DNA of 64,000 bases. It comes from Chloroflexota bacterium (GTDB lineage: Bacteria > Chloroflexota > Limnocylindria > P2-11E). This document shows, one piece after another, positions 1 to 64,000 of the stretch. Position numbers and translations under genes: made by a program. The notes beneath the pieces were generated by a model. That model had not been told where the DNA came from. It worked only from the letters and a program-made list of their open reading frames with translations, and made no database searches. The stretch spans positions 7,214 through 71,213 of the forward strand of contig VBFI01000049.1 of the NCBI GenBank assembly GCA_005889275.1, read 5' to 3'. The first letter of the stretch is position 1, and each line of letters opens with the position of its first letter.

Positions 1-1217
1 CCCACCAAAGCGTCGCACTCTTCGGTCGTGTTGTAGAGGTAGAAGCTCGCGCGGGTCGTCGCCGGGACGCCGAGCCGGGTCATGAGCGGCTGGTTGCAGT
101 GGTGCCCGGCCCGGACGCAGACGCCCTCGCGGTCGAAGATCGTCGCCACGTCGTGCGGATGGATGCCCTCGATGTTGAACGAGACGACGCCGACGCGGTC
201 CTCGAGGGTCTTCGGGCCGTAGACGGTCACCCCGGGGATGTCCTGCAGACGAGGGAGGACGTAGGACACCAGGCCGAGCTCGTGCTCGTGGATCCGCGCC
301 AGGCCGACCTCCTGCAGGTAATCCACCGCCGCGCCGAGTCCGATCGCGTCGACGTACGAGCTCGTGCCCGCTTCGAACTTCCAGGGGAGCTCGTTCCATT
401 CGGTCAGCGAGATCGTGACGCGGCTGATCATGTCGCCGCCGTAGAGGAAGGGCCGCATGTTCTCGAGCAGCGCGGTCCGCCCCCACACCCCGCCCGAGCC
501 GGGAGGCGCGAGCATCTTGTGGCCGCTGAAGACGAGGAAGTCCGCGCCGAGATCCTGGACGTCGACCGGCGTGTGCGGGACCGCCTGTGCGGCGTCGACG
601 AGGACCGTCGCGCCGGCCGCATGCGCCTCGGCGGCGATCTCCTTCACCGGATTCACCGTCCCGAGCCCGTTCGAGGTGTGCGTGATGGCGAGGAGCTTCA
701 CGCCCTTGCGCAGCTCCGCGGAGAGCTGATCGCGGCGGAGCCGACCGTCGTCGTCGATATCCACGACGGCGACCTCGGCGCCGACCTCCATGGCGAGCTG
801 CTGCCACGGCACGAAGTCGGAGTGGTGCTCGAGCACCGTGGTGACGATGCGATCGCCGCGTTTCAGGTTGTCGCGGCCCCACGCGTACGCCACGAGGTTC
901 ACACCCTCGGTCGCGTTGCGCACGAAGATGACCTCGCGCTCGCTCGGTGCGTTGATCAGCCCGGCGACCTTGGCGCGCGCCTCCTCGAATACCGCCGTCG
1001 TGCGCTCGCTGAACTCGTAGACGCCGCGATGGATGTTCGCGTTGTGCTCCTCGAACACACGCGACATCGCCTCGATGACCTGACGCGGCTTCTGGCTCGT
1101 CGCGGCGTTGTCCAGATAGACGAGCGGCTTGCCGCGCACCGTCTGGGAGAGCACCGGGAAATCGGCGCGGATCCGCGCGACGTCGAGCCGCGACTCGGCG
1201 CGGGTGGTGACCGCCAT
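1..1217 (-). CDS. sufS: Cysteine desulfurase SufS (class V aminotransferase), 3' end truncated by window edge
   Basis: Hand translation of the minus strand from the ATG at 1217-1215 gives MAVTTRAESRLDVARIRADFPVLSQTVRGKPLVYLDNAATSQKP...HHSDFVPWQQL...SGHKMLAPPGSGGVWG...RAGHHCNQPLM, a clear SufS/CsdA signature. The start overlaps the sufC stop as ATGA. The track shows no ORF because the frame runs off the window. Confidence 0.85.
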   Translation of the reverse strand, partial: MAVTTRAESRLDVARIRADFPVLSQTVRGKPLVYLDNAATSQKPRQVIEAMSRVFEEHNANIHRGVYEFSERTTAVFEEARAKVAGLINAPSEREVIFVRNATEGVNLVAYAWGRDNLKRGDRIVTTVLEHHSDFVPWQQLAMEVGAEVAVVDIDDDGRLRRDQLSAELRKGVKLLAITHTSNGLGTVNPVKEIAAEAHAAGATVLVDAAQAVPHTPVDVQDLGADFLVFSGHKMLAPPGSGGVWGRTALLENMRPFLYGGDMISRVTISLTEWNELPWKFEAGTSSYVDAIGLGAAVDYLQEVGLARIHEHELGLVSYVLPRLQDIPGVTVYGPKTLEDRVGVVSFNIEGIHPHDVATIFDREGVCVRAGHHCNQPLMTRLGVPATTRASFYLYNTTEECDALV

Positions 1218-2008
1218 CAGGCTCGTCCCGCGTAGAGCGCTTCGCGGACGAACTCGTAGCCCTTCGACTCGAGCTCGGCCGCGAGCTCGGGACCGCCGGT
1301 GCGGACGATCCGCCCGTCGACGAGGACATGGACGAAGTCCGGGTGCACGTACCGGAGGATGCGCTCGTAGTGCGTGATGAGGAGGATGCCCACGTCGGGC
1401 GAGCGCAGCGCTTCGATGCCCTCGGCGACGACCTTGAGGGCGTCGATGTCGAGCCCGGAGTCGGTCTCATCGAGGATGGCGAAGCGCGGCTGGAACATGT
1501 GCATCTGAAGGATCTCGAGGCGCTTCTTCTCGCCGCCCGAGAAGCCGTCGTTCACCGACCGCGTGATGAACGAGTCATCGATCTGGAGCAGCTTCATCTT
1601 CTCCGCGAGGAGCTTCCGGAACTGCGGGATCGGCATGTCGTTCTTCTTCATCTCGCCGGAGCCGTCGGGCGCAGGGGAGGCGCGCCGGGCGTTGATCGCG
1701 GTGCGCAGAAAGTTCGCGACGGAGACGCCCGGGATCGCCGAGGGGTATTGGAAGGCGAGGAAGACGCCTGCGCGTGCGCGCGCGTCCACCGGCAGCTTCA
1801 GGAGATCGATGCCGTCCAGAAGGACCGCGCCGCGCTCGACCTTGTACTTGGGGTGACCCATGATCGCGAGCGAGAGCGTGCTCTTCCCCGAGCCGTTCGG
1901 GCCCATGATCGCGTGAGCCTCGCCGCTGCGGACGGCGAGGTCGATGCCGTTGAGGATCGGCTTCCCCTCGACGCTCACGTGGAGGTCGCGGATCGCGAGA
2001 TCAGCCAC
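1217..2008 (-). CDS. sufC: Fe-S cluster assembly ATPase SufC
   Basis: 263 aa: MADLAIRDLHVSVEGKPILNGIDLAVRSGEAHAIMGPNGSGKSTLS...FSGGEKKRLEILQMHMFQPRFAILDETDSGLDIDAL. GTG start, 2 nt after the Rrf2 stop. Confidence 0.9.
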   Translation of the reverse strand: MADLAIRDLHVSVEGKPILNGIDLAVRSGEAHAIMGPNGSGKSTLSLAIMGHPKYKVERGAVLLDGIDLLKLPVDARARAGVFLAFQYPSAIPGVSVANFLRTAINARRASPAPDGSGEMKKNDMPIPQFRKLLAEKMKLLQIDDSFITRSVNDGFSGGEKKRLEILQMHMFQPRFAILDETDSGLDIDALKVVAEGIEALRSPDVGILLITHYERILRYVHPDFVHVLVDGRIVRTGGPELAAELESKGYEFVREALYAGRA

Positions 2009-2420
2009 CCGAGACTCCGCTGAGCGCGGCCTCGCGCGGCGCCGACCTCGCGAGCTCCGCGAGGTTCATGCCGTCGAGCGCCGCGGCGATGCTCGACTGC
2101 AGGCGAAGCCAGACCGTTCGCGTGCCGCAGCTCTGCTCGCGGACGCAGTTCAGGACGGGATCGCCCTCGGCGGTGCAGATCTGCGGCTCGATCGGACCCT
2201 CGAGCGCACGGACGATGTCGCCGGCCGTGATCTTCGCCGGATCCCTGGCGAGCAGGTAGCCGCCCCCGGCGCCGCGCTTCCCGTTCACCAGGCCCGCTCG
2301 CCGCAGCGACGCGACGAGCTGCTCGAGATACGCGAGCGGCAGATCCTCGCGCTCGGCGACGGCGTGCAGCGACACCGTCCCCTGACCCCAGTGGCGCGCG
2401 AGATCGACCATGAGGCGCAT
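2001..2420 (-). CDS. Rrf2-family transcriptional regulator with a 3-Cys motif (IscR/SufR-like)
   Basis: C-terminal 139 aa of the 344-aa track ORF: MRLMVDLARHWGQGTVSLHAVAEREDLPLAYLEQLVASLRRAGLVNGKRGAGGGYLLARDP...ICTAEGDPVLNCVREQSCGT (C-X9-C-X5-C). ATG at 2420-2418; the upstream part of the track ORF is GC-rich read-through. Confidence 0.8.
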   Translation of the reverse strand: MRLMVDLARHWGQGTVSLHAVAEREDLPLAYLEQLVASLRRAGLVNGKRGAGGGYLLARDPAKITAGDIVRALEGPIEPQICTAEGDPVLNCVREQSCGTRTVWLRLQSSIAAALDGMNLAELARSAPREAALSGVSGG

Positions 2421-2467
2421 CCCGTATTCGCCGCGGGTGGAGACGTGAAAGGCCGTGGGGGGGCCGG

Positions 2468-2492
2468 GATTTCCGAGCACTTCACTCGGAAT
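2468..2492. promoter_or_regulatory. Near-perfect palindrome ATTTCCGAG-N7-CTCGGAATT in the divergent Rrf2/yjjX intergenic region; candidate Rrf2 operator
   Basis: Read directly: atttccgag cacttca ctcggaatt (8/9 arm match). It sits about 50 bp upstream of the Rrf2 start on the minus strand and about 30 bp upstream of the plus-strand gene. Confidence 0.35.
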
Positions 2493-2523
2493 TGTACGCG
2501 CCTGACACCGGGGCGAGAAGGCC

Positions 2524-3138
2524 TTGGACCGTGATCCGTGGCCCGACCGGCGCGGGACCGAGAATCCCCGCGTGCCCCTCCTCTTCCGGCGCGCCGCGGT
2601 CGGCTCGGCCAATCCGGCGAAGATCGAAGCGGTGCGGCGCTCGCTCGCCCGCCTCGCGCCCGGGTGCACCCTCGAAGCGGTGGACGTGGCCAGCGGCGTG
2701 TCGGCGATGCCCCTCGCCGCTGACGAGCTCCGCGCCGGGGCGCTCGGGCGCGCGCGAGCGGCGCTCGAGCGCACCGACGCCGAGATCGCGTTCGGCCTCG
2801 AGGGCGGCGCCACTCTCGACGGCGAACGCGCCTGGCTTACCGGCCACGTGATCGCGCTCGCCAGGGACGGGCGGCTCGGCGAGGCGGCCTGGGGCCGGAT
2901 GCTCCTTCCGCCGGCAGCGACGTCGCGGCTGATCGCCGGCGAGGAGCTTGGGGACGTCATCGACGACCTCTTCGGCAGGAAGGAGTCGAAGCGGCAGACG
3001 GGTGCGATCGGCCTGCTGACGGAAAACGTGGTCACCCGAACCGATGCGTTCGCCGACCTCGTCGCGATGGCCTGCGCCCCGTTCCTCCATCCCGAGCTGT
3101 ATCAGCCCGGGCCGAACCGCCGCATCCGTACGATCTGA
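2524..3138 (+). CDS. Non-canonical purine NTP phosphatase (inosine/xanthosine triphosphatase, YjjX/DUF84 family)
   Basis: GSANPAKIEAVRRSL...GLEGGATLDG...TGAIGLLTENVVTRTDAFADLVAMACAPFLHPELY resembles YjjX. The true start may be an internal GTG near 2572. The 3' end overlaps the convergent ABC exporter. Confidence 0.65.
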   Translation: MDRDPWPDRRGTENPRVPLLFRRAAVGSANPAKIEAVRRSLARLAPGCTLEAVDVASGVSAMPLAADELRAGALGRARAALERTDAEIAFGLEGGATLDGERAWLTGHVIALARDGRLGEAAWGRMLLPPAATSRLIAGEELGDVIDDLFGRKESKRQTGAIGLLTENVVTRTDAFADLVAMACAPFLHPELYQPGPNRRIRTI

Positions 3139-4976
3139 CCCGCGAGCTCCGGCGCGACCTCGGGCGGGGTGGCGACGGCGGTCTCGTCCACGAAGCGGCG
3201 GGTGTACAGCCGGTGGTAGAGGCCGCTCTTCGCGAGAAGCTCGCCGTGCGTCCCGTCCTCGACGATCCGGCCCCGGTCGAGGACCAGGATCCGGTCGGCG
3301 CGCTCGACGGTCGAGAGCCGGTGGGCGATGACGATCGTCGTCCGCCCGCGCATGAGCCGGTCCAGCGCCTGCTGGACGAGGAACTCGCTCTCGTTGTCGA
3401 GCGAGCTCGTGGCCTCGTCGAGAAGGAGGATGCGCGCGTCGCGAAGGATCGCGCGAGCGATCGCGACGCGCTGCCGCTGCCCCACCGAGAGACGGACGCC
3501 ACGCTCCCCGACGATGGTCTCCAGGCCCTTCGGCGTGCGCGCGATGAACTCCGTCGCGTTCGCGGCCTGCGCCGCGGCCTCGATGTCCGCGGCGCTCGCG
3601 TCGAGCCGGCCGTAGCGGATGTTCTCGCGGATGGTGTCGCCGAAGAGGATCGGCTCCTGCGGGACGACCGCGATCTGCTCGCGGAGCGAGCGGACGGTCA
3701 CGTCGCGAACGTCGCGGCCGTCGACGCGCACGCTTCCCGCCACCGGGTCGTAGAAGCGGCCCACGAGGTTCACGAGGGTCGTCTTCCCCGCGCCGGAGGG
3801 GCCCACCAGGGCGGTCGTTTCGCTCTCGCGGAACGCGGTCGAGAGGTTCTCGAAGACGAGCGGCCCGTCCGCGTACCGGAAGGACACCTCGTCGAATTCG
3901 ATCTCGCCGCGGACCGGCCCGATCGGGAGCGCGCCCGGCCGGTCGCGCACCTCGGGTTCGGTGTCGAGGAGCGCGAAGATGCGGTCCGCCGCGCCGAACG
4001 CCTGCTGGATCCCGGTCCACTGACCCGCGAGACCGCCGACGGGCCCGGCGACCATGCCCATGTAGAGAAGGAAAGCGACGAGCTGCCCGGGGGTCAGCTC
4101 ACCCGCGGCGACCTGGTGACCTCCGTACCACAGCACCACGATCGACGACGCGAAACCGAGGAACCCGATGGCCGGGAACATGATCGAGCTGATGCGCGAC
4201 CGCTCGATGCTCTTGTCGAACATGATCATGAGCTTCTCGTGGAACCGCTTCGCCTCGTAATCCTCGCGCGTGAACGCCTGGACGACGCGCACTTCCGCGA
4301 GCGCTTCCTGGAGAACGCCGACCGCTTCGCCCTGTGCGTCCTGGGCGGCGCGGGAGATGTCGCGGATCCGCCGGCCGAGGAACTGGCCGATGACCCCGAT
4401 CGGCGGGGCGACGACGAGCGTCAGCAGCGCGAGCCGCCAGTTCATGAGGAAGATCACGGTCACGCCGCCGACGAGCGTCAGCACCTGCCCGAGGACCTGG
4501 ATGATCGTCTGGGTGACGACTCCGTGGACGAGCGTCGCGTCGCTCGTCACGTGCGACATGAGGTCGCCGGTCTTGCGCTGGTTGAAGAAGGAGAGCGAGA
4601 GCGATTGCAGGTGGGTGACGATGCCCATCCGCAGGTCGAAGATCACCTTCTCCCCGGTCCACGACATGACGAACTGGCGCACGCCGTCGATCGCCGAGCG
4701 GATCAGCAGGACGAAGATCAGGAGGACCACGAGTGAGTCGAGGATGCCCGGGTCCTTGAGGCCGAGGTCGAGCACGCGCTGCACGACCTGGGGCCAGATG
4801 AGGCCGAGGGCCGTCGAGAGCACGAGCAGGGCGGCCGCGAACGCGAGGTTCCATCGGTACGGACCGACGTACCGCAGGAGCCTGCGGTACACCGTCAGCG
4901 AGGGACGCTTCTTGTCGGCGGCCCCGCGCGGCCCCATGAAAAACATGTGCATGCCGCCGCCGCCCATTCCGATCAT
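3102..4976 (-). CDS. ABC exporter, fused permease/ATP-binding protein (MsbA/type I exporter family)
   Basis: 624 aa. Six predicted TM helices, then Walker A GPSGAGKTT, LSVGQRQRVAIARA and Walker B LLLDEATSSLD. Confidence 0.85.
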   Translation of the reverse strand: MIGMGGGGMHMFFMGPRGAADKKRPSLTVYRRLLRYVGPYRWNLAFAAALLVLSTALGLIWPQVVQRVLDLGLKDPGILDSLVVLLIFVLLIRSAIDGVRQFVMSWTGEKVIFDLRMGIVTHLQSLSLSFFNQRKTGDLMSHVTSDATLVHGVVTQTIIQVLGQVLTLVGGVTVIFLMNWRLALLTLVVAPPIGVIGQFLGRRIRDISRAAQDAQGEAVGVLQEALAEVRVVQAFTREDYEAKRFHEKLMIMFDKSIERSRISSIMFPAIGFLGFASSIVVLWYGGHQVAAGELTPGQLVAFLLYMGMVAGPVGGLAGQWTGIQQAFGAADRIFALLDTEPEVRDRPGALPIGPVRGEIEFDEVSFRYADGPLVFENLSTAFRESETTALVGPSGAGKTTLVNLVGRFYDPVAGSVRVDGRDVRDVTVRSLREQIAVVPQEPILFGDTIRENIRYGRLDASAADIEAAAQAANATEFIARTPKGLETIVGERGVRLSVGQRQRVAIARAILRDARILLLDEATSSLDNESEFLVQQALDRLMRGRTTIVIAHRLSTVERADRILVLDRGRIVEDGTHGELLAKSGLYHRLYTRRFVDETAVATPPEVAPELAGQIVRMRRFGPG

Positions 4977-5001
4977 CTGGAGTCAACGCTAGCGCATGGC
5001 C

Positions 5002-6492
5002 TCAGGGCCGAAGCCACACCGTGCCGAACGACGCGTTCGTCTCGGCGACATACCCGGCGACGCGCGCCGACGCCGCGATCGCGCGATCGACGATCAGGAG
5101 CGGCACGCGGGTCACCTCGGCGCGCGCGAGCTTCGAGACCTGCTTGTAGAGCTCGGCCCGTTTCGACGGGTCGGCCTCCATCCGCGCCTTGCGGAGCAGA
5201 CCGACGATGAGGGACGCGTCCCGCGGATCGTCGGTGCCGAACAGCGGCCAGAACACGTCGTCGGGGTCGAGCCCGACCAGCGTCGTCTCCAGCGCGAGCG
5301 CGCCCCGAACGTCGCGAAGCGCGGCCGCGTCGACGGCCCGCAGGCGCGCGATGATACCGACCTTCGCGAGGTCCGCGGCGATGGACTGCGCGATGCGCTG
5401 TGGATCGGGATACGCCATCGTCGGGAACGCCGGATACGCCAGATCGACGTTGATCGGAACGGCGATGTGGGCGTCGCTCAGGAGCCGCCGCGCGCCGGAG
5501 GGGTCCAGCGGGGCGAACTCGACCACGCTGTCGTCATAGCCGAGCGTGCCGCTCGGGATCACCTGACTCGCCGGGTGCCCAAGACCGTAGTACGGGCCCG
5601 AGAGCGCGCCCCGGTCGATCGCCATCGCCACCGCTCGGCGCGCGTCCGGCTGGTCGAACGGCGTCGCCGCGACGTCGATGCCGAGCGTGGCCGAGGCGGC
5701 GCTCGGGCGCGTGAGCAGGGCGAGGTTCGGATCGCTGCGCGCGGCGGTCGCCTGCGCGACCGGGAGCTCGAGCGCGAGGTCGACCCGTCCGGCCCGGAGC
5801 TCGGCGAAACGCGCGGCCGCGTCGCGGACCGGACGGAGCACGAGACCGTCCAGGTACGGGAGGGTCCGGCCTCCGGAGGTGCGGAGCCAGTACGCCTCGT
5901 TCCGCCGGAGGGTGATCGATCCGTCCGGCGCGAGGGCGTCGGGGGCGGCCGTGAACGGTCCCGTCCCCGACGTCCCCCGCGCGATCCCCGCCTGCGGTGC
6001 GGCAAGGTGGACGAGGAACGGACCGAACGGCGCGCGGAGCTCGAACCGCACGGTCTTGCCGTCGAGCGCGACCACCCGGCTGATCGCGGATGGCTCGTCG
6101 AAGAGCAGCCGGTATGCGCGGGTTCCGCGCCCGCGGTCGAAGCTCGCGACGACCGTCGCGGCGTCGAACGGCGTCCCGTCCGCGAAGGAGATGCCCCCGC
6201 GTAGCGCGAAGGTCCAGCTCGCGCCGTCGTTCGCCATCTGCCACGAGGACGCGAGTCCCGCGGCGACCGCGCCGGTCGCCGGATCGACCGTGACGAGGGT
6301 CTCGAAGATCTGGCGGGTCGCGACCTGCGACGCGCTGTCGGCGTTCCACGGATCCAGGACGGTGACCTCGGCGGGGATCGCGACGCGAAGCGTTCCGCCG
6401 GCCACGACCGCGGACGGCGCCGGCGTGGCGATGGAAGGCACCGCCTGGCACGCGACGAGAAGGAGCGCGAGCCCCGCCGCGACGCGGGCCAT
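5002..6492 (-). CDS. ABC transporter substrate-binding lipoprotein, family 5 (peptide/nickel), SBP1b
   Basis: 496 aa with lipobox LLLVAC. The family-5 SBP fold is inferred by eye. It is the last gene of the SBP1a/permease B1/permease C1 module. Confidence 0.8.
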   Translation of the reverse strand: MARVAAGLALLLVACQAVPSIATPAPSAVVAGGTLRVAIPAEVTVLDPWNADSASQVATRQIFETLVTVDPATGAVAAGLASSWQMANDGASWTFALRGGISFADGTPFDAATVVASFDRGRGTRAYRLLFDEPSAISRVVALDGKTVRFELRAPFGPFLVHLAAPQAGIARGTSGTGPFTAAPDALAPDGSITLRRNEAYWLRTSGGRTLPYLDGLVLRPVRDAAARFAELRAGRVDLALELPVAQATAARSDPNLALLTRPSAASATLGIDVAATPFDQPDARRAVAMAIDRGALSGPYYGLGHPASQVIPSGTLGYDDSVVEFAPLDPSGARRLLSDAHIAVPINVDLAYPAFPTMAYPDPQRIAQSIAADLAKVGIIARLRAVDAAALRDVRGALALETTLVGLDPDDVFWPLFGTDDPRDASLIVGLLRKARMEADPSKRAELYKQVSKLARAEVTRVPLLIVDRAIAASARVAGYVAETNASFGTVWLRP

Positions 6493-6497
6493 GGCGG

Positions 6498-7460
6498 CTA
6501 GCGTGATGACTTCAGGCGGGGGTCGAGCGCGTCGCGCAGGCCGTCGCCCACGAGGTACAGGCAGAGGACGGTCACGAACACCGCGATGCCCGGCGGGTAG
6601 ATGAGGTACGGAGCCTTGCCGAGGTACTGGGCCGCATTGGTGAGCATGTTCCCCCAGGACGGCGTCGGCGGCTGGATGCCGAAGCCGATGAAGGAAATCG
6701 CCGACTCCTGAAGGATGAGCTGGCCGACCTCGATCATCGTGAGCACGATCATGAGCGGCAGGATGTTCGGGAAGAGGTGCCGCAGCATGAGTCGCCCGGG
6801 CGCGCAGCCGACGGTCCGCGCCGCGAGGACGTACTCACGCTCGCGCAGCGAGATCGTCTGCCCGCGCGCGTAATTCGCGATCCCGAGCCACCCAAGCCCC
6901 CCGAGCAGGAGCGCGAAGGGGAGCGGCTGAAGGCGGAAGAGCACTCCCACGATGAGGAGCAGGTAGAGGATCGGGATGCTGTTGAGCGTCGTCACGACCC
7001 AGACCACGACGTCGTCCCACCGGCCGCGGAAGTATCCGGCCGTCAGGCCCATCGTGAGGCCGATCGCGAACGCGGTCAGCGCGCCGAAGCTGCCGATGAA
7101 GAGCGAGACCCGCGCGCCGTAGAGCAGGCGGACGACCTGGCTGCGGCCGAGCTCGTCGGTGCCGAGCCAGAGCCACGGCTGCGCTCCGCTCGGCTTCGTG
7201 TAGTTGTCGAGGATGCTCTGCTCCCCGAAGCCCTTGTGGAAGAAGTTCTCCGCGAGGAGATCGGCCGCGATCGCGACGGCCACCATCGCGACGATCACGG
7301 CGAGCGCGATCAGCGTCGTGGGGTCGTGGCGGAGGCGCCAGAGCGCATCAGACCAGAGTCCGGCGCTGGCGCGGCGCGCCTCGGCCGGGCGGAGCGACCC
7401 GACCGTCGCGGCGACCGCGTCGGCCGCCATCAGCGCACCTTCACGCGAGGGTCGACCCAC
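6498..7460 (-). CDS. Peptide/nickel ABC permease, DppC/OppC type (C1)
   Basis: ABC permease signature region ...IANYARGQTISLREREYVLAARTVG.... The more likely start is the internal Met at 7430, which overlaps the dppB1 stop by 1 nt. Confidence 0.85.
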   Translation of the reverse strand: MGRPSREGALMAADAVAATVGSLRPAEARRASAGLWSDALWRLRHDPTTLIALAVIVAMVAVAIAADLLAENFFHKGFGEQSILDNYTKPSGAQPWLWLGTDELGRSQVVRLLYGARVSLFIGSFGALTAFAIGLTMGLTAGYFRGRWDDVVVWVVTTLNSIPILYLLLIVGVLFRLQPLPFALLLGGLGWLGIANYARGQTISLREREYVLAARTVGCAPGRLMLRHLFPNILPLMIVLTMIEVGQLILQESAISFIGFGIQPPTPSWGNMLTNAAQYLGKAPYLIYPPGIAVFVTVLCLYLVGDGLRDALDPRLKSSR

Positions 7461-8389
7461 GCGTACGCGATGTCTCGCAGCAGGTACGACAGGATGAGCA
7501 GCACGCTCGAGATGAGGAAGCTCGCCTGCACGACGGGATAGTCCTTCGTGACGGCCGCGTCGAACGTGAGCCGGCCGAGACCGGGCCAGTTGAAGACCCG
7601 CTCGATGATCAGCGAGCCGTTGAAGAACACGAGGAGGATCGCGCCGAACAGCGTCACCACCGGGATGAGCGCGTTGCGCAGGATGTGCGCCGCGATCACC
7701 GATCGCTCGCGGAGGCCCTTGCTCCGGGCCGTTCGGACGTAGTCCTGCGAGATGACCTCGAGGACCTCGGTGCGGAGAATCCGCGGGAGATTCGCGATCC
7801 CGGCGATCGAGATCACCGTGACCGGCCCTACAAGATGCCAGAACCGGTCCCAGCAGAGCCCGCAGTCGACGCCGACCGCGTTCATGCTGCCGATCGGAAA
7901 GAACCGGGCCTGCACGCCGAGCGTCAGCACGAAGATGAGACCAAGCCAGAACTGCGGGATCGCGTGCCCGACGACGCTCAGCACGCGGATCGCGTGGTCT
8001 TCGATCCTCCCGCGGCGCAGCGCCGCGACGACCCCGAGCGGCACGCCGACGAGGACGGTAATGAGGAGCGCGAGCATCGAGATCTGCAGGCTGTTGGGAA
8101 TCCGCTCGGTGATGAGGTCGAGCACCGGCCGGTTGAAGTAGAAGGACTTGCCGAAGTCGAGGTGGGCGATCTGCCAGAGCCAGGCCACGAACTGGAGCGG
8201 GAGCGGCTGATCGAGGCCGAGCGAATGCCGCAGCCCCTCACGGTCCTCCGGCGTCACGTCGTACTGCCCGGCGAGCATGAGCTGCAAGGGGTCGGACGGG
8301 GATAGGCGGCCGAGCAGGAACGTGAGGAGCAGGACCCCGAAGAGCGTCGGGATCGCCTGGATGAGGCGGCGCGCGACGAAGCGACCCAG
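7430..8389 (-). CDS. Peptide/nickel ABC permease, DppB/OppB type (B1), apparent CTG start
   Basis: The track ORF (ATG at 8287) lacks TM1. Reading upstream gives LGRFVARRLIQAIPTLFGVLLLTFLLGRLSPSDP, which aligns residue for residue with the paralog B2 N-terminus MWKYVLRRLLYAIPTLLGISIIVFLVTRLAPGDP. The aligned first codon is CTG at 8389-8387, preceded by GGGGGG and a 6-nt spacer. Confidence 0.7.
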   Translation of the reverse strand: MGRFVARRLIQAIPTLFGVLLLTFLLGRLSPSDPLQLMLAGQYDVTPEDREGLRHSLGLDQPLPLQFVAWLWQIAHLDFGKSFYFNRPVLDLITERIPNSLQISMLALLITVLVGVPLGVVAALRRGRIEDHAIRVLSVVGHAIPQFWLGLIFVLTLGVQARFFPIGSMNAVGVDCGLCWDRFWHLVGPVTVISIAGIANLPRILRTEVLEVISQDYVRTARSKGLRERSVIAAHILRNALIPVVTLFGAILLVFFNGSLIIERVFNWPGLGRLTFDAAVTKDYPVVQASFLISSVLLILSYLLRDIAYAWVDPRVKVR

Positions 8390-8447
8390 AGCGTTCCCCC
8401 CTAGCTCCGCTGAGGCCCGGGCGGCCCCCGCCGCCCGAGCCTCGCGA

Positions 8448-10028
8448 CTAGACCGCGGCTACTGCTTGAACCACCACTTCTCGACGTTCCAGATCGCGCT
8501 GTACGTCGATGGATCGAAGCTCTGAAACGACCGGGTTCGCGTAGAAGACGTCGTTGAACTGGTCCTTGCCCGACTGACTGGAGTGCCAGATCGAGTATGG
8601 GTCGGGGTCGGCGCCGAGGGACCACCCGATGATGAACCCCTCGTAGTCGGGTCCGGGCTGGGTGCGGTCCAGGAGCGCGTTGAACGACTCGAGCAACGGA
8701 TCGATCTGGATCCCGATGTCCTTGTACTGCGCCTGGGCGAACTGGAGGATCGTCTCGCGGACGTTGTTCCCCTGGTTCGTCTCGATGCGCATCTTCATCG
8801 GCGAGCCGTCCGTCCAGCGGTAGACGCCGTCGGGGCCCATCTTCGCGCCGGCCTGCTCGATGAGCTGCTTCGCCTTCGTCACGTCGCGCGTGTACTTCGT
8901 CAGTCCGGTCTCGTCATAGGCCCACGACACCGGCGGGGTGTGCGCGTAGACCTGGGAACCGAAGCCGAAGACCACCTTGTTCACGATGGCCGGGGCGTCG
9001 ATCCCGTAGGCGAGCGCCTGGCGGACCTGGACGTTCGCGAGCCAGGGCGCCTTCGCGGCCTTCAGGTTCCAGCCGATGTAGTCGTAGGTCGACGTCTTGT
9101 AGCGGTAGAACTTGAGGGCGTCGTTCTTCGAGACCTCGTCGTTGTCCGAGGGATTCACGGCCGTGGAGTACGTGACCTCGCCGACCATGAGCGCGTTCTT
9201 GATCGCGGTCGCGTCGGCGTAGTTCTTCACGATGAGCTCGTCGACGAGCGGCGCGCCGCGGAAATACTTGTCGTTCTTCGTCATCGCGACCTGCACGCCC
9301 GGTTGGAACGACTTGAAGATGAACGGGCCGATCGACGCCGGCGGGTTCATGTTGAACGGGACGTCGTCGATGTTCTTCGTCGTGTCCGTGGTCTTGTTGT
9401 CCCACTGCGCCTTGAACGCCTTGCTTGGGAGGATCCCGCCGGCGCCGGCGCCACCGAGTGCCGCGGTCGCCGGGCAGAAGACCTTCGTGAACTTGATCGT
9501 GACGGTCTTGCCGGCGTTGCTGACCTGGATCCCCTCGATGTTGTCGGTCTTGCCGGCGCGGTAGTCGGCGGCGCCGACGACGTTGTCGAAGGTGCTGCGC
9601 CGGACCGTCTTCTGACTGCGCATGACCGCTTCGGCGGTGTACTTGTAGTCGTCTCCGGTGAACGGATCGCCGTTGCTCCACACGAGGTTGTCGCGGATCG
9701 TGTAGGTCAGCGTCAGCCCGTCCGAGCTGATCTCGAACTTCGACGCGAGGTTCGGCTCGGTCTCGCCGGTCTTGTAGTTCGAACGGGTCAGGCTCAGGTA
9801 GAACCACTGCCAGATTCCGCTCGAGGTCGTGTCGCCCGAGATGACCGGCTGCATCGTCTTCGGGTCGCCGGTCGATCCGATCACCACCCTGCCGCCGGCG
9901 ACCGGCTGCTCCGACGGGCCGGCCGAAGCGCTCGTCGAAGGCCCGCCGGTGGGGGCGCATGCGGTCGCGATCAGCGTGAACACGGTCAGGGCCGCGATGA
10001 CCACTCGTGGGATCCCCTGCTGCCGCAC
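8448..10028 (-). CDS. Family-5 SBP lipoprotein SBP1a (paralog of SBP2) with a C-terminal deletion/frameshift; possible pseudogene
   Basis: N-terminus MRQQGIPRVVIAALTVFTLIATACAPTGG matches SBP2 MQQHRTSRVLIAGLAALTLIATACAPTGG. The C-terminus ends in a non-homologous tail, VQRDLERREVVVQAVAAV. The conserved end WNVEKWWFKQ-stop (SBP2 has WNVHEWWIKK-stop) sits in the +1 frame about 50 codons early. Confidence 0.7.
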   Translation of the reverse strand: MRQQGIPRVVIAALTVFTLIATACAPTGGPSTSASAGPSEQPVAGGRVVIGSTGDPKTMQPVISGDTTSSGIWQWFYLSLTRSNYKTGETEPNLASKFEISSDGLTLTYTIRDNLVWSNGDPFTGDDYKYTAEAVMRSQKTVRRSTFDNVVGAADYRAGKTDNIEGIQVSNAGKTVTIKFTKVFCPATAALGGAGAGGILPSKAFKAQWDNKTTDTTKNIDDVPFNMNPPASIGPFIFKSFQPGVQVAMTKNDKYFRGAPLVDELIVKNYADATAIKNALMVGEVTYSTAVNPSDNDEVSKNDALKFYRYKTSTYDYIGWNLKAAKAPWLANVQVRQALAYGIDAPAIVNKVVFGFGSQVYAHTPPVSWAYDETGLTKYTRDVTKAKQLIEQAGAKMGPDGVYRWTDGSPMKMRIETNQGNNVRETILQFAQAQYKDIGIQIDPLLESFNALLDRTQPGPDYEGFIIGWSLGADPDPYSIWHSSQSGKDQFNDVFYANPVVSELRSIDVQRDLERREVVVQAVAAV

Positions 10029-10075
10029 CCTCCTGCTCCTTTCCTGAGCGAGAAAACGCGAGTCTAGGCAAAGGC
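10029..10075 (-). promoter_or_regulatory. Conserved 5' leader/RBS region of SBP1a, duplicated upstream of SBP2
   Basis: Plus strand ctcctgctcctttcctgagcgagaaaacgcgagtctaggca is nearly identical to 13852-13895, ctcctgctccttttcctgagcgagaacgtcgcgagtctaggca. On the mRNA it includes the AGGAAAGGAGCAGGAG ribosome-binding region. Confidence 0.4.
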
Positions 10076-10166
10076 CGGCTCGGTCGCCGCCCTCATCTAT
10101 ACCCGCGTACGCGCCGCCCCGTTCGCGCGATCACGCGCGCCGAGCGGGCAAGCAAGAAGGATCGGA

Positions 10167-11090
10167 CTAGCGCGACTTGAGGCGCGGGTCGAGCGCGTCG
10201 CGCAGGCCGTCGCCGATGAGGTAGAGGCAGAGCACGGTCAGGAAAATCATCGCCCCGGGCGACACGACGAGCCACGGAGCGCGGTTGAAGTACGAAGACG
10301 CGTTGGTGAGCATGTTGCCCCATGACGGCGTCGGCGGGACGATCCCCAGGCCGAGGTAGCTGAGGGCGGACTCCGCGAGGATGATCGTGCCGACGTCGAT
10401 CGCCGTGAGGACGAAGATGAGCGGAAGGATGTTCGGGAGGATGTGGCGGAGCATGATCCGCCACGGCGTCGCCCCCACCGTCCGAGCGGCGGTGACGAAC
10501 TCGCGCTCGCGAAGCGCGAACGTCTGACCGCGCACGAAGTTCGTGATGCCGGTCCAGAAGACCGCCCCGATGATGATGGTCAAGGTGATCGGGCTCGGCG
10601 CGAAGAGCGCCGCGAAGATGATGAGCAGAAACAGCGTTGGGATCGAGTTCAGCGTGGTGATGAACCAGGTGATGACGTCGTCGATGGCGCCGCGGAAGTA
10701 TCCGGCGACGAGCCCGAGCAGCACGCCGATGGTGAGCTGGATGAAGGCGGCCATGAATCCGACGAACAACGAGACCTGCCCGCCGTAGAAGAGCCGGACC
10801 GCCTGGCTGCGCCCGACCTCGTCGCTGCCGAACACGAATCCCGGCGGGTCGAGGGTCGGCGCCGCGTAAGTGCGGAGGAGATCCTGCTTCTCGAAGGTCG
10901 TGCGGAACACGAGCTCGGCGAGGACCGGAGCGCCGATCGAGAGCACGATGATCGTGCCCAGTACCGCCGCCGCGATCATCGTCAGGCGATCGCGACGCAG
11001 GCGGTACCACGCGGTCGACCAGAGCCCCGCGGAGGCCCGCGGCTCGGGCGCGCCCGCGGCCCGCGCCGCGACCTGCGCGCGGACGGCCAC
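10167..11090 (-). CDS. Peptide/nickel ABC permease, DppC/OppC type (C2)
   Basis: Paralog of C1 (ASAGLWSTAWYRLRRDRLTMIAAAVLG versus ASAGLWSDALWRLRHDPTTLIALAVIV). Likely GTG start at 11090-11088, overlapping the B2 stop. The longer track ORF is upstream read-through. Confidence 0.8.
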   Translation of the reverse strand: MAVRAQVAARAAGAPEPRASAGLWSTAWYRLRRDRLTMIAAAVLGTIIVLSIGAPVLAELVFRTTFEKQDLLRTYAAPTLDPPGFVFGSDEVGRSQAVRLFYGGQVSLFVGFMAAFIQLTIGVLLGLVAGYFRGAIDDVITWFITTLNSIPTLFLLIIFAALFAPSPITLTIIIGAVFWTGITNFVRGQTFALREREFVTAARTVGATPWRIMLRHILPNILPLIFVLTAIDVGTIILAESALSYLGLGIVPPTPSWGNMLTNASSYFNRAPWLVVSPGAMIFLTVLCLYLIGDGLRDALDPRLKSR

Positions 11091-12049
11091 TATTTCACCT
11101 TGATGCGCGGATCCACGATCGCGTAGGCGACGTCCCGGATCAGATAGCTCAGCACGAGGAGCGTGCTCGCGACCATCACGCCCGCCATGATCACCGGGTA
11201 GTCGCGGCTCCGCGCCGCGGCGTAGGTGAACTGGCCCACGCCCGGCCACGTGAAGACCTGCTCGACGACGAGCGCTCCGGAGACCAGGACGGCGAGGATG
11301 CCACCGAGTGCCGTGACCATGGGGATGAGCGCGTTGCGCAGCGCGTGGACGTACACGACCGTCCGCTCGCCGAGCCCCTTCGCGTGCGCGGTGCGGACGT
11401 AGTCCTGCGAGATGACGTCGAGGGTCTCGGTGCGCAGATAGCGCGAGTAGTTCGCGATCCCCGCGAGAGCGAGGACGAACGAGGGCATGATGATGTGGCG
11501 TATTCGGTCGGGGACGTCCCAGATGTCCTTGCCGACGGTGAGCACCCCCTGGCTCGGCAGCAGGCGCAGCGTGACCGACACGAGGATGATCGCCATGAGG
11601 CCGAGCCAGAACTGCGGGATCGCGTGCCCGATGACGCCGAAGACGCGGATGACGTTGTCGACCCAGCTGCCGCGCCGGAGCGCCGCCATGACCCCGAGCG
11701 GTATCCCGATGGCGAGCTGAAGGAAGAGGGCGGTGAACGCGAGCTGCAGCGTCGCGCCCATGCGCTCGAAAAGCAGTCCGAGCGCGGGCTGGTGGTACTG
11801 GAGCGACATGCCGAAGTCGCCGCGTACGACCTTGGTGATCCAGCTCACGTACTGGATCCAGAGCGGCTGGTCCAGCCCGTAGTACGCGCGAAGCCCCTGG
11901 ATGTCTTCTTCGGTCACGTTCAGCGCGCCGAAGGTGTAGAGGCGTACGGGATCACCCGGGGCGAGCCGCGTGACGAGGAACACGATGATCGAGATGCCGA
12001 GGAGCGTGGGAATCGCGTAGAGGAGCCTCCGCAGGACGTATTTCCACAT
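11090..12049 (-). CDS. Peptide/nickel ABC permease, DppB/OppB type (B2)
   Basis: 319 aa, MWKYVLRRLLYAIPTLLGISIIVFLVTRLAPGDP...; canonical DppB architecture. Confidence 0.88.
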   Translation of the reverse strand: MWKYVLRRLLYAIPTLLGISIIVFLVTRLAPGDPVRLYTFGALNVTEEDIQGLRAYYGLDQPLWIQYVSWITKVVRGDFGMSLQYHQPALGLLFERMGATLQLAFTALFLQLAIGIPLGVMAALRRGSWVDNVIRVFGVIGHAIPQFWLGLMAIILVSVTLRLLPSQGVLTVGKDIWDVPDRIRHIIMPSFVLALAGIANYSRYLRTETLDVISQDYVRTAHAKGLGERTVVYVHALRNALIPMVTALGGILAVLVSGALVVEQVFTWPGVGQFTYAAARSRDYPVIMAGVMVASTLLVLSYLIRDVAYAIVDPRIKVK

Positions 12050-12124
12050 CTGGGCTGAGACCTCCCGACGACAGAGGGGCGGTGGCCGAACGCCACCGCC
12101 CCAGGTCGTCCGATCAGCGCGTCG

Positions 12125-13849
12125 CTATTTCTTGATCCACCACTCGTGCACGTTCCAGTCGCCGTTCGGGCTGAACGAGCCCGTGAGGACTCCCCGCATC
12201 CTCGCGTCGAGGGCGAGGATCCGGTTGTCGGAGACCCCGAACATGTACGGCACGTCGTCGTTCAGGATCTTGTTCATCTGCTGGTAGACGCTCTGACGCG
12301 CCGCCTGCGTGCAGTCGGGCCCGTTCCGCCCCTGGTCGATCAGCTTGTCGACGGCGGGGTTGTTGTAGCCGACGAAGTTGTTCCCCGCCTTGGTGGGGCT
12401 CGCGACGTTGCTCGAGTGCCAGATCGTGAACGGGTCGGGATCGGCCGAGAGCTGCCAGCCGATGATCACGGCCTCGACCTCGGGGGATCCGCCCGTGAGC
12501 TTCGGGACGAGCGCGGTGAAGTCCTCGAGCTTCGGCGTGATCTTCACGCCGATCTGCTTGTACTGCTCGACGGCGACCTGCAGGAAGGTCTCGCGGGTCT
12601 TGTTGCCCTGGTTCGTCACGATCGTGATCGCCAGCGGCTTGCCGTCCTTCGCGTAGAAGCCGTCGGAGCCCTTCGTGTAGCCGGCCTGCTTGATCAGGTC
12701 CTCGGCCTTCGCCTTGTCGTACGTGTAGGCGTTCAGCTGGGCGGCCGGCGCCGACGCCCAGGCGGCCGGTGGGTGATGGGCGAGCTGCTTGGTGCCCTCG
12801 CCGAAGTACACCGCCTTCACGATCTCGTCGGTGTTGATGCCGTACGAGAGCGCCTGGCGAATCCGCTTGTCACCGAGGAACGCCACGTTCGCGTTGTTCG
12901 TCCGCCAACCGATGTACGTGTAGCCGTTGTTCGCCCACTTGTAGAGCTTCAGGTTGTCGGCCTTCGACAGATCGGCCACGTCGCTGGGCTGGATGAGGCC
13001 GGCGGTGACCTCGCCGGTCTTCAGCTGCGCCGCGAGCACGGTCGAGTCGGCGACCACCTTCTGCACCCACTCGTCGAGGAGCGGGACGCCCTTCCAGTAC
13101 GTGTCGTTGCGGCTGAGGATGACCTGGTCACCCTTCCGCCATTCCTTGAACTTGAACGGGCCGCTCGCCACCGGCGGGGCGTTGTTCTCGGCCGCCTCGT
13201 CCACGGTCTTCGAGGGGTCGTTGTCCACGGTGTACTTGCCGAAGATGTGCTCCGGCATCGGAGCCGCACCGAAGACGTTCGCGAGCGCCGGGCAGAAGAT
13301 CCGGGTGAACTTCACCGTGAACTTCTTGGGGTTCGCTGTATCGATCGTGATCCCGGAGATGCTCGTGGCCTTGCCGGTCGAATAGTCCTGGTATCCCTCG
13401 ACGTCGTTGAACACGCTCTTGTTCGGGGTGACCTTGCTGCGCCCCTGCATCTTCACCCGCGCGAGGAAGTCATTCGCGATGATCGGCTTGCCGTCGGACC
13501 AATTCGCCTTCGCGTCGATGGTCCAGCTGAACGTGAGGCCATCGGAGCTGACGGTCCAGCTGCCGAGCCACGGCTTGATCTCGCCCGTTTGGTAGTCGGC
13601 GATGATGAGCGAGTCGTAGATCTTGCCGCTCACTCGCGACGACGTCGCGTCGTTGGACGTCGCGGGATTCAGCCGCTGGATGTCCGCGAAGTCTCCGTAG
13701 ATGACCCGGCCACCGGCGACCGGCTTCTCGTCCGGCGCGGTGGTGCCCGTGGTCTGGCCTCCGCCGCCGGTCGGCGCGCACGCCGTCGCGATGAGCGTGA
13801 GCGCCGCGAGGCCCGCGATGAGGACACGGCTCGTGCGATGCTGCTGCAT
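12125..13849 (-). CDS. Family-5 SBP lipoprotein SBP2 (full length)
   Basis: 574 aa with lipobox LIATAC. Ends ...GDWNVHEWWIKK. Confidence 0.88.
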   Translation of the reverse strand: MQQHRTSRVLIAGLAALTLIATACAPTGGGGQTTGTTAPDEKPVAGGRVIYGDFADIQRLNPATSNDATSSRVSGKIYDSLIIADYQTGEIKPWLGSWTVSSDGLTFSWTIDAKANWSDGKPIIANDFLARVKMQGRSKVTPNKSVFNDVEGYQDYSTGKATSISGITIDTANPKKFTVKFTRIFCPALANVFGAAPMPEHIFGKYTVDNDPSKTVDEAAENNAPPVASGPFKFKEWRKGDQVILSRNDTYWKGVPLLDEWVQKVVADSTVLAAQLKTGEVTAGLIQPSDVADLSKADNLKLYKWANNGYTYIGWRTNNANVAFLGDKRIRQALSYGINTDEIVKAVYFGEGTKQLAHHPPAAWASAPAAQLNAYTYDKAKAEDLIKQAGYTKGSDGFYAKDGKPLAITIVTNQGNKTRETFLQVAVEQYKQIGVKITPKLEDFTALVPKLTGGSPEVEAVIIGWQLSADPDPFTIWHSSNVASPTKAGNNFVGYNNPAVDKLIDQGRNGPDCTQAARQSVYQQMNKILNDDVPYMFGVSDNRILALDARMRGVLTGSFSPNGDWNVHEWWIKK

Positions 13850-13851
13850 GC

Positions 13852-13895
13852 CCCTCTCCTGCTCCTTTTCCTGAGCGAGAACGTCGCGAGTCTAG
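13852..13895 (-). promoter_or_regulatory. Conserved 5' leader/RBS of SBP2 (copy of the SBP1a leader)
   Basis: See 10029-10075; about 40 nt near-identical. Confidence 0.4.
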
Positions 13896-13988
13896 GCAGG
13901 GCCCGCCCGCACGGCAGAACCCCCCACAGCTATACCGGCGGCCGGCCGGCCGCGTTCGGATGAAGCGGCGCGCGCGACCGCTTGCTGA

Positions 13989-15038
13989 CTAGGCGCCCGG
14001 GAAGTGGCAGGCAGCCCAGTGACGCGGCTCGTGCTCGATGAACTCGGGGTCCACCTCCGAGCAGATCTGCTGCGCCTTCCAGCAACGGGTGTGGAAACGG
14101 CAGCCGGATGGAGGGTTCACCGGTGATGGCACGTCGCCGGTGAGGATGATCCGCTTGCGCTTCGACTCGACCGCCGGGTCCGGGATCGGCACGGCGGAGA
14201 GGAGCGCCTGGCTGTACGGATGGAGCGGCCGCTCGTAGAGGTCGACGCGGTCGGCGAGCTCGACGATCTTGCCGAGATACATGACCGCGACGCGGTCGCT
14301 GATGTGGCGCACCACGGACAGGTCGTGGGCGATGAACAGGTATGTGAGCTTGAACCGGTCCTGCAGCTCCTCGAGCAGGTTGATGACCTGCGCCTGGATG
14401 GAGACGTCGAGCGCGGAGATCGGCTCGTCGCACACGATGAACTCGGGCTCGACCGCGAGCGCGCGGGCGATCCCGATCCGCTGCCGCTGGCCGCCGGAGA
14501 ACTCGTGCGGGTAGCGGTTCGTGAAGTACGGGTTGAGACCGACGACGCGGAGGAGCTCCTGCACGCGTTCGGTCTTCTCGTGGCCCTTCGCGAGGTTGTG
14601 CACCTCGAGAGGCTCTCCGATGATGTTCCCGACGGTCATCCGCGGGTTCAGCGAAGCGTACGGGTCCTGGAAGATCATCTGCAGCCGGCGGCGCATCTTG
14701 CGCATCTGCTCGCCACCGAGCTTCGTCAGCTCGACGCCGTCGAAGACCACCGCGCCGGCGGTGGGCTTGTAGAGCTGGAGGATCGCGCGGCCGGTCGTGG
14801 ACTTGCCGCAGCCGGACTCGCCGACCAGACCGAGCGTCTCGCCCTTCTCGACGAAGAAGTCGATCCCGTCGACGGCGCGGACGGCGCCGACCTGACGCTG
14901 GAAGATGATCCCCTGCGTGAGCGGGAAGTGCATCTTGAGCGCCTTCACCTCGAGCAGGTTCTTCCCGCTTCCCGCGGTCGCGGTGCTTCGGACGCGCGTG
15001 AACTCCGCGTCCGAGGGCGGTGGTGTCGTTACGGCCAT
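13989..15038 (-). CDS. Oligopeptide/dipeptide ABC transporter ATP-binding protein, DppF/OppF type
   Basis: 349 aa. Walker [10 protein letters not shown], signature [15 protein letters not shown], and an oligopeptide C-terminal domain with CRFHTRC. Confidence 0.88.
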
Positions 15039-15050
15039 TGCTGCACCCCT

Positions 15051-16181
15051 CTAGTTCACCGGCGACGGCGGCGGGAGCGGCGGCTCCTCACCGTCCTTCT
15101 TCGTTTCGGCCGGAAGATCCGCGACTTCCTTCTTGATCTCCTCGATCACGCGGGTATCGCCGATCTCACGATGCCAGTCGGTGTCCACGAGCCACCCGCC
15201 CTCCTGCGTCCCCCAGCAGCGCGCCTCGTGGTCGGGCTTGGCGTTCGGGATCCGCTTGAGCTCCGGCTCCTTCTCTTTGCAGACGTCGCGCCGGTACTGA
15301 CAGCGCGGCTCGAAACGGCACCCCGGCGGCGGGGCGATCAGGTCCGGGGGGAGACCCTCGATCGGGACCAGCTTCGCCTTGCGGTGTTCGTCGAGGCGTG
15401 GGATCGAGCGAAGGAGGCCCCATGTGTACGGCATCTTCGGGTTGGCGAAGAGCTCGGCGGTGTCCGCCTTCTCGACGATCTTGCCGCCGTACATGACGTG
15501 GATGCGCTGGGTCATGCCGGCGACGACCCCGAGGTCGTGGGTGATGAGGATGAAGGCCGTGCGGAATTCCCGCGCGAGGTTCTTCAGCAGGTCGAGGATC
15601 TGTGCCTGAATGGTGACGTCGAGGGCCGTCGTCGGCTCGTCGGCGAGGATCAGCTTGGGGTTGCACGAAAGGGCCATCGCGATCATGACGCGCTGACGCA
15701 TGCCCCCCGAAAACTGGTGGGGGTAGTCGTCGAGCCGCTTCTTCGCGCTCGGGATGCCGACGAGATCCAGCAGCTCGATGGTGCGCTTGCGGGCTTCGCT
15801 CTTGTCCATCTTGAGATGCAGCTCGAGCGCCTCGGAGATCTGCCGGCTGATCGTGAGCACCGGATTCAGGCTCGTCATGGGGTCCTGGAAGATCATCGCG
15901 ATGTTGTTGCCGCGGATGCCCCGGACCTCGTCGTCGTCCATCTTCAGGACGTCCTGACCGTCGAAGACGATCGATCCTTCCGTGATCCGCCCAGGCGGCT
16001 GCGGGATGAGGCGCATGAGCGAGAGCGCGGTGACCGACTTCCCGCAGCCGGATTCGCCGACGAGGCCGAGCGTCTCGCCGGCCTCGAGGTGGAACGTCAC
16101 GCCGTCGACGGCGTGCACCACGCCGTCGCGCGTGAAGAACTGCGTGTGCAGGTCCTTGACGTCTAAGAGCTGCTGGGCCAC
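15051..16181 (-). CDS. Oligopeptide/dipeptide ABC transporter ATP-binding protein, DppD/OppD type, with a C-terminal extension of about 55 aa
   Basis: 376 aa. [32 protein letters not shown]; then an extra tail ...WLVDTDWHREIGDTRVIEEIKKEVADLPAETKKDGEEPPLPPPSPVN. Confidence 0.85.
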   Translation of the reverse strand: MAQQLLDVKDLHTQFFTRDGVVHAVDGVTFHLEAGETLGLVGESGCGKSVTALSLMRLIPQPPGRITEGSIVFDGQDVLKMDDDEVRGIRGNNIAMIFQDPMTSLNPVLTISRQISEALELHLKMDKSEARKRTIELLDLVGIPSAKKRLDDYPHQFSGGMRQRVMIAMALSCNPKLILADEPTTALDVTIQAQILDLLKNLAREFRTAFILITHDLGVVAGMTQRIHVMYGGKIVEKADTAELFANPKMPYTWGLLRSIPRLDEHRKAKLVPIEGLPPDLIAPPPGCRFEPRCQYRRDVCKEKEPELKRIPNAKPDHEARCWGTQEGGWLVDTDWHREIGDTRVIEEIKKEVADLPAETKKDGEEPPLPPPSPVN

Positions 16182-16226
16182 CGCTCCCCACCGCCCCGCC
16201 AGAATTCCGCGCAGTCTAGCAACGCT

Positions 16227-17189
16227 TTAGATCTTCATCCGTGGATCGAGGGCGTCCCGGAGGCCGTCGCCGACGAAGGTGAAGGCCAGCAGGATGATCG
16301 AGATGCAGAAAGCCGGGAGCAGAACCGGCCACGGCGTCGCCTGGAAGACGATGAATCCTTCGTTGATCATCGCGCCCCAGGTGGGCGTCGGAGGCCGTAC
16401 CCCGATCCCGAGGAAGGAGAGCGTCGCCTCGGTCAGCATGGCGCCCGGGATGGCGAACGCGAGCGAAACGATCACCGGGGCGAGCACGTTCGGGAAGAGG
16501 TGCCGGATCATGATCCGCACCGGGGTCGCGCCGATGGCCCGAGCCGCTTCGATGAACTCGCGGTGTTTCAGCGAGAGCACTTGACCGCGAATGAGCCGGG
16601 CGAGGCCGACCCAGTTCACGATCGCGAGCGCCACGAAGATGAGGAGGAGCCCGTCCATGGCCGTCCCGAGCTCCGTCCCGCGGAGCGTCGCGACGATGAT
16701 GATCACGAAAAGGAGATCGGGGAACGCGTAGATGATGTCGGTGAAGCGCATGAGGAGGTTGTCGACCCAACCGCCGACGTAGCCCGAGACCATGCCGATG
16801 CTCGCTCCGACGACGAAGATCACCGCGACGGGGACGAATCCGACGATGAGGCTCACGCGCGTCCCGTACATGAGCCGGGTCAGGATGTCCCGGCCAAGCT
16901 CGTCCGAACCGAGGAGATAGCCGGAGTCGGTGAACTGGCTACCGAACCACCTCGTCCAGATGGGCTCCATGAGCTGCTTCGGAGTGTTTTGCTGGATCGG
17001 GGAGTACGGGGCGATGATCGGGGCGAAGATCGCGACGAACGCGGCGAAGACGATCACCGCGAGCCCGGCGATCGCCGCCCGATTACGAAAGAGGCGCCAT
17101 ACCGCGTCGCGCCAGAGGGACCGCTGCTTGCGGGCGGCCAGATCGTGCTGGGCGGCCTGTCTGCGGGTGCTGACCGCCGTCGTCGCCAT
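16227..17189 (-). CDS. Peptide/nickel ABC permease, DppC/OppC type (C3)
   Basis: 320 aa. Permease signature AIVNWVGLARLIRGQVLSLKHREFIEAARAIG. Confidence 0.88.
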   Translation of the reverse strand: MATTAVSTRRQAAQHDLAARKQRSLWRDAVWRLFRNRAAIAGLAVIVFAAFVAIFAPIIAPYSPIQQNTPKQLMEPIWTRWFGSQFTDSGYLLGSDELGRDILTRLMYGTRVSLIVGFVPVAVIFVVGASIGMVSGYVGGWVDNLLMRFTDIIYAFPDLLFVIIIVATLRGTELGTAMDGLLLIFVALAIVNWVGLARLIRGQVLSLKHREFIEAARAIGATPVRIMIRHLFPNVLAPVIVSLAFAIPGAMLTEATLSFLGIGVRPPTPTWGAMINEGFIVFQATPWPVLLPAFCISIILLAFTFVGDGLRDALDPRMKI

Positions 17190-18145
17190 CAGCTGACCTT
17201 GATCCGCGGGTCGAGCGCGCCGTACACGATGTCGACGGTGATGTTCGCGATCATGATCACGAAGGCGTAGAGCAGCGTCGTCGACATGATCATCGGATAG
17301 TCGCGCTGGTTGATGCTGATGACGTACAGCCGGCCGATGCCCGGCACGTTGAAGAGCGATTCGATGATGAACGATCCGGTGATGAGGCCCGCGGTGGCCG
17401 GCCCGATGATCGTGGCCACCGGGATGAGCGCGTTCTTGAGCGCGTGCCCGACGATGACCGACTGCTCCCGCAGGCCCTTCGCGCGCGCGGTCCGCACGTA
17501 GTCCTGGCGGATCGCCTCGAGCATGCTCGCCCGCGTGATGCGGGTGAGGAACGCGCCCGGCGCGAGCGCGAGAACGAACGTGGGCATGACCATGTGCTGC
17601 CAGGTGCCCCAGCCGACGAACGGCAGGAGGTGCAGCGACGCGCCGAGGACGTAGATGAGGAAGATGGCGGTGACGAAGCTCGGAATCGTCGTACCGATCG
17701 TCGCGATCAGCAGGCTCAGATAGTCGAGCGGCGTGTTCTGCTTCAGGGCGCTGACGATGCCGAGCGGGATCGAGAACGCGAGGGCCACGATGAGGGCCTG
17801 GACGCCGAGCTGCGCGGTCGTTCCGATCCCCTGTCCGATGAGGTCGACGACGGGTCGTCCGCGAGTGAAGCTCAGGCCGAGATCACCGCGGAGAAGGTTC
17901 CCGATGTAGTCGACGAACTGGACCGGTATCGGCTGGTCGATGCCGTAGTAGCGGTTGATCTTGTCGAGCTGCTCCTGCGGGAGCGGGCGATTCTCGTTGC
18001 GATCGAAGGGACTCCCGGGTGCGAGGTGCGCCAGCGAGAAGGTGATGAGCGCGACGAAGAACATCGTCGGAATGATCAGGAGGAGTCGGCGAATGACGTA
18101 TCTGAGCACTGCCTTGAGTCCGAGTGTATAGCCCGAAACGTCCAA
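17189..18145 (-). CDS. Peptide/nickel ABC permease, DppB/OppB type (B3)
   Basis: 318 aa, ...VLRYVIRRLLLIIPTMFFVALITFSLAHLAPGSPF.... Confidence 0.88.
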   Translation of the reverse strand: MDVSGYTLGLKAVLRYVIRRLLLIIPTMFFVALITFSLAHLAPGSPFDRNENRPLPQEQLDKINRYYGIDQPIPVQFVDYIGNLLRGDLGLSFTRGRPVVDLIGQGIGTTAQLGVQALIVALAFSIPLGIVSALKQNTPLDYLSLLIATIGTTIPSFVTAIFLIYVLGASLHLLPFVGWGTWQHMVMPTFVLALAPGAFLTRITRASMLEAIRQDYVRTARAKGLREQSVIVGHALKNALIPVATIIGPATAGLITGSFIIESLFNVPGIGRLYVISINQRDYPMIMSTTLLYAFVIMIANITVDIVYGALDPRIKVS

Positions 18146-18209
18146 AGTGCGTCGTGCAAAACAAAAGGGGCCGGCTCGCGCCGGCCCCTTTTTGTCGACT
18201 CGAAGAGCG

Positions 18210-19973
18210 TTAGGTCTTCTTCGTCACGTAGACGTCGGTGAATCGCGCGATCTCGAACCCGAGGGCGGTGATGTAGTAGTTCTTCACCCACGGCTTCTGG
18301 AGGATCTTCGTCGCGCCGTAGTAGATGAACGCCGCGGCGGCGTCCTGCGAGAGGAGCCGCGACGCCTGCTGGTACATGTCGTCGCGCTTCTTGGAGTCGC
18401 CTTCTTTGTCCGCCGCGAAGACCAGGTCGTCGAACTGCTTGCTGGTGTAGCCAACACGACCTGATGAGGCCTTCGAAGAGAAGACCGTCGTCAGCCAGTC
18501 CTGCTGGTCGTAGTAGTCCGGGCACCAGCCGAGAAGGAACATGAGCGGGAGCGTCTCGGGCTTCTTGACCAGCTGCGTGAACGTGGTGGAGTCGACCGGG
18601 TCGAGCGTGATGTTGGCGTTCAGGTTGGTCTTCCACTGCTGCTGGAACCACTCGAGACGCGTCTTGTTCCGGGCGTTCGCGGAGTAGGTGATCTTCACGT
18701 CGGCGAGGGCGGCCGTCGCCGCCGGTGCCGCCTGCGCGAGCGCCGCCTTCGCGGCGGCCGGGTCGAACTTCTGGAAGGTGTCGCCGGCGTCGTAGCCCGG
18801 GAGACCGGGTGAGATGAAGGAAGTCGACGGCTTGCCGATCTTCTGGACGTCGTTGATGTACGCGTCGCGGTCGAAGGACTTCGCGAACGCGACGCGGACG
18901 TTCTTGTCGTTGAACGGAGCCTTGCGGTTGTTGAAGCCGACGTAGTAGCTGCAGCCGTCCGGGCCGTCCACGACCTGCTTCTTGAGGTCGGCGTCGCCGT
19001 CGATCGTGCGGAGGTCTTCCGCGGCCACGCCGTAGAGATCGATCTCGTTGTTGCGGTACGCGGCGAAGGCGACCGCGCCCTCGGTGATCATGACGACGGT
19101 CCACTTCGCGAGCTTGGTCGGGGTCCGGTAGTTCGGGTTGCGGGTAAAGACCATCTTCTCGTTGTGCTTCCACTCGCTGAGGACGAAGGGACCGTTGCCG
19201 ATGAACGTCGCGGGCTCGGTCCACTTGTCGCCACCCTTGGTGACGGTGTCCTCACGAGCTGGTGCGCCGACCCAGATGCTCGCGATCGCGTTGAAATACG
19301 GCGCCGGGTCGGTGAGCTTGAAGGTGATGTCGTTGCCGCTGACGGTGATGTTGCTCAGGAAGTCCGTCTTCGCGGATGCGAGCTTCGCCGGGTCGTCCTT
19401 CTTCGGGTCCATCGAGTTCCAGGCTTCGCAGCCCGCGACGATGTAACCGGTGAAGGCGTACTCACCCGCGGTCGCCGGGTCGCAGAGGCGCTGCCACCCG
19501 TACTTGAAGTCGTTCGCGGTGATCGCCTTGCCGTCCGAATACTTGAGACCGTCGCGGAGCGTGTACGTGTAGGTCTTCCCGTCCGCACTGATCTTCGGCT
19601 GGTCCTTCGCCGCGGCGGGAATCACCTTGCCCGTCTTCACATCGGCCGTCATGAGCGCCTCGAAGACCCTCATGGTGACGCCGATCTCGTCGACGAACGA
19701 CTCCTTTTGCGGGTCGATGGTGTCGGGCTCGCCGCCCACGCGGGTGGTGAGCTCGCCGTTCGGGTCCGCCTGGTCCGTCCCGCCGCCGGTGCTGGGGCCG
19801 CCGCCCTGCTGCGTGCAGGCGCTGACGACGAGTCCCAGGAGCGTCAGGAGGGTCAGGAGCGGAAGGATGCGACTGCGACTTGCGGTCAAGATCCGCCTCC
19901 CTCTCTCTTCTCGTTTGGGTTTGCGCGAATTCTGGGCCATTGTCAGTACCGACGCCACCCGGGACGGGTTCAT
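18210..19973 (-). CDS. Family-5 SBP lipoprotein SBP3
   Basis: Start MNPSRVASVLTMAQNSRKPK...LLTLLTLLGLVVSAC (lipobox). The ATG at 19973-19971 overlaps the SBP4 stop as ATGA. The longer track ORF is read-through. Confidence 0.8.
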   Translation of the reverse strand: MNPSRVASVLTMAQNSRKPKREERGRRILTASRSRILPLLTLLTLLGLVVSACTQQGGGPSTGGGTDQADPNGELTTRVGGEPDTIDPQKESFVDEIGVTMRVFEALMTADVKTGKVIPAAAKDQPKISADGKTYTYTLRDGLKYSDGKAITANDFKYGWQRLCDPATAGEYAFTGYIVAGCEAWNSMDPKKDDPAKLASAKTDFLSNITVSGNDITFKLTDPAPYFNAIASIWVGAPAREDTVTKGGDKWTEPATFIGNGPFVLSEWKHNEKMVFTRNPNYRTPTKLAKWTVVMITEGAVAFAAYRNNEIDLYGVAAEDLRTIDGDADLKKQVVDGPDGCSYYVGFNNRKAPFNDKNVRVAFAKSFDRDAYINDVQKIGKPSTSFISPGLPGYDAGDTFQKFDPAAAKAALAQAAPAATAALADVKITYSANARNKTRLEWFQQQWKTNLNANITLDPVDSTTFTQLVKKPETLPLMFLLGWCPDYYDQQDWLTTVFSSKASSGRVGYTSKQFDDLVFAADKEGDSKKRDDMYQQASRLLSQDAAAAFIYYGATKILQKPWVKNYYITALGFEIARFTDVYVTKKT

Positions 19974-21547
19974 CGGGCGAACGTCCAGCGATATACGTTC
20001 CACGAGAGCGGGGCCGAGGAGGGCGGTGGCTGAAGATCCGCGAGCGCCTGCGGGGCGACGTCGACCCGGAGCTCTTGATAGAGCGGCAGCGCGGGGAGGA
20101 CCGAGGCCCAGAGCCGCTCCATCTCGGCGTAGATCGCGCGCTTTTCGCCGCGGTCGGGCGCGGCGACCGCCGCCGACGCGAGGACGTCGAACCATGGATC
20201 GACGAGGCCGGCCCAGCGTTCGGAGGCGAGGCGCGGATCCGCTGCGTCCTCCGGAGCGATCGCGAGATCGAAGCGCCCGGTGGCGATGTCCGAGCGCAGG
20301 TCGGCAAGCGATCGCTCGCGGACATCCGCGGCGATCCCGACCGCGGCGAGGTCGCCGGCGACACGCCGGGCGACGTCCGTGCGGGCGACCGATCCCGCGG
20401 CGACGAGCACGGTGGCGGTCATCCGCTCGCCTGCCCGCTCGAGGATGCCGAACTGGCCCTTTGTGAATCCGGCTCCGGCGAGCAACGCGCGCGCGCGGTC
20501 GCGGTCCGGGGCGACGGCCGGCACGGTCTCGTCGGCCGATGCCCAGAGCGGGGGCAGAAGGTAGGTGCGTGGTACGAGGGCCCGTCCGACGAAGACATCA
20601 TCGACGATCGACTTCCGGTCCACGGTGAGCTCGACCGCCTTACGAACGCTCGCGTCGCCGAAGCGTTTGGGATCGGCGCCGAACCGGAGCACTTCGAGCG
20701 CCTCCGCGGGCTTGTAGTACGCCTGGAGGCGCGTGCCGTCGGCGAACCGGTCGAGCGTCTTCGCGAGATCCGCTTCGAGGACCGGCCACGGAACGAGGTC
20801 GACGTCGCCGCGGAGCAGCGCCTGCAGCGCCGCGGCACGCGTCGGGAGGAAATGGATCTCGATGCGTCCGAGCCCGGGCGCGCCGAGCGCATACGACTTG
20901 AACGACGAGAGCGTGATGTTCCCCGGCAGCCACGCGGCGATCGCGAAGGGGCCGGCATGGACCGGCTCGCGCGCGTACGCCGCGAGTTGCGGCGCCGTCG
21001 CGCCCAAAAGACGGTGCCGCGGGAGCACGCGTGGACCGAGCGCGTAGTCGTCCCACCGCTCGCCGTCGCGGTAGAGCACCCGAAGGTCGCGCGGTCCGAG
21101 CACCTCGACACGATCGATGCGGTCGGCGTTCCAGCGGAGCGCCGTTCCCGGCGCTTCCTGCGAGTCCCGCTCCCACGCGAAGCGCACGTCGGACGCGGTG
21201 ATCGCCTCGCCGTCCTGCCAGGTCGCGTCGCGCAAACGGAATGTCGCGACGAGACGTCCGCTCGGGGCGGTCGGGTCGTCGGTCACCACCCGGAGGGCGC
21301 CGTTCTCGAGCGTGGGCACGGACTCGGCGAGCCGCGGCACGAGCTCGTCGTGCTCGTCACGGACGACCAGCGTTTCGGTCACGGCCGCCGCGAGAAAACG
21401 CGCGGACGGGTCGTCGTCGAACACCGTGCGCGGCTCGCCGACCAGCCCGACGACGAGGTCACGCCGCGGCGGAGGCGTCGAGGCGCACGCCGTCCCGAGG
21501 ACGATGCCGAGAGCGACGACGTACGCGGCGCGCGCGGTGGAGATCAG
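19970..21547 (-). CDS. Family-5 SBP lipoprotein SBP4; start uncertain (no canonical start codon ahead of the signal peptide)
   Basis: Mature part ...LISTARAAYVVALGIVLGTACASTPPPRRDLVVGLVGEPRTVFDDDPSARF.... The only codon that gives a signal peptide is CTG at 21547-21545, which overlaps the anti-sigma TGA as CTGA. Confidence 0.6.
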   Translation of the reverse strand: MISTARAAYVVALGIVLGTACASTPPPRRDLVVGLVGEPRTVFDDDPSARFLAAAVTETLVVRDEHDELVPRLAESVPTLENGALRVVTDDPTAPSGRLVATFRLRDATWQDGEAITASDVRFAWERDSQEAPGTALRWNADRIDRVEVLGPRDLRVLYRDGERWDDYALGPRVLPRHRLLGATAPQLAAYAREPVHAGPFAIAAWLPGNITLSSFKSYALGAPGLGRIEIHFLPTRAAALQALLRGDVDLVPWPVLEADLAKTLDRFADGTRLQAYYKPAEALEVLRFGADPKRFGDASVRKAVELTVDRKSIVDDVFVGRALVPRTYLLPPLWASADETVPAVAPDRDRARALLAGAGFTKGQFGILERAGERMTATVLVAAGSVARTDVARRVAGDLAAVGIAADVRERSLADLRSDIATGRFDLAIAPEDAADPRLASERWAGLVDPWFDVLASAAVAAPDRGEKRAIYAEMERLWASVLPALPLYQELRVDVAPQALADLQPPPSSAPLSWNVYRWTFAR

Positions 21548-22122
21548 CGCGGTGTGGCGGTCGGGTTGGTGACGATCTCCACCTGTTCGACTTCGACGTC
21601 GTAGCGTCCGCCCGCCGGAAGCCGGACCGTGCTGCGGACGATGACGGGCGCGCCTGCCGCGGCGGTCTGCGCGCGCAGCCAACGGAAGTAGTCGATGCTC
21701 GTGTCGTCGACGGGTGGCTGCGCCCGGAAGTAGTCGCGGATCACCGAGTGTGGCGCCGGCGCCGCCGTCTGCTGCTCGACCGATCCGGTCAGGGCGAAGA
21801 GCGCCACGCCGAGGGCGACCGAGACCTCGGCGAAGCGCGCGAAGAGCGCCGGTGCGCGAAGCCAGGTCGTCGGCTCTTCGCGTCGGCTGCCCAGGGCGGC
21901 GAGACGCACTCGGCCAGGGGCGACCGCGGCACGCTGCGACCGCAGGGGCGCGAAGGCGCGCTCGAGCGCGCGGTCGATGGCGACTGCGTCGCGGAGGGCT
22001 TCGGCGCAGTCGAGGCACGTCGCGGCGTGCGCCTCGAGATCAAGGCGCTCGCGCACCGACAGCGAGCCGGTCGCGCCGGCGTACGGGACCACTGACGTGC
22101 AACCGCGAGCGAAGATCCTCAT
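21544..22122 (-). CDS. Anti-sigma factor, ZAS family (H-X3-C-X2-C) with one TM helix
   Basis: MRIFARGCTSVVPYAGATGSLSVRERLDLEAHAATCLDCAEALRDAV...VSVALGVALFALTGSV. The ATG overlaps the sigma stop as ATGA. Confidence 0.75.
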   Translation of the reverse strand: MRIFARGCTSVVPYAGATGSLSVRERLDLEAHAATCLDCAEALRDAVAIDRALERAFAPLRSQRAAVAPGRVRLAALGSRREEPTTWLRAPALFARFAEVSVALGVALFALTGSVEQQTAAPAPHSVIRDYFRAQPPVDDTSIDYFRWLRAQTAAAGAPVIVRSTVRLPAGGRYDVEVEQVEIVTNPTATPR

Positions 22123-22784
22123 TCGTCCTCGATGGGCACCGGCGCCGTTATCGGCTTGGCCCTGCGAAATCCTGTAGCCGGTGCGGGCCGGCTCGGTTCG
22201 ATCCCGAGCTCGGGATGTGCCGCAAGATGCGTTCGGAGTCGGCGCAGGGCGTAGTGCAGCCGGGACTTCACGGTGCCGACGGGGCAATCCACCACCTCGG
22301 CGATCTCCGCGAGGTTGAGCCCGTTCAGGTAATGGAGGACGACGACGATCCGGTGCTTGGGTCCGAGCGCGTCGACGGACTGGAGCACGAAGCGCCGGAG
22401 CTCGGCTTGCTCGGCGATGCTCGGCGGCGATCCCTCGTCGTTCGCGAAGGTGTCGCCCGCCGCCTCCTCGAGGGACGACAGGATCACGTTCTTTCGGGGC
22501 CGCCGGTTGTACGAGAGGTTCACCGCGACGCGGTAGAGCCACGGCCGAAGGGAATTGTCCGGCTCGAGGCGCGCGAGCGCGCGGTGCGCTCGGGTGAACG
22601 TGTCGACGACGATCTCTTCCGCCGCGGAGGGATCCTTGGTGATCGCGAGCCCGAGGCGAAAGATCCCGTCCCGATACCGGTAGAAGAGTGCGTCGAAGGC
22701 GAGCATCTCCCCGGTCCGCGCCGCGTACACGAGCTCGCGGTCGCTGCGCTCTTCGCCCGAGATACCTTGCTTCGCGGCCTTCAT
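22119..22784 (-). CDS. ECF (sigma-70 family group 4) RNA polymerase sigma factor
   Basis: MKAAKQGISGEERSDRELVYAARTGEMLAFDALFYRYRDGIFRLGLAITKDPSAAEEIVVDTFTRAHRAL (region 2) ... LNGLNLAEIAEVVDCPVGTVKSRLHYALRRL (region 4). The ATG overlaps the NlpC/P60 stop as ATGA. Confidence 0.85.
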   Translation of the reverse strand: MKAAKQGISGEERSDRELVYAARTGEMLAFDALFYRYRDGIFRLGLAITKDPSAAEEIVVDTFTRAHRALARLEPDNSLRPWLYRVAVNLSYNRRPRKNVILSSLEEAAGDTFANDEGSPPSIAEQAELRRFVLQSVDALGPKHRIVVVLHYLNGLNLAEIAEVVDCPVGTVKSRLHYALRRLRTHLAAHPELGIEPSRPAPATGFRRAKPITAPVPIEDE

Positions 22785-23620
22785 CCCCCGCCCACCTCCG
22801 GTACCGGCGGAAGGTAGCGGCGGATCGCGCTCAGCGTGCGATCGCCACCGAGCTGTCCCCGCTCCACGACGCCACCGCTCATCGGTGCGTGGAGGAAGTC
22901 GCGCGCGCCGGTCGCCAGGGCGACGTGTGTCACGGACTCGGCGCCGAAGAAGAGGAGATCGCCCGGTGCGGCGTCCTCCACCTTCGTACCGAGCGTGGCC
23001 TGCTGATCCGCGTCTCGCGGCAGGGACAACCCGTTCAAACGGTACACCTGCTGCACGAAACCGGAACAGTCCATGCCACGGGCGGTCGTCCCACCCCACA
23101 GGTACGGAGCTCCGATGAACGCCTCGGCCGTGCGGAGAAGATCGGAGGGGGTCGGATACCCGTGCGGCACGTCGACGAGGGCGGCGACGTGCTCCCCGGA
23201 GATGAAACCGGTTCGCTCGCCCCGGTCGCCCAGGATGCTCACCTCGAGCCAACCGCCGAGCGGGGACGGCGCCGGGACGAGACCGCCGGCCCCGGTCGAG
23301 AGGCGCGTCTCGGGGACGAGCGCGCCGCACGGGAGCTCCGCGATCACCGCCGACGCCGGCGCGGGACGCTCGCGCACCGGCGCGAGGATGACGGTCACGA
23401 CCGCGTTCCGTCCGTACTTCGTGAACTGGTAGAGCGACGCGCGCGTGCACCAACCGAAGTAGAGATCCTCTCCCTGCACGTAGCGCCAGTCCCCTTCCGC
23501 CCCGAGGACGCGCACGTGCTCGCCCCAGTGCGCCTGATCGACGAGCTCGGCGTCGTGACCCGGGGACGCGCGAAGATCGACGAGGGCCTGGCGAACGACC
23601 GCCCGGTGCGGCCAGGTCAT
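22781..23620 (-). CDS. NlpC/P60 (C40) peptidoglycan peptidase with an N-terminal SH3b-like domain
   Basis: MTWPHRAVVRQALVDLRASPGHDAELVDQAHWGEHVRVLGAEGDWRYVQGEDLYFGW ... GAPYLWGGTTARGMDCSGFVQQVYRLNGLSLPRDADQQATLGTKVEDAAPGDLLFF...THVALATG (Cys and His of the catalytic triad). Confidence 0.8.
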   Translation of the reverse strand: MTWPHRAVVRQALVDLRASPGHDAELVDQAHWGEHVRVLGAEGDWRYVQGEDLYFGWCTRASLYQFTKYGRNAVVTVILAPVRERPAPASAVIAELPCGALVPETRLSTGAGGLVPAPSPLGGWLEVSILGDRGERTGFISGEHVAALVDVPHGYPTPSDLLRTAEAFIGAPYLWGGTTARGMDCSGFVQQVYRLNGLSLPRDADQQATLGTKVEDAAPGDLLFFGAESVTHVALATGARDFLHAPMSGGVVERGQLGGDRTLSAIRRYLPPVPEVGGG

Positions 23621-23643
23621 CGCCACCTTCGTGGTGGGCCGTA

Positions 23644-25158
23644 CTAGACCGGTCGCTGCCACCTGAGGACCGGCTTTCGCGCGGCGGTGACCTCGTCCAG
23701 CCGCGCGAGCGGCGTGTACTTGGGCGCGGCCTTCACCGAGGCGGGATCGCTCTCCGCGCGTTCGGCGATCCGCTTCATCGCCGCCGCGAACGCGTCGAGG
23801 GTCTCGCGCGGCTCGGTCTCGGTCGGCTCGATCATCATCGCCTCGGCCACGATGAGGGGGAAGTACACGGTCGGGGAGTGGAAGCCTTCGTCGAGGAGCG
23901 CCTTCCCGATATCGAGCGCGCTCGCACCTTGCCGCTTCTGTTTCGCGGCCGACAGAACGAACTCGTGCATCGGGGTCCGGTCGTACGCGACGTCGTACTT
24001 GTCCCGGAGCAGCGCGAGCAGGTAGTTCGCGGCGAGGATCGCGTCGCGCCCCGTCTCCAGCATGCCGTCTTCGCCCAGCGTCTTCATATAGGTGTAGGCG
24101 CGCACGAGGACACCGAAGTTCCCGATGCGCTGCTTGATCGTGCCGATCGAGTCGCCGAGCCCGGCGGGCGCCCGGTCCTCCCGCGCGGTGTCGTAGTGGT
24201 ACGAGCCGTCGGCCTCGCGAACGATCCACGGCTTCGGCAGGAAGGGACGGAGATGCGCCTTCACGCAGAGCGGCCCCGCGCCCGGACCGCCGGCGCCATG
24301 GGGAGTCGAGAACGTCTTATGGACGTTGATATGGACGCAGTCGAAGCCGAGATCACCCGGGCGGGCAATACCGAGGAGCGCGTTCATGTTCGCGCCGTCG
24401 CCGTACACGAGCGCGCCCGCGCCGTGCACAGCGTCGCAGACCTCACGCACGCGCTCCTCGAAGAGACCGAGCGTGTTCGGATTCGTCAGCATGAAGCCCG
24501 CGACGTCGGGTCCCAGCGCGCTCTTCAGCGCGTCGAGGTCGACGTTGCCGCGCGCGTCGCTCTTCACGGTCGTGACCTGGTAGCCGCACATCGCCGCGGA
24601 CGCGGGGTTCGTCCCATGCGCGGAGTCGGGGACGATGATCCGCCGCCGCGTCGCGGCCTCGCCTCGTTTCGCGTGGTAGGCCTTGAACACGAGCAGCGCG
24701 GTGAACTCCGATTGCGCACCGGCCTGCGGTTGCAGGCTCACGAAATCCATGCCGGTGATCTTCGCCAGCATCTGCTCGAGCTCGTACGCGAGCGCGAGGA
24801 CACCCTGGGTCGTGCGATACGACTGACGCGGATGCAGGTCGGCGAACAGTGAAGCGACGCGATCGTTCACCTTCGGGTTGTACTTCATCGTGCATGAGCC
24901 GAGCGGATACATCCCGGCATCCACCGAATAGTTCAGCTGCGCGAGGTGCGTGTAGTGGCGCACGACCTGCGGCTCCGTGAGCTCGGGGAGGTGCAGCGGT
25001 GTCTTGCGCTGGAATGCAGCGGGGATGTCGGCCGCGTCGTCCGAGACCACGTGCCGACCGCTCCGCCCCGGCCGCGCGAGCTCGAAGAGGAGCGGCTCGA
25101 GCGCCGGCACCGCCGTCTTGGCGCCGACGTCGGGGATCACATGCGTACGGACCGTCAT
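23644..25158 (-). CDS. gcvPB: Glycine dehydrogenase (decarboxylating) subunit 2
   Basis: MTVRTHVIPDVGAKTAVPALEPLLFELARPGRSGRHVVSDD...YPLGSCTMKYNPKVN...; the ATG at 25158 overlaps the gcvPA stop. Confidence 0.88.
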   Translation of the reverse strand: MTVRTHVIPDVGAKTAVPALEPLLFELARPGRSGRHVVSDDAADIPAAFQRKTPLHLPELTEPQVVRHYTHLAQLNYSVDAGMYPLGSCTMKYNPKVNDRVASLFADLHPRQSYRTTQGVLALAYELEQMLAKITGMDFVSLQPQAGAQSEFTALLVFKAYHAKRGEAATRRRIIVPDSAHGTNPASAAMCGYQVTTVKSDARGNVDLDALKSALGPDVAGFMLTNPNTLGLFEERVREVCDAVHGAGALVYGDGANMNALLGIARPGDLGFDCVHINVHKTFSTPHGAGGPGAGPLCVKAHLRPFLPKPWIVREADGSYHYDTAREDRAPAGLGDSIGTIKQRIGNFGVLVRAYTYMKTLGEDGMLETGRDAILAANYLLALLRDKYDVAYDRTPMHEFVLSAAKQKRQGASALDIGKALLDEGFHSPTVYFPLIVAEAMMIEPTETEPRETLDAFAAAMKRIAERAESDPASVKAAPKYTPLARLDEVTAARKPVLRWQRPV

Positions 25159-26513
25159 CGCGCGGCCACCGTCTCTGGTGAACGCGCGAGCTGCGCGACG
25201 GCGTCGACGAGGGCGTCCGCGTCCGCTTCGCTGGTGAGCTCGGTGCACTGCGCGATCACGTCGTCCCGACCCTCGCGGCGTCCATCGACGTAATGCGACG
25301 CGGTCGCTTCGACCTGGATCCCGCGCGCGATGAGCGCGTTCCGCAGATCCCATCCCCCGATCTCGGTGCGCAGCGTGAAGCGATCGAAGAACGGACCTTC
25401 GTTTGCGATCGCGCAGCCCGGGAGCGCGGCGAGACGCTTCGCGAGCGCGTGCGCGCGCGCGACGCCGGCTCGCGCCGCGGCGCGGAGGCCCTCCGGACCG
25501 AGGAGCGAGAGGTACACGGCGGCCGTTATCGCGGCGAGCGCCTCGTTCGTGCAGATGTTGCTCGTCGCCTTCTCGCGGCGGATGTGCTGCTCACGCGTCT
25601 GGAGCGTGTTCACGAATCCGCGGGTGCCGTTCGCGTCGAGTGTCTGGCCCGCGATGCGGCCGGGCATCTGGCGCACGAGCGATTCGCGACACGCGAAGAT
25701 CCCAAGATGCGGGCCGCCGTACGACATCGTGATGCCGAGCGGCTGGCCCTCGCCGACGGCGATGTCGACGCCGAGCGCGCCCGGCGGCTCGAGCAGCGCG
25801 TTCGCATGCGGCTCGGTGACCTGCACGCAGAGCGCGCCTGCGGCGTGCGCCGCGTCCGCGATCTGGCGAACGTCGACGAGCGAGCCGAACGCGTCGGGGT
25901 GCTGGACGATGAGGCAGGCCGCGTCCTCGGCGGATGCCGCGAGCTTCGCGGTCGGCACCTCGACGATCTCGAGCTCCGGCCCGCGGCCGTACGTACGCAG
26001 AGTGCGGCGGTAGGTGAAGTCGACCTCGGTCGCGACGACGACCTTCTTCCGCCCGGTCACCCGAACGGCCATGAACGCCGCTTCGGCCGTGGCCGAACCG
26101 CCGTCGTACATGGAGGAGTTCACGACTTCCATCGCGAGCAGCTCGGCGATGAGCGACTGGTACTCGAAGACCCCCTGGAGCGTGCCCTGACTGACCTCGG
26201 GCTGGTACGGCGTGTACGCGGTCAGGAATTCGCCGCGCAGGGCGAGCACGGGCACCGCGGCGGGGATGTAGCGGCGCTGGATCGGCCCGCCGATGAAGAA
26301 CGGACCCGAGCCGGCCGTTCGGTTCATCGCCGCGAGACGCTCGAGGTGGGCCTGCACCTCCATCTCGGAAAGACCCGAGGCAAGACCGAGCCTCGGGAAG
26401 CGAGCGTCCTTCGGGATCGCGGTGAGCAGGTCGTCGACGCTCCGGACGCCGATCCGCTCGAGCATCGCCGCTCGGTCTTCTTCGGTGTGCGGCGAGTACG
26501 GGTTCGCGTTCAT
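25155..26513 (-). CDS. gcvPA: Glycine dehydrogenase (decarboxylating) subunit 1
   Basis: MNANPYSPHTEEDRAAMLERIGVRSVDDLLTAIPKDARF...TAYTPYQPEVSQGTLQ...; ATG at 26513. Confidence 0.88.
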   Translation of the reverse strand: MNANPYSPHTEEDRAAMLERIGVRSVDDLLTAIPKDARFPRLGLASGLSEMEVQAHLERLAAMNRTAGSGPFFIGGPIQRRYIPAAVPVLALRGEFLTAYTPYQPEVSQGTLQGVFEYQSLIAELLAMEVVNSSMYDGGSATAEAAFMAVRVTGRKKVVVATEVDFTYRRTLRTYGRGPELEIVEVPTAKLAASAEDAACLIVQHPDAFGSLVDVRQIADAAHAAGALCVQVTEPHANALLEPPGALGVDIAVGEGQPLGITMSYGGPHLGIFACRESLVRQMPGRIAGQTLDANGTRGFVNTLQTREQHIRREKATSNICTNEALAAITAAVYLSLLGPEGLRAAARAGVARAHALAKRLAALPGCAIANEGPFFDRFTLRTEIGGWDLRNALIARGIQVEATASHYVDGRREGRDDVIAQCTELTSEADADALVDAVAQLARSPETVAAR

Positions 26514-26632
26514 GCCGGGTCTCCGGCCCTCGGCCGCAAGACGCGCACATGGCTGGTGGTCTCGCTCGTCGCGGCCAGGGGAAGGGGCCCCTGAGCGCGA
26601 AGCGCCACGCTCCTCGCTCGTTCCACCCTTGA

Positions 26633-27037
26633 CTAATCCGCTCCGGCGCCGGCGGTCTCGCCGATATGCGAGCGGTAGTCGGCTGGAGAAAGGAGCTTCG
26701 CGAGCTCGCCTTTGTCGGCGAGGCGGACCTTGACCATCCAGCCGTCGCGGTAGGGGTCCGTGTTCACGAGCTCGGGGCTCTCGATGACTTTGACGTTCCG
26801 CTCCAGGACCTCGCCAGAGATCGGCGCGTAGATGTCGGACGCGGCCTTCACCGATTCGACCACGCCGAGGCTCGAGTACTGGCGCACCGTGGCGCCCTTC
26901 TCGGGAAGCTCGACGAAGACGACGTCTCCGAGCTGCTCCTGCGCGAAGTGCGTGATGCCGATCGTGGCCACGTCCCCGTCCGCACGCACCCACTCGTGCT
27001 CCTTGGAGTAGCGCAGATCGTCGGGAACGGTGCTCAC
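26633..27037 (-). CDS. gcvH: Glycine cleavage system H protein (lipoyl carrier)
   Basis: 134 aa, ...[21 protein letters not shown]... (lipoyl-Lys motif). Confidence 0.9.
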
Positions 27038-28155
27038 TCAGACCTCCGGTAAAAAGGCGTCTTCACTACCGTAGCGGGAACGTCCTTTCCGCGAATTCGG
27101 ACCCCGAGCGCGGTCCCCACCTTCGAGAGCGGCGTCGGGACGTAGGCGAGCGCGATGTTCCGGTCGACGGTCGGACCGTACGTGCCACTCGTCACCAGCC
27201 CGACGACCTCGCCGCCACTGGTGACCTCATGGCCATGGCGCGCGACCCCGCCTTCGACGACCAGGCCCGCGATCTTCCGTTTGGGGCCTTCGGCCTTCTT
27301 CGCCACGATCGCGTCGCGGCCGATGAAGTCCTTGTCCAGCTTGCACGTCCAACCGAGGCCGGCCTCGATCGGGTTCGTGGTCTCGTCGATGTCGTTGCCG
27401 TAGAGCGAGAAGCGCGCCTCCAGACGCAGTGTGTCGCGCGCCCCCAGGCCGATCGGCTTGAGCCCGGCGTCGCGTCCTGAAGCGAGCAGCGCGTCCCAGA
27501 CCGTGCTCGCGTCGTCGTTCGCCACGAAGATCTCGAATCCGTCTTCGCCCGTGTAGCCGGTCCGCGCGACGGTCGCGTTCACGACCCCGTGCCGATCGGG
27601 ATGGCCGAGGATGTGGCGCCGGGCGACTCCGAACGAGGCCAGTCCGCTCACAGCGGAACCCGTCTGGGCGTCCAGGATCTCCGCCGCGCGCGGCCCCTGC
27701 ACTGCGATGAGCGCCGTGGCGAGCGAGCGATCGTCGAACGCCGCGTCGTCGCCGAGCGACCGCAGGACGTGCGCGCGGTCCTTCGCGATGTTCGCCGCGT
27801 TCACGACCATGAGGAATTCCGTCTCGCCGGTGCGATACACGATCACGTCGTCCACGATCGTGCCGCCCTCGTTGCAGAGGAGGCCGTAGCGCGCCTCGCC
27901 GATCGCGAGTCCGGCGATGTCGCTCGAGACGAGGCGCTCGACGTCCGTCCGCGCGCCTTTCCCGGTGAAAAGGAATTCGCCCATGTGCGAGAGGTCGAAG
28001 AGGCCCGCGCGCGACCGCACGGTCCGGTGCTCGACGACGATGCCGTCGTACTGGATCGGCATCTCGTATCCGGCGAACGGGACCATCTTCGCGCCGAGCG
28101 CGACGTGCCGGTCATAGAGCGGGGTGCGCCGCAGCGTCGCCGCCTCGGTCGCCAT
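27034..28155 (-). CDS. gcvT: Glycine cleavage system T protein (aminomethyltransferase)
   Basis: [61 protein letters not shown]...; the 327 Arg-rich residues upstream in the track ORF are read-through. Confidence 0.88.
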
Positions 28156-28607
28156 CAGGCGGCCTCGCTCGCTGCGGCGAGGGCGCGGTCGAGGATGTCG
28201 CGGTAGGTGTCGAACGAGAGCAGCCGGCGGGCCTCGTCGGCCGGGACCCAGCGGACCTCGTCGTACTCGTGGTCGTGACGCGAGACGTCGCCGCCGGTCG
28301 GCTCCATCAGGAAGAAGTGGACGAACTTGTGGACGCGCTCGCCGGGCGCGGCGAACCAGTAGTCGGTCGTGCCGATCGGCGCGAGGATCCTCACCTTCAG
28401 GCCGGTCTCCTCCTCGACCTCGCGGAGCGCGGTGTCCTCGATCTCCTCGCCCTTGTCGGGCGTCCCCTTGGGAAAGACCCACGTGCCGTCCGAGTGACGA
28501 CCGGTGAGCACGACCTCGCGCTTGCCTTCGCGCTCGCGGACCACGACACCGCCGGCCGCGACCGCGTTGCGCACGCGGCCAGGGCGGCGGGAACGGATGC
28601 TCGGCAT
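28155..28607 (-). CDS. NUDIX hydrolase
   Basis: 150 aa, Nudix box GTWVFPKGTPDKGEEIEDTALREVEEETGL. Confidence 0.8.
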   Translation of the reverse strand: MPSIRSRRPGRVRNAVAAGGVVVREREGKREVVLTGRHSDGTWVFPKGTPDKGEEIEDTALREVEEETGLKVRILAPIGTTDYWFAAPGERVHKFVHFFLMEPTGGDVSRHDHEYDEVRWVPADEARRLLSFDTYRDILDRALAAASEAA

Positions 28608-28643
28608 CGGGTTTGAAGCCTCCCCGGAGTGTCGCGGTGGAGT

Positions 28644-29429
28644 CTAGAGGAGGCGGGTGTTGTTGATGACGAGCGCGAAATTGCAGTGAAGGAACTCGGC
28701 GGCGCGCCGCGAGAGCATCATGCGCGGCAGGAAGATCTCGAAGTACTCCATGATCGGCGAGACCTCGGTGTCGACCGCGAGCTCGAGGGTGATGAGCTTC
28801 TCCTTCCGGCTCACCTTGATCTCGGAGGCCGTGACCGCGTAGTTCACCCGGTCGTGGATGTCGAACGACGTCGACTTGGGGTTGCGCACGCGGCTGCGGT
28901 GCACGTCGCTCTTGTCCGCGATGATCACCGCCGCCGAGACCGCGCTCACCGGAAGCCCGCCCTCCGCCTCCTCGTGGTTCGCGACCGCGCCCATCACCGT
29001 CGCCACCTCGTCGAGCGGGAAGCCGAGGTCGAGGAGGATGTCCTTCGCGAGGAGCGCCCCGGTCTGCGCGTGCTTCTCGCGGGTCACCACGTTCCCCATG
29101 TCGTGGAGATACGCGGCGACGGCCGCGACCTCGCACCGGCGGGCGTCGTGGCCGAGCGATTTCAGGATGAAGCGTGCCCCGTCGGCGGAGGTGTTCGCGT
29201 GGCGCTCGCCGTGCTCGGTGTAGCCGATGGCCCCGGTTTGCTGGTTCGCCGAGCGGATGAAGACCTTGACGCGCTCGTCGCCCTTCACCACATCGAGCGT
29301 CGGCCCCTCGCGCCTGGCCTCGACGGGGGTGCGCGTCTTCGTCTCGGCGCGGTGCACCTTGACCCGCTCGTCGGGCGTCTTCGTGTTGTCCGGCCCGCCC
29401 GGTCGCGGCGCCTGAAGCGCGTCAGCCAT
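28644..29429 (-). CDS. HD-domain phosphohydrolase family protein
   Basis: 261 aa; ...HANTSADGARFILKSL...AAYLHDMGNVV... reads as an H...HD metal-binding pattern. Family level only. Confidence 0.55.
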   Translation of the reverse strand: MADALQAPRPGGPDNTKTPDERVKVHRAETKTRTPVEARREGPTLDVVKGDERVKVFIRSANQQTGAIGYTEHGERHANTSADGARFILKSLGHDARRCEVAAVAAYLHDMGNVVTREKHAQTGALLAKDILLDLGFPLDEVATVMGAVANHEEAEGGLPVSAVSAAVIIADKSDVHRSRVRNPKSTSFDIHDRVNYAVTASEIKVSRKEKLITLELAVDTEVSPIMEYFEIFLPRMMLSRRAAEFLHCNFALVINNTRLL

Positions 29430-29450
29430 CGGCGAAACTCTAATCCGCCG

Positions 29451-29873
29451 TCATTCGGCGTACGCCTTTTGCAGCCGCTCCGCGACCTGCTGCATCCAGC
29501 GCAGCTCGGTGAGTCCGGCGCGGCAGACCACCATGCCGCGCGTGAACGCGAGCCACGGCTTCAGCGTTCCGCCGAGCAGACCGAGCCAGGTCGCGCTCGT
29601 CGCGTCCACCTTCGGGCCGGGGCCCTTCGTGTCGGCGATCTCGGCGTGCAGGTTCCCATCCCCGGCCTGGAACTCCAGCGCGCGGCCGATGTCGGTGAAA
29701 CGGAGGAGCGCGCGACCCGCCTTCACGTCCTTCAGCGAGTCCCTCACGGTTCCGGTGGTGCTCGCCGCGGTGAGGATCCGCAGGACGATCTCGGGAACGT
29801 CGTTGCCCGAGCCGTCCGCCTTCGCACGCGCCTGCGCCTCGGCGAGCGCCGCCGAGAGCTCCTCCTTGGTCAC
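29451..29873 (-). CDS. SCP2 sterol-binding domain protein
   Basis: VTKEELSAALAEAQARAKADGSGNDVPEIVLRILTAASTTGTVRDSLKDVKAGRALLRFTDIGRALEFQAGDGNLHAEIADTKG...; GTG start overlaps the tsaD TGA (GTGA). Confidence 0.55.
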   Translation of the reverse strand: MTKEELSAALAEAQARAKADGSGNDVPEIVLRILTAASTTGTVRDSLKDVKAGRALLRFTDIGRALEFQAGDGNLHAEIADTKGPGPKVDATSATWLGLLGGTLKPWLAFTRGMVVCRAGLTELRWMQQVAERLQKAYAE

Positions 29874-30865
29874 GCGAGCTTGAGATCGCTGCGCACCGCG
29901 ACGGGGATCTCCGTCCCGCGGTGCCGCAGCGCGAAGAAGGCCGCGGCGCCGATCATCGCGCCGTTGTCGGTGCAAAGCGCCGGCGACGGGACCCGCAGCG
30001 GATGCCCGATGCGCCGCGCGATCTCCTCGCGCAGTGCGAGATTCGCGGCAACGCCGCCTCCGAGCAGCACCGTCTGCACCGCGTGCTCCGCGGCCGCGCG
30101 CGCCGTCTTCTCGGCGAGCATCTCGGTGATCGCTTTCTGGAAGGACGCGGCCACGTCCGCGACCGGGACCTCACCCTTCTTCTCGAGCTCGCGCACCAGT
30201 CGGAGGACGGCGGTCTTGAGGCCGCTGAACGAGAAGTCGAACCGGTCGGCCACCGCCGCCCGCGGCAGCGGGAACGCCTTCGGGTCGCCCGCTTTCGCGA
30301 CGCGCTCGATGATCGGCCCGCCGGGGAAGCCGAGATGGAGAAGCCGCGCGACCTTGTCGAAGGCCTCACCCGCCGCGTCATCGATGGTCCGACCGAGCGG
30401 ACGGAAGCGGCGGTGCGCCTCCATCAGCACGAGATCGCTGTGCGCTCCGGAGACCACGAGCACCACCGCCGGGAGCTCGGGCTCGGGCGTCGCCTCGCGC
30501 TCCTCGAGCCAGTTCGCGTAGACGTGTCCCTCGAGGTGATTCACACCGACGAAGGGCAGCCCCGCCGAGAGCGCGAGACCCCGCGCGTAGTTCGCGCCGA
30601 CGAGGAGGCACCCGATGAGCCCGGGGCCGACGGTCGCCGCGATCGCGTCGATCTCGGTGAGCTGGCAGCCGGCGTCGCCGAGAGCCTTCTCGGTCAGCGC
30701 GTCGATCGCGCGCAGATGCTCGCGTGCCGCCACCTCCGGAACGATGCCGCCCGTGTCCTGGTGCACGAGCTGTGAGGCGACGATGTTCGAGCGGATCCGC
30801 CTGCCGTCCTCGACGATCGCGACGCCGGTCTCGTCGCACGAGGTCTCGATCGCGAGGATCCTTAT
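29870..30865 (-). CDS. tsaD: tRNA N6-adenosine threonylcarbamoyltransferase TsaD (Kae1/YgjD); start codon unclear
   Basis: (I)RILAIETSCDETGVAIVEDGRRIRSNIVASQLVHQDTGGIVPEVAAREH...GVNHLEGH.... The family-consistent first codon is ATA at 30865-30863, overlapping the rimI TAA. Confidence 0.8.
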   Translation of the reverse strand: MRILAIETSCDETGVAIVEDGRRIRSNIVASQLVHQDTGGIVPEVAAREHLRAIDALTEKALGDAGCQLTEIDAIAATVGPGLIGCLLVGANYARGLALSAGLPFVGVNHLEGHVYANWLEEREATPEPELPAVVLVVSGAHSDLVLMEAHRRFRPLGRTIDDAAGEAFDKVARLLHLGFPGGPIIERVAKAGDPKAFPLPRAAVADRFDFSFSGLKTAVLRLVRELEKKGEVPVADVAASFQKAITEMLAEKTARAAAEHAVQTVLLGGGVAANLALREEIARRIGHPLRVPSPALCTDNGAMIGAAAFFALRHRGTEIPVAVRSDLKLA

Positions 30866-31380
30866 GGCTCGCTCTCCAGCGCGCTCTTGAGCTTCGCGAG
30901 ACGATCGCGCACCGGACGGTCGCGAAGACGCTCCGTCCACATGATGAGCGCGTCCTCGTTGTTGTCGGAGTAGTACCGGCGGCGCACGCCGGCGCGCCGG
31001 AACCCGTACTTCTCGTAGAGCTTCTGCGCCGCGAGGTTGGACGCGCGCACCTCGAGCGTGAGCCACTCCGCGTTGAGCGCCGCGGCCATCTCGAAGATCC
31101 GCACGAGCAGGCGCTCGCCGATCCGACGGCGCCGACTGTCGGGATGGACCGCGAAGGTCGTGATGTGCGCCTCGTCGACCATGAGCCAGAGGCCCGCGTA
31201 CCCGACGACGTGGTCGCCCTCGCGCGCGACGAGGTACCGCGCGTTCTTGTTCTGGGTGAGCTCGTGGCGGAACGCGTTCACCGGCCACGGAACCGGGAAC
31301 GACGCGCGCTCGACCTCCTGGACCGCGGCGACGTCGTCGAGGGTCATGTCCTCGATGACGATCGGAAAGGTGGCGACCAT
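30862..31380 (-). CDS. rimI: Ribosomal-protein-alanine N-acetyltransferase RimI (GNAT)
   Basis: 172 aa, ...RRRRIGERLLVRIFEMAAALNAEWLTLEVRASNLAAQKLYEKYGF.... Confidence 0.8.
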   Translation of the reverse strand: MVATFPIVIEDMTLDDVAAVQEVERASFPVPWPVNAFRHELTQNKNARYLVAREGDHVVGYAGLWLMVDEAHITTFAVHPDSRRRRIGERLLVRIFEMAAALNAEWLTLEVRASNLAAQKLYEKYGFRRAGVRRRYYSDNNEDALIMWTERLRDRPVRDRLAKLKSALESEP

Positions 31381-31391
31381 CTCCTCTGACT

Positions 31392-32126
31392 TTAGCTGCG
31401 CTTGGGCAGACCGAGCGCGCGTTCATCGGTGGGCGGCGGCGCGAAGGGCTGGTCGAACGACACGCGGATGGACGGCTGGCGGACGTACAGCGGCTCGATC
31501 TCGGCCATCTTCACCTGTTTTGTCGACTCGAGCTCCTTCCATCCGAGCTCGGCGAGGTAGCCCGCTCGCCGCATGCGCGATGCCGGTGACGCGAAGATTG
31601 CATTCGGGCCGAGGAGATCGCGAAGGGTCGTCTCGACCTCGGCATCGAGCTCGCCGACGAAGAGCGTGTGCGTGCCGATCTGCCGGGAGAGCTCGGGGAG
31701 CGTCGCGACGATGAACGGGGAGCGGCGCTGCCACTTTCGGTTGCGCTCCTGATAGAAGGCCGCGTAGTACTGGTCGCGACCGGCCGGGAGGAGCGGGCAC
31801 GTGCGCAGCTTCGAGGGCGCGTGCGGGTACGCGAGCACGTCGAGCGTGGAGATGCCCACGAGCGAGGCGCCGCTCCCGCGCGCGATCCCCTGCCCGGCCG
31901 CGATGGCGACGCGCAACCCCGTGAACGAGCCGGGGCCGGTCGCGACCGCGATCCGGTCTACCGACGCGAGGGCGGTGCGCGTCGACAGCAAGAGGCGCTC
32001 GATCGCCCCAAAGAGCTCGTCGCCGTGCCTGCGTTGCGCGCGCCAGGTCTCCTCGCCGAGGACGTCGCGACCGTCGAAGAGCGCGACCGAGGCCCACTCG
32101 GTCGAGGTGTCAAGCGCCAACAACAC
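31392..32126 (-). CDS. tsaB: tRNA threonylcarbamoyladenosine biosynthesis protein TsaB (YeaZ)
   Basis: MLLALDTSTEWASVALFDGRDVLGE...IAVATGPGSFTGLRVAIAAGQG.... Confidence 0.85.
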   Translation of the reverse strand: MLLALDTSTEWASVALFDGRDVLGEETWRAQRRHGDELFGAIERLLLSTRTALASVDRIAVATGPGSFTGLRVAIAAGQGIARGSGASLVGISTLDVLAYPHAPSKLRTCPLLPAGRDQYYAAFYQERNRKWQRRSPFIVATLPELSRQIGTHTLFVGELDAEVETTLRDLLGPNAIFASPASRMRRAGYLAELGWKELESTKQVKMAEIEPLYVRQPSIRVSFDQPFAPPPTDERALGLPKRS

Positions 32127-32607
32127 TCGTGCGAAGCTCCCCCACGAGCGCGGCGGATCGCGGCCCGGTCGCCTCGATGACGACCCGCCGTTTGGTGTCC
32201 GCGATGGGCTCGAGCCGGATGTCGAGGCGGTCGTCGGGCAGCGCCGCGCCGGCTCGGTCAGGCCACTCGATGACCGTCACTCCGCCCGCCTCGAGACACT
32301 CCTCCCACCCGGTGTTCGTGAGGTCGGCGCCTTCGAGGCGGTAGAGATCGATGTGAAAGAAGGGCAGACGACCGCCGAAGCTCTCGCGAAGGATGATGAA
32401 CGTCGGGCTCGCCACGTCGCTGGCGTCGATCCCGAGGCCGATCGCGACCCCCCGCGCGAGCACGGTCTTCCCGGCTCCGAGCTCACCCCAGAGCGCGAAC
32501 ACGTCGTTCGGCCGGGCCGACCGCCCGAGCCGCTCCCCGAGCCGCTCGGTGTGGAGCGAGGAGTGGCTCACCAGATCGAGCGCCGGTCGCTCACGCGGAT
32601 CGGCCAC
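32110..32607 (-). CDS. tsaE: tRNA threonylcarbamoyladenosine biosynthesis ATPase TsaE (YjeE)
   Basis: ...ERLGERLGRSARPNDVFALWGELGAGKTVLARGVAIGLG...; GTG at 32607-32605. The N-terminal part of the track ORF is read-through. Confidence 0.75.
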   Translation of the reverse strand: MADPRERPALDLVSHSSLHTERLGERLGRSARPNDVFALWGELGAGKTVLARGVAIGLGIDASDVASPTFIILRESFGGRLPFFHIDLYRLEGADLTNTGWEECLEAGGVTVIEWPDRAGAALPDDRLDIRLEPIADTKRRVVIEATGPRSAALVGELRTSVVGA

Positions 32608-32938
32608 TCGCCGCTCCTCTCTGAAATTTGCGGCGCTCAAGGACGAGCCGAATCGTAATGCCGAGGAACGACCCGAAGAGCGCGGCCCAGATGGCCAGCC
32701 AGATCTCCTGCGGGACCGCGCAGAAGAGCGCGATGCCGCCGTTGCAGCCGAGCGCTCCGGCGAGCGGTATGAATCCAAGCGCGCCGACGATGGTCCGCCG
32801 CCGGTTCAGCGACCGCTGCTGCGATGCGAACGCCTCTCGTCGCTTCTCGCCGGCGCGCGATGCGCGCTTCTCTTCGCGGCCCTGCCGATCTTCGCCATCG
32901 GTCTGGGGCCGGTCCCGCCGGCGGCGCCGTCGTGCCAC
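32591..32938 (-). CDS. Small hypothetical membrane protein (two TM helices); start uncertain
   Basis: C-terminal 70 aa: IVGALGFIPLAGALGCNGGIALFCAVPQEIWLAIWAALFGSFLGITIRLVLERRKF. The Arg-rich N-terminus is probably not translated. Confidence 0.35.
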   Translation of the reverse strand: MARRRRRRDRPQTDGEDRQGREEKRASRAGEKRREAFASQQRSLNRRRTIVGALGFIPLAGALGCNGGIALFCAVPQEIWLAIWAALFGSFLGITIRLVLERRKFQRGAASGRSA

Positions 32939-32947
32939 CTCGCGAGG

Positions 32948-35104
32948 CTAGCGCGGCTCGTCGACGCGACGAACGTTGGCCGCCGGAAAGACCTCATCGG
33001 CGCAGCGCACCGCTTGGGCGCGGACGCCGCTCGCGAACTCCGCCTCGCCGGCCGCCGCGCAGTCCGCCGTGACGACACGAACGCCGCCGTAGTCCGCCGC
33101 GATGGCGATCGACGGCGCGGTCGTCGCGGTCTCGATCGCGTCGGATGGCGCGAAGACGAAGAGCCGCGCCGTGGCGGTGTGGATCGCGGCACGCGAACCG
33201 GCGAGCGCTTTCAGCGGGCCGAAGAGCTCGCGCGGAAGCGCAGCCGCGCCGAAGCCGATCAGGGAGAGGACGGTCGGCCGATCCTCCCGGGTCGCGAAGC
33301 CGCCGATCAAGGCACCGTCGTCGTACACCACGCGCAGCCCCGCCGCGGGCACGGCGCCGCCGACGATCCCCGCGATGCCGCACGCGTGCGCCCGGGTCAG
33401 CGCCTCCGCGGAGACGCGAGCGCCGCCGATGACGATCCGGCCTCCGATGCGCACGTCCAGGCGTCCCGGCGAAAGCTCTCCGCTCGGCGAGTCGACAGCG
33501 AGAAGGAGCTCGCCGACCGCATCCGGACCGTAGGCGGCGAAGCCGCCCAGCCCCCACGCCGACCCCTCGACGGTGACGACCGCGTCGTCCGAGCGGGTCA
33601 CCGAGCCGTCGAGCGTCGAGCGGATGACCCATCGGCCGACCACCGGAGCGAGGTACAGGTCACCGTCGGCGGTGATCTGCAGGACCCGGCCGTCGTGCGG
33701 CGCCGTGACCGCCCGGGCGAACCGCCGTCCCGTCCGCGCGATGACCGTCCGCGCGGGGATCTCCGCGCCGACCGGGACGCGCAGCACCCGGTCGAGATCG
33801 TCCGGCTCGAGTCCGAGGCGGCGCGCGCCGCTGAGCCGCGTCGGCGTGGCGAGCATCAACCCGGCGGCGATGACGTCACCCGCATTGACACGATCTCCGA
33901 CCGGCGCCCGCTCGACGCGGCCGATCGGCAGCGGGTGATCGGCCGACCAGGTCGCGTACCGCCAGCCCACTACGGGTGCTTCCCGGGGAACGCACCCGCG
34001 CTTTGGTGCCACCGGACGAGGACCGGCAGTCGTTCGGCGTCGCGATGCGGCAACGGCAGCGAGCTTCGCCGCGCGTCGTCCCCAGACCGTGACGACGAGT
34101 CCGAGACGCTCGGCGCGTCCGTCGTCAGGCTCGCGCCAGACCGTGACCACGCCGGTCGGCTGAAGCCCATCGACGAGGACGAGGAGTGTCTCCGCGGGCC
34201 GAGGGAACCCCGCGGCGCGGCCGGTCACGAGCATGTTCGGCGCGGCCCGCAGCTCGGAGACGTCGATGCTCGCGCGCTCCGCCGCCCGGACCGCCGCGGC
34301 GATCGTCTCACGCGCGACGGCCATCTCGATCGCGAGCGCGAGCTCGCTCGCGGGAAGGGCGCCGGGCCATCGCGCGCGGTTGTAGATCCGTTCGAGCAGC
34401 GCGGGCGCGTCGATGGGCCAGGGCAGCCAGCGGCGCACGCCGTCGGCGCCGACCTCGGCGAGGATGCGATCGACGGACGCGCCGATCCCGGCTCGCGTGA
34501 GATGAACCGACTCGATCCCGCCGACCGCACGCGCGAGCACGCACGAGGTGGTCGTCTCGGTGACGTCGACGACCAGCCCGCTTGAGCCCGTCGACGCCAC
34601 GAGCGCTCGTGCCGCGTCCTCGACGAGCTCGTCGCGGAGCGCGGCGTCCGGCTGGGCCGACCGGCGGAGTGCCCGGAGCGCGACGAGCGCGGCCGTCGCG
34701 TCGGCGTGGACGTCCAGGACGAAGGGGTTCGCCGCCGGTCGCAGCCGCTCGCCGACGCGGGCGTCCGCGACGACATGCACCGTCGGCCGCGGCCGCTGGA
34801 ACGCGCATCCGAGGCGGAGCGCCTCGAGCGCCACGGCGACGCGCCGAACGTCCCGTCCGTCGCAGGCGATGAGGACCGCGTCGGGCGACGCGTCGCGAAA
34901 CGCCTGCGCGATCTCGACGAGCGAGCCCCGGTCGTCGGCCGCGACGGCGAGGACGGCGTCAAGCGACGCCGCGAGGGCGATGCGGGAAAGAAGGACGCGG
35001 TGCCGCGCGTCCCGCCCGTAGACCAGCGCGACACGAAGGTGCCTCGCGAGGCCGACGACGCTCGGCTCGACCGGGGTCTCTGGCTCCCCGGTCGAGACGG
35101 TCAC
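32948..35104 (-). CDS. Large uncharacterized protein (about 718 aa); a possible actin-like ATPase segment and a barrel-sandwich hybrid-like segment; family not recognized
   Basis: GTG start at 35104-35102 overlaps the C26 amidotransferase TGA (GTGA). Motifs: ...TGSSGLVVDVTETTTSCVLARAVGGIESVHLTRAGIG... and ...PVGDRVNAGDVIAAGLMLATP...HDGRVLQITADGDLYLAPVVGRWVI.... Confidence 0.5.
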   Translation of the reverse strand: MTVSTGEPETPVEPSVVGLARHLRVALVYGRDARHRVLLSRIALAASLDAVLAVAADDRGSLVEIAQAFRDASPDAVLIACDGRDVRRVAVALEALRLGCAFQRPRPTVHVVADARVGERLRPAANPFVLDVHADATAALVALRALRRSAQPDAALRDELVEDAARALVASTGSSGLVVDVTETTTSCVLARAVGGIESVHLTRAGIGASVDRILAEVGADGVRRWLPWPIDAPALLERIYNRARWPGALPASELALAIEMAVARETIAAAVRAAERASIDVSELRAAPNMLVTGRAAGFPRPAETLLVLVDGLQPTGVVTVWREPDDGRAERLGLVVTVWGRRAAKLAAVAASRRRTTAGPRPVAPKRGCVPREAPVVGWRYATWSADHPLPIGRVERAPVGDRVNAGDVIAAGLMLATPTRLSGARRLGLEPDDLDRVLRVPVGAEIPARTVIARTGRRFARAVTAPHDGRVLQITADGDLYLAPVVGRWVIRSTLDGSVTRSDDAVVTVEGSAWGLGGFAAYGPDAVGELLLAVDSPSGELSPGRLDVRIGGRIVIGGARVSAEALTRAHACGIAGIVGGAVPAAGLRVVYDDGALIGGFATREDRPTVLSLIGFGAAALPRELFGPLKALAGSRAAIHTATARLFVFAPSDAIETATTAPSIAIAADYGGVRVVTADCAAAGEAEFASGVRAQAVRCADEVFPAANVRRVDEPR

Positions 35105-35808
35105 CGTGCCGAGGCCGTGGTGCGCGCGGCCGCCGCGACGAAGGCGTCGAAGATGCGGCGTGCCTCGGGCGAGACCTCGGCGGTCCGCTCGGGATGCCAC
35201 TGGACGCCGAGGACCCAGCGCTGATCCGTCGCCTCGAACGCCTCGACGAGTCCGCCGACCGCGGCCGTCGGGACAAGACCACGTCCGAGGAGCTCCTCGG
35301 TCACGGCCTGGTGGTGCCGCGAGTTCACGTCGAGCCGCTCGCTCCCGCAGGCTTCGGCGAGCTTCGAGCCGCTCCTCACGATCACCTCGCGATGGGCGCG
35401 GACGCCTCCCGGGTCGTCGGGCTCGTGGTCGTCGACGTGCAGAACGAGCTTTCCGCCGCGCGCCACGTTCAGGACCTGGAAGCCACGGCAGATGCCGAGG
35501 ACCGGAAGGTCCCGAGCGAACGCGCGCGTCGCCGCGTCGAGCTCCAGCTCGTCACGGGGCGGATCGGGCTCCTTCGCGAGGTGGCCCGGATCGGACTCGC
35601 CGTAGCGGCCCGGCGCGATGTCCGGCCCGCCCGCGATGCAGAGGGCGTCGACGTCAGCGGGAAGCTCGTCGCCGGGCTCGACGACCACGACCTCGGCGCC
35701 GGCCCGCTCGAGGGCGTCGACGTAGCTCCGGCGCGACGCGAGTGAGCGCGCGGTGGTGGCTTTTCCGATCGTGAGGGCGACGCGCGGCCTTCGCTCCACC
35801 TCCGTCAT
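35101..35808 (-). CDS. Class I glutamine amidotransferase-like / gamma-glutamyl hydrolase (peptidase C26, PuuD-like)
   Basis: ...DALCIAGGPDIAPGRYGE...LPVLGICRGFQVLNVARGGKLVLHV...GVQWHPER... (Cys-His catalytic pair). Confidence 0.75.
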   Translation of the reverse strand: MTEVERRPRVALTIGKATTARSLASRRSYVDALERAGAEVVVVEPGDELPADVDALCIAGGPDIAPGRYGESDPGHLAKEPDPPRDELELDAATRAFARDLPVLGICRGFQVLNVARGGKLVLHVDDHEPDDPGGVRAHREVIVRSGSKLAEACGSERLDVNSRHHQAVTEELLGRGLVPTAAVGGLVEAFEATDQRWVLGVQWHPERTAEVSPEARRIFDAFVAAAARTTASAR

Positions 35809-36230
35809 GGTATCGGCGCGCGAAGGCTCGCGCGGTCGATGAGCTCGACGAGGACGCCACCCGATGCGCGAGGATGCAGGAAGGCCACGTCGCCCTCGGC
35901 TCCGCGGCGCGGCGCGCGGTCGATGAGCTCGACACCGTCGCGCGCCAGGCGGGCCAGCGTTCCGTTCAGGTCGTCCACGACGTAGCAGATGTGGTGGAGC
36001 GTCGGCCTCCCGCGCTCGGCGACGAAACGGCCCACGCCGCTTTCGGCGTCGAGCGGCTGCACGAGCTCGATGCGCTGGCCGCCGTCGCCGATGAAGATCA
36101 CGCGCACGCGCTGATCCGGGATCTCACGGATTTCGCCGCCGGCGAGGCCGAGCGTCTCGCGGAAGAACGGAAGCGCGTCCTCGATCCGCGGCACGGCGAT
36201 GGCGACGTGATGGATCGCGCCGAGCTTCAC
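35805..36230 (-). CDS. mce: Methylmalonyl-CoA epimerase (VOC/glyoxalase family)
   Basis: 141 aa, [28 protein letters not shown]...[13 protein letters not shown]...[14 protein letters not shown]. Confidence 0.75.
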
Positions 36231-37897
36231 GAGCGCGGCGGGACGTACGCGCCGAAGACCGCGCGCAGATCGGCGCAGATCTCCCCGAGGGTCACGTCGG
36301 CCTCGACCGCGGCAAGGATGAGCGGCACGAGGTTCGCGCTCCCCCGAGCGCCCGCTGTCAGGTCGGTCCGCACCTTCTTCGCTCGTGCGCCGTCGCGGTG
36401 CGCGCGGAGGGCGGCGAGCCGCTCGCGCTGGCGCGCGACGACCGTTTCGTCGACACGGGTGATCGGGACACGCGATCGGTCCTCCGTGTCGGCGAACGCG
36501 TTCACGCCGACGATCAGCTTCTCCCCGCGCTCGATCGCCTGTTGCTGCTCGTAGGCCGAGTCCTCGATCTCGCGCTGCTGATAGCCCCGCTCGATGCCGG
36601 CGAGCGCACCGCCGAGACGGTCGATCTTCGCGATCTCCTCGTGGACGCGCCGCTCGATGTCGGCGGTGAGCGCCTCGATCGCGTACGCGCCGCCGAGCGG
36701 GTCGATGGTCTCCGCGACCCCGGACTCCTCGGCGATGATCTGCTGCGTCCGGAGCGCGACGCGGACCGACTCTTCCGTCGGCAGGCCGAGGGCCTCGTCG
36801 TACGCGTTCGTGTGGAGGGACTGGGTTCCGCCGAGCACGGCCGCGAGCGCCTCGATGGCCGTCCGGACGATGTTGTTCCGCGGCTGCTGCGCGGTCAGCG
36901 TCGAGCCCATCGTCTGGGTGTGGAACCGAAGCGCGAGCGAGGCCGCGTCCTTCGCTCCGTACCGGTCGCGCATGATCGTCGCCCAGATCCGTCTCGCCGC
37001 GCGGAACTTCGCGACCTCCTCGAGGAGCGTGCTGTGCGCGGCGAAAAAGAAGGAGAGCTGCGGCGCGAAGCGGTCGACGTCGAGGCCTCTTTCCACAGCG
37101 GAGTCCACGTACGCGATCGCGTCCGCGAAGGTGAACGCGAGCTCCTGCACGGCGTCCGCGCCCGCCTCGCGGATGTGGTAGCCGCTGATCGAGATGGGGT
37201 TCCAGCGGGGCAGCTCCGACGCGCAGTAGGCGATGAGGTCGGTCGCGAGGCGCATCGAGGGGCGCGGCGGGAAGATGTACGTACCCCGCGCGATGTACTC
37301 CTTCAGGATGTCGTTCTGCGTGGTGCCGCCGATGCGGTCCGCGGTGACGCCCTGCCGCCGCCCGACCGCCACGTACATCGCGAGGAGGATCGGCGCGGTC
37401 GCGTTGATCGTCATCGAGGTCGTGACCTCTCCGACCGGGATGCCCTCGAAGAGCCGCGAGAAGTCGTCGAGTGAGCTCACCGAGACGCCGACCTTCCCCA
37501 CCTCACCGGCGACCTCGGGATCGTCCGCGTCGTAGCCCATCTGGGTGGGAAGGTCGAACGCAACCGAGAGACCGGTTTGCCCGTGCTGCAGCAGATAGCG
37601 GTATCGGGCGTTGGATTCCTCCGCCGTCCCGAAGCCCGCGTACTGGCGCATCGTCCAGAGGCGGCCGCGGTACATCGTCGGCTGGACGCCGCGGGTGTAC
37701 GGCGGCTCGCCGGGAAGACCCGGGTCGGCTCCATCGGGATCGAAGACCGGCGGGAGCGGCGTGCCATACGTGGTCGCGAATTTCGCGCGCTCCCCAACGC
37801 GTTTGGTCGCTTCCGCGTACTTGGCGCGCTCCCATTCAGCGCGGTCGCGGCTTCGCTTCGGCACCGTGCCGATGGTACCGGCCGGTATCTTCGCCAC
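36227..37897 (-). CDS. Acyl-CoA mutase large (substrate-binding TIM-barrel) subunit without a B12 domain, paralog 1 (MCM/ICM family)
   Basis: 556 aa, ...[58 protein letters not shown].... It stops before any B12-binding domain. Confidence 0.85.
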
Positions 37898-37900
37898 GCG

Positions 37901-40270
37901 TTAGCGGGCCCTGAAGACGAGCGTTCCCTCGAGCTTGCCGAGACGATCGCGCGAGAAGCGCATCGGCTTGTAGTCACCGGCCGCCCAGAGCGGCGTCTGG
38001 TCGCGCGAGAACGCCGACCCGGCCTGGCCCGATTCGCCGACCGGGATGATCGAGACGGAACGGTCGAGGTCCGCGAGGTCCGCGATCATCCGTTCGGAGG
38101 GATGGGTGATCACCGCGTACGGCTTGGCGAGCGAGTACGTCTCCTTGTTGACCGAGTTCTCGTCGCCGGGACGGCGCAGCGGACCGACGTTCAGCAGCAG
38201 GGCGAGCGGACCGACCGCCAGCGGATGCGCGAACGTGATCGTGTGCGCGTCGCCCCACCGCCACGTCGCCAGATCCGGACCGAGGCGCCGCCCGAGCTCG
38301 AGGAGCGCGTCGCCGAGCGCGACGCCGGCGAGCGCGTCTCGGCCCCGCACGGCGGGGTCGCCGATCTCGGAGAACCAGGGATCGTCGGCGCGACCAACAA
38401 GCCGGTACAGCGCGGCGACAGCGCGGCCGTCGTCGAGATACTCCGTGAAGAGCGGCTCGCCGAGCTTGTCGGCGAACGTGCGCTGGACCATGTGCACGAG
38501 CCACGCCTCGTAGATCGCGGCCGCCGGCGAGTCCGCGCCAAGCGAGCCGTCCCACCCGCGCACGATGGCCTGGGCCTGGCGCCCCAGGTCGGTGCGGGGC
38601 GTCGCGGCGAGCAGCGCGTCGCGGAAACGCGCGACCGGTGAGGAGGTGAAGTCGGTCTGGAGCGCGCGGGTCGACGCGATGTCCGCCTTGCCCACCGCGT
38701 CGAGCCGTCGCGAGATGTAGGCCGCCCGGAAGCCGGGATCCCACTCGCCGACGTATCCCGCGGACTTCGGATCCGCTGAGGGCCGGTCGTTGGCGTTCAC
38801 GATCACGCCGCTCGGTGGATCGAGGATGCTCGGGTTCGCGTCCGCGGGAAGTAGCCCGGTCCAGTCGTACTCGCCGGTCCACCCCGGCGCGGGCATGCGC
38901 CCGTCGCCGGGCCGCGCGGGTAGCCGGCCCACGAGCTGATAGCCGATGTGTCCGTCGACGTCGGCGTAGCAGGTGGAGACGGCCGCGCCCTGGAAGTCCG
39001 CGGCCGCCGCGCGGAAATCGGCCCAGCTTCGCGCCCGCGCGACCTCGAGAAGCCAGTCCACGACATGGCCGGGATCGAGCGACGTCCAGCGAAGCGCGAG
39101 CTGCGCGGTCTGCCCCTTCAGCGTCGAGGTGACGATCGGTCCGTGGCGCGTGGTGACGACGTCGAGCAGGACCGGGTCCGCGCGGCCTTTCACGAGGATC
39201 TCCTCGCGGACGACGGCGGCGCTCTCGAAGGCACCGCGGTACTCATAGCGCCGTGGATCGGTCGGATCGGTCCGCTCGACGAAGAGATCCTGGGTGTCGG
39301 CGTACGCGTAGGTGAGGCTCCAGGCGATCCGGTCGTTGTGCCCGATCACGACGGCGGGCGTACCCGGGAGCGAAAAACCGACGACCTTGTAGCCGGCCCC
39401 CTCGAGCCCGATCTCGTACCAGATCCCCGGGTTGCGCACCGCGAGGTGCGGGTCGCCGGCGAGGAGCGGTTTTCCCGTGGCCGTTCGCGCGCCCGCGAGG
39501 GCCCAGCAGTTCGAGCCCGACGAGCCTCCCGCGCCGGGGACGATCTCGCGCAGGGCGGCCAGGCCGGCGTCGACCGAGCTCGTCGAAAGGAGCGGCGCGA
39601 CCAGGGCCCAGGCGTGCTCGTCGACGGCGCTCGCGGACACGCCCGACGGATCGGGCATGAGCGTGTCGAGCGCCGCGGTCCCGAGACGGAGCGCGATGTT
39701 CGCGCGAAGGATCTCCTGCGCCTCGTTCCCGGAGGCGTCGAACGTCTGGAGCTTCCCCACGACGATGGAGTCGGTCGCCGTCCAGCGATCCGGCCGGTAG
39801 CCGAGGAGCACGAACTCGAGCGGGAGCGACTCGCCGTGTTGCTCGAGGAACTTGTTCACCCCTTCGGCGTACGCGTCGAGCGCCGCGCGCCCGTCGGGCC
39901 GCAACACCAAGAGCTCCTGCGCCGCGACGCGGGCGAACCCGAGGGTGCGCATCGAGCGGTCCGCTTCGAGACCAGGCTCGCCGAGCACCTCGGCGAGGCG
40001 CCCTTCGCCGGCGCGCCGGTAGAGGTCCATCTGGAAGAGCCGGTCCTGCGCGGTGACGTACCCCTGGAGGTAGAAGAGGTCGTGCGCGTTCTGCGCGTAC
40101 ACGTGGGGGACGCCGAAGGCGTCGCGCAGCACCTCGGCCCGCTGCTCGATGCCGAGGAGGCGGTACTCGCCGTCGATCGTCGGGAGCGGCCGGTACACGA
40201 GGATGAGCCCCGTGACCACGACGCTCGCGACGAGGAGCAGCGCGCACCAGGCCGCCACCTTCGCTTTCAT
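37901..40270 (-). CDS. Penicillin amidase / acyl-homoserine-lactone acylase family (Ntn hydrolase), secreted
   Basis: 789 aa, N-terminal TM/signal, ...YLQGYVTAQDRLFQMDLYRRAGEGRLAEVLG.... Confidence 0.75.
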   Translation of the reverse strand: MKAKVAAWCALLLVASVVVTGLILVYRPLPTIDGEYRLLGIEQRAEVLRDAFGVPHVYAQNAHDLFYLQGYVTAQDRLFQMDLYRRAGEGRLAEVLGEPGLEADRSMRTLGFARVAAQELLVLRPDGRAALDAYAEGVNKFLEQHGESLPLEFVLLGYRPDRWTATDSIVVGKLQTFDASGNEAQEILRANIALRLGTAALDTLMPDPSGVSASAVDEHAWALVAPLLSTSSVDAGLAALREIVPGAGGSSGSNCWALAGARTATGKPLLAGDPHLAVRNPGIWYEIGLEGAGYKVVGFSLPGTPAVVIGHNDRIAWSLTYAYADTQDLFVERTDPTDPRRYEYRGAFESAAVVREEILVKGRADPVLLDVVTTRHGPIVTSTLKGQTAQLALRWTSLDPGHVVDWLLEVARARSWADFRAAAADFQGAAVSTCYADVDGHIGYQLVGRLPARPGDGRMPAPGWTGEYDWTGLLPADANPSILDPPSGVIVNANDRPSADPKSAGYVGEWDPGFRAAYISRRLDAVGKADIASTRALQTDFTSSPVARFRDALLAATPRTDLGRQAQAIVRGWDGSLGADSPAAAIYEAWLVHMVQRTFADKLGEPLFTEYLDDGRAVAALYRLVGRADDPWFSEIGDPAVRGRDALAGVALGDALLELGRRLGPDLATWRWGDAHTITFAHPLAVGPLALLLNVGPLRRPGDENSVNKETYSLAKPYAVITHPSERMIADLADLDRSVSIIPVGESGQAGSAFSRDQTPLWAAGDYKPMRFSRDRLGKLEGTLVFRAR

Positions 40271-40272
40271 CG

Positions 40273-40767
40273 CTACTCGCTCGCGATGACGACGAGGACG
40301 CTTCCGCCTTCCACTTTCGTACCCGCGCTCGCACCAATCTTCGTGACGCGACCCGCGGCCGGGGCGCGGAGCTCGTTCTCCATCTTCATGGCCTCCAGGG
40401 TCGCGAGTGGCGCGTCCTTCGCGACGGCGTCGCCCTCTTTCACGTGAATGGCCTTGAGGAGCCCGGGCATCGGTGCGCGAATCTCGACGCGGCCGGAGCC
40501 GGCGCGGGGGGCGCCGCCCCGTGCACGCGCGGCTCGTTCATCGACGACCGCGACGCGGACCTCGGTCCCGTTCACGTCGACGCGCATGGGATCGTGGCCG
40601 AGCAGGGTGACCTCGTGGCTCTCGCCATCGAGCGTCACGGACCAGAGCCAGCCGCGCACGATCTCGCGGACCTCGGCGGCGACGGCGCGATCGTCGATCG
40701 TGAAGCGGCCGTCGGGCGTCAGCTCGACACGAACGAGACGCTCGTCGAGCGTGACCTCGTAGCGCAT
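40273..40767 (-). CDS. Biotin carboxyl carrier protein (BCCP) of an acyl-CoA carboxylase
   Basis: C-terminus ...GDAVAKDAPLATLEAMKMENELRAPAAGRV... (biotinyl-Lys EAMKM). Confidence 0.8.
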   Translation of the reverse strand: MRYEVTLDERLVRVELTPDGRFTIDDRAVAAEVREIVRGWLWSVTLDGESHEVTLLGHDPMRVDVNGTEVRVAVVDERAARARGGAPRAGSGRVEIRAPMPGLLKAIHVKEGDAVAKDAPLATLEAMKMENELRAPAAGRVTKIGASAGTKVEGGSVLVVIASE

Positions 40768-42248
40768 CAGCGGAGCCCATCCTCACGGGCCGCGCGCGCC
40801 CAGGCCGTATCCGTGGGCGTCGCGGCGCGGCGCTCGGTCCGCGACCGCACCGCGAGGACGGCGGCGAGCGCGCCGGCGGCGGCCGCGCCGTCGGGGAGGT
40901 CGCCGCGCTCGGCGGGGGGCCAATGGGTCGGGACGTAGTCGGTGTCGTACTGCCCGGCGAGGAAGTCGGGCTCGCCCATCGCGTAACGAAGAAAGGGCAG
41001 CGCGGTCGGAACGCCGGCGACGCGCATCTCGTCGAGGGCGCGGCGCATCCGGGCGACCGCCTCGGCGCGGTCGCGGCCGTGGGCGATGACCTTCGCGAGC
41101 AGCGGGTCGTACTCGCTCGGCACGGTCATGCCGGCGAAGAGCGCGGAGTCGACGCGGACGCCCGGCCCGGCGGGCTCACGAACGAGCGCGACGATCCCGC
41201 CCGCGGGCAGGAACCCGCCGAACGAATCCTCGGCGGTGACGCGGCACTCGATCGCGGCGCCTCGGCGGACGATGTCGCCCTGCGCGAACGGCAGCGGCTC
41301 GCCCCCCGCGATGCGCAGCTGCAAGGTCACCAGATCCAGGCCCGTGACCATCTCGGTGACGGGATGCTCGACCTGCAGGCGGGTGTTCACCTCGAGGAAG
41401 TAGAAGCGCCCGTCCCCGTCGACGAGGAACTCGACCGTCCCAGCGTTGGTGTAGCGGACGGCCTTCGCGACCTTGACGGCGGCGACGCCGAGCCGACCCC
41501 GCAGCTCGTCGTCGACCGTCGGCGCGGGCGACTCCTCGACCAGCTTCTGATGCCGCCGCTGGATCGAGCAGTCGCGCTCGCCCAGCCAGACCACCTCGCC
41601 GCGCGCGTCGCCGAGGATCTGCATCTCGATGTGACGCGCGTGCGGCACCAACCGCTCGACGTAGAGGGCCGGCGCTCCGAACGCCGTCATCGCCTCGCCG
41701 GTGGCCCCCCGCCATGCGGCGGCGAACTCCGACTCGTCCGCGACCGCGCGCATGCCCTTCCCGCCGCCGCCGGCGGCGGGCTTCAGCAGCACCGGATAGC
41801 CCATGCGCTTCGCCGCGGCGCGCGCCGCCGCGACGTCGCGGAGCGGCTCGGTCCCTTCCGCGAGCGGGACGCCCGCCTCGCTCGCGACGCGGCGCGCCGC
41901 CGTCTTCTCGCCGAGGAGCCGCTGCACCGTCGCCGGCGGGCCGATGAAGACGAGGTCCGCGGCGGCGACGGCCTGGGCGAAGTCGGCGTTCTCCGCGAGA
42001 AAGCCATAGCCCGGATGGACCGCGTCGCAGCCCGCGCGTTTTGCGACCTCGATCAGCCGCGCCGCGTTGAGATAGCTCTCCTTCGGCGCGGCTCGGCCGA
42101 TGGGATAGGCGGCGTCCGCGGCTCGCACGTGGAGTGCGTCGCGGTCGACGTCGCTGTACACGGCGACCGCGCGCATCCCAAGGTCGTGACACGCGCGGAT
42201 GATCCGAAGCGCGATCTCGCCGCGATTCGCGACGAGTACGGAGGTCAA
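40767..42248 (-). CDS. accC: Biotin carboxylase subunit
   Basis: 493 aa, MTSVLVANRGEIALRIIRACHDLGMRAVAVYSDVDRDALHVRAADAAY...GYPVLLKPAAGGGGKGMR.... Confidence 0.88.
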   Translation of the reverse strand: MTSVLVANRGEIALRIIRACHDLGMRAVAVYSDVDRDALHVRAADAAYPIGRAAPKESYLNAARLIEVAKRAGCDAVHPGYGFLAENADFAQAVAAADLVFIGPPATVQRLLGEKTAARRVASEAGVPLAEGTEPLRDVAAARAAAKRMGYPVLLKPAAGGGGKGMRAVADESEFAAAWRGATGEAMTAFGAPALYVERLVPHARHIEMQILGDARGEVVWLGERDCSIQRRHQKLVEESPAPTVDDELRGRLGVAAVKVAKAVRYTNAGTVEFLVDGDGRFYFLEVNTRLQVEHPVTEMVTGLDLVTLQLRIAGGEPLPFAQGDIVRRGAAIECRVTAEDSFGGFLPAGGIVALVREPAGPGVRVDSALFAGMTVPSEYDPLLAKVIAHGRDRAEAVARMRRALDEMRVAGVPTALPFLRYAMGEPDFLAGQYDTDYVPTHWPPAERGDLPDGAAAAGALAAVLAVRSRTERRAATPTDTAWARAAREDGLR

Positions 42249-42263
42249 CGTCGCCGTGGCCCC

Positions 42264-43877
42264 CTAGAGCGGGATGTTGCCGTGCTTACGTCGCGGATTC
42301 GCTTCCCGCTTCCCAGCAAGAGAGCGTAACGCGGCGACGAGCTTGCGCCGTGTCTCGCGCGGCTCGATGACGTCGTCGACGTAGCCGCGTGCCGCGGCCA
42401 CGTACGGGTTCGCGAAGCGCTCGACGTACTCGGTGACCAGCTCGCGGCGGCGCCCATCGGGGTCCTTCGCCTTCGCGATCTCATCGCGGTAGATGACGTT
42501 CACCGCGGCTTCCGGTCCCATGACCGCGATCTCCGCCGTCGGCCAGGCGACGTTGTAGTCCCCGCGGAGGTGCTTGCTCGACATCACGTCGTACGCGCCG
42601 CCGTAGGCCTTGCGCGTGATGACCGTGAGCTTCGGCACGGTCGCCTCGGCATACGCGTAGAGAAGCTTGGCGCCGTTGCGGATGATCCCGCCGTGCTCCT
42701 GCGCGGTGCCCGGGAGGAAGCCGGGGACGTCGACGAAGGTGAGGAGCGGGATGTTGAACGCGTCGCAGAACCGGACGAACCGCCCGGCTTTGATCGATGC
42801 ATCGATGTCGAGCACCCCCGCGAGCACCATCGGCTGCTGCGCGACCACACCGATCGATCGGCCGTCGAGTCGCGCGAACGCGCAGATGATGTTCTGGGCC
42901 CAGGCCTCATGGACCTCGAGCACGTCGCCGTCGTCGACGACGCGGCGGATCACGTCCTTCATGTCGTACGGCTTCGTCGCCACATCGGGAACGAGATCGT
43001 CGAGCGCGGGGTCCTCGCGGTCGTGGGGATCGTCCGTCGCCACCACCGGTGCGGGATCGAGGTTGTTCGACGGAAGGAAGCCGATGAGGCGTCGTACCAG
43101 GGCCGCACAGCTGACCTCGTCGTCGGCCTCGAAGTGCGCGACGCCGGACTTGCGCGCGTGGACATCGGCACCGCCGAGCTCGTCGAGCGTGACGTCCTCG
43201 TGCGTCACCGTCTTCACGACGTTCGGTCCGGTGACGAACATGTAGCTCGTGTCGCGGACCATCGCGACGAAGTCGGTGATCGCCGGCGAGTACACCGCCC
43301 CGCCCGCGCAGGGACCCATGATCGCGGAGACTTGAGGGACGACCCCCGAGGCCATCACGTTCCGCAGGAAGATGTCCGCGTATCCCCCCAGGGAGACGAC
43401 GCCCTCCTGGATCCGGGCGCCGCCCGAGTCGTTGAGTCCGATGATCGGCGCGCCGTTTCGCACCGCGAGGTCCATGACCTTGCAGATCTTCTCGGCGTGC
43501 GCTTCGGCGAGTGACCCGCCGAACACCGTGAAGTCCTGTGAGAAGAGGTAGACCAGGCGACCGTCGATCCGGCCGAAACCGGTCACGACGCCGTCGCCCA
43601 TGACCCGTTCGTCGTCGGGGATGAGCTCGGTCGGCCGCGCGAGGACGAACGCGTCGAGCTCGGTGAACGAGTCCTCGTCGACGACGAGGTCGATGCGCTC
43701 GCGCGCGGTGAGCTTCCCCTTCGCATGCTGCTGCGCGATCCGCTTCTCGCCGCCGCCGCGCGCCGCCCGCGATCGGATCTGCGAGGGGCGATCGGTGATC
43801 TTCACGCGGTGAGAGTAGATGACGCCCGCGCCTCGTCGGAACTTTCCGTCCGGCCCGGCGTCATCCGCGTAGATCAA
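42264..43877 (-). CDS. Acyl-CoA carboxylase carboxyltransferase subunit (propionyl-CoA carboxylase beta-like)
   Basis: ...[37 protein letters not shown].... The true start is probably an internal GTG near 43805. Confidence 0.85.
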
Positions 43878-43893
43878 CGGAGGGGGTCATCAG

Positions 43894-44664
43894 ATGCTCA
43901 CGCTCTTTCAGAAGAGCCTGCTTGCCACGATCGCTCTCGGCGTTCTCCTCGTCGCGTTCGTGATCGCCGCGAAGGCGCCCGCACAGGCGACGACGATCGC
44001 GCCGGCCGTGCAGGTCCCGGTGAACGCGGTCGTCCCGCAGGGGATCGTCACGACCGGTGACGCGACGGTCCGCGTGAAGCCTGACGCCGCGATCGTCACG
44101 GTGGGCGCGGTCGTCCAGGGCGCCACGGCGGACGAGGCCCAGGCGCTCCTGTCCGACCGGATCGCGAAGGTGCTGGACCGGGCGAAGGTGCTCGCGATCG
44201 CCGACGGCGATACGAAGACCGTGGCGTATCGCATCGATCCGCAATACGCGTACGAGCAAGGCAAGGCGCCGCGCCTCGTCGGGTTCCAGGCGAACCAGCA
44301 GCTCGCGCTCACCCTCCACGGGACGGACGGCGTCGGCAAGGCGCTCGACACACTGGTGCAGAACGACGGGGCGACGACGGCGACCGTGCAGTTCACGCTC
44401 CTGGACGCGAAGGCGGCGCAGGCGAGCGCCCGCGAGCAGGCGATCCAGGACGCCCGGGGGAAGGCCATCGCCATGGCCAGGACCGCCGGCGTGCAGCTCG
44501 GCAAGGTCACGAGCGTCAGCGATCTGGTCTCGTCGCCCTCCTTCGACGCGTTCAAGGCCATGATCCCCGCGCCGGGTCCGCTCGGTCCGAGCGCCGCCGC
44601 TCAGCTGCCGACCGGCCAGCTGGACGTCGTCGTCCGCGTTCAGGTCCAGTTCGAGATCGGCTGA
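43894..44664 (+). CDS. SIMPL-domain protein (DUF541, BP26/OmpP-like), signal-anchored
   Basis: 256 aa, N-terminal TM, ...VQFTLLDAKAAQASAREQAIQDARGKAIAMARTAGVQLGKV.... Confidence 0.65.
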   Translation: MLTLFQKSLLATIALGVLLVAFVIAAKAPAQATTIAPAVQVPVNAVVPQGIVTTGDATVRVKPDAAIVTVGAVVQGATADEAQALLSDRIAKVLDRAKVLAIADGDTKTVAYRIDPQYAYEQGKAPRLVGFQANQQLALTLHGTDGVGKALDTLVQNDGATTATVQFTLLDAKAAQASAREQAIQDARGKAIAMARTAGVQLGKVTSVSDLVSSPSFDAFKAMIPAPGPLGPSAAAQLPTGQLDVVVRVQVQFEIG

Positions 44665-44703
44665 GCGCTCGCGGTTGGCACGCAAGTCGCTCTGTCTTGG
44701 GGA

Positions 44704-44901
44704 GTGCAAGAGCTGAACGCGAGCGCGACCGCCGCGCAGTTCGTCGACGGCCTCGCCTACCCGATCGCGAAGGCCGACGTGCTCGCGCGGGCGCGCGAGG
44801 CCGAGCTTGCCGCGGCGATCGTCGATCAGCTGGCGGCGGTTCCCGACCGCACCTACGAGAGCGCCGAGGATCTCACGGGAGCGCTGAACGCGGCGAGCTG
44901 A
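44704..44901 (+). CDS. DUF2795 small protein
   Basis: 65 aa, ...FVDGLAYPIAKADVLARAREAELAAAIVDQLAAVPDRTYESAEDL.... Confidence 0.5.
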   Translation: MQELNASATAAQFVDGLAYPIAKADVLARAREAELAAAIVDQLAAVPDRTYESAEDLTGALNAAS

Positions 44902-44907
44902 GCCGGG

Positions 44908-45795
44908 CTAGGTCTGCGCGCTGAAGATCACGAGCGCGCGGAGCGCGAGGACGCCGAGGAGCGCGAGCAGCGGCGCCGCGACCGGCGGCCAGCCGCGCAC
45001 GCGCGATGCGAGGAACGGCACGACGATGCCGGCGAGGACGACGATCCAGAGCAGCACCCAGATCCCGAGCACCTTGGTGAGCGACCCGGCGACCGCGACC
45101 GCGACGAGGAAGAGCACGATGAGAACGGCCTCGAGGACGACGAAGTAGCGGTCGGCCCGCTCCAGACGGTAGGCCGTGTCGAGGTCGACATCGCGGCGTG
45201 AGCGGGCGAGGAAGAGCAGCAGCGCCGCCGACCCCGAGAGCGCGGACGCGAGGAAGAGACCGCCCAGGACCCAGCCGGCGTCGCTCCACACGGCCTGGTT
45301 CGAGACCGCGAGCACCACACCGGTGTAGCCGCAGATGAAGAGGCCGAGCGCGGTCCCGATCACCCCCCAGATCGTCGCCGGCAAGCCGCGGATCGCGCTT
45401 GCGAGCGACGACGCTCCGCGGATCCGTCCTGTCTCGGCCAGCGCCCCGAGGAACGAGACGAACGAGAACAGCCCGAACGCGAGCAGCGCCCACGACCCGA
45501 GGCTCATCGGGCTCCACGGTTTGAACACGAGCCCCCCTCCGCTCGTGTCGACGAGCATGTGATAGAAGAGGGTGGGCTGGCCGAGGTCGAGCGTCAGGAA
45601 GATCGGACACGGAATGAGCGCGATGAAGCTCGCGATGTACGCGATCTGGGAGGCTCGGCGGTCGCGCGGATCGCCGGCGAGGCGGAGGAGCGTGCCGATC
45701 GCGTAGCTCCCACCCGAAAGACCGCCAAAGAAGAAGTACGCGAGGATCCACCACTGCCACTCGGGTGGTGCCGCGAAGTGCTCAGCGGGGTTCAC
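44908..45795 (-). CDS. Formate dehydrogenase membrane anchor, NrfD/PsrC family
   Basis: 295 aa, about 8 predicted TM helices; overlaps the fdhB stop. Confidence 0.7.
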   Translation of the reverse strand: MNPAEHFAAPPEWQWWILAYFFFGGLSGGSYAIGTLLRLAGDPRDRRASQIAYIASFIALIPCPIFLTLDLGQPTLFYHMLVDTSGGGLVFKPWSPMSLGSWALLAFGLFSFVSFLGALAETGRIRGASSLASAIRGLPATIWGVIGTALGLFICGYTGVVLAVSNQAVWSDAGWVLGGLFLASALSGSAALLLFLARSRRDVDLDTAYRLERADRYFVVLEAVLIVLFLVAVAVAGSLTKVLGIWVLLWIVVLAGIVVPFLASRVRGWPPVAAPLLALLGVLALRALVIFSAQT

Positions 45796-46634
45796 GAGCG
45801 GCCCGTCGTCGTGTGGTCGGTCCCGCTCATCCGCCCGCTGCGGAAGGCGACAAGCCCCGCGATGAGGCCGAGGACCGCGGTCGCGACGCCGCCGACGTAT
45901 CCCGGCAGGTTGTTGCGGCTCGGGAGCGTCGCATTGGCCTCGTTCGGGAGCTTGTAGACCTCGGGCTTGTCCATCAGGAGGAAGAACGCGTTGAGCCCGC
46001 CGTACACCTTGGTGTCACGGCCGTAGAGCTGCGCCTTCTGATAGCCCGCCTTCTGAAGCGCGGCGAGGCGATCGTCGGCGACCGCGTGCAGGTCATCGAT
46101 GTATCCGAACTTGATCGACTCGGTCGGGCACGCCTTCGCGCACGCCGGCTGGAGCCCGCCCTGCAGGCGGTCGTAGCAGAGCGTGCATTTCTGCGCGACC
46201 CCGGCCTGCTCGTTGAAGCCGATCACGCCGTACGGGCACGCCGAGATGCAGTTGCGGCAGCCGTTGCAGACGTCGGGCTGGATGAACACGGTGTCGAACT
46301 CGGTGCGCACGATCGCGTTCGTCGGGCAGACCTCGAGGCACGACGCCTCCTTACAGTGCTTGCAGACGTCGCTCATCATCAGCCAGGCCTGCCCGCCGGC
46401 GATCGGGGTGGGTGTCGCGATGGTTCCCTTGTTGTCGGGGATCTGCTCGATGAACTGCACGTGCCGCCAGTTCTGCGCGTCCAGCTGGCCGGTGTTGTCG
46501 TACGAATCGGCCGTGAACGTCGCCGGATCCCCCTTGAGCTGATTCCATTCCTTGCACGCGACCTCGCACGCCTTGCAGCCGATACAGATCGACGTGTCGG
46601 TGAAGAATCCGAGCGGCTTCTCCTGCCAGGCCAT
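45792..46634 (-). CDS. fdhB: Formate dehydrogenase iron-sulfur (4x[4Fe-4S]) subunit, FdnH/FdoH-like, C-terminal TM
   Basis: 280 aa, CIGCKACEVAC...CKHCKEASCLEVCP...CNGCRNCISACP...CTLCYDRLQGGLQPACAKACP. Confidence 0.88.
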   Translation of the reverse strand: MAWQEKPLGFFTDTSICIGCKACEVACKEWNQLKGDPATFTADSYDNTGQLDAQNWRHVQFIEQIPDNKGTIATPTPIAGGQAWLMMSDVCKHCKEASCLEVCPTNAIVRTEFDTVFIQPDVCNGCRNCISACPYGVIGFNEQAGVAQKCTLCYDRLQGGLQPACAKACPTESIKFGYIDDLHAVADDRLAALQKAGYQKAQLYGRDTKVYGGLNAFFLLMDKPEVYKLPNEANATLPSRNNLPGYVGGVATAVLGLIAGLVAFRSGRMSGTDHTTTGRS

Positions 46635-46638
46635 CTTC

Positions 46639-47427
46639 CTAGAACCCCATCAGGTTGCGCGAGATCTTCGAATATCCGCGCTCGGCGGCCGCGAGATCGA
46701 GCGGCAGCGCGACGAGCTCGTCGACGAGCGGAACGGCCCGCGGGTCCTTGCGCAGGTCGATGGTGAGCAGATAGCGGCGGCAGATCTCACACGCGTCGAT
46801 CCGCACGTGCGGAAAGTGATCGACGTCCGAGAGGATCGGCATCTTCGCGCCGGCCGTCTCACCGCACGACGCGCAGGTCATACGGCTCAACACCCATTCA
46901 CCCGCGCAGCGCGAGCAGACCAAAGTTCTCTGGCCGGTGAGGAGCGCCTCGCCGGTGTCGGGAAAGAACGCGAGCTGCGGAAGCCCGCCGCAGCGCGGGC
47001 ACCGGCGGTCGTCGCTCTCGGCTGACCGGAGGGCCGCGGCCACCTCGGGAAGGGCCTCGAGGACCGGGGCGGCGGCCGCCCGCGCGAGGAAGGTGTCGGT
47101 CCCGCCCTGCTGCTCGCCGCGAAGCCACGCCTCCACGATGCCCTCGAGGTCGCCCTCGGCGAACCGCAGCAACACCGCCTCGCGGAGCGTTTCCGTCCCG
47201 GCCGCGACGGCGGCCTCCATGACACCGGGCAGGGCGACCCGCACGGCGTACGCGGCGATCTCCTCGGCGCCGGGGCCGTCCGCGAGCGCGCGCTCGAAGG
47301 CACGCTCCTGCGCGTCCACGACCGCGAGGTAGAGCCGCAGCGGCCCCTCGGCGAAGTCGTATCGCGCGCCGAGCTCGCGTGCGCGCTCGCGGCGCTCGGC
47401 ATGCACGGTCGAAGCGAGCAGCGCCAT
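46639..47427 (-). CDS. fdhE: Formate dehydrogenase accessory protein FdhE
   Basis: 262 aa, MALLASTVHAERRER..., four CxxC motifs (RCPRCGG, CSRCAGEW, CASCGE, CEICRRY). The ATG overlaps the fdhA stop. Confidence 0.85.
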   Translation of the reverse strand: MALLASTVHAERRERARELGARYDFAEGPLRLYLAVVDAQERAFERALADGPGAEEIAAYAVRVALPGVMEAAVAAGTETLREAVLLRFAEGDLEGIVEAWLRGEQQGGTDTFLARAAAAPVLEALPEVAAALRSAESDDRRCPRCGGLPQLAFFPDTGEALLTGQRTLVCSRCAGEWVLSRMTCASCGETAGAKMPILSDVDHFPHVRIDACEICRRYLLTIDLRKDPRAVPLVDELVALPLDLAAAERGYSKISRNLMGF

Positions 47428-50400
47428 CAGATCTTCTCGATGTTCACGAGGAACGCCTTGAACTCGGGCGTCCTCGCTCCGACATCGCCGACGAACGGCG
47501 TGAGCGCGTTCGCGAGCCAGTACTTCGAGCGTTCGGGATTCTGCTCGGCGGAGACGCCGATGAATCCCCAGTGGATGGGGATGCCGATGTGGTAGACGGT
47601 CTTGTTGCCGGCGAGGGTCATCGGCCCGAGACGCTTGGTGACGAGGGCGGCCACCTCGATCTTGCCGCGCTCGCTGAACACCCGCACGCGGTCGCCGTTC
47701 TTGATGCCTTTCTCGTTCGCCAGCTCCTCGGGGATCTCGACGAAGGCCTGCGGCTGCAACCCGACGAGCAGCGGGACGTGCTGCGTCACGTAGTGCTCGT
47801 GCTCGGTGAGGCGGTAGCTCGTCGCGACGTACGGGTACTTGTCCACCTTGCCGAAGCGGTTCGGCCTGCCGGCGGCCTGGTCGTAGAGGAACACGACCGG
47901 ATCCTCCGACTGGCTCGGGTGGAGCGGGTTCGCTATCGGCGCCTCGACCGGCTCGTAGTGCTCCGGGATCGGACCGTCGAGCATCGCGGAGGAGAAGAGC
48001 CTGCCGACCCCCTCCCCGTTCATGATGAAGGGGTTCCACGACGCGGGATCCTTGGGGTTCATCGTCGCCGGGTAGTCCGGCACGTCGCCGGTCCACGTCG
48101 TGCCGTTCCACTGGATGCCGGGGCGCTTGGGGTCCCACGGCTTGCCGTCGGAGTCGGCGGACGCGCGGTTGTACATGACCCGTCGGTTGAGCGGCCAGCT
48201 CCAAGCCCACATCGGGTAGAAGCCCATCCCCGTGGGATCGTTCTTCGCCGGATCCTGAATGCCGTTCCGGCGCTTGCTCAGATTTCCGTCCTCGGTGTAG
48301 CTCCCCGTATAGATCCAGTCACCGGCGGTCGTGGTGCCGTCGGCCTTGAGGTTCGCGAAGCTCGACATCTGCTTTCCGGTCGCGAGGTCCTTGCCGTTGA
48401 TCTCCTTGGCGATCTCGTCCAGCTCGGGCTTCTTGGGATCCTTGTACCAATCGGTGGTCATCGCGTTGATCGCGTCCGGAAACTTCCCGCCCTGCTGCTT
48501 GTAGAGGCTCTTCACTCGGTCGAAGAGGTCCGCGAAGATCCAGTGGTCGTGCTGCGCCTGGCCTTCGGGCGGGATCACCTGCTCCTTCCACTGCATCCAC
48601 CGGCCGCTGTTCACGAAGGAGCCATCCTTCTCGATCCAATGCGTCGTCGGGAGCATGAAGACCTCGGTCTGAATCTTCGAGGGGTCCATGTCCGGGCCGT
48701 GCCAGAACTCCGAGCTCGTCGTCGGCAGCGGATCCATGATCACGAGCCACTTGAGGTTGGAGAGCGCCTGCAGCACCTGGTTCACGTCCGGACCGATGCT
48801 CGTCGCGGTCATGCCGTTCAGGATCAGGCCCTCCATCTTGCCCTTGAGCGCCTGGTCGTAGATCGACATCCATGACGAGTTCGTCGCCGGCTTGGGGATG
48901 AAGTTGAAGGCGTACTCGTTGTCCTTCGTGGCCGCGGCACCGTACCAGCCCTTCAGCAAGCTGACCATGAAGTTGCGGTAGTTGAGGCCGAAGAAGTTCC
49001 ACGAGTTCGGGTCGCTCTTCACCGGCGCGCTCTGCCGGACGTAGTCGTCCAGGTTCTTCTGGCCGGGCGCGGGAATGCGGAGGTATCCCGGCAGGATCTC
49101 CCAGCTGATCGCGTGATCGGTGTTGCCCTGGATGTTCGCGTGGCCGCGCTCCGCGTTCATGCCGCCGCCGGGCCGGCCGATGTTCCCGAGGAGGAGCTGC
49201 AGCACCGCGCCCGAGCGGATGAGCTGCCCGCCGGTGGTGTGGTGCGTGAGGCCGACGGCGTACACGATCGTCATGACCTTGTCGGGCCTGCCCATCTCGC
49301 CGACGATCTTCGCGACCTGCAGGAACTGATCGGCGGGAATCCCGGTGATGCTCGCGACCATGTCCGGCGTGTAACGCGAGTAGTGCTTCTTGAGGAGCTG
49401 GAAGACCGAGCGCGGGTCCTGGAGGGTCATGTCGCGCTTGGCGAAGCCGGTCTGCGTCGTCGCCGGCCCCTCGACCTGTCCTCCCGCCTGCGCCGGCGGC
49501 GCGGTGAGCTCGTACGCCCACGTCGAGAGGTCGTAGGAGCGGGTCGCCGGGTTGTATCCGGAGAAGAGTCCGTCCTTGAAGTCGAAGCCCTCCTTCACGA
49601 TGAAGGAAGCGTTCGTGTAGTTCTTCACGTAGTCCTCGTGGTAGAGCGTGTTCTGGAGGACGTAGTTGATGAGCCCACCGAAGTAGGCGACGTCGGTCCC
49701 CGTGCGGATGCGCAGGTACATGTCCGACATCGCCGAGGTCCGCGTGTAGCGCGGATCCGCGTGGATGATCTTCGCGCCGCCGCCCGCCCCCGGGCCCTTC
49801 GTCGGGTCCAGCTTCGCCTTCACGAACCACTGGAACCCGACGGGGTGCGCTTCCGCCGGATTCGCCCCGTTGATGAGGATGACGTCGGCGTGCTTGATGT
49901 CGCGCCAGTGGTTCGTCATCGCTCCCCGTCCGAACGTGGCGGCCAAACTGACCACCGTTGGGCCGTGTCAGACCCGGGCTTGCTGCTCGATGTGCACGAC
50001 GCCGAGCGTCCGCATCAGCTTGGTCGCGAAGTAGCCCTCTTCGCTGCTGAACGCGGCGCCGCCGGCGAAGGCGACCCCCTCGGTGCGATTCACAGTGTTG
50101 CCGTTCGCGTCCTGCGCGACGAACGTGTTGTCGCGCGACGCCTTTAGGTTCTGGGCGATCTTGTCGAGCATGAAGTCCCAGCTCTTCTCTTCCCACTTCG
50201 CGCTGCCCGGGGCTCGGTAGAGCGGTTTCTCGACGCGGCGCGAGCTCGTCGCCAGCTGCATCGCCGTCGCGCCTTTCGGGCAAAGGCGTCCCTCGTTGAC
50301 CGGGCTGTCCGGGTCGCCTTCGATCTGCAGCAGCTGGGTCGTGCCGTTCGCCTGCTTCGTGTAGGCGATGAGCGCGCAGCCAACGGCGCAGTACGGGCAG

Positions 50401-50558
50401 ACCGAGTGGACTTCCTTCGCGCCCGCGATCCGCAGCTCGAGCGTGCGTCGCTTGACGCTTTTGAGGTCGAATCCAAGGGGGTTCGCGATGGGGACCGCCA
50501 GACCGGCTGCGCCGGCGGCACCGAGCTTCAGGAACTCACGTCGCGTGATTTCCGCCAT
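47427..50558 (-). CDS. fdhA: Formate dehydrogenase catalytic (molybdopterin) subunit, Tat-exported, selenocysteine-containing (in-frame TGA at 49970-49968)
   Basis: The track splits this into two ORFs (49968-50591 and 47427-49955) joined by one TGA. The junction reads ...HIEQQARV-U-HGPTVVSLAATFGRGAMTNHW..., matching E. coli FdnG ...QARV-U-HGPTVASLAPTFGRGAMTNHW. Tat motif TRREFLKLGAAGAAGLA. Start is probably MAEITRREFL (50558) or the GTG at 50591. Confidence 0.88.
49935..49967 (-). other. Candidate SECIS-like hairpin immediately 3' of the Sec UGA in fdhA
   Basis: mRNA: UGA CAC GGCCCAAC GGUGGUCA GUUUGGCC GCC; an 8-bp stem with one mismatch, starting 4 nt after the UGA. Confidence 0.3.
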
Positions 50559-50603
50559 CGGATCGGTCACTCGTTCTACTCCGATGCGCACACCCTCGCA
50601 AGC

Positions 50604-50909
50604 GTGGCGCTACCGTTTCGCCTGGTGAACGAGTTCTTCGGCGCGCTGGGCAGGCGGTGGCGCGACGGGGCCGAGCGCCGCGGCGCGAAGATCGAAGAGC
50701 CGGACCTCGATCCGTCGGTCGCGGCCGAACTCCTCGAGCTCGCACGGGTCGCGGCGCACACGAAGGAGCGCCGCTTCGCCCCGCTGGCGACGTACACGGC
50801 CGGGATCGCCGCGGAGCGCCTGCGCGCCGCGAACGGAGCCGACGCCGCGTCGATCGCGGCGTACATCCGCGAGGTGCGTGAGGAGCTCGAGCGCGAGACG
50901 CCCGGATAG
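50604..50909 (+). CDS. Small hypothetical protein divergent from fdhA
   Basis: GTG at 50604; VALPFRLVNEFFGALGRRWRDGAERRGAKIEEPDLDPSVAAELLELARVAAHTKERRFAPLATYTAGIAAERL.... Followed by a weak hairpin plus T-run. The earlier part of the track ORF is antisense to fdhA. Confidence 0.3.
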   Translation: MALPFRLVNEFFGALGRRWRDGAERRGAKIEEPDLDPSVAAELLELARVAAHTKERRFAPLATYTAGIAAERLRAANGADAASIAAYIREVREELERETPG

Positions 50910-50936
50910 GCCAATTTCGGCCTGTTTTGGCCCCCG
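50910..50936 (+). terminator. Weak terminator-like hairpin plus T-tract after the small plus-strand ORF
   Basis: ggccaatttcggcc tgtttt ggcc (4-bp GC stem, 6-nt loop, TGTTTT). Confidence 0.2.
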
Positions 50937-50975
50937 CTACCGAACCGAAATCTCCGCCAGATACGCTCCTCGGCC

Positions 50976-51167
50976 ATGTCGTCGAATAACCGCCCGGTGG
51001 CCGATTTCGTCCGCGACGACGCGGGCGCGGGCCTGATCGAGTACGCGCTCATCCTGAGCATCGTCTCGGTGGCGGCGATCCTCGCGATGGTCGTGATGAA
51101 GGACCAGCTGACCTCGTACTTCAGCAACATCGGCAACACCGTGGGGCAGTACCCGGGGGGTCCCTAG
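50976..51167 (+). CDS. flp: Flp/Fap family type IVb pilin (orphan)
   Basis: 63 aa, MSSNNRPVADFVRDDAGAGLIEYALILSIVSVAAILAMVV; canonical Flp G-x4-EY motif followed by a hydrophobic segment. Confidence 0.75.
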   Translation: MSSNNRPVADFVRDDAGAGLIEYALILSIVSVAAILAMVVMKDQLTSYFSNIGNTVGQYPGGP

Positions 51168-52093
51168 CCTCCACCGAGCGCGCCGCGAAGCGCGGCGCCC
51201 GCATCGTCGTACGCCTGGGCCGCCTCAGCAAGAAGATTCGGAAACGCCATGAAGCCGTGGAACATCCCGCGGTACCGCTTCGCCGTCGCCGAGATCCCGA
51301 CCTCGCGCAGCTTCGCCGCGTAGGCTTCGCCGTCGTCGCGGAGCGGATCGCACTCGGCGGTGATGACGAGGGCGGGCGGCATCCCGCGGAGGTCGGCCCG
51401 CAAGACCGACGCGTAGGGATCGTCGAGATCGGCGGGGGTGCGGATGTAGTGCTCGGCGTACCACTCCATGTCGGCCCTGGTGAGGCCGAAGCCGGTCGCG
51501 AACTCGTCGTGTGAGGCCGCGCCGTACCGCAGATCGGTCACCGGCACGGTGAGGAGCTGGAACGCGACCCTCGGTCCGCCTCGGTCGCGCGCGACGAGCG
51601 CCGCCGCGGCCGCGAGGTTCGCGCCCGCGCTCGAGCCGCCGACGGCGACGCGGGCAGCGTCGATCCCGAGCTCCGCCGCGTGATCGGCGACCCACCGCAC
51701 GGCGGCGTACGCATCCTCGACCGGCCCTGGGAACTTCGCCTCGGGAGCCAGGCGGTAGTCCACCGAGACGACGACGCACCGGCCGCGGTTCGCGAGCGCG
51801 CGGCACGGCTCGTCCGCCTCGTCGATCGATCCGATGACCCAGCCGCCGCCGTGGAAGTACACGAGGGCCGCGCCACTCGCGTTCTGCGGCCGGTAGATGC
51901 GCAGCGCGAGCGGGCCACCGGGGCCGGTGATGCTCTGAGCGATCACGCTCTCGACGGCCTCCGGTGCCGCCGCGAGCGGGACGGGGACGCCCCTCGCCTG
52001 GGCGGGGGTCATCGATGAATAGCGTGGCCGCGCGGCGATCTGCTCGACGATCGCGCGGACGACCGGGTGCAGGCGATCCTGGGTGACCGCCAT
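51164..52093 (-). CDS. Alpha/beta hydrolase, HSL-family esterase/lipase
   Basis: 309 aa, ...ALVYFHGGGWVIGSIDEAD...VAVGGSSAGANLAA... (HGGG oxyanion motif and GxSxG nucleophile elbow). Confidence 0.8.
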   Translation of the reverse strand: MAVTQDRLHPVVRAIVEQIAARPRYSSMTPAQARGVPVPLAAAPEAVESVIAQSITGPGGPLALRIYRPQNASGAALVYFHGGGWVIGSIDEADEPCRALANRGRCVVVSVDYRLAPEAKFPGPVEDAYAAVRWVADHAAELGIDAARVAVGGSSAGANLAAAAALVARDRGGPRVAFQLLTVPVTDLRYGAASHDEFATGFGLTRADMEWYAEHYIRTPADLDDPYASVLRADLRGMPPALVITAECDPLRDDGEAYAAKLREVGISATAKRYRGMFHGFMAFPNLLAEAAQAYDDAGAALRGALGGG

Positions 52094-52929
52094 CAGTGTC
52101 CGATCCGTTCGGGCGACGTGTACACGTTGAAGCGATCATCGCGCAGGAAGCCGACGAGCGTCATGCCGAAACGCTCGGCGGTGGCGACGGCGAGGCTCGA
52201 GGGCGCCCCCACGGCGGCGAGGATCGGGATGCCCGCGGCGACCGCCTTCTGCACGACCTCGTAGCCCGCGCGTCCGCTCACCGCCAGGACGGCGCCGCGC
52301 AGCGGGACGCGTCCGTCCAGGAGCGCGCGGCCGACCACCTTGTCGACCGCGTTGTGCCGTCCGATGTCCTCACGAAGGAGCTGAAGCTCGCCACGGTCGT
52401 CGAAGAGACCCGCCGCGTGCAGCCCGCCGGTGGTCTCGAAGAGGCGCTGCCGCTCGCGAAGCCGATCCGCGAGCGGCGGCAGGAGCGCCGCGTCCACGAG
52501 CGGGCCGGGCGCGAGCCGCGCGAAGTCGAGCGCGAGCGACTCCAGCGTCGTCGCGCCGCAAACCCCGCAGGCGGAGGTCGCGAGAAAGGATCGCTCGGGA
52601 CGCCGGCTCCCGTTCTCACGGACGTGGACGTCGACCTGGTTCGATTCGACGAGGTCGCCGCTGAGCGGCACCGCGGCCTCCCGCTCCTGGGCTTCGGCGC
52701 TGATGCGCACGCGCACGACGTCGTCGAGCGACCGAATCACCCGCTCCGCCCAGAGGAGACCGAGGGCGAGCTCGAGATCGTTTCCCGGGGTCCGCATCAC
52801 GATCGAAAGCGGCCGACCGTCCAGCGACAGCTGAAGCGGCTCCTCCGCCGCGACCTGGTCGCGGTCGTCGCGCCACTCGCCGGTTCGCCAGCGCGCGATG
52901 GTCACGGGCGGCGCCTGGGGCCGCGGCAT
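52093..52929 (-). CDS. fdhD: Formate dehydrogenase accessory sulfurtransferase FdhD
   Basis: 278 aa, ...SFLATSACGVCGATTLESL...EDIGRHNAVDKVVGRALLDG.... Confidence 0.85.
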   Translation of the reverse strand: MPRPQAPPVTIARWRTGEWRDDRDQVAAEEPLQLSLDGRPLSIVMRTPGNDLELALGLLWAERVIRSLDDVVRVRISAEAQEREAAVPLSGDLVESNQVDVHVRENGSRRPERSFLATSACGVCGATTLESLALDFARLAPGPLVDAALLPPLADRLRERQRLFETTGGLHAAGLFDDRGELQLLREDIGRHNAVDKVVGRALLDGRVPLRGAVLAVSGRAGYEVVQKAVAAGIPILAAVGAPSSLAVATAERFGMTLVGFLRDDRFNVYTSPERIGH

Positions 52930-52962
52930 CCGCCGATCCTAGGCGCTTAGGATCGGGGCTCG

Positions 52963-53433
52963 ATGAGAGTCGGCGTCGAGCTGCGCCTCGCGGGCGACCC
53001 GGGGGAGCTGTTCGCCGATGCGCGCGCCCTCGAGACGGCCGGCGTCGATTCGTTCTGGGCGCCGCCCGACCGGGACCAGCTCACGCTCCTCGCGGCCGTC
53101 GCGGCGGTGACCTTGCGGGCCCGGATCGTCGCCGTCGATGTGACGCCCGAAAGCGGCGGCACCGCGATGCTCGATCGGCTCTCACGCGGCCGCGTGGCGG
53201 CGGCCGCGTCGCACGGGGAAGAGTTCCGGATCTCCGCGGCGGAGGGTGAGGACGAGCGGTGGACGCGCAGCGACGTCCCGGTGGGACGCGCGGCCTGGCG
53301 TGAGCTCCGCGACGCGAGCGAGGCCGCGGGGTTCGCGGGGATCGTTCTGCCGAACGGCCCGCGGCTCCTCGACCTGTTGCGCAATCCCGACGTCGAGGAC
53401 GACCGGCCGGACCTTCGTCTCGCGTTCGGCTAG
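52963..53433 (+). CDS. Short luciferase-like-monooxygenase (LLM)-related protein; truncated or minimal
   Basis: 156 aa: MRVGVELRLAGDPGELFADARALETAGVDSFWAPPDRDQLTLLAAVAAVTLRARIVAVDV...AMLDRLSRGRVAAAASHG resembles the LLM N-terminal half. The C-terminal half of the barrel is missing. Confidence 0.4.
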   Translation: MRVGVELRLAGDPGELFADARALETAGVDSFWAPPDRDQLTLLAAVAAVTLRARIVAVDVTPESGGTAMLDRLSRGRVAAAASHGEEFRISAAEGEDERWTRSDVPVGRAAWRELRDASEAAGFAGIVLPNGPRLLDLLRNPDVEDDRPDLRLAFG

Positions 53434-53445
53434 CAGGAGCTCGCG

Positions 53446-53754
53446 ATGCGACCGCTGCTCACGCTTGGGATGTACTCCGGCGGCTGCCTGATGCTCCTCG
53501 GGCTGCTCTCCGCGTGCACGATCATCCTCATCCCGGTCGGCGTGCACCTCATCTGGCTCGGCTTTCTCGTCACCGCAGCGTTCTGGGCGGCTCGCGAGCT
53601 CTTTCGCGGAGAGTTACGCGGCGCGTCCCAGCGCGCGCCGGACGCGCCAGGAGTCCGCGTCCGGCGTGATGAAGAGCGTGAGCATGATCCCGTAGAACGG
53701 GAGATGCCCGATGAGCTCGGGCAGCCCGAAGACGACGAGGGTCACCGTGAATAG
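53446..53754 (+). CDS. Small hypothetical membrane protein (first ~55 aa hydrophobic); the 3' part overlaps the convergent DoxX gene
   Basis: MRPLLTLGMYSGGCLMLLGLLSACTIILIPVGVHLIWLGFLVTAAFWAARELF...; the tail is antisense to the DoxX C-terminus. Confidence 0.3.
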   Translation: MRPLLTLGMYSGGCLMLLGLLSACTIILIPVGVHLIWLGFLVTAAFWAARELFRGELRGASQRAPDAPGVRVRRDEEREHDPVEREMPDELGQPEDDEGHRE

Positions 53755-54618
53755 CGCGAACCCGACGGCCATGACCGGCCGGGTGAGCTGACCCGACAGG
53801 ATCACCGCTCCGACGACGAGCTCGGTGAGACCGGCGAGCCAGATGAACGTCGGGTCACCGACGCCAAGCGGACGCAGCACGTTCAGGAAAGGGCTCTGAT
53901 CGAGGAGGGCCTGCGCGAGCGGCGGGTTGAGGAGCTTCTCGGTGAGCGCGTTGTACGCGATCCCGAAACCCATCGCGACGCGGAGGAGGGTCAGGGCGGC
54001 GGCCGGCGACCGATCGTGCTGGATCGCGCGATGCGCGTCACGCTGCGCGTCGAGCGAGACGCGACCTGGACCGGCGATGAACAGGAAGATCGCGATCCCG
54101 AGGATATGGACCTGCTCGAGGATGCTCTCGGGACTGAACGGCGCCATCGCCACCACGCCGAGCAGCGCGAGCGCCACGGCCGCGCCCCGTGTGAAAAGGC
54201 CGAGGAGCACCAGGATGCCGCACGCCGCCTCCACGCCGCCGATCGCGAGACCGAACGCGTCGCGCTCCACCGGGAGCGACGGGACGAAAAGCCAGCCGGC
54301 GAGGGCAGCGGCCAGCAGCGAGATCCCGAGCGCGGCTCGGAGCGCGAGCGGGCCGGTGCTCGCGAAGCGCTCGAGGGAGCGGATCGCGCGGGGCTCCGCG
54401 ACGTGGTGCTGGATCCAGTAGGCGACCGCCGCGGCGGCGAGGGCGATCGCGAACGCGGCCAGGACCGGCACGCTCAGGAGGAGCCCGTACTCGGTCGGAT
54501 GCGGCCGGGGATCGGTGAACCACTTCACGTGTGCGAGCGCGCCGAGGAGGATCACCCCGGCATCGCGGGCAGCCGGCGTGCCGGGCGCTAGCGGTACCAC
54601 TCGGGCGCGTGGCGCCAA
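53614..54618 (-). CDS. DoxX-family integral membrane protein (tandem DoxX-like halves)
   Basis: 334 aa, multiple TM helices, ...GLAIGGVEAACGILVLLGLFTRGAAVALALLGVV... and a second half ...TELVVGAVILSGQLTRPVMAVGFALFTVTLVVFG. Confidence 0.55.
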   Translation of the reverse strand: MAPRARVVPLAPGTPAARDAGVILLGALAHVKWFTDPRPHPTEYGLLLSVPVLAAFAIALAAAAVAYWIQHHVAEPRAIRSLERFASTGPLALRAALGISLLAAALAGWLFVPSLPVERDAFGLAIGGVEAACGILVLLGLFTRGAAVALALLGVVAMAPFSPESILEQVHILGIAIFLFIAGPGRVSLDAQRDAHRAIQHDRSPAAALTLLRVAMGFGIAYNALTEKLLNPPLAQALLDQSPFLNVLRPLGVGDPTFIWLAGLTELVVGAVILSGQLTRPVMAVGFALFTVTLVVFGLPELIGHLPFYGIMLTLFITPDADSWRVRRALGRAA

Positions 54619-55325
54619 CGCGCGAAGGCCGCCGCGTCATGGCTGACGAAGATCCGATCGAGGTCGTCGCCGACGAGCGACCTGATGAGCGCGAGCGACT
54701 CCTTCGCGGCGGTCTCGTCGGGTTGGCGAATCTCGCCACGCTCGAGGTTCTCGCGGGTGAAGGCGGCGTCGCCGCTCAGCACGACGCGGCCGGCTTCGGC
54801 GAGGTCGACGACGAGGGATTGGTGCCCGGGCGCGTGACCCGGCGTTGGCACGACCTCGACGCCGGGTGCGACCCGCGCGCGGCCTGTCGTCGGCAGGTAG
54901 GTGAGCTCGGGGATGTCCCAGTAGACGCCGGGGAAGTTCGGCTTGCCCTTCGCGAACGCGAGATGGTCGGCCTGAACGACGAACGTCGCCTTCGGGAAGG
55001 CGCCGTTGTTGCCAGCGTGGTCGAAATGGAGATGGCTGTTGACGACGACGCTCACGTCCTCTGGGCGCACGCCGAGCGTCGCGAGCCGCGCGACGATCGC
55101 GTCCTCGCGTGCCATCACCACCTTGAGGGCGCTCGGACCGAACGTCGCATCAGGGCGATCGATGTGTATTGGATGGAGCCCGGTGTCGAACAGGATGTTC
55201 CCCTCGGACGTGCGCAGGAGCGCCGACCAAACCGGCGCGTACGCCTTCTCGCTCGATCCAGCGGAAAGGAACGAGGAGGGGGCGATCTCGACTCCGCCCG
55301 TGCGGAAGATCGCGAGCTCGATCAC
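54588..55325 (-). CDS. MBL-fold metallo-hydrolase (lactonase-like)
   Basis: 245 aa, ...VVVNSHLHFDHAGNNGAF... (HxHxDH), ...PTPGHAPGHQSLVV.... Confidence 0.75.
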   Translation of the reverse strand: MIELAIFRTGGVEIAPSSFLSAGSSEKAYAPVWSALLRTSEGNILFDTGLHPIHIDRPDATFGPSALKVVMAREDAIVARLATLGVRPEDVSVVVNSHLHFDHAGNNGAFPKATFVVQADHLAFAKGKPNFPGVYWDIPELTYLPTTGRARVAPGVEVVPTPGHAPGHQSLVVDLAEAGRVVLSGDAAFTRENLERGEIRQPDETAAKESLALIRSLVGDDLDRIFVSHDAAAFARWRHAPEWYR

Positions 55326-56263
55326 CCGCGCAGCAGCTCCTCGACGGCCGCGTACGGATCGAGCGAGCGTTCCGCGACGCGAGCGACCGCGGCCGCAAGA
55401 CGCGATTCACCCACGCGTCCTGCGAGCTCGCGCAGCAGCGCCTCGCGGAGCAGCCCCTCGACCTCGACGCGCGCGGCCGCGCGGCGACGCCGGACCTGCT
55501 CGCCGCTTCCGGCGGACCAGGCGCGGTGCTTCTCGATCGCGTCGACGAGCTCGCGCGTTCCTTCGCCCGACCGCGCCGAGGTTCGGATGATCGGCGGCTT
55601 CCACGGGTGGTCCTTCGCGAGCGAGAGCATCTGCGCGAGATCGCGCACGGTCTCATCGGCGCCTGGCCGATCGGCCTTGTTCACGACGAGGACGTCGGCG
55701 ATCTCGAGGATCCCGGCCTTGATCGCTTGGATGTCGTCGCCCAGGCCTGGGACGGTCACCAGGCACACGGTGTCGGCGACGCCGATGACGTCGACCTCCT
55801 CCTGGCCCACGCCGACGGTCTCGACCAGGACGACGTCGGTGCCGAGCGCGTTCAGCACGTTGACCACTCGCGCGGTGGCTCGCGCGAGTCCGCCCGCGTG
55901 GCCGCGGCTCGCCATCGAACGGATGAAGATGCCCTCGTCGAGGAAGCGCTCGCGCATGCGGATGCGGTCGCCCAGGATCGCCCCGCCGCTGAAGGGGCTC
56001 GAGGGATCGACGGCGACGACCGCGACACGCGAGGAACGCTCGCGGTACGCGCCCGCGAGGTTGTTCACCAGGGTCGACTTCCCGCCGCCGGGCGGACCGG
56101 TCACCCCCACGACCTGGGCGCGGCCGGTGTCCGCGTAGAGCGTGCGCAGGATCTCGGCCGCGCCCGGGTCGTCGTTCTCCACGACGCTCACGAGCCGCGC
56201 GAGGGAACGCTTGTCGCCCGCGCGCGCGCGGGCGACGAGGTCACCGGTCGCGGTCGCCGCCAT
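55322..56263 (-). CDS. meaB: Methylmalonyl-CoA mutase-associated G-protein chaperone MeaB (ArgK)
   Basis: 313 aa, MAATATGDLVARARAGDKRSLARLVSVVEN...VVGVTGPPGGGKSTLVN...VLVVNKADR.... The start overlaps the acyl-CoA dehydrogenase stop. Confidence 0.85.
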   Translation of the reverse strand: MAATATGDLVARARAGDKRSLARLVSVVENDDPGAAEILRTLYADTGRAQVVGVTGPPGGGKSTLVNNLAGAYRERSSRVAVVAVDPSSPFSGGAILGDRIRMRERFLDEGIFIRSMASRGHAGGLARATARVVNVLNALGTDVVLVETVGVGQEEVDVIGVADTVCLVTVPGLGDDIQAIKAGILEIADVLVVNKADRPGADETVRDLAQMLSLAKDHPWKPPIIRTSARSGEGTRELVDAIEKHRAWSAGSGEQVRRRRAAARVEVEGLLREALLRELAGRVGESRLAAAVARVAERSLDPYAAVEELLRG

Positions 56264-57396
56264 CAGGACGCGCGCAGGAGATCGCGCGCGATGACGATGC
56301 GTTGGACTTCGCTCGTGCCCTCGCCGATCTCCATGAGGCGGGCGTCGCGGAGATGGCGCTCGACGGCGAAGTCGCGCAGGTATCCGTACCCGCCGAGGAC
56401 CTGCAGCGACGCGTCGGCAGCACGCGTCGCGGCCTCCGACGCGTAGAGCTTGGCCTTCGAGGCGGCATTCGAGAACGGCCGGCCCGCGTCGGCGAGGGCC
56501 GCCGCGCGGTGGACGAGGAGGCGCGCCGCGTCGAGCTCGGTCCGCGCCTTGGCGAGCTTCCACTGGATCATCTCGAACTCGGCGATCGGCCGCCCGAACT
56601 GCGTCCGCTCCTTCGCGTAGCGGGTCGCGATCTCCACCGAGGCACGCCCGAGCCCGGTCGCGAGCGCGGCGATCCCGATGCGTCCGCGATCGAGGACCTT
56701 CTTCACGTCGTCGAAGGCCGTGCCCTCGGCGCCGATGCGGTCGCCGGCCGGGACGCGGCACCCCGCGAGGATGAGCTGGGTCGTGTCCGACGCGTGCAGG
56801 CCCATCTTCTCCTCGCGCCGTCCCGCGCGGAACCCGGTCGTCCCGCGTGCGATGCCGAACGCCGTGAGCGTGCGCTCGCCGGTCGCCGCGAGGACCACGG
56901 CGAAGCCCGCGAGCCCGCCGTTGGTGATGAACTGCTTCGTTCCGCTGATCACGTAGGCGTCGCCGTCGCAGCGGGCGCGGCTCTGGACGGCGGCCGCGTC
57001 CGAGCCGGAGGATGGCTCGGTCAGGGCCCAGCAGCCGAGGTGGTCGCCCCGCGCGAGCGGGGGAAGCCAACGCTCCTTCTGCTCGTCGCTGGCGGCGACG
57101 AGGAGATGACCGATGCAGAGGGAGTTGTGTGCGGCGAGGGTGAGCGCGATCGAGCCATCGCCCGCGCCGAGCTCCTCCATCACGAGTGCGATCGAGACGC
57201 TGTCGAGCGCGGCGCCGCCGTACTCCGCGGGGACGGCGAGGCCCGTCAGGCCCAGCGTCGCGAGCTCCGGGAGGAGCGCGAGCGGGAACTCGCCGGCCTC
57301 GTTCCATGCGTCCGCGTTCGGGACGATCCGCGTGCGCACGAAATCGCGGACCGTGTCGCGAACGAGGAGCTGCTCCTCGCCGTAGCGAAAGTTCAC
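56263..57396 (-). CDS. Acyl-CoA dehydrogenase (paralog 2)
   Basis: 377 aa, ...ALTEPSSGSDAAAVQSRA...YASEAATRAADASLQVLGGYGY...GEGTSEVQRIVIARDLL. Confidence 0.85.
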   Translation of the reverse strand: MNFRYGEEQLLVRDTVRDFVRTRIVPNADAWNEAGEFPLALLPELATLGLTGLAVPAEYGGAALDSVSIALVMEELGAGDGSIALTLAAHNSLCIGHLLVAASDEQKERWLPPLARGDHLGCWALTEPSSGSDAAAVQSRARCDGDAYVISGTKQFITNGGLAGFAVVLAATGERTLTAFGIARGTTGFRAGRREEKMGLHASDTTQLILAGCRVPAGDRIGAEGTAFDDVKKVLDRGRIGIAALATGLGRASVEIATRYAKERTQFGRPIAEFEMIQWKLAKARTELDAARLLVHRAAALADAGRPFSNAASKAKLYASEAATRAADASLQVLGGYGYLRDFAVERHLRDARLMEIGEGTSEVQRIVIARDLLRAS

Positions 57397-57403
57397 TCGC
57401 CTG

Positions 57404-57793
57404 TCAGCGGGCCGCGGTCGGCTGCCCCGGATAGCCCTTCGCCTCCGGGATGTTCGGCGTGAGCTCGTCGACCATTCGCTGGTCTTCCTCGAGGACGGCG
57501 CGGTCCACGTCGTAGGCGGCCTGGCGCGTCTTCATGATCCGCTCGCGCTGGTCGGCCGGCAGCTGCACGAACGCCTTGATGCGCGCGGTGGTAAGCCGCT
57601 TGCGCTCCTCGCGATCCTCCATCCGCACGAGCTCGCGGAGCTGCGGTGTGAGCGCTCCGACACGGGCCGTGTCCACCGGGATCGCGGAGATCAGGCCGAA
57701 CCGGTGCTTCCAGAATTCGATCGCCTTCGCCTCGTCCTGTCCTCGCAGAGCCGCGAGTCCCGCGTCGACCGGTCGGTCGTCCTTCTTCGCCAT
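57404..57793 (-). CDS. Hypothetical protein
   Basis: MAKKDDRPVDAGLAALRGQDEAKAIEFWKHRFGLISAIPVDTARVGALTPQLRELVRMEDREERKRLTTARIKAFVQLPADQRERIMKTRQAAYDVDRAVLEEDQRMVDELTP...; no family recognized. Confidence 0.35.
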   Translation of the reverse strand: MAKKDDRPVDAGLAALRGQDEAKAIEFWKHRFGLISAIPVDTARVGALTPQLRELVRMEDREERKRLTTARIKAFVQLPADQRERIMKTRQAAYDVDRAVLEEDQRMVDELTPNIPEAKGYPGQPTAAR

Positions 57794-57890
57794 GTTCGTC
57801 GTCCCCCTTGCTGCGTGAACGTCACGCTCTATTTCGCTGATCCGCCGTCCACCGACGTCGCGCTCCACGGGCTGGCGGATGCCCATGTTC

Positions 57891-58310
57891 TCAGGCACCT
57901 GTGGCGATCCCACGCCTTTTCGGCACGGCGTCGCGCACGTACTTCGTGATCTCCTCGAGCGACGCGCCCGGCTGGAAGATGCGTTCTACGCCGATCTTCG
58001 CGAGGGCGGGGACATCCGCTTCCGGGATGATTCCCCCGCCGAAGAGCAGCACATCGTCCATGCCTTTCTCACGCATGAGCTCGGCGATGCGCGGGAAGAT
58101 GTAGTTGTGCGCCCCGGACAGGAGCGACACGCCGACCGCGTCGGCGTCCTCCTGCAACGCGGTCTCCACGACCTGCTCCGGGGTCTGATGGACGCCGGTG
58201 TAGATCACCTCCATGCCGGCGTCGCGCAGCGCGCGAGCCACCACCTTCACCCCGCGGTCGTGTCCGTCGAGGCCGGCCTTGGCCATGACCACGCGGATCG
58301 GGCGCTTCAC
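57891..58310 (-). CDS. Acyl-CoA mutase small subunit, B12 (cobalamin)-binding domain
   Basis: [70 protein letters not shown]...; the DxHxxG B12-binding motif is present in [11 protein letters not shown] start overlaps the upstream TGA (GTGA). Confidence 0.85.
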
Positions 58311-60046
58311 AGAACGATCCCGAGCTCCCCGAGGTGCTCCTCCCAGTGGAGGTACGTGTAGAAGGCGGCGATACCGAAGATGTTCGCGTCGGCGACCTGC
58401 CTCTCGGTGAGCGAGCCGATCGCCTCGCGAACGCGACGCGCCGAGGTGTCGAGCTCGTCGAGCATCGCCTCGGCTCCGACGAGCCGGTGTGCCTCGACGG
58501 CCCGGTCGTTCTCGGCCTGGATCGACGACGCGTCCCATTTCACAACGGTCCCAGCCGCGAGGTCGCGCACCGCGAGCTGCATCCAGTTCGCCGCGTGCGC
58601 ACAGAGATCGCGATACGTCCAGCCAGCGGGCGTCGTTTCGCCGAGGCCGGCGCGGCCACGCTCGCGGATCGCGCCGCGGAACGCGCGCCAGCCCTCGTCG
58701 AAGCGTGCGACCATCGCCGCCGCTGTCCGTGGCAGGGCCGCCTCGAGCTCCGCCCCGTGCTCGACGAAGTGGACGTAGGTCTCGCCCGCGACGAGCCGGA
58801 CGGCCATGAAGTGAACGTCGCGATCGGGCGGCAACGCGCCCAGGACGTCGAGGACGCCCTTGTAGGCCCGGTCGAGCCGCGCCACGACGTCGTGCGCGGA
58901 GCGGTCGCGCGCGAGATCGACTTCCCGCGCGTTCCGCTCGTCAACGTCGAGCACCCGCGCCCCGCGCGTGCCCAAAAGACGGTTCGGGAGCTCGGCCGGG
59001 ATCTCCTCCATCCAGAAGGCGAGGTGGCCGAGCATCGCTTTCAGGGTCCACCCCGCCGAGCTCGTGTTCGAAAGGGGCGCGAGGCCCAGCCGGCCGAGCG
59101 CGCGGCGCAGCGGGCGCCAGCCCTCGCGGACCCTCTCGAGGAGCTGCGCGGGCCGGGACGGAACGGCGGCGAATACCTCGTCAAAGTGCTCCGCGTAGTG
59201 CCCGTACGTGTTGCCGGCGACCACGGCGACGACCCAGTCCTCGTCAGCGTGGATCTGCTCGGTCGAGAGCATCTTGATCTCGGCGACGATCCGCTCGTGA
59301 GCCGCGTCGAGCTCGCGCATGACCTCGCGCCCGTCGCGACCCCGCGTGCGCGCGACCACGGCCGCGTTGAACTCGTCGGTGTCGTCGACCCCGGCATGGC
59401 GCTTCGCCTCACCGCTTTGGCGGAAAACATCGAGCCGGTCGGCCGTGCGTGCCTCCCACGCCGCCGCGTGCGCGGCGACGTCCTTGTACGTCCAGCCCGT
59501 CGCGGTCTTCTCCTCGAGCGTCGGGAGGCCGAGGGCCCCGAGCGCGAGCCGGAACGGGACCCAGTTCGTCCCCACGAGACCGAGGAGGTCGTCGCTGCCG
59601 CGGATGGCCGCGCCGATGTCCGCGTAATGGTCCGGGTAATGCCCGGTCGTGTTCCACTCCACGATCTGGGCGGCGAGACCCGGCGCGTCGTCCGGGAGCG
59701 CCTCGACGGTCTCAAGCAGCCGGTCGTGGGCGGCGCGCCACCGGGCGAACAGCTCGTCCGTCGTCCGGCCCTTCGCCTCCGCGGCCACGCGCGCGTTGAA
59801 CACATCGACCTCGTCGTAGAGCTTGGGATCTTCGCCGCGCTCGAGCACCGCCGCGACCCGTGGCGGCACGGTCTCCTCCCACGCGGCCAGGTGCGCGAGG
59901 TTCTCATTGAGCGACCAGCCCGTCGAAAGCGTTTCGCCGAAGCGGTCGGGCGGCAACGCCTCGAGCGCCGAGCGCAGCCGCCGATAGCCCTGGCCGATCT
60001 GCCGGCGGAGCGTGTCCTTAGAAATACCCCGGATCGTGGTACTCAC
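58307..60046 (-). CDS. Protein made of four tandem ClbS/DfsB-like (DUF1706, DinB/YfiT-like four-helix-bundle) domains
   Basis: 579 aa; four ~145-aa repeats, each with G-W-(S/T)-x-(K/N)-(D/E)-x-x-A-H-x-A-x-W ([56 protein letters not shown]) and a C-terminal His-rich helix ([53 protein letters not shown]). Confidence 0.7.
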
Positions 60047-61697
60047 CGAACACCTCCTTCAGCACGGCCACCTGCTCGCCGACGCTCGCGTACGCGCGGG
60101 CGCACTCGAGGAACCGCGGCATGAGCTCGCCCTTCGCCTTCGCGGCCCGCCGCAGCTCTTCGAGCGAGCTTCGCCAGCGTTCCTTGTCCCTCGTGCGGCG
60201 CGTCTCGGCGAGCCGTTCGTTCTGCTTCCGCTCGACGTCGGGATCGATCGCGAGGGTCGGGATGGGCACCTCCTCGTCGGTGGCGTACTTGTTGATCCCG
60301 ACGATCGTCTTCTCCCCTTCCTCGACCTGCTGCTGGAAGTGGAAGGCCGACTCGACGATCTCACGCTGCGGATAACCCTGCTCGACCGCTTCGACCATGC
60401 CGCCCCGCTTCTCGATCTCCGCGAGGTAACGCGCGAAACCGTCCTCCATCCGATCGGTGAGGTGCTCGAGGTAATACGAGCCCGCGAGCGGATCGATGGT
60501 GTCGGCGACCCCGGACTCGTGGGCGATGACCTGCTGCGTCCGGAGCGCGAGCGTCACCGCCTCCTTCGTGGGGAGCGCGTACGTCTCGTCGAGCGAGTTC
60601 GTGTGCAGCGACTGCGTGCCGCCGAGCACCGCGGCGAGGGCCTGCAAGGTCACGCGGACGACGTTGTTGTACGGCTGCTGCGCGGTGAGCGAGACTCCCG
60701 CGGTCTGCGCGTGGGTGCGCATGAGGAGCGCGCGCTCGTTCTTGGGGTGGTAGCGGCGCTCGATCTCCTTCGCCCAGATGCGCCTGGCCGCGCGGAGCTT
60801 GGCGACCTCCTCGAAGAAATCGTTGTGCACGTCGAAGAAGAACGACAGGTGCGGCACGAAGTCGTTGGGGTCGAGCCCGGCGTCGACGCCCCACTTCACG
60901 TATTCGAGCCCGTCGATGAGCGTAAAGGCGAGCTCCTGAACCGCGGTCGCCCCCGCCTCGCGGATGTGGTACCCGGAGATCGAGATGGTGTTCCACCTGG
61001 GTACCTCGCGTGAGCCGAAGCGGAACGTGTCGACCACGAGGCTCATCGCCGGCTTCACCGGCACGATCCACTCGCGCTGGGCGATGTACTCCTTCAAGGC
61101 GTCGTTCTGGATCGTCCCTCCCAGACGGTCGAGCGGGATCGCGCGCTTTTCGGCAGCGGCGAGGTACATCGCCCAGACGATCGAGGCCGGTCCGTTGATC
61201 GTCATCGACGTGGTGACCAGGTCGAGCGGTATCCGATCGAAGAGGATCTCCATATCGCGCAGCGTGTCGACGGCCACGCCCTCGCGCCCGACCTCGCCGC
61301 GCGACAGCGGATCGTCCGAGTCGCGGCCCATGAGCGTCGGCATGTCGAACGCCACGCTCAGTCCGTTCACGCCCTGCGAAAGCAGGTAGTGGAACCGCTC
61401 GTTGGAGTCCTCCGCCGAGCCGAAGCCGGCGAACTGCCGCATCGTCCAGAGGCGGCCCCGGTACATCGACGCCTGCACCCCGCGCGTGTACGGAAACTCC
61501 CCCGGGAAGCCGAGATCGCGCAGCGCATCGAAGCCGCCGAGGTCCTCCGCGGTGTAGACCGGCTCGATCGGATCGTCCGACAGCGTCGAGAAGCGTCGCC
61601 TGCGCTCGGGGTGCCGCTTGACGGCGGCCCCGTACACCTCCTCGAGCCAGCGTTGTTTGGCGGACTTCTGCGCCGGTGGCTCGACCTTCTGCTTCAT
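60018..61697 (-). CDS. Acyl-CoA mutase large (substrate-binding) subunit without a B12 domain, paralog 2 (ICM/MCM family)
   Basis: 559 aa from MKQKVEPPAQ...: [58 protein letters not shown].... The ATG overlaps the acyl-CoA dehydrogenase stop (ATGA). Confidence 0.85.
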   Translation of the reverse strand: MKQKVEPPAQKSAKQRWLEEVYGAAVKRHPERRRRFSTLSDDPIEPVYTAEDLGGFDALRDLGFPGEFPYTRGVQASMYRGRLWTMRQFAGFGSAEDSNERFHYLLSQGVNGLSVAFDMPTLMGRDSDDPLSRGEVGREGVAVDTLRDMEILFDRIPLDLVTTSMTINGPASIVWAMYLAAAEKRAIPLDRLGGTIQNDALKEYIAQREWIVPVKPAMSLVVDTFRFGSREVPRWNTISISGYHIREAGATAVQELAFTLIDGLEYVKWGVDAGLDPNDFVPHLSFFFDVHNDFFEEVAKLRAARRIWAKEIERRYHPKNERALLMRTHAQTAGVSLTAQQPYNNVVRVTLQALAAVLGGTQSLHTNSLDETYALPTKEAVTLALRTQQVIAHESGVADTIDPLAGSYYLEHLTDRMEDGFARYLAEIEKRGGMVEAVEQGYPQREIVESAFHFQQQVEEGEKTIVGINKYATDEEVPIPTLAIDPDVERKQNERLAETRRTRDKERWRSSLEELRRAAKAKGELMPRFLECARAYASVGEQVAVLKEVFGEYHDPGYF

Positions 61698-62842
61698 GCT
61701 GCGAGCAGCGAGCGCGCGATCACCAGGCGTTGGATCTCGCTCGTCCCTTCGTAGATCGTCGTCGCGCGGCCATCGCGGGCGTAGCGCTCGACGTCGTACT
61801 CGCGCATGTAGCCGTTGCCGCCGAGCGTCTGCACCGCCGCGTGCGTGGCCCGCTGCGCCATCTCGCTCGCGTAGAGCTTGGCCATCGCCGCTTCGCGCGT
61901 GAAGGGCCGGCCGCGATCGCGCAACCAGGCCGCCCGAAGCATGAGCAGGCGCGCGGCGTCGACCTGGGCCTCGAGCGCGGCGAGCGGGAAGCGCACGCCC
62001 TCGAAGTCGGCGATGGGGCGGCCAAACTGCCGGCGCTCCTTCGCGTACGAGCGCGCCCGGCGGAGCGCCGCCTTCGCGATCCCGATCGATTGCGCGGCGA
62101 TGTTGATCCGCCCCCCATCGAGTCCGGCCATGGCGAGGGCGAAGCCCTTTCCGACCTCGCCGAGCACCGCGTCGGCGCCGACGCGCGCGCCGTCGAGGAT
62201 GAGCGCGCTCGTGTCCGAGGCGCGCAGGCCGAGCTTTCGCTCCGCGGGACCCACGCTCACGCCTGGCGCGGCGAGCGGGACGAGGAAGGCGGTGATCCCT
62301 GCGGAGGCCTTCCGCGGATCGGGCGCGCCCACGCGCGCGAACACGATCGCGACCGGCGCGTAGCGCGCGTTGGTGATGAACTGCTTGCGGCCGTCGAGGA
62401 CCCAGCCGTCCCCGTCGCGGCGGGCAGCGGCGCGAAGCGACGCGGCGTCGCTTCCCGAGGTCGGCTCGCTCAGGGCGAACGCGCCGAGCCCGCTCCCGTC
62501 CGTGAGCTGAGGGAGCCAGCGGCGACGCTGCTCGACGGTGCCATTCCGCACGATCGTGCCGATGACGATCCCGCTGTTCACCGCGACGCCGACCGCGAGG
62601 GAGGCCCACGCGGCGGCAAGCTCCTCGAGGACGAGCGCGAACGCGACCGCCGACGCGCCGAGGCCGCCGTCAGCTTCCGGGACGCTCATCCGCAGCACCC
62701 CGAGCGGGCCGAGCTCGGCGATGACCTCACGCGGTATCGCGCCCGCCTTCTCGGCGGCCGAGATGCGCGCGCCAAGGCCGGCCGACCATGCGGCGACCGC
62801 CGCGGCCAGATCGCGCTCCGTCTCGCCGACAAAGCAGTTCAC
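61694..62842 (-). CDS. Acyl-CoA dehydrogenase (paralog 1)
   Basis: 382 aa from the GTG at 62842 (VNCFVGETERDLAAAVAAWSAGL...), overlapping the etfA TGA. ...ALSEPTSGSDAASLRAAARRDGDGWVLDGRKQFITNA...YEGTSEIQRLVIARSLL. Confidence 0.85.
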   Translation of the reverse strand: MNCFVGETERDLAAAVAAWSAGLGARISAAEKAGAIPREVIAELGPLGVLRMSVPEADGGLGASAVAFALVLEELAAAWASLAVGVAVNSGIVIGTIVRNGTVEQRRRWLPQLTDGSGLGAFALSEPTSGSDAASLRAAARRDGDGWVLDGRKQFITNARYAPVAIVFARVGAPDPRKASAGITAFLVPLAAPGVSVGPAERKLGLRASDTSALILDGARVGADAVLGEVGKGFALAMAGLDGGRINIAAQSIGIAKAALRRARSYAKERRQFGRPIADFEGVRFPLAALEAQVDAARLLMLRAAWLRDRGRPFTREAAMAKLYASEMAQRATHAAVQTLGGNGYMREYDVERYARDGRATTIYEGTSEIQRLVIARSLLAA

Positions 62843-63720
62843 GAGGCGGCCTTCACCTTCCTCACCGCCTCGGTGAACGCCGGGACGAACTCGAAGACAT
62901 CGGCGACGACGCCGTAGTCGGCGATCTTGAAGATGTCCGCGTCGGGATCCTTGTTCACCGCGACGATGACCTTGCTCGAGGTCATCCCGGCGAGGTGCTG
63001 GATCGCCCCCGAGATGCCGAGCGCGACATACAGGTCCGGGGTCACCGTCTTGCCGGTCTGCCCGACCTGCTCTTCGTTCGGCCGCCATCCCGCGTCGGTG
63101 ACCGCGCGCGACGCGCCGACCGCCCCGCCGAGGGCGTCGGCGAGTTGCTCGACGAGGTGCCAGTTCTCGGGCCCCCGCAGCCCTCGGCCGCCGGAGACCA
63201 CGACGCGTGCGTCGGCGAGCGAGACGCGCTTCCCGCTCGACGCCACCTCGGCGAACTTCACGAACTCGAGCTTCTCGGCGGCCGCGTCGGCGGGGATCTC
63301 CTCGACCGCCGGCGCGGCGGTCGCCTTGAGCGGCACCGCCCCGGGGCGGATCGTGACCACCGCGGGGAGCGGCACGCGGAGCCTCGCTCGGACCTTTCCG
63401 GCGTACATCGGACGCGTGACCTCGAGGTGATCGCCGCTCGTCTCGAGCGACGTCACGTCGGCCGCGTAGGCCCACGCTAGTCGCGCGGCGAGTCGCGCGC
63501 CGAGATCGCGGCCGTTCAACGTGGCCCCGAGGACCACGAGGTCCGCTTTGTCGGCCTCGACCCGCTTGGCGAGCGCGCTGGTGAAGGCGAGCGGCGAGTA
63601 GCGCTCGCCGGTGATCTCGACGACCGTCGCGGCTCCGAGATCCTTCGCTCTCGCGGCGGCCTCGAGCGACACCCGGCGGAGCTCGGCGCCCTTCCGTTCG
63701 GCGACGACGAGGATCTTCAC
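62839..63720 (-). CDS. etfA: Electron transfer flavoprotein alpha subunit
   Basis: 293 aa, MKILVVAERKGAELRRVSLEAAARAKDLG...GASRAVTDAGWRPNEEQVGQTGKTVTPDLYVALGISGAIQHLAGM.... Confidence 0.85.
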   Translation of the reverse strand: MKILVVAERKGAELRRVSLEAAARAKDLGAATVVEITGERYSPLAFTSALAKRVEADKADLVVLGATLNGRDLGARLAARLAWAYAADVTSLETSGDHLEVTRPMYAGKVRARLRVPLPAVVTIRPGAVPLKATAAPAVEEIPADAAAEKLEFVKFAEVASSGKRVSLADARVVVSGGRGLRGPENWHLVEQLADALGGAVGASRAVTDAGWRPNEEQVGQTGKTVTPDLYVALGISGAIQHLAGMTSSKVIVAVNKDPDADIFKIADYGVVADVFEFVPAFTEAVRKVKAAS

Positions 63721-64000
63721 AGGACCTTGGCCTCGTCGCGCAAGAGGGTCGCGAGCCGCTGGGCGGTCGTGGCCGCGTCGCCGTCCTTCAGGATCTTCCC
63801 GCCGCCGCGCGCCGGCGGCGGCTCCATCGAAAGGACCTCGAGCAGGGGCGCCGTCGCGTCGATCCCGAGCGAGCCGAAGGCGCGCTCGGGGATCTCCTTC
63901 TTCTTGGCCTTCATGATCCCGGGAAGCGACGGATACCGCGGCTCCTTCTCGCTCTTGTGCACGGTCGCGAGCGCGGGCAGCGCGGCCTTCCAGACCTCGT
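63717..64000 (-). CDS. etfB: Electron transfer flavoprotein beta subunit, C-terminal part only (5' end outside window)
   Basis: ...EPRYPSLPGIMKAKKKEIPERAFGSLGIDATAPLLEVLSMEPPPAR...; overlaps the etfA start. Confidence 0.7.
   Translation of the reverse strand, partial: EVWKAALPALATVHKSEKEPRYPSLPGIMKAKKKEIPERAFGSLGIDATAPLLEVLSMEPPPARGGGKILKDGDAATTAQRLATLLRDEAKVL

Follow-up and report, generated by a model that had tools for sequence, protein, structure and literature searches.

A supercluster of Opp/Dpp-family importers in a soil Chloroflexota bacterium, in which one OppD/OppF-type ATPase pair probably serves three translocators

We analysed a 64-kb stretch of DNA (the window) from an uncultured soil Chloroflexota bacterium of the class Limnocylindria, the minus strand of which encodes, between 5002 and 21547, five family-5 SBPs, three OppB/OppC-type permease pairs, and a single OppD/OppF-type ATPase pair (Table 1). 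Pfam domains support this inventory as well as the order SBP4, SBP3, B3, C3, D, F, SBP2, B2, C2, SBP1a, B1, C1, SBP1b, exactly as both had been given in an earlier note on this DNA. With regard to the features of the PepT family, the SBP domain PF00496 was found in 5 ORFs (E-values 2e-45 to 4e-72), and each of the 3 B/C pairs provides two different permeases, each with an EAA loop; an ATPase pair with oligo_HPY domains (PF08352), expected once per transporter, is present in one module and lacking in modules 1 (SBP1a-B1-C1) and 2 (SBP2-B2-C2). The best NCBIfam models for D and F were OppD and OppF. For the SBPs, no equivalog-level NCBIfam assignment reached its cutoff, and, therefore, no substrate is claimed. 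Six independent metagenome assemblies contain the same array (98.9-99.9% identity), which is therefore no assembly artefact.

Table 1. Features of the importer array and its immediate surroundings, with positions in the window and the supporting evidence.
Feature	Position	Strand	Evidence and remarks
MsbA-like ABC exporter (context)	3102-4976	-	Pfam ABC_membrane + ABC_tran; kept downstream of SBP1b in L013-L017, L037, L055
SBP1b, tail gene of the core array	5002-6492	-	SBP_bac_5 7e-57; Cys-containing signal peptide LLVAC; dN/dS 0.28-0.31
C1, OppC-type permease, module 1	6498-7430	-	BPD_transp_1 + OppC_N; 57% identity to C2; dN/dS 0.17
B1, OppB-type permease, module 1, apparent CTG start	7430-8389	-	BPD_transp_1 + BPD_transp_1_N
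G+C-rich hairpin after SBP1a	8412-8443	-	RNA folding of intergenic region
SBP1a, module 1 SBP, truncated allele	8448-10028	-	SBP_bac_5 2e-67
CTAGACT element upstream of SBP1a	10061-10067	-	Resembles -10 hexamer, TAnnnT
Promoter-like GAAC-N18-GTAT upstream of SBP1a	10099-10124	-	1 of 3 matches in the window; conserved in orthologues
C2, OppC-type permease, module 2	10167-11090	-	BPD_transp_1 + OppC_N; dN/dS 0.13-0.27
B2, OppB-type permease, module 2	11090-12049	-	BPD_transp_1 + BPD_transp_1_N; all SNPs synonymous
G+C-rich hairpin after SBP2	12076-12102	-	RNA folding of intergenic region
SBP2, module 2 SBP	12125-13849	-	SBP_bac_5 1e-63; 45% identity to full-length SBP1a
CTAGACT element upstream of SBP2	13889-13895	-	Resembles -10 hexamer; TAGACT or near variants kept in SBP2 orthologues
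Promoter-like GAAC-N18-GTAT, F-to-SBP2 gap	13932-13957	-	Motif scan; conserved in relatives
F, OppF/DppF-type ATPase	13989-15038	-	ABC_tran + oligo_HPY; 88-98% identity in relatives; dN/dS 0.05
D, OppD/DppD-type ATPase	15051-16181	-	ABC_tran + oligo_HPY; dN/dS 0.07
CTAGACT element, 45-nt C3-to-D gap	16213-16219	-	Resembles -10 hexamer; conserved in L009, L013, L015, L016, L055
C3, OppC-type permease, module 3	16227-17189	-	BPD_transp_1 + OppC_N
B3, OppB-type permease, module 3	17189-18109	-	BPD_transp_1 + BPD_transp_1_N; start 18109 agrees with 306-aa gene call in L001
Terminator-like hairpin after SBP3	18157-18193	-	GGGGCCGGC...GCCGGCCCC then TTTTGTTTTG; RNA folding
SBP3, OppA-like, module 3	18210-19889	-	SBP_bac_5 4e-72; TTG start behind GGGAGG
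Promoter-like GAAC-N18-GTAC upstream of SBP3, overlapping the SBP4 end	19946-19971	-	Orthologous sites in L013, L015, L016, L041; GTAA variant in L009
SBP4, divergent family-5 SBP	19970-21547	-	SBP_bac_5 2e-45; apparent CTG start overlaps anti-sigma stop codon; dN/dS 0.18
Putative zinc-binding anti-sigma factor	21544-22122	-	HAATCLDC motif; one membrane-spanning segment; weak zf-HC2 match, E=0.013
ECF sigma factor	22119-22784	-	Sigma70_r2/r4; NCBIfam TIGR02937, 82.5 bits vs cutoff 42.9
NlpC/P60 + SH3 cell-wall peptidase (context), overlapping the sigma start	22781-23620	-	Pfam; upstream of sigma in L013, L015, L016

Two genes of the array appear, from their sequences, to start at CTG. For B1, the reading frame contains no ATG, GTG, or TTG from the preceding stop codon to residue 33, and the codon homologous to the B2 Met is a CTG (8389-8387) preceded by a Shine-Dalgarno-like GGGGGG run. 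L007 and L033 share this CTG, in three genomes it is located behind a Shine-Dalgarno-like sequence, and L037, L024, and L055 carry ATG or GTG there. For SBP4, no canonical start was found ahead of the signal peptide in five genomes, and position 21547, taken as its start in the earlier note, is a CTG overlapping the TGA of the upstream gene. A programmed frameshift fusing the anti-sigma factor to SBP4 was considered and rejected, since the frame of one gene relative to the other is not the same in the window as in L013. Furthermore, SBP1a of the window lacks 152 bp at 8526/8527 relative to the near-identical contigs L001-L004. The deletion causes a frameshift, resulting in a product of 526 aa compared to 573 aa, and module 1 may therefore be impaired in this strain or assembly.

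SBP1b had been regarded as a second SBP of module 1. It is located directly after C2 in genomes that lack this module (L008, L013-L017), which argues against that assignment; judged by gene order, SBP1b forms the conserved tail of the array and lies outside module 1. The SBP4 gene is linked to that of the anti-sigma factor and precedes the promoter-like motif of module 3.

Neither tblastn with D and F nor a scan for Walker-A and signature motifs identified a further Opp-type ATPase in the 64-kb window, in agreement with the earlier description of modules 1 and 2 as ATPase-less. A spare D/F pair just outside the array, which had been named as evidence against ATPase borrowing, was found neither within 5 kb downstream nor within 42 kb upstream. 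The only other ABC ATPases in the window are SufC (1217-2008; NCBIfam TIGR01978 above cutoff) and the MsbA-like exporter. Orthologues of D are abundant in metagenomes: at least 120 matches were listed, all of them orthologues and none a paralogue, with identities of 64-94% and a single one below 78%.

Comparison with related loci from Chloroflexota MAGs of the class Limnocylindria, as the earlier note had proposed, revealed that SBP2-B2-C2 is located directly downstream of D-F in 10 of 10 loci with a visible upstream flank (L007, L009, L012-L017, L041, and L055; SBP2 identity 65-88%). Homologues of SBP1a-B1-C1 (58-80% identity) stand alone in at least 10 loci, with flanks free of ABC ATPases over about 5-10 kb (L021, L024, L025, L028, L029, L031, L034, L036, L042, and L045; for the flanks of L024, this was confirmed by Pfam). 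Therefore, energising in trans must be normal in this lineage. Some MAGs combine the array with a stand-alone module (e.g., L009 and L045, or L010 and L031), and the slot after C2 is occupied by module 1 in some genomes, is filled in L009 by another module without ATPase genes, and is empty in others. Orthologues of the anti-sigma factor were found in the same position with 41-45% identity.

Purifying selection acts on all genes (dN/dS 0.05-0.34), with values against orthologues of 0.08-0.27 for B1, C1, B2, and C2 and of 0.17-0.23 for B3/C3. In modules 1 and 2, nearly every SNP that separates the window from the near-identical contigs is synonymous, with 16 synonymous and 0 non-synonymous SNPs in B1 as well as 21 and 0, respectively, in the 5' 1.5 kb of SBP1a; those in SBP4 are mostly synonymous. 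Modules 1 and 2 are not decaying, and the array thus contains what characterizes the clients of multitask ATPases, i.e., importer loci that are devoid of ATPase genes yet conserved and intact. The similarity of the coupling helices was considered as a test for a common ATPase interface as well. The EAA/coupling-helix windows of B1, B2, C1, and C2 share 55-69% identity with those of B3/C3, compared to 35-39% overall, which is compatible with a common interface but non-discriminating, as the coupling-helix windows of a Caldilinea outgroup permease are equally similar.

A conserved motif opening every module, GAAC-N18-GTA(T/C), is new in this analysis. Its 3 occurrences in the window are all located upstream of SBP3, SBP2, or SBP1a. 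Within 548 kb of sequence from relatives, 34 of 37 same-strand matches lie 30-160 nt upstream of such SBP genes, 4 matches were found on the opposite strand, and outgroup loci contain the motif at background level only. The extended form, (T/C)GAAC(C/G)-N17-(C/G)GTA(T/C), has invariant spacing in 41 distinct instances. The hallmark of ECF promoters is an AAC within the -35 element together with a CGT within the -10 element; for sigma-W, the sequences are TGAAAC and CGTA (PMC5758882). Compared with these, the motif is likewise asymmetric and bipartite, with AAC in the -35 element, a CGT-like (C/G)GTA in the -10 element, and a fixed spacer of about 16-17 nt, and it resembles an ECF-sigma promoter. 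In L024, it lies inside the roughly 107-nt gap between a module and a divergently oriented MFS gene; this gap must contain the promoter of the module, which indirectly supports the predicted promoter function of the motif. A promoter in the gap at 13850-13988, the existence of which the earlier note had raised as a question, is probably present, as both an ECF-type motif (13957-13932) and TAGACT (13894-13889) are conserved there. The CTAGACT element occurs 4 times in the window, 3 of which are in intergenic gaps of the array.

An ECF sigma/anti-sigma pair is encoded directly upstream of the array, and the neighbouring sigma factor may control the modules. However, we detected no exact match to the motif ahead of sigma or nlpC in the window, L013, L015, or L016, and the link to this sigma factor is therefore circumstantial; L009 carries GGAAC-N17-CGTC about 40 nt upstream of sigma. 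A scan for the sigma-70 consensus returned 0 sites and a terminator scan gave results near background, while the hairpins emerged when the intergenic sequences were folded. Rfam models had no match at gathering thresholds in the whole window; therefore, the gaps contain no known riboswitch or leader.

Like OppABCDF/DppABCDF (PepT, TC 3.A.1.5) of E. coli and Salmonella and AppDFABC of Bacillus, the array combines family-5 SBPs, OppB- and OppC-type permeases, two oligo_HPY ATPases, and a hairpin after the SBP gene. However, textbook Opp/Dpp systems are self-contained five-gene units, whereas here 3 permease pairs and 5 SBPs occur per single D/F pair, and homologous three-gene modules in this lineage have no ATPase nearby. 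In E. coli, MppA uses OppBCDF. In Pseudomonas aeruginosa, DppA1-A5 are reportedly combined with one DppBCDF (PMC4206461). In both cases, several family-5 SBPs feed one transporter, which may also apply to SBP4 and SBP1b; in those systems, SBPs alone are multiplied, whereas in the array, permease pairs are multiplied too. In B. subtilis, Dpp is listed as DppD and YkfD together with DppB, DppC, and DppE (PMC11466899, Table 1), and is thus a PepT importer whose operon lacks a full ATPase pair and whose partner ATPase is assigned from another operon; there, one of two ATPases is missing, while modules 1 and 2 lack both. The sharing of one ATPase has been experimentally shown for MsmX (B. subtilis), MsmK (S. 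pneumoniae), and MsiK (Streptomyces), multitask ATPases of sugar importers (PMC7658222). The array resembles these in having several importer loci without an ATPase gene, such that one ATPase would be expected to energise several translocators. However, MsmX, MsmK, and MsiK are homodimeric MalK-like proteins from the CUT1 sugar family, and their genes usually lie at an orphan locus, whereas D/F is a heterodimeric pair inside a client operon, for which sharing is predicted. D and F are of the OppD/OppF type with oligo_HPY and not MalK-like CUT1 homodimers; therefore, the array would work like a multitask-ATPase system without belonging to it. In the literature searched, we found no description of ATPase sharing in the heterodimeric Opp/Dpp peptide family.

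Comparison with related genomes suggests that the ATPase-less modules are functional, activated jointly, and energised by borrowed ATPases, as is known for sugar importers. We consider it probable that the locus is a conserved supercluster of Opp/Dpp-family (PepT) importers, with three units led by the ECF-type motif and one D/F energiser serving three translocators. It comprises three SBP-led units, SBP3-B3-C3-D-F, SBP2-B2-C2, and SBP1a-B1-C1, each opened by the same ECF-sigma-type promoter-like motif and each with a hairpin after the SBP gene that could lead to an excess of SBP over permeases. B2C2 and B1C1 would be active permease pairs energised in trans by a D/F pair, most likely the array's own, and this single energiser would drive three translocators with different SBPs. 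Of the earlier proposal that modules 1 and 2 borrow DppDF, the part concerning intact, conserved, and ATPase-less modules stands, while D/F as the lender, and with it the physical sharing of D/F among permease pairs, is what we infer from synteny and the common promoter-like motif.

Instead, the ATPase-less modules could be functional but energised by distant Opp/Dpp-type pairs, with the adjacency of D/F reflecting co-regulation or history. Soil bacteria usually carry numerous Opp-type ATPases, and the stand-alone SBP1a-B1-C1 modules of relatives clearly use distant ones. Nevertheless, such an arrangement appears rather unlikely for the array, where SBP2-B2-C2 adjoins D-F in every informative locus, one and the same promoter-like motif marks all three modules, and a second D/F is absent from the 64 kb. 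Ownership of D/F is a separate issue. The earlier note had assigned the pair to the first module (here, module 3), and D-F indeed follows B3-C3, but it is equally readable with module 2, given the order D-F-SBP-B-C in Bacillus methanolicus (L050), with an SBP of the SBP1a/SBP2 type. That D-F-SBP2-B2-C2 is a self-contained operon owning the ATPases, with module 3 (SBP3-B3-C3) as the borrower, seems somewhat unlikely to us: while D is preceded by a conserved TAGACT element of its own within the C3-D gap and neither the terminator scan nor RNA folding revealed a terminator after F, only 45 nt separate C3 from D compared to 139 nt between F and SBP2, SBP2 has a promoter-like motif of its own, and SBP-B-C-D-F is the canonical order, also found in L048. 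Either way, one pair would serve three translocators.

The frameshift in SBP1a of the window and the lack of canonical start codons in B1 and SBP4 might be taken to indicate that the ATPase genes of duplicated operons were lost and that modules 1 and 2 are what is left of these operons, no longer active. This is highly improbable, and strongly disfavoured by the low dN/dS values (0.08-0.27) and nearly exclusively synonymous SNPs, by orthologues that are intact across many MAGs, by the recurrence of the B1 CTG start behind Shine-Dalgarno-like sequences, and by full-length SBP1a on four near-identical contigs.

If one D/F pair does serve three translocators, counts of "complete" peptide transporters from genomes undercount the uptake capacity of Limnocylindria, an abundant uncultured class of soil and freshwater that is thought to rely on external peptides (PMC13212565), and the cheap gain of new substrate specificities as three-gene modules would be explained. 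An extended version, which we regard as speculative and improbable as a whole, is a hub-and-spoke network in which a sigma/anti-sigma/SBP4 switch activates all motif-marked modules, all dependent on the single D/F pair. The ECF sigma and its zinc-type anti-sigma would form, together with SBP4 as a translationally coupled lipoprotein, a ligand-sensing switch, a monoderm counterpart of FecA-FecR-FecI, that activates every importer module marked by GAAC-N18-GTAT genome-wide, including stand-alone ATPase-less ones; the single conserved D/F pair, which also has its own TAGACT promoter-like element, would power all of them. In systems of the FecI/FecR type, an ECF sigma factor controls an uptake system, and in the array, genes for an ECF sigma and a zinc-type anti-sigma likewise adjoin the transport genes; however, the array's sigma has no autoregulatory copy of the motif that we could find, and any sensor would be the lipoprotein SBP4 rather than an outer-membrane receptor. 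The literature searched offered no direct precedent for ECF sigma factors linked to SBPs. With such a network, the multitask-ATPase principle would apply to heterodimeric Opp-type ATPases as well, and an SBP-linked mode of ECF signalling would be defined. The promoter-like motif provides a handle for a whole-regulon search in MAGs and for co-expression tests in metatranscriptomes.

Pfam annotation upheld the gene order given for the array in the earlier note and found the Opp-specific oligo_HPY domain in just two ATPases, D and F, on the minus strand of 5002-21547, alongside the permeases (B, OppB-type; C, OppC-type) and family-5 binding proteins (SBPs) listed below. The array parts are ordinary PepT-family components, for which no equivalog-level substrate assignment was reached, and the signal peptides of all five binding proteins contain a Cys and appear lipoprotein-like, as judged by eye. 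No further Opp-type ATPase was found in the whole window (~70% G+C) by tblastn with D and F or by a Walker-A/signature scan, the only other ABC ATPases being SufC and an MsbA-like exporter. Additional D/F genes beside the array, which would speak against the proposal that a single pair serves all three permease modules, are absent from the flanks that the window covers, 5 kb to one side and 42 kb to the opposite side. The C-terminal ~60 residues (oligo_HPY tails) of D (GCRFEPRC...VC...RC) and F (GCRFHTRC...IC...AC) each contain four cysteines, a pattern reminiscent of the tails with which certain Opp-type ATPases are reported to bind Fe-S.

Features of the importer array and its surroundings
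Feature	Position	Strand	Basis or remark
SufC	1217-2008		ABC ATPase, not Opp-type
MsbA-like exporter	3102-4976		ABC ATPase, not Opp-type
SBP1b	5002-6492	minus	Pfam family-5
C1	6498-7430	minus	Pfam
B1	7430-8389	minus	Pfam
Hairpin after SBP1a	8443-8412	minus	intergenic folding
SBP1a	8448-10028	minus	Pfam family-5
CTAGACT upstream of SBP1a	10061-10067	minus
GAAC-N18-GTA(T/C) upstream of SBP1a	10124-10099	minus
C2	10167-11090	minus	Pfam
B2	11090-12049	minus	Pfam
Hairpin after SBP2	12102-12076	minus	intergenic folding
SBP2	12125-13849	minus	Pfam family-5
CTAGACT upstream of SBP2	13889-13895	minus
GAAC-N18-GTA(T/C) upstream of SBP2	13957-13932	minus
F	13989-15038	minus	Pfam, oligo_HPY
D	15051-16181	minus	Pfam, oligo_HPY
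CTAGACT in 45-nt C3-D gap	16213-16219	minus
C3	16227-17189	minus	Pfam
B3	17189-18109	minus	Pfam
Hairpin after SBP3	18193-18157	minus	T-tract, hence terminator-like
SBP3	18210-19889	minus	Pfam family-5
GAAC-N18-GTA(T/C) upstream of SBP3	19971-19946	minus
SBP4	19970-21547	minus	Pfam family-5
Putative anti-sigma	21544-22122	minus	membrane protein, HxxxCxxC zinc motif
ECF sigma	22119-22784	minus	TIGR02937 above cutoff
CTAGACT, outside array	28641-28647

The remainder of the window comprises general metabolism genes. A split glycine-cleavage operon (gcvT, gcvPA, gcvPB; region 23644-29136) is followed, 23 nt on, by an NlpC/P60 + SH3 cell-wall peptidase gene (22781-23620) that overlaps the ECF sigma gene at its start. 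Conceivably, the importers are linked to the turnover of cell-wall peptides.

Scanning species-representative genomes with an SBP2/SBP1a alignment yielded 66 loci (designated L), the close ones originating almost exclusively from Chloroflexota metagenome-assembled genomes (MAGs), many labelled Candidatus Limnocylindria. Annotation by BLAST against the window proteins revealed a conserved core order of NlpC/P60, ECF sigma, anti-sigma, SBP4, SBP3-B3-C3-D-F, SBP2-B2-C2, (SBP1b), MsbA-like, and SufC in L009, L013, L015, L016, and L017, and partially in L008, L014, and L041. SBP2-B2-C2 (module 2) lies downstream of D-F in all 10 loci with a visible upstream flank (L007, L009, L012-L017, L041, L055), and only the window, L007, L037, and L055 have SBP1a-B1-C1 (module 1) within the array. 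In genomes without any insert at this point, SBP1b directly follows C2; it is therefore a core tail gene outside module 1, and its earlier designation as the second binding protein of that module has to be revised. SBP4, which the core order places between anti-sigma and SBP3, had likewise been misassigned. The slot after C2 looks like a preferred site for gaining modules. In L009 (13707-17598), it holds a different ATPase-less module, preceded by GAAC-N18-GTAC, with a binding protein 25% identical to SBP2 and permeases at 40-42% identity.

Homologs of SBP1a-B1-C1 (58-80% identity) occur as isolated modules in many loci. For at least 10 of these (L021, L024, L025, L028, L029, L031, L034, L036, L042, L045), neither BLAST at E = 1e-4 nor a motif scan detected an ABC ATPase in the ~5-10 kb to each side. 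The flanks of L024, in which Pfam detected no ABC_tran, encode a histidine kinase, HD-domain response regulators, a divergent MFS gene, and an HtrA-like protease, among others. Several MAGs contain both a D/F array and a stand-alone module, and permease pairs without ATPases also occur in other Chloroflexota loci (L058-L060, L066, L067, L071). Distant homologs in other phyla have their own D/F (SBP-B-C-D-F in L048, D-F-SBP-B-C in L050), and a distant Chloroflexota locus from an uncultured Caldilinea (L046) has a single D/F pair alongside three B/C pairs of permeases; the promoter-like motif of the Limnocylindria is absent there. SNPs relative to near-identical contigs are almost all synonymous in B1, C1, SBP1a, B2, C2, and SBP2 (for B2, 5-14 synonymous and 0 non-synonymous per comparison), and dN/dS relative to orthologs is 0.08-0.27 for the ATPase-less permeases; B3 and C3 reach 0.17-0.23, F and D 0.05-0.07. 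The view of modules 1 and 2 as inactive remnants was therefore rejected; in this lineage, lacking an ATPase is a normal state of such modules and one maintained by selection.

The shared-energizer proposal is partly supported: comparative evidence strongly favors modules 1 and 2 being functional and energized in trans, and we infer that this D/F pair is the donor. The array would then form three co-regulated import units with one heterodimeric energizer in common: each translocator (B3C3, B2C2, B1C1) would be fed by its own leading binding protein, with SBP4 and SBP1b possibly being accessory, and D/F would dock on the EAA coupling helices of any permease pair present. Identity among the three pairs is 55-74% in the coupling-helix windows, compared to 35-55% overall, but an outgroup permease is equally similar in these windows, and the likeness therefore indicates compatibility rather than proof. 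Which module owns D-F is ambiguous, as SBP-B-C-D-F is canonical, but D-F-SBP-B-C exists too.

Beyond the earlier note, a conserved promoter-like motif was identified, with a putative link to an ECF sigma/anti-sigma pair. The F-to-SBP2 and C2-to-SBP1a gaps (~139 nt each) are paralogous and have two elements in common. The first, the bipartite motif GAAC-N18-GTA(T/C), has only 3 matches when both strands of the 64 kb are counted (1.4 expected), all of them on the minus strand. Across 41 related loci (548 kb), 37 matches lie on the same strand versus 4 on the opposite strand; 34 of the 37 are located 30-160 nt upstream of an SBP1a-, SBP2-, or SBP3-type gene, and 34 of the 46 such genes with enough upstream sequence have the motif, which occurs only at background level in outgroup loci. 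Its spacing is invariant and its spacer variable (logo: c(T/C)GAAC(c/g)-N-(C/G)GTA(T/C)). In L024, it falls into the ~107-nt gap between module and divergent gene, a gap that must contain the module's promoter. An asymmetric motif of this kind, whose -35 element contains AAC and whose -10 element contains (C/G)GT, is typical of ECF-sigma promoters, as in the sigma-W elements TGAAAC and CGTA (PMC5758882). The ECF sigma and anti-sigma genes lie directly upstream of the array, a position conserved in relatives. Since no autoregulatory copy was found upstream of the sigma gene, we only hypothesize that this neighboring factor reads the motif.

The second common element, CTAGACT, resembles a -10 hexamer of the TAnnnT type, and 3 of its 4 occurrences in the window are in intergenic gaps of the array. 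As the copy in the C3-D gap is kept in five orthologous loci, D-F may also be expressed independently of SBP3-B3-C3 from an internal promoter there, as would be expected of a shared component. Furthermore, folding of intergenic regions located a strong hairpin 3' of each leading binding-protein gene (SBP3, SBP2, SBP1a), the usual device for producing binding protein in excess over permeases.

The arrangement would work like the multitask ATPases MsmX, MsmK, and MsiK of sugar importers (PMC7658222); however, it does not belong to this group, because D and F form an Opp-type heterodimer and are encoded within one of the operons that they would serve. Several binding proteins feeding one transporter are known, for instance P. 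aeruginosa DppA1-A5 (PMC4206461), and in a B. subtilis inventory DppD is matched with YkfD, which another operon encodes (PMC11466899). The literature, coverage of which was incomplete, yielded no account of complete Opp-type permease pairs that regularly occur without either ATPase, nor of an ECF-type regulon for such pairs; this is no proof of absence.

The exact D protein is present on 23 metagenome contigs, six of which were compared with the window (98.9-99.9% identity). At 8526/8527, the window lacks 152 bp present in 4 of these 6 (L001:17656-17807), without an obvious flanking repeat. The resulting frameshift at the 3' end of SBP1a leaves a protein of 526 aa, the last 26 of them foreign, instead of 573 aa; in the window, the binding protein that leads module 1 is therefore either a truncated allele or an assembly error. 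An indel in SBP4 (L001, ~4576-6156) and broken or rearranged stretches of SBP4/SBP3/B3 (L006, ~2978-7400) and SBP1a (L002, ~16100-17200) in some near-identical contigs may reflect differences between strains of the population or noise from assembly.

B1 has no ATG, GTG, or TTG start; a CTG (8389-8387) preceded by GGGGGG aligns with the initiator Met of B2. CTG occupies this position in three genomes (the window, L007 at 6463, and L033 at ~11790), in the latter two behind a similar purine-rich, Shine-Dalgarno-like run, while L037, L024, and L055 have ATG or GTG. Likewise, SBP4 lacks a canonical start ahead of its signal peptide, as do its orthologs in L013 (CTG, 2298), L015 (CTG, ~2290), L016, and L009, the latter two also being without an in-frame CTG. 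The SBP4 CTG either overlaps the stop codon of anti-sigma or lies immediately next to it; in the window, it overlaps a TGA (CTG at 21547-21545). Both genes are under purifying selection and are therefore translated; non-canonical initiation is the likely explanation, which suggests non-canonical or termination-coupled initiation in Limnocylindria.

Follow-up and report, generated by a model that had tools for sequence, protein, structure and literature searches.

The 64,000-nt stretch of DNA analysed here (the window) belongs to an uncultured soil bacterium of the class Limnocylindria (Chloroflexota). Its minus strand carries what is best read as a cluster for murein-peptide/oligopeptide salvage, in which an ECF module is embedded that probably drives the binding-protein genes. 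Every component belongs to a known kind. The initial annotation had recognised a peptidase, an ECF sigma factor, an anti-sigma factor and two peptide-binding proteins (SBP4 and SBP3), and all five genes are real, belong to the families named and lie on the minus strand. It had joined them into a single chained polycistron running from the peptidase into the transporter, with a wall-acting peptidase and a redox- or zinc-sensing ZAS anti-sigma factor. This model is largely refuted at the level of sequence and we regard it as highly improbable. Promoters, terminators and operon boundaries at the locus are deduced throughout from sequence conservation.

The block reads HD–NUDIX–gcvT–gcvH–gcvPA–gcvPB–peptidase–ECF sigma–anti-sigma–SBP4–spacer–SBP3–terminator–oppBCDF–SBP2 onward on one strand, and this order is kept in every Limnocylindria locus compared with enough flank. 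The synteny that the initial annotation proposed to check is thus common to the whole class, as a single unit would have it. The same order was seen in five distant relatives (anti-sigma identity 41–56%) and in 20 GTDB species-representative loci, of which 19 are titled Chloroflexi/Chloroflexota/Limnocylindria and one, a short contig (L026), Candidatus Udaeobacter. The exact sigma sequence is present on ENA soil scaffolds. Synteny spans the whole 20-kb region, including the clearly unrelated tsaD and rimI, so that a shared order says little, on its own, about a link in function. The genes may be neighbours by descent only, in a lineage that rearranges slowly, the sigma pair serving general envelope stress without regulating the transporter and the spacer motifs described below being housekeeping promoters or sites for another regulator. 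We consider this possible, if somewhat doubtful. It gains from the synteny of the entire region in all loci, unrelated tsaE/B/D, rimI, HD, NUDIX and gcv included, but insertions have entered elsewhere in the block (a GT4 gene in L007, a Na/H exchanger in L008, DUF6602 in L010) and none lies between gcvPB and oppF.

The gene gcvPB (glycine dehydrogenase subunit 2; 23644..25158, minus strand; Pfam GcvP2_C and GDC-P; 504 aa as called on source contigs) lies immediately 5′ of the peptidase gene in 21/21 loci compared at this junction. Its stop is 23 nt from the peptidase ATG in the window, and in relatives the peptidase start, aligned to the window Met1, falls ~17–29 nt past it. The peptidase gene is therefore not the head of a unit, contrary to the single-unit model, and no promoter is detectable there. 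Moreover, a conserved promoter-like motif before the peptidase or sigma gene was looked for in related loci and none was detected. The 23-nt spacer holds a small hairpin, CCACC-ACGAA-GGTGG (23623..23637, minus strand), that overlaps the peptidase ribosome-binding site GAAGGTGG; relatives have CGAC-GCGG-GTCG, GGA-TTCG-TCC and similar at this position, on a reading by eye only.

The peptidase itself (22781..23620, minus strand; 279 aa; Pfam NLPC_P60 and SH3_16), whose ATG at 23620 is confirmed, is of the YkfC/DPP VI type. Its family profile, positions 7–248, aligns to Bacteroides DPP VI (3pvq/3npf, E about 1e-29) and also matches B. cereus YkfC (3h41). Y54 (=Tyr118), D203 (=Asp256) and H232 never vary in a 22-sequence alignment, and C185 and H244 hardly do; no signal peptide was found in the window protein. 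The marker residues of this type, and its specificity for free murein peptides, were defined previously (PMC2954226). We therefore reject the claim that the enzyme acts on the cell wall, since it lacks a signal peptide and carries the markers for free, imported murein peptides (PMC2954226); it is predicted to be a cytoplasmic gamma-D-Glu-L-diamino-acid endopeptidase on such peptides. Of the proposed muropeptide salvage, a link to murein-peptide or peptide salvage stays plausible, with the peptidase not a wall hydrolase.

YkfC is already known to occur together with Opp or Dpp: in B. subtilis at dppABCDE-ykfABCD, where murein tripeptide is recycled, in B. cereus at ykfBC-oppA, and in Chlamydia with OppABCDF (PMC2954226, PMC9928106, PMC10009517). 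Here, as there, the gene for a cytoplasmic gamma-D-Glu-diamino-acid endopeptidase of the YkfC type, with Tyr118, Asp256 and the Cys-His-His set conserved, neighbours genes for a peptide-binding protein of family 5 and for an ABC importer of the Opp/Dpp type. Unlike in those systems, the window has no adjacent ykfA (LD-carboxypeptidase) or ykfB (epimerase), neither being present among the ORFs scanned; an ECF sigma/anti-sigma pair stands between peptidase and binding proteins; the peptidase is joined to the 3′ end of glycine-cleavage genes; and there are five binding-protein genes.

The sigma factor (22119..22784, minus strand; 221 aa; Pfam Sigma70_r2 and r4_2) is RpoE/AlgU-like, scoring 82.5 bits against NCBIfam TIGR02937 (cutoff 42.9), with AlgU (6in7) and E. 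coli sigmaE (1or7) as best PDB matches (E about 4e-21). As in RpoE/AlgU/SigW-type pairs such as SigW-RsiW and Mtb SigL-RslA, it consists of domains 2 and 4 only, and the anti-sigma gene follows directly downstream with overlapping codons. Region 4.2 reads DCPVGTVKSRLHYA as against DCPVGTVRSRIFRA in sigmaE, and in its −35 recognition helix the factor hardly differs from sigmaE and AlgU, which read GGAAC/GAAC at −35. An autoregulatory promoter upstream of the sigma gene is the usual ECF hallmark. We searched for one there and found none, which favours neighbourhood by descent and, together with the position of the pair behind metabolic genes, differs from SigW-RsiW and SigL-RslA. The assertion that such pairs are normally isolated two-gene units was too strong, as the conserved gene neighbourhoods that define ECF groups frequently include target genes (PMC7826278).

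The anti-sigma factor (21544..22122, minus strand; 192 aa) is a class-I (ZAS-type) single-pass membrane protein, as judged from its motif, zf-HC2, a PDB match and an AlphaFold2 model, with cytoplasmic helices at ~13–64, a membrane helix at 90–113 and an outer tail of ~79 aa. C8, H32, C36 and C39, the full zinc-ligand set (C…HxxxCxxC), are invariant in 99 homologues, in keeping with the initial annotation. The zf-HC2 profile matches the window protein at E 0.013 and 28/29 family members, and the best PDB match is Mtb RslA (3hug_B, E 0.0036). SigW-RsiW and SigL-RslA share the HxxxCxxC, the upstream Cys and the single membrane helix. The ZAS-type motif thus stands, but redox or zinc sensing does not follow from it, as the motif alone is insufficient and the protein spans the membrane like RsiW and RslA. 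That architecture is typical of anti-sigma factors controlled by proteolysis or by a ligand, whereas redox sensors such as RsrA are soluble. Redox sensing in the cytoplasm is less likely here than regulated proteolysis or the binding of a ligand at the conserved outer tail. With 306 of 1.84 billion representatives at E<=1e-3, few covering the tail, this is a small family. Unlike in SigW-RsiW and SigL-RslA, the tail has no relative detectable among these representatives beyond a small Limnocylindria family.

Only two of the four junctions said to be chained by ATGA overlaps qualify. The peptidase stop and sigma ATG overlap as ATGA at 22784–22781 (minus strand), kept as ATGA or GTGA in 23/24 related loci, and the sigma stop and anti-sigma ATG as ATGA at 22122–22119, where GAGG precedes the start and the overlap is confirmed in 25/25 loci. 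These two, and the abutment of SBP4 on the anti-sigma stop, count for the single-unit model. The third junction (21547–21544) reads CTGA, and the ATGA at 19973–19970, though present, is not the start of SBP3. Moreover, 4-nt NTGA overlaps occur at about a quarter (~9–10) of the window's 41 same-strand junctions, and 1-nt overlaps at ~9 further ones. The overlaps at the cluster are no more than chance for this genome, and this genome default fits neighbourhood by descent.

SBP4 (19970..21547, minus strand; Pfam SBP_bac_5, 157 bits) is a solute-binding protein of family 5 that carries a signal peptide of the lipoprotein type. Of the five binding proteins it has diverged the most, with only distant PDB matches (2d5w, 1xoc). 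Both in the window and in ~20 relatives its signal peptide and Cys are encoded right behind the anti-sigma stop, and most of these loci have no canonical start at a workable position. In the window the nearest canonical starts in frame are TTG 21682 (139 nt upstream, within the anti-sigma gene) and GTG 21424. The latter, with which the signal peptide would be lost, was picked by the gene caller on four of the five source-population ENA contigs covering the whole gene. Translation may begin at CTG 21547, overlapping the anti-sigma stop (CTGA), or at TTG 21682.

SBP4 could also be chiefly a lipoprotein co-sensor and less a part of the transporter, its ligand-loaded form contacting the anti-sigma outer tail to release sigma and its low ratio to the anti-sigma factor being fixed by re-initiation at a non-canonical codon at the anti-sigma stop. 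We think this distinctly unlikely. It would account for SBP4 always directly following the anti-sigma gene, with no spacer or ribosome-binding site, for the in-frame CTG 0–2 nt from the anti-sigma stop in 17/21 loci with an intact reading frame, for the divergence of SBP4, for the conserved, lineage-specific tail and for the promoter-like spacer that sets SBP4 apart from SBP3 and the transporter. However, contact between SBP4 and the tail is purely hypothetical, the tail is modelled at low confidence, and it is common for several binding proteins to share a translocator. Moreover, in a 13-locus subclade a canonical ATG lies in frame ~89–104 nt into the anti-sigma gene. A −10-like CAGACT stands before it in 12/13 loci (CAGCCT in L023), an arrangement that could allow SBP4 to be expressed independently in this subclade.

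SBP3 (18210..19889, minus strand; 559 aa, as also called on contig L001) is an OppA/DppE/MppA-like lipoprotein. In 18 relatives it starts at a conserved TTG ~80 nt past the SBP4 stop, after the likewise conserved ribosome-binding site GGAGAGGGAGGCGG, and in at least seven relatives in-frame stops fall within the 80-nt stretch. We therefore place the window start at TTG 19889 and reject ATG 19973. The spacer so defined (19890..19969, minus strand; conserved in an alignment of 18 loci) carries in order GAAC-N16-CGGTA (19971–19947), whose GAAC overlaps the SBP4 stop, ATGGCCCAGAAT (CAGAAT 19934–19929) and the ribosome-binding site GGGAGG (19901–19896). GAAC-N16-CGGTA occurs in 20/23 loci covering the spacer, with the 16-nt spacing fixed and its sequence variable, and the SBP3-spacer motif is unique in the window. 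The bipartite motif recurs upstream of SBP2 as GAAC-N16-CGGTATAG (13930..13957, minus strand), and 13 related loci carry it between oppF and the binding-protein gene that comes next. Upstream of SBP1 there is a copy with one mismatch, GAAC-N16-GGGTATAG (10124–10097, minus strand). The bipartite motif has three matches in the window as against 0.6 expected, two of them before binding-protein genes. A search for an ECF-type promoter upstream of 23620 and of the transporter genes had been suggested; none was detected before the peptidase, but these are candidates before SBP3, SBP2 and, with one mismatch, SBP1.

The GAAC −35-like element fits the RpoE-like region 4.2, and the motif, with its fixed spacing, stands before three binding-protein genes and almost nowhere else in the window; both points count against neighbourhood by descent. 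Still, the motif could be read by a different sigma factor, or it could be a promoter of the housekeeping type, because CGGTA runs into TATAG or TATAC, resembling a −10 box. The candidate −10, CGGTA, is unlike the CGT or TCAAA of RpoE/AlgU/SigW-type systems, and the same spacers hold further conserved −10-like boxes of TAnAnT form (CAGAAT, TAGACT, TACACT), which counts for neighbourhood by descent.

After SBP3 lies a putative intrinsic terminator or attenuator (18158..18193, minus strand), AAAAAGGGGCCGGC-GCGA-GCCGGCCCCTTTT followed by GTTTT, identified from fold (−34.6 kcal/mol, z = −4.1) and covariation. It is present in 20/20 loci examined, with compensatory double changes in 6/13 pairs, and does not fit a single unit. 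The genes are thus partly separated by signals of their own, a promoter-like spacer between SBP4 and SBP3 and a covarying terminator between SBP3 and oppB, with no promoter seen before the peptidase. The peptide ABC translocator oppB (GTG 18109), oppC, oppD and oppF (13989..18130, minus strand; Pfam BPD_transp_1, OppC_N, ABC_tran and oligo_HPY) follows. A conserved box, TATACACT, stands at 18130–18123, 13 nt before the oppB start, whose GTG is also conserved. SBP2 (12125–13849, minus strand) is the binding-protein gene after oppF, and the five SBP_bac_5 genes counted by the initial annotation are confirmed.

Reading the locus as a salvage cluster with an ECF module, we propose a scheme to which we assign an even chance. 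Peptidase, sigma, anti-sigma and SBP4 would be co-transcribed with the glycine-cleavage genes from promoters further upstream; none is visible directly before the peptidase–SBP4 genes. An envelope-derived signal would act on the anti-sigma factor and free sigma, which would then transcribe from GAAC-N16-CGGTA before SBP3, SBP2 and SBP1, and before oppB in deep-branching relatives. Uptake of wall-derived and other peptides would rise, and the YkfC-like enzyme would split them. The hairpin after SBP3 would keep binding protein in high excess over translocator, an arrangement known from other operons for ABC importers.

Lastly, the cluster resembles E. coli mppA/mpaA/ycjG with OppBCDF, which takes up and breaks down murein tripeptide. 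There the Opp translocator also serves a specialised OppA paralogue, and the gamma-D-Glu-DAP bond is cleaved by an enzyme in the cytoplasm (PMC9928106, PMC10009517). SBP3 matches MppA (3o9p, E 5e-48), as well as OppA (1b05, 1e-60) and DppE (8ay0, 7e-54); the generalist OppA is closer than MppA or DppE, so SBP3 need not be specific for murein peptides. Unlike MpaA, a zinc carboxypeptidase, the cleaving enzyme here is an NlpC/P60 cysteine peptidase, and the candidate regulator is an ECF sigma factor whereas that of E. coli is PgrR.

The peptidase gene (22781-23620, minus strand) encodes a 279-aa protein with Pfam matches to SH3_16 (residues 16-63) and NLPC_P60 (170-252), and no signal peptide was found in it. 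Among solved structures, the best matches are B. cereus YkfC (3h41) and Bacteroides dipeptidyl-peptidase VI (3pvq, 3npf). Positions 7-248 of a profile built from 22 homologues align with residues 14-256 of 3pvq (E ~1e-29), which, together with the Pfam matches, places one or more SH3b domains ahead of a C-terminal NlpC/P60 domain. This alignment was used for structure comparison, the AlphaFold2 model (pLDDT 62.8) being too poor to confirm a second SH3b domain. The catalytic triad is represented by C185, H232 and H244, which align to Cys238, His291 and His303 of the B. cereus enzyme; H232 is invariant among the 22 sequences and the other two are nearly so (at least 90%). Such a Cys-His-His triad defines the YkfC subfamily, together with two further residues, Tyr118 on strand beta-D of SH3b domain 1 and Asp256 of the catalytic domain (PMC2954226). 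The latter two bind the N-terminal L-Ala through its free amine and thereby limit YkfC to free murein peptides (PMC2954226). Both have invariant counterparts here, Y54 (EEGYPGW vs EDLYFGW) and D203 (PRD). Several of the homologues are named gamma-D-glutamyl-L-lysine dipeptidyl-peptidase by JGI. The peptidase is accordingly predicted to be a murein-peptide enzyme of the YkfC/dipeptidyl-peptidase VI type. YkfC enzymes that lack a signal peptide are cytoplasmic and act on peptides imported by Opp or Dpp, as in B. subtilis and Chlamydia (PMC2954226, PMC9928106). The initial annotation had proposed a wall hydrolase, against which both the missing signal peptide and the free-murein-peptide residues speak. 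Neither ykfA nor ykfB was seen among the window ORFs scanned, which comprised all but a few.

The neighbourhood of this gene was compared by tblastn across five distant relatives on long contigs and 20 loci from GTDB species representatives. The exact sigma factor protein is present on several ENA soil-metagenome scaffolds of one population. Homologues of the anti-sigma factor number 113 at 40-62% identity, and all those with an organism name belong to Chloroflexota or Candidatus Limnocylindria. Every locus with enough flank has the order (tsaD ...) HD-NUDIX-gcvT-gcvH-gcvPA-gcvPB-peptidase-sigma-anti-sigma-SBP4-SBP3-oppB-oppC-oppD-oppF-another binding protein, in which SBP denotes a family-5 solute-binding protein. 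Thus the peptidase-sigma-anti-sigma-SBP order, whose conservation had been proposed as a check, is kept in all such relatives. Insertions are seen before HD or NUDIX and past oppF, and none lies between gcvPB and oppF in the compared loci. The peptidase ATG is found 23 nt past the gcvPB stop in the window and in most relatives; its position is ambiguous in the deep-branching L007, L008 and L031 and in L013, where the codon aligned with Met1 lies ~17-29 nt past that stop. The closeness of gcvPB is at odds with the peptidase as the head of a separate unit. As a description, the arrangement is well supported. A YkfC-type peptidase and an Opp-type importer that has several binding proteins are accompanied by an ECF sigma/anti-sigma pair translationally coupled to the peptidase gene; the whole follows directly on the 3' end of the glycine-cleavage genes, and it is conserved across the class. 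ECF groups are defined by conserved neighbourhoods, which often hold the target genes (PMC7826278).

The initial annotation had the peptidase, sigma, anti-sigma, SBP4 and SBP3 genes chained by four ATGA start/stop overlaps, and two of these hold. Read directly on the minus strand, ATGA joins the peptidase stop to the sigma ATG at 22784-22781 and the sigma stop to the anti-sigma ATG at 22122-22119. In relatives the first overlap is ATGA or GTGA at 23 of 24 loci (L008 has a 1-nt overlap), and the second is ATGA at all 25, with GAGG ahead of it. The other two fall away. The anti-sigma/SBP4 junction (21547-21544) reads CTGA and is without a canonical start, and at the SBP4/SBP3 junction an ATGA is present at 19973-19970 but its ATG is not the conserved start of SBP3. 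In 18 relatives that start is a conserved TTG ~80 nt past the SBP4 stop, with GGAGAGGGAGGCGG ahead of it, and the stretch between the stop and the TTG carries in-frame stops in at least seven. The ATG at 19973 is therefore a coincidence, and SBP3 begins at TTG 19889, giving 559 aa; on L001, an ENA contig of the source population, the gene caller likewise chose a TTG giving 559 aa. In a crude survey of the 41 same-strand junctions in the window, ~9-10 overlapped by 4 nt (NTGA) and a further ~9 by 1 nt. Such overlaps are the default in this genome and carry little information on their own, and in high-G+C genomes of this kind (~70% in the window) ATGA overlaps are uninformative by themselves. 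Automatic callers err on these contigs, and the starts of SBP4, SBP3 and oppB were corrected in our analysis. Spurious long ORFs are found in each of the six reading frames of the window. At 11181-12761 of L001 the gene caller put a 526-aa opposite-strand ORF in place of SBP4, a typical high-G+C artefact.

The start of SBP4 is unusual. Directly after the anti-sigma stop, the window and ~20 relatives encode a lipoprotein-type signal peptide with Arg in the n-region, a hydrophobic core and a Cys 17-20 codons past the stop. In most of them no ATG, GTG or TTG is able to yield this signal peptide, and in L012 none occurs anywhere in the 433 nt of upstream open frame. An in-frame CTG lies at the anti-sigma stop (CTGA) in the window, L012 and L028 and 1 nt beyond it (TGA-N-CTG) in 14 loci, which makes 17 of the 21 loci with an intact reading frame. 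The starts chosen by gene callers vary, and most of them delete the signal peptide (21424-21700 in the window, minus strand, and the same junction in loci L007-L031); one such choice, GTG 21424, is ruled out since the signal peptide and Cys upstream of it are conserved in translation. A fusion of the anti-sigma factor with SBP4 by frameshift or read-through was also considered. The SBP4 frame relative to that of the anti-sigma gene varies by species (its offset is 1 for the window, L012 and L028 and 2 for most), and a conserved frameshift fusion is therefore excluded; a fusion would also put the signal peptide mid-protein. In a subclade of 13 loci an in-frame SBP4 ATG exists inside the anti-sigma gene, at -104/-101 in 12 loci and at -89 in L023. 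Twelve of the 13 form this ATG with the Asp codon GAT and L028 with the Asn codon AAT, compared with a background GAT use of 25%. Ahead of the ATG stands a near-invariant TGGCTCAGACTC (exact in 9/13, its CAGACT core in 12/13), which includes a rare AGA codon and the -10-like CAGACT. Loci listed for this feature, ~89-135 nt before the anti-sigma stop, are L009, L010, L017-L019 and L021-L029; in the window both the internal ATG and TGGCTCAGACTC are absent. The feature may represent an internal promoter followed by a long leader that contains RR. Judged from the sequences, SBP4 would start either by re-initiation at a non-canonical codon coupled to the anti-sigma gene or within an overlap of more than 100 nt with that gene.

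The sigma factor (22119-22784, 221 aa) consists of domains 2 and 4 only, matching Sigma70_r2 (residues 34-96) and Sigma70_r4_2 (135-183), and scores 82.5 bits against NCBIfam TIGR02937 (cutoff 42.9). Its domain content, its length (~170-220 aa being typical) and an anti-sigma gene directly downstream identify it as an ECF (group IV) factor, and it resembles RpoE/AlgU/SigE/SigW. The anti-sigma factor (21544-22122) has no Pfam match at E<=0.01; zf-HC2 (PF13490) reaches 16 bits, below its cutoff of 22.2 (E 0.013), and matches 28 of 29 family members at E<=1 (best 2.8e-7). Alignments of 29 and of 99 homologues show C8, H32, C36 and C39 to be invariant. H32, C36 and C39 make up the H-x3-C-x2-C motif of ZAS proteins, and C8 takes the place of the upstream Cys or His that serves as fourth zinc ligand in such domains. 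The motif aligns to EAHLAGCPEC of RslA, and Mtb RslA is the best solved match. The AlphaFold2 model has cytoplasmic helices of good confidence, a membrane helix at 90-113 and, at 114-192, a tail of low confidence. Of 1.84 billion representatives searched with a profile, only 306 match the anti-sigma factor at E<=1e-3; few of these cover the tail, and the outer domain is therefore lineage-specific. A beta-gamma-crystallin fold for the tail was rejected, the match having an E of 0.37 and the model being helical or of low confidence there. The predicted membrane topology speaks only indirectly against an RsrA-like soluble sensor, and control by a redox sensor, as first proposed, finds no support.

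An autoregulatory upstream promoter is usual for ECF factors, though not obligatory. No conserved bipartite motif was found within the 120-170 nt directly upstream of the sigma or the peptidase start, and the search for an ECF-type promoter upstream of 23620 suggested by the initial annotation was thus negative. GATC-N16-CGGTAC at 22826, before sigma in the window, was ruled out as an internal promoter since relatives are without it, as was a promoter in the 3' end of gcvPB, where conservation is at the coding level only. In the gcvPB-peptidase spacer there is only a small hairpin besides a ribosome-binding site, and the preceding 150 nt show coding-type conservation only. The window's version is a tetraloop hairpin, CCACC-ACGAA-GGTGG, over the peptidase ribosome-binding site (23623-23637, minus strand); hairpins in relatives differ in sequence (CGAC-GCGG-GTCG, GGA-TTCG-TCC). 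Further upstream, TAGAGTT is invariant 5-7 nt before the HD-gene ATG in 17/17 loci, even where the upstream neighbour differs (29436-29442 in the window, minus strand). This suggests the -10 box of a leaderless promoter, and the site is likely to be the head of a long unit. The sigma factor would probably be made by read-through from upstream promoters and not by autoregulation. A consensus promoter and terminator scan found no sigma-70 promoters; it missed a conserved terminator and was not relied on.

Pfam confirmed the families first assigned to the peptidase, sigma and binding-protein genes. Five SBP_bac_5 genes occur in the window. The importer comprises SBP_bac_5, two BPD_transp_1 permeases with BPD_transp_1_N or OppC_N (OppB and OppC) and two ABC_tran ATPases with oligo_HPY, and is hence of the Opp/Dpp (PepT) type. 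SBP3 shows overall similarity to OppA (1e-60), DppE (7e-54) and MppA (5e-48), and SBP4 is more divergent. Murein tripeptide is bound by DppE of B. subtilis (PMC10009517). A G+C-rich hairpin with a T-run after it separates SBP3 from oppB in every locus (18158-18193, minus strand; -34.6 kcal/mol, z = -4.1). Across 13 sequences, compensatory double changes affect 6 of the 13 pairs in this hairpin, and the tail is T-rich. With its U-run and conserved structure it has the features of a Rho-independent terminator. A conserved TATACACT box lies past this hairpin, 13 nt before GTG 18109. The start of oppB is most likely this GTG (MLRYVIRR...) and not the longest-ORF TTG 18145 (region 18104-18145, minus strand); given the position of the box, the oppB transcript would be nearly leaderless and without a ribosome-binding site.

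Strong conservation marks the 80-nt SBP4-SBP3 spacer, which reads CGcTGAACC-N15-CGGTAc-N5-ATGGCcCAGAAT...ribosome-binding site-TTG. In the bipartite motif GAAC-N16-CGGTA the 16-nt spacing is invariant and the spacer sequence variable. Among the 23 loci with sequence across the spacer, the motif precedes SBP3 in 20; it also follows oppF before the next binding-protein gene in 13 loci and stands before oppB in the deep-branching L007, L008 and L030. The window contains three matches (0.6 expected), two of them, at 19971-19947 and 13957-13933 (minus strand), before binding-protein genes. The third (50611-50636), upstream of a molybdopterin oxidoreductase gene, was treated as chance given that expectation. 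A one-mismatch copy precedes SBP1 at 10124 (10097-10124, minus strand). The upstream regions of SBP1 and SBP2 (10097-10124 and 13889-13957, minus strand) are paralogous: GAAC-N16-sGGTATAG is followed by ~38 nt, TGCCTAGACTCGCG, AGGAAAGGAGCAGGAG and the start codon. From this paralogy, the binding-protein genes were evidently duplicated along with their control regions.

E. coli sigmaE reads a GGAAC -35 element. Because region 4.2 of our sigma factor contains a helix (DCPVGTVKSRLHYA) nearly identical to that of sigmaE, GAAC is a plausible -35 element for it, and its most likely targets would be the GAAC-N16-CGGTA sites before the binding-protein genes. The membrane anti-sigma factor would hold the sigma factor and sense something outside the cell. 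The main rival explanation is that the sigma/anti-sigma pair is an unrelated stress module kept by descent, with the motifs belonging to another sigma factor. If the wiring that assigns the motif to the neighbouring sigma factor is right, the cluster would be an example of an ECF sigma factor controlling cell-wall peptide uptake in Limnocylindria. It would also yield a promoter motif open to testing and, in the anti-sigma factors, a small family whose outer domain is new. Limnocylindria are an abundant uncultured lineage of soil and freshwater, thought to rely on external peptides (PMC13212565). A more specific proposal, to which we give little credence, is that the outer tail of the anti-sigma factor and the lipoprotein SBP4 form a sensor of extracellular wall-derived peptides, such that loaded SBP4 would free the RpoE-like sigma factor to turn on the GAAC-N16-CGGTA promoters of the transport binding proteins. 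Were that so, binding-protein-dependent ECF signalling would control peptidoglycan-fragment salvage, expressed along with glycine catabolism. Of the model first put forward, the general idea of regulated muropeptide/peptide salvage survives; the single ATGA-chained operon, the wall-hydrolase head and the redox sensor are not supported.

A full-text literature search found no description of this cluster. All the kinds of component are already known, as is the pairing of YkfC with Opp or Dpp. The specific combination is new, as are the small anti-sigma family with its own outer tail, the candidate promoter motif and the conserved lack of a normal SBP4 start.

Some further elements lie in the upstream part of the locus. 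Rfam searches of the whole window at the gathering threshold, and of 17900-29600 at E<=1, gave sub-threshold noise and no riboswitch, including no glycine riboswitch near gcv. A TAGACT or TAAACT box is conserved before NUDIX (28608-28646 in the window, minus strand). In most relatives it is followed by CTCCTCACGTTCCGGGAGGA, whose CUCC is able to base-pair with GGAGG of the ribosome-binding site; the window version, TCCACCGCGACACTCCGGGGAGGC, is more diverged. This element may be a translational hairpin. The gcvH-gcvPA spacer is 119 nt in the window (26514-26632, minus strand), compared with 11-13 nt in most relatives, and holds an insertion carrying GAGCGAGGAGCG...GGGGCCCCT...CGACGAGCGAGACCACCAGCC, of which the window has one copy. 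L015, L011 and L017 have similar elements ahead of NUDIX, suggesting a small mobile repeat of the REP or MITE kind.

Follow-up and report, generated by a model that had tools for sequence, protein, structure and literature searches.

GlmL of the GlmL/MutL family (PF13941; NF040745, TIGR01319) has been described in PMC4682846. Its gene, flanked by glmS and glmE, is in one operon with the genes of a carbon-skeleton mutase that depends on B12. Together with Or-4 of ornithine degradation (NF040744), it is homologous to the first of the two proteins considered here by way of a branch of longer MutL proteins. The ASKHA fold is also found in DdrA/GdrA, EutA and BcrA/BadF/HgdC. Known reactivases are ATP-dependent, and MeaB is a known chaperone of methylmalonyl-CoA mutase (MCM). 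For the second protein, the described systems that may be compared are RnfC, NqrA and the biotin/lipoyl carriers, which resemble it in a barrel-sandwich hybrid domain.

The window analysed is a stretch of 64,000 nucleotides from a Chloroflexota contig. On its minus strand, one unbroken ORF of 718 codons (32948..35104) runs from a GTG at 35104..35102 to a stop at 32950..32948. The translation contains the peptides quoted in the initial annotation and is identical to the deposited record TMF27199.1, 'MAG: hypothetical protein E6I28_04670 [Chloroflexi bacterium]'. Searches of the 718-aa sequence gave no Pfam or NCBIfam matches. The initial annotation had taken the ORF to be a single protein, naming a split into two genes as a finding that would overturn this premise, and two genes are what the homologues and a near-identical contig reveal. 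The ORF very probably consists of two neighbouring, translationally coupled genes that a single 155-nt deletion has joined into a chimera. Gene 1 encodes an ASKHA protein derived from long MutL and gene 2 encodes a barrel-sandwich/KOW protein.

With the whole ORF as query, 75 homologues were found, all of them proteins of ~430 aa that match residues 1 to ~350 only; residues 379–718 are matched by a separate family, which comprises at least 502 proteins of ~340 aa. In contig L001, which is 99% identical, the genes are separate (429 aa and 340 aa) and meet at a TAGTG junction. Two genes are also present in the syntenic Limnocylindria (Chloroflexota) loci L002, L086, L087, L088 and L089; gene 1 is 426–433 aa and gene 2 336–340 aa long where the two are separate. 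Within the 90%-identity cluster, at least 15 separate 429-aa / 340-aa proteins are listed, from independent contigs of ENA, JGI and Logan, while the 718-aa form occurs once among the matches listed.

A comparison of the window with L001 identified the one deletion, no other indel and 51 substitutions in 5210 nt. The deletion was placed by an exhaustive cut search, which returned a unique best cut of 155 nt; BLAST over-extends across an imperfect repeat at this position. Lost from gene 1 are residues ~349–400, including GxLGVLIDARGRP, the best-conserved motif of its C-terminus, and most of a C-terminal β domain. The frame of gene 1 is then carried into that of gene 2 through a linker of 30 out-of-frame codons with no stop codon. 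Since the deleted segment is conserved throughout the family (G388, G391, D395–G398 and P400 are invariant) and in the long MutL proteins of other phyla as well, the window represents the derived state. The features of the region are listed in Table 1.

Table 1. Features of the gene 1 / gene 2 region, in window coordinates.
Feature	Position	Strand	Remarks
TsaE, ~165 aa (by comparison with L001)	32110..32607	-	First of the downstream tsaE-tsaB-rimI-tsaD block
Conserved small protein, ~115 aa, highly basic N-terminus, two predicted TM helices	32591..32938	-	
Gene 2, 340 aa	32948..33970	-	GTG at 33970 overlaps gene 1 TAG by 1 nt
Gene 1 C-terminus remnant	33970..34059	-	Native frame LPLPHRDAERLPVLVRWHQSAGAFPGKHP and stop; linker of the fused ORF AAVAASRRRTTAGPRPVAPKRGCVPREAPV, out of frame
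Deletion junction	34062/34061	-	155 nt (3x51+2) of L001 2672-2826 absent; frameshift
Gene 1, native-frame part, codons 1-347	34064..35104	-	GTG start overlaps GATase TGA
Peptidase_C26 / class-I glutamine amidotransferase (GATase), 235 aa	35101..35808	-	Translationally coupled to gene 1 (GTGA)
Methylmalonyl-CoA epimerase	35805..36230	-	TIGR03081 121 bits (cut-off 115); junctions ATGA (GATase) and GTGA (MCM)
Methylmalonyl-CoA mutase large (catalytic) subunit, 556 aa, without B12-binding domain	36227..37897	-	

The operon around the two genes is largely as first described. The GTG start does overlap the TGA of the C26 amidotransferase gene (35103..35101), and the coupling to the amidotransferase, epimerase and mutase is kept across Limnocylindria. 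Of the ATGA junctions reported further upstream, the one between the epimerase and GATase genes is correct, whereas MCM and epimerase are joined by GTGA. In six of six Limnocylindria loci, at identities down to ~50%, MCM, epimerase, GATase, gene 1 and gene 2 follow one another in this order, and their stop and start codons overlap. Gene 2 directly follows gene 1 with an overlap of 1–4 nt in the window, L001, L087 and L088, and the small protein with two TM helices comes after gene 2 in the Limnocylindria loci. The same conserved block also holds tsaEBD and gcvTHP. Like GlmL, gene 1 shares its operon with a carbon-skeleton mutase of the B12-dependent kind, but it sits beside MCM instead of between glmS and glmE. 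With MCM, the epimerase and the C26 GATase as its neighbours, it is part of neither a glutamate mutase (glmS-glmL-glmE) nor an ornithine/lysine aminomutase cluster, and glutamate mutase was not found among the neighbours in the surveyed region 29870–42248. Scans of the window for Rfam families, a cobalamin riboswitch for instance, and for tRNAs found none.

The proteins of the gene 1 family are all 423–444 aa in length, with a mean column identity of 71%, 52 invariant columns and members down to 48% identity. For the N-terminal half of the ORF, a comparison with MutL/GlmL had been proposed, and a relationship to these proteins is supported. PF13941 is matched by 58 of the 69 family members (best E 1.5e-9), and an hhalign comparison of the family with long MutL aligned residues 36–429 with long-MutL positions 127–616 (99.6% probability, E 1.2e-23). 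Individual scores are low, with the intact P0002 reaching 14.9 bits against a Pfam cut-off of 27 and P0019 reaching 29.4 bits over profile positions 288–353 of 450 only. Neither a full-length GlmL/MutL match above the curated cut-off nor an NCBIfam match was obtained for the gene 1 proteins. It is by profile-profile comparison only that the homology of gene 1 to GlmL/MutL is shown.

The AlphaFold2 model of gene 1 is confident (pLDDT = 90.7), and the best Foldseek matches are all ASKHA proteins, among them the diol dehydratase reactivase 2d0o_A (E 6e-4) and 9gba_D (E 1.6e-3). The likeness to DdrA/GdrA, EutA and BcrA/BadF/HgdC is one of fold, with TM-scores of ~0.2 and no relationship at the level of sequence; gene 1 also lacks the nucleotide motifs. 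No Pfam, NCBIfam or PDB sequence match places gene 1 among the reactivases of B12 enzymes, and for the BcrAD_BadFG family there was no Pfam match and only weak Foldseek matches (9gba_D, 7yyl_E). The comparison with EutA-like and BadF/BcrA proteins proposed in the initial annotation goes no further than the ASKHA fold at superfamily level.

The idea of an actin-like ATPase is upheld with respect to the fold, by hhalign, Foldseek and PF13941, but not with respect to ATP binding. From a comparison of consensus sequences, gene 1 lacks the first ~125 residues of long MutL and, with them, the invariant phosphate-1 motif ATDCGSTTTKA. The segment that had been noticed as phosphate-loop-like, VDVTETTTS, does align with the phosphate-2 motif of MutL, VDIGGATTD; across the gene 1 family this motif has degenerated to VDVtErsTS, and the glycines of both the phosphate-2 and adenosine motifs are lost. 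Neither the N-terminal DxGSTxTK nor the central DIGGATTD expected of an ASKHA nucleotide site is found. What is kept is a Rossmann-like insert, a second RNase-H-like subdomain and the C-terminal β domain with GxLGVLIDARGRP. Since phosphate-1 is absent and phosphate-2 degenerate, the gene 1 protein is probably not an ATPase. Judging by these motifs, the intact ~430-aa protein, derived from the long MutL branch, would no longer bind or hydrolyse ATP and would serve as a scaffold instead.

Gene 1 shares with GlmL a Rossmann-like insert and a second subdomain of ASKHA type. It differs in the missing ~125 residues with phosphate-1, in its degenerate phosphate-2 and adenosine motifs, and in a C-terminal β domain of ~100 aa that extends beyond the GlmL/MutL models (448–459 positions). 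Gene 1 is also always paired with a barrel/KOW protein, whereas GlmL is not known to have such a partner. The N-terminal domain of gene 1 is flavodoxin-like, but the idea that it binds B12 was rejected: PF02310 gave no signal even at an E of 10, and the domain corresponds in the alignment to the insert normally present in MutL.

Gene 2 is a divergent member of a very large family annotated as 'KOW domain-containing protein' that has barrel-sandwich hybrid domains at the N-terminus. Its protein of ~340 aa would have two barrel-sandwich hybrid domains, then a central α/β region and a C-terminus that is KOW-like. The split hybrid-barrel-like motif seen initially in the ORF is consistent with this, as the C-terminal half opens with the barrel-sandwich domains. 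The gene 2 profile found 1029 representatives and aligned with the profile of the partner family, for which at least 8000 candidates were found, all with E ≤ 1e-5, over 271 columns (hhalign 99.8%, E 2.9e-30). The homology spans the barrel-sandwich N-terminus and a central GG(S/A)R...(T)EGFG region. The TEGFG of the KOW partner is (I/L)GFG in gene 2 of Limnocylindria, and the divergent C-terminus was not aligned by hhalign to the KOW region of the partner. Weak KOW matches were obtained for the relatives P0214 and P0229 and none for the window protein; the model has β strands at the C-terminus, and a terminal (V/F)P.ANV is shared. The N-terminus of the model is confident and β-rich, while residues 183–243, the central and most conserved part, have a pLDDT below 50.

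A search of the gene 2 model against the PDB with Foldseek gave only weak barrel-sandwich matches (E of at least 0.011), including GcvH, the BCCP domain of pyruvate carboxylase, and NqrA. The relative P0229 matches RnfC_N with 35.7 bits (cut-off 25.6), and relatives weakly match NQRA_N and Biotin_lipoyl. The likeness to RnfC and NqrA is limited to one domain, and gene 2 has neither the Complex1_51K domain nor the Fe-S motif. With respect to biotin/lipoyl carriers, the hairpins of gene 2, GDRVNAGDVIAAG and VGAEIPARTVIART, are without a lysine, and the window protein has no Pfam match.

The pairing of the two families is not confined to Chloroflexota. An HMM of gene 2 found a homologue in 80 loci; for the distant ones, neighbours were identified by HMM matches to all ORFs, as a greedy gene caller was misleading in high-GC loci. 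Directly upstream of the gene 2 homologue, 47 of the 62 informative loci, from several phyla, encode a full-length PF13941 protein of ~605 aa (2.6e-127), and the gap between the two genes is in most cases −61 to +30 nt. In such long MutL loci, which include those of Planctomycetota and Acidobacteriota, the KOW partner of ~375 aa lies directly downstream and is tightly coupled, the same gene order as in Limnocylindria. Gene 1 is collinear with long-MutL positions 127–616, inclusive of the C-terminal G.VG.ilDaRGRPl; intact members of the gene 1 family carry this motif, which is deleted from the window copy. Two differences stand out. Long MutL keeps all of the ASKHA nucleotide motifs that gene 1 does not, and in its operons DUF6754 and multi-TM proteins come next, as seen after the KOW partner in the Planctomycetota-type loci examined, whereas the Limnocylindria pair sits in the MCM...tsaE block. 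The partnership is not obligatory, since a gene 2 homologue occurs without an adjacent MutL in 15 of the 62 loci and also in L084 and L085. Natural fusions of MutL with the KOW family exist in P0247 (995 aa), L011, L074 and L026. From the tight adjacency across phyla and these independent fusions, the gene 1 and gene 2 proteins would most likely form a complex.

The pair exposed here is conserved, widespread and uncharacterised. No solved structure or characterised member was found for either long MutL or the KOW partner family, and sequence searches of the PDB gave nothing meaningful, whether made with a profile of either family or with a long MutL protein. PADLOC defence models matched neither the gene 1 and gene 2 proteins nor the Planctomycete operon. 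Literature searches with DUF6754, PF13941, 'glutamate mutase' plus 'KOW domain', and MutL plus 'reactivase' found no paper. Long MutL scores below the cut-offs of the GlmL and Or-4 equivalogs and of TIGR01319, and the 'glutamate mutase L' label of PF13941 also covers a branch that was not found beside methylmalonyl-CoA mutase.

With respect to function, the native pair could be an accessory, chaperone or reactivase of the B12-dependent MCM encoded two genes upstream, in Limnocylindria only, by analogy with GlmL/MutL, DdrAB and EutA. The homology of gene 1 to GlmL/MutL, the gene order preserved with its overlaps in all six Limnocylindria loci and the Foldseek match to the diol dehydratase reactivating factor are consistent with such a role, which is nonetheless considered unlikely. 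The reactivase or ligase reading of the initial annotation is unsupported, and an ATP-dependent enzyme of either kind is unlikely given that the motifs for ATP binding are absent or degenerate. A survey of neighbourhoods for the C26 amidotransferase, also proposed there, found no co-occurrence beyond the class: outside Limnocylindria, the gene pair was never next to MCM, epimerase or C26 amidotransferase (tblastn, no match in 1.31 Mb from 83 loci), with DUF6754 and multi-TM proteins nearby instead. The long MutL scores given above also argue against this role, and the synteny in Limnocylindria is not specific to the mutase because the block includes tsaEBD and gcvTHP.

A broader scheme, regarded as distinctly improbable, would have the long-MutL ATPase and its barrel-sandwich/KOW partner, in many phyla with DUF6754 and multi-TM proteins, act as an ATP-driven, membrane-associated machine. 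Limnocylindria would then keep an ATPase-dead core of two proteins, along with the 2-TM protein, in a propionyl-CoA/methylmalonyl-CoA operon, recruited as a nucleotide-independent accessory factor of the B12 mutase or the C26 amidotransferase. The Limnocylindria pair, with its ATP-binding motifs gone, is a natural experiment that bears on which parts of the module can function when no nucleotide is hydrolysed.

Gene 1 might also be viewed as a decaying, pseudogene-like remnant of long MutL, with the deletion in the window as a further step in its loss. The N-terminal domain and nucleotide motifs are indeed gone, and structural variants occur among near-identical sequences, with a 19-aa in-frame deletion in P0004 and a foreign C-terminus in P0003. 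This view is very improbable given the strong conservation of the family, the confident model, and the conservation both of the overlap between its start and the GATase gene and of its close junction to gene 2. Of the codon differences between the window and L001, 9 are synonymous and 4 non-synonymous, too few substitutions to judge relaxed selection.

That the 718-aa ORF is instead a genuine bifunctional protein, a selected fusion of MutL-like and barrel/KOW modules, is extremely improbable: such fusions do occur naturally and the deletion happens to leave an open frame into gene 2, yet the 718-aa form stands alone among the near-identical sequences listed, the two genes are separate in all other Limnocylindria loci, the linker is the gene 1 C-terminus read out of frame, and the natural fusion P0247 keeps a GLIIDCRGRP motif whose equivalent is deleted from the window together with most of the β domain.

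TMF27199.1 should therefore not be propagated as a family of 718-aa proteins, as it is a deletion chimera of a region that encodes two conserved proteins. The deletion, seen in this MAG contig only, could reflect either true variation at the strain level or a fault of assembly. Should it be a genuine allele, the fusion probably cripples protein 1, since its conserved C-terminal domain is removed, and leaves the sequence of protein 2 intact. In JGI metagenome contigs, the 24-mer spanning the junction was not found, and the 24-mer of the intact allele was found once.

The window has a G+C content of approximately 70%, and its 718-codon ORF runs on the minus strand from a GTG at 35104..35102 to a stop at 32950..32948. 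The identical NCBI entry, TMF27199.1, is a hypothetical protein from a Chloroflexi MAG. As read in the initial annotation, this start codon shares bases with the TGA that ends the C26 glutamine amidotransferase (GATase) gene upstream (GGTGA), and both the ORF and this coupling are genuine features of the window sequence. With respect to the ATGA junctions proposed further upstream, the one between the methylmalonyl-CoA epimerase and GATase genes is present (35805-35808), but the overlap between the methylmalonyl-CoA mutase (MCM) and epimerase genes (36227-36230) is a GTGA with a GTG start. Upstream of MCM are genes for a penicillin amidase, BCCP and biotin carboxylase; TsaE, TsaB and TsaD are encoded downstream of the ORF.

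The 718-aa "protein", previously taken to be a single product, is a contig-specific deletion chimera of two genes (gene 1 and gene 2), whether present in cells or born in assembly. When the full ORF was used as a query, 75 homologues were retrieved; almost all measure 423-444 aa, and they can be aligned with roughly its first half only. Pairwise alignments match to residue 348 (...RRAAKL) and then diverge abruptly, even with the 97%-identical protein P0002, and the window DNA just past codon 348 encodes the C-terminal end of P0002 in another frame (LPLPHRDAERLPVLVRWHQSAGAFPGKHP*). P0002 is encoded on L001, a contig from an ENA soil assembly; over 5.2 kb this contig matches the window at 99% identity, and at this position it has two genes of 429 aa and 340 aa, with a stop/start overlap of TAGTG. 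From an exhaustive best-single-cut search of the window against L001, the deletion is exactly 155 nt (L001 2672-2826; junction 34062/34061) and the deleted segment is flanked by an imperfect direct repeat of ~20 nt; the 5210 nt outside it contain 51 mismatches and no further indels. Since 155 = 3 × 51 + 2, gene 1 is shifted into the frame of gene 2, and the intervening 90 nt have no stop in that frame, leaving a single ORF.

Every other related locus examined (L002, L086, L087, L088 and L089) has the same two-gene layout at identities down to ~50%, with a gene 1 of 426-433 aa and a gene 2 of 328-340 aa. Clusters at 90% identity list the 429-aa and 340-aa proteins separately from independent contigs (at least 15 listed), and the 718-aa form as a singleton. 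The window represents the derived state, since the deleted segment is conserved throughout the family (invariant G388, G391, D395, A396, R397, G398 and P400) and in homologues from other phyla. In JGI metagenome contigs, the 24-mer of the intact allele was found once and that of the deletion junction was not found. No more than ~4 nt of exact microhomology flank the junction; with so short a match, assembler behaviour somewhat disfavours a mis-join in a k-mer graph and favours a real variant. Should the deletion allele be real, the portion of the chimera derived from gene 1 has probably lost its function, as residues ~349-400 are removed, including six β-strands of the C-terminal domain in the AlphaFold2 (AF2) model and the DARGRP motif. 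Two relatives of gene 1 (93-98% identical, from near-identical assemblies) are also irregular: P0004 has an in-frame deletion of 19 aa (residues ~75-93), and P0003, from a 1969-nt contig, continues into unrelated C-terminal sequence after residue 329. Either the population varies structurally at the gene 1 locus, or the locus is easily misassembled.

Features of the window (first twelve rows) and of comparison loci (L numbers)
Feature	Coordinates	Strand	Remarks
Penicillin-amidase family gene	37901-40270	-	~790 aa
MCM large subunit	36227..37897	-	PF01642, 4.8e-215
Methylmalonyl-CoA epimerase	35805..36230	-	TIGR03081, over its cut-off
Peptidase_C26 / class-I GATase	35101..35808	-	PF07722, 1.1e-41
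718-codon ORF	32948-35104	-	deletion chimera
Gene 1, native part	34064..35104	-	plus remnant 33970..34059
Gene 1, N-terminal peptide	35039-35104	-	residues 1-22
Gene 2	32948..33970	-	340 aa
~115-aa protein	32591-32938	-	between gene 2 and tsaE
730-aa ORF	32393-34585	+	antisense to genes 1 and 2
518-aa mechanical ORF	29870-31426	-	TsaD match only at residues 211-493
172-aa ORF	30862-31380
MutL/KOW-family fusion, single ORF	L011 14-2626
MutL/KOW-family fusion, single ORF	L074 15-2063
MutL/KOW-family fusion, single ORF	L026 8711-11140
Long MutL/KOW/DUF6754 operon	L036 8172-15043
Long MutL/KOW/DUF6754 operon	L083 5718-15670

In its intact form, the gene 1 protein is ~430 aa. Pfam gave no match for the window ORF; 58 of 69 family members matched PF13941, the "MutL protein" family of GlmL/MutL, at E values down to 1.5e-9 and always within profile positions ~288-353. 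P0002 was modelled by AF2 with high confidence (pLDDT = 90.7, pTM = 0.90); the model consists of a (βα)5 domain (residues 24-150), an RNase-H-like βββαβαβ unit starting at residue 176 (LVVDVTETTTS...), and a β domain (residues 332-396) followed by a terminal helix. When the model was searched against the PDB with Foldseek, the matches were weak (E ~2e-4, TM ~0.2-0.3) and consistently to the actin-fold (ASKHA) superfamily that includes MutL/GlmL, among them N-acetylglucosamine kinase, acetone and acetophenone carboxylase, Hsp70, ParM/MreB, diol dehydratase reactivating factor and BcrA-type activators. The peptide at the N-terminus (MTVSTG..PVE..) hardly varies among family members (S4, P11, V12, E13); it is predicted to be disordered (pLDDT ~36) and may be a docking motif.

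The decisive link of gene 1 to MutL comes from ~605-aa proteins encoded directly upstream of gene 2 relatives, which match PF13941 over its full length (2.6e-127) and score under the GlmL, Or-4 and TIGR01319 cut-offs. They are called long MutL here for an extra C-terminal extension of roughly 120-150 aa. A profile-profile comparison of the gene 1 family with 35 long MutL proteins gave a probability of 99.6% (E 1.2e-23), with residues 36-429 of gene 1 collinear with long-MutL positions 127-616 (three blocks by HMMER). Since the alignment starts only at position 127, gene 1 lacks the first ~125 residues of long MutL and with them the invariant ATDCGSTTTKA (phosphate 1), RGEAPTTVE and YISTSSAGGGLQM motifs. 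The phosphate 2 motif, VDIGGATTD in long MutL, has become VDVtErsTS in the gene 1 consensus, and SGGVLSHAPR has become iTGr.AsfPr. The C-terminal motif is retained (G.VG.ilDaRGRPl.lP in long MutL, G.LGvLIDARGRPL.LP in gene 1). The "phosphate-loop-like" LVVDVTETTTS of the initial annotation is thus a true homologue of the ASKHA phosphate-2 loop, but a degenerate one. With phosphate 1 absent and phosphate 2 degenerate, the gene 1 protein would no longer be an ATPase. It is a divergent and, judging from these sequence motifs, probably ATPase-dead member of the GlmL/MutL superfamily, with a conserved and uncharacterised partner in gene 2.

Gene 2 has at least 502 close homologues of ~340 aa, all unannotated and from Chloroflexota/Limnocylindria-type sources; the window protein matched neither Pfam nor PDB sequences. 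Its AF2 model is good at residues 1-140, a β-rich barrel-sandwich region, and poor at residues 183-243, the best-conserved stretch. Foldseek produced only weak matches, to barrel-sandwich hybrids (BesA adaptor, the BCCP domain of pyruvate carboxylase, GcvH and NqrA), in agreement with the hybrid-barrel-like motif noted earlier. Among 1.84 billion representative proteins, 1029 relatives were identified by a profile search, most of 350-450 aa, with weak RnfC_N, NQRA_N, Biotin_lipoyl and KOW matches. A diverse-alignment search gave at least 8000 candidates, every one at E<=1e-5, whose named members are "KOW domain-containing protein" or hypothetical. The Limnocylindria family aligns with the ~375-aa family at a probability of 99.8% (hhalign, E 2.9e-30).

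Around these ~375-aa relatives, 80 genomic loci were fetched from Planctomycetota, Acidobacteriota, Poribacteria, WOR-3, Fermentibacteria, Ignavibacteria and others. Of these, 62 extend far enough upstream to be informative, and in 47 of them a long MutL gene directly precedes the KOW-family gene on the same strand, mostly at a spacing of -61 to +30 nt; other loci (WOR-3, Poribacteria) have the KOW-family gene in unrelated contexts with no adjacent MutL. Given this adjacency across many phyla, the pairing is ancient and frequent. In other lineages, the two domains are also naturally fused: in P0247 (995 aa), one of the 1029 relatives, where a full-length MutL domain (PF13941, 2.8e-128) that keeps a GLIIDCRGRP motif is joined to a gene 2 family domain, and in three further single ORFs. 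The L026 fusion begins at MutL profile position 159; the N-terminal portion may be encoded in a different frame, perhaps owing to a long-read frameshift. The ancient pairing and the four fusions suggest that the MutL-like and KOW-family proteins physically interact. In Planctomycete-type loci and other phyla, the pair heads a conserved operon (also in L010, L028 and others) in which long MutL (~605 aa) and the KOW/barrel-sandwich protein (~375 aa) are followed by DUF6754 (with fn3) and several multi-TM proteins (~230, 300 and 340 aa). L083 has a gene for an 8xMP "octameric membrane protein" located between those for MutL and the KOW protein. The proteins of this operon are all uncharacterised, and neither "DUF6754" nor "PF13941" led to a paper in full-text literature searching.

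Gene 1 is thus a homologue of the long MutL proteins and gene 2 of their partner family, with the nucleotide motifs lost, the C-terminal motif retained and the translational coupling conserved. The two proteins probably form a complex. The conserved C-terminal β domain of the MutL-like protein is its likely interface, being all that Limnocylindria retained of the long-MutL extension and lying right before the partner gene. In Limnocylindria, such a complex would be a scaffold or adaptor that needs no ATP hydrolysis. By analogy with GlmL and glutamate mutase, the pair could be an accessory system of the neighbouring mutase. This is unlikely, given the probably dead ATPase site of gene 1, the lack of mutases near the parent long-MutL/KOW module and the non-specific synteny. 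Relatives of the window MCM, epimerase, C26 amidotransferase, penicillin amidase and TsaE were absent from all 83 loci (1.31 Mb; tblastn 1e-5), and the mutase link is confined to Limnocylindria. There, synteny extends over the entire block (PCC-beta, biotin carboxylase, BCCP, penicillin amidase, MCM, epimerase, GATase, gene 1, gene 2, a ~115-aa 2-TM protein, tsaE, tsaB, rimI, tsaD and, farther on, gcvTHP), and mutase adjacency alone is weak evidence of a functional link. A ligase-type protein was also suggested initially; a ligase partner for the amidotransferase is unsupported, as no ATP-binding or synthetase domain is present. Beyond itself, the locus draws attention to a long-MutL/KOW module that is very widespread and unstudied.

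Several neighbouring features were also observed. The ~115-aa protein had no family match; its N-terminus is extremely basic (RRRRRRDR...), two TM helices are predicted, and it is conserved in L001, L002, L086 and L087. The 730-aa antisense ORF is very likely a spurious high-GC ORF, since the minus-strand genes 1 and 2 are conserved. As RimI (172 aa) and TsaD (332-338 aa) come from distinct, overlapping genes in relatives and a 172-aa ORF is also present in the window, the 518-aa ORF is probably an upstream over-extension typical of high-GC DNA and not a fusion. The penicillin-amidase gene looks like an odd insertion in an apparent propionyl-CoA carboxylase / methylmalonyl-CoA pathway block; its position between BCCP/biotin carboxylase and MCM is conserved in all Limnocylindria loci examined (L002, L086-L088).
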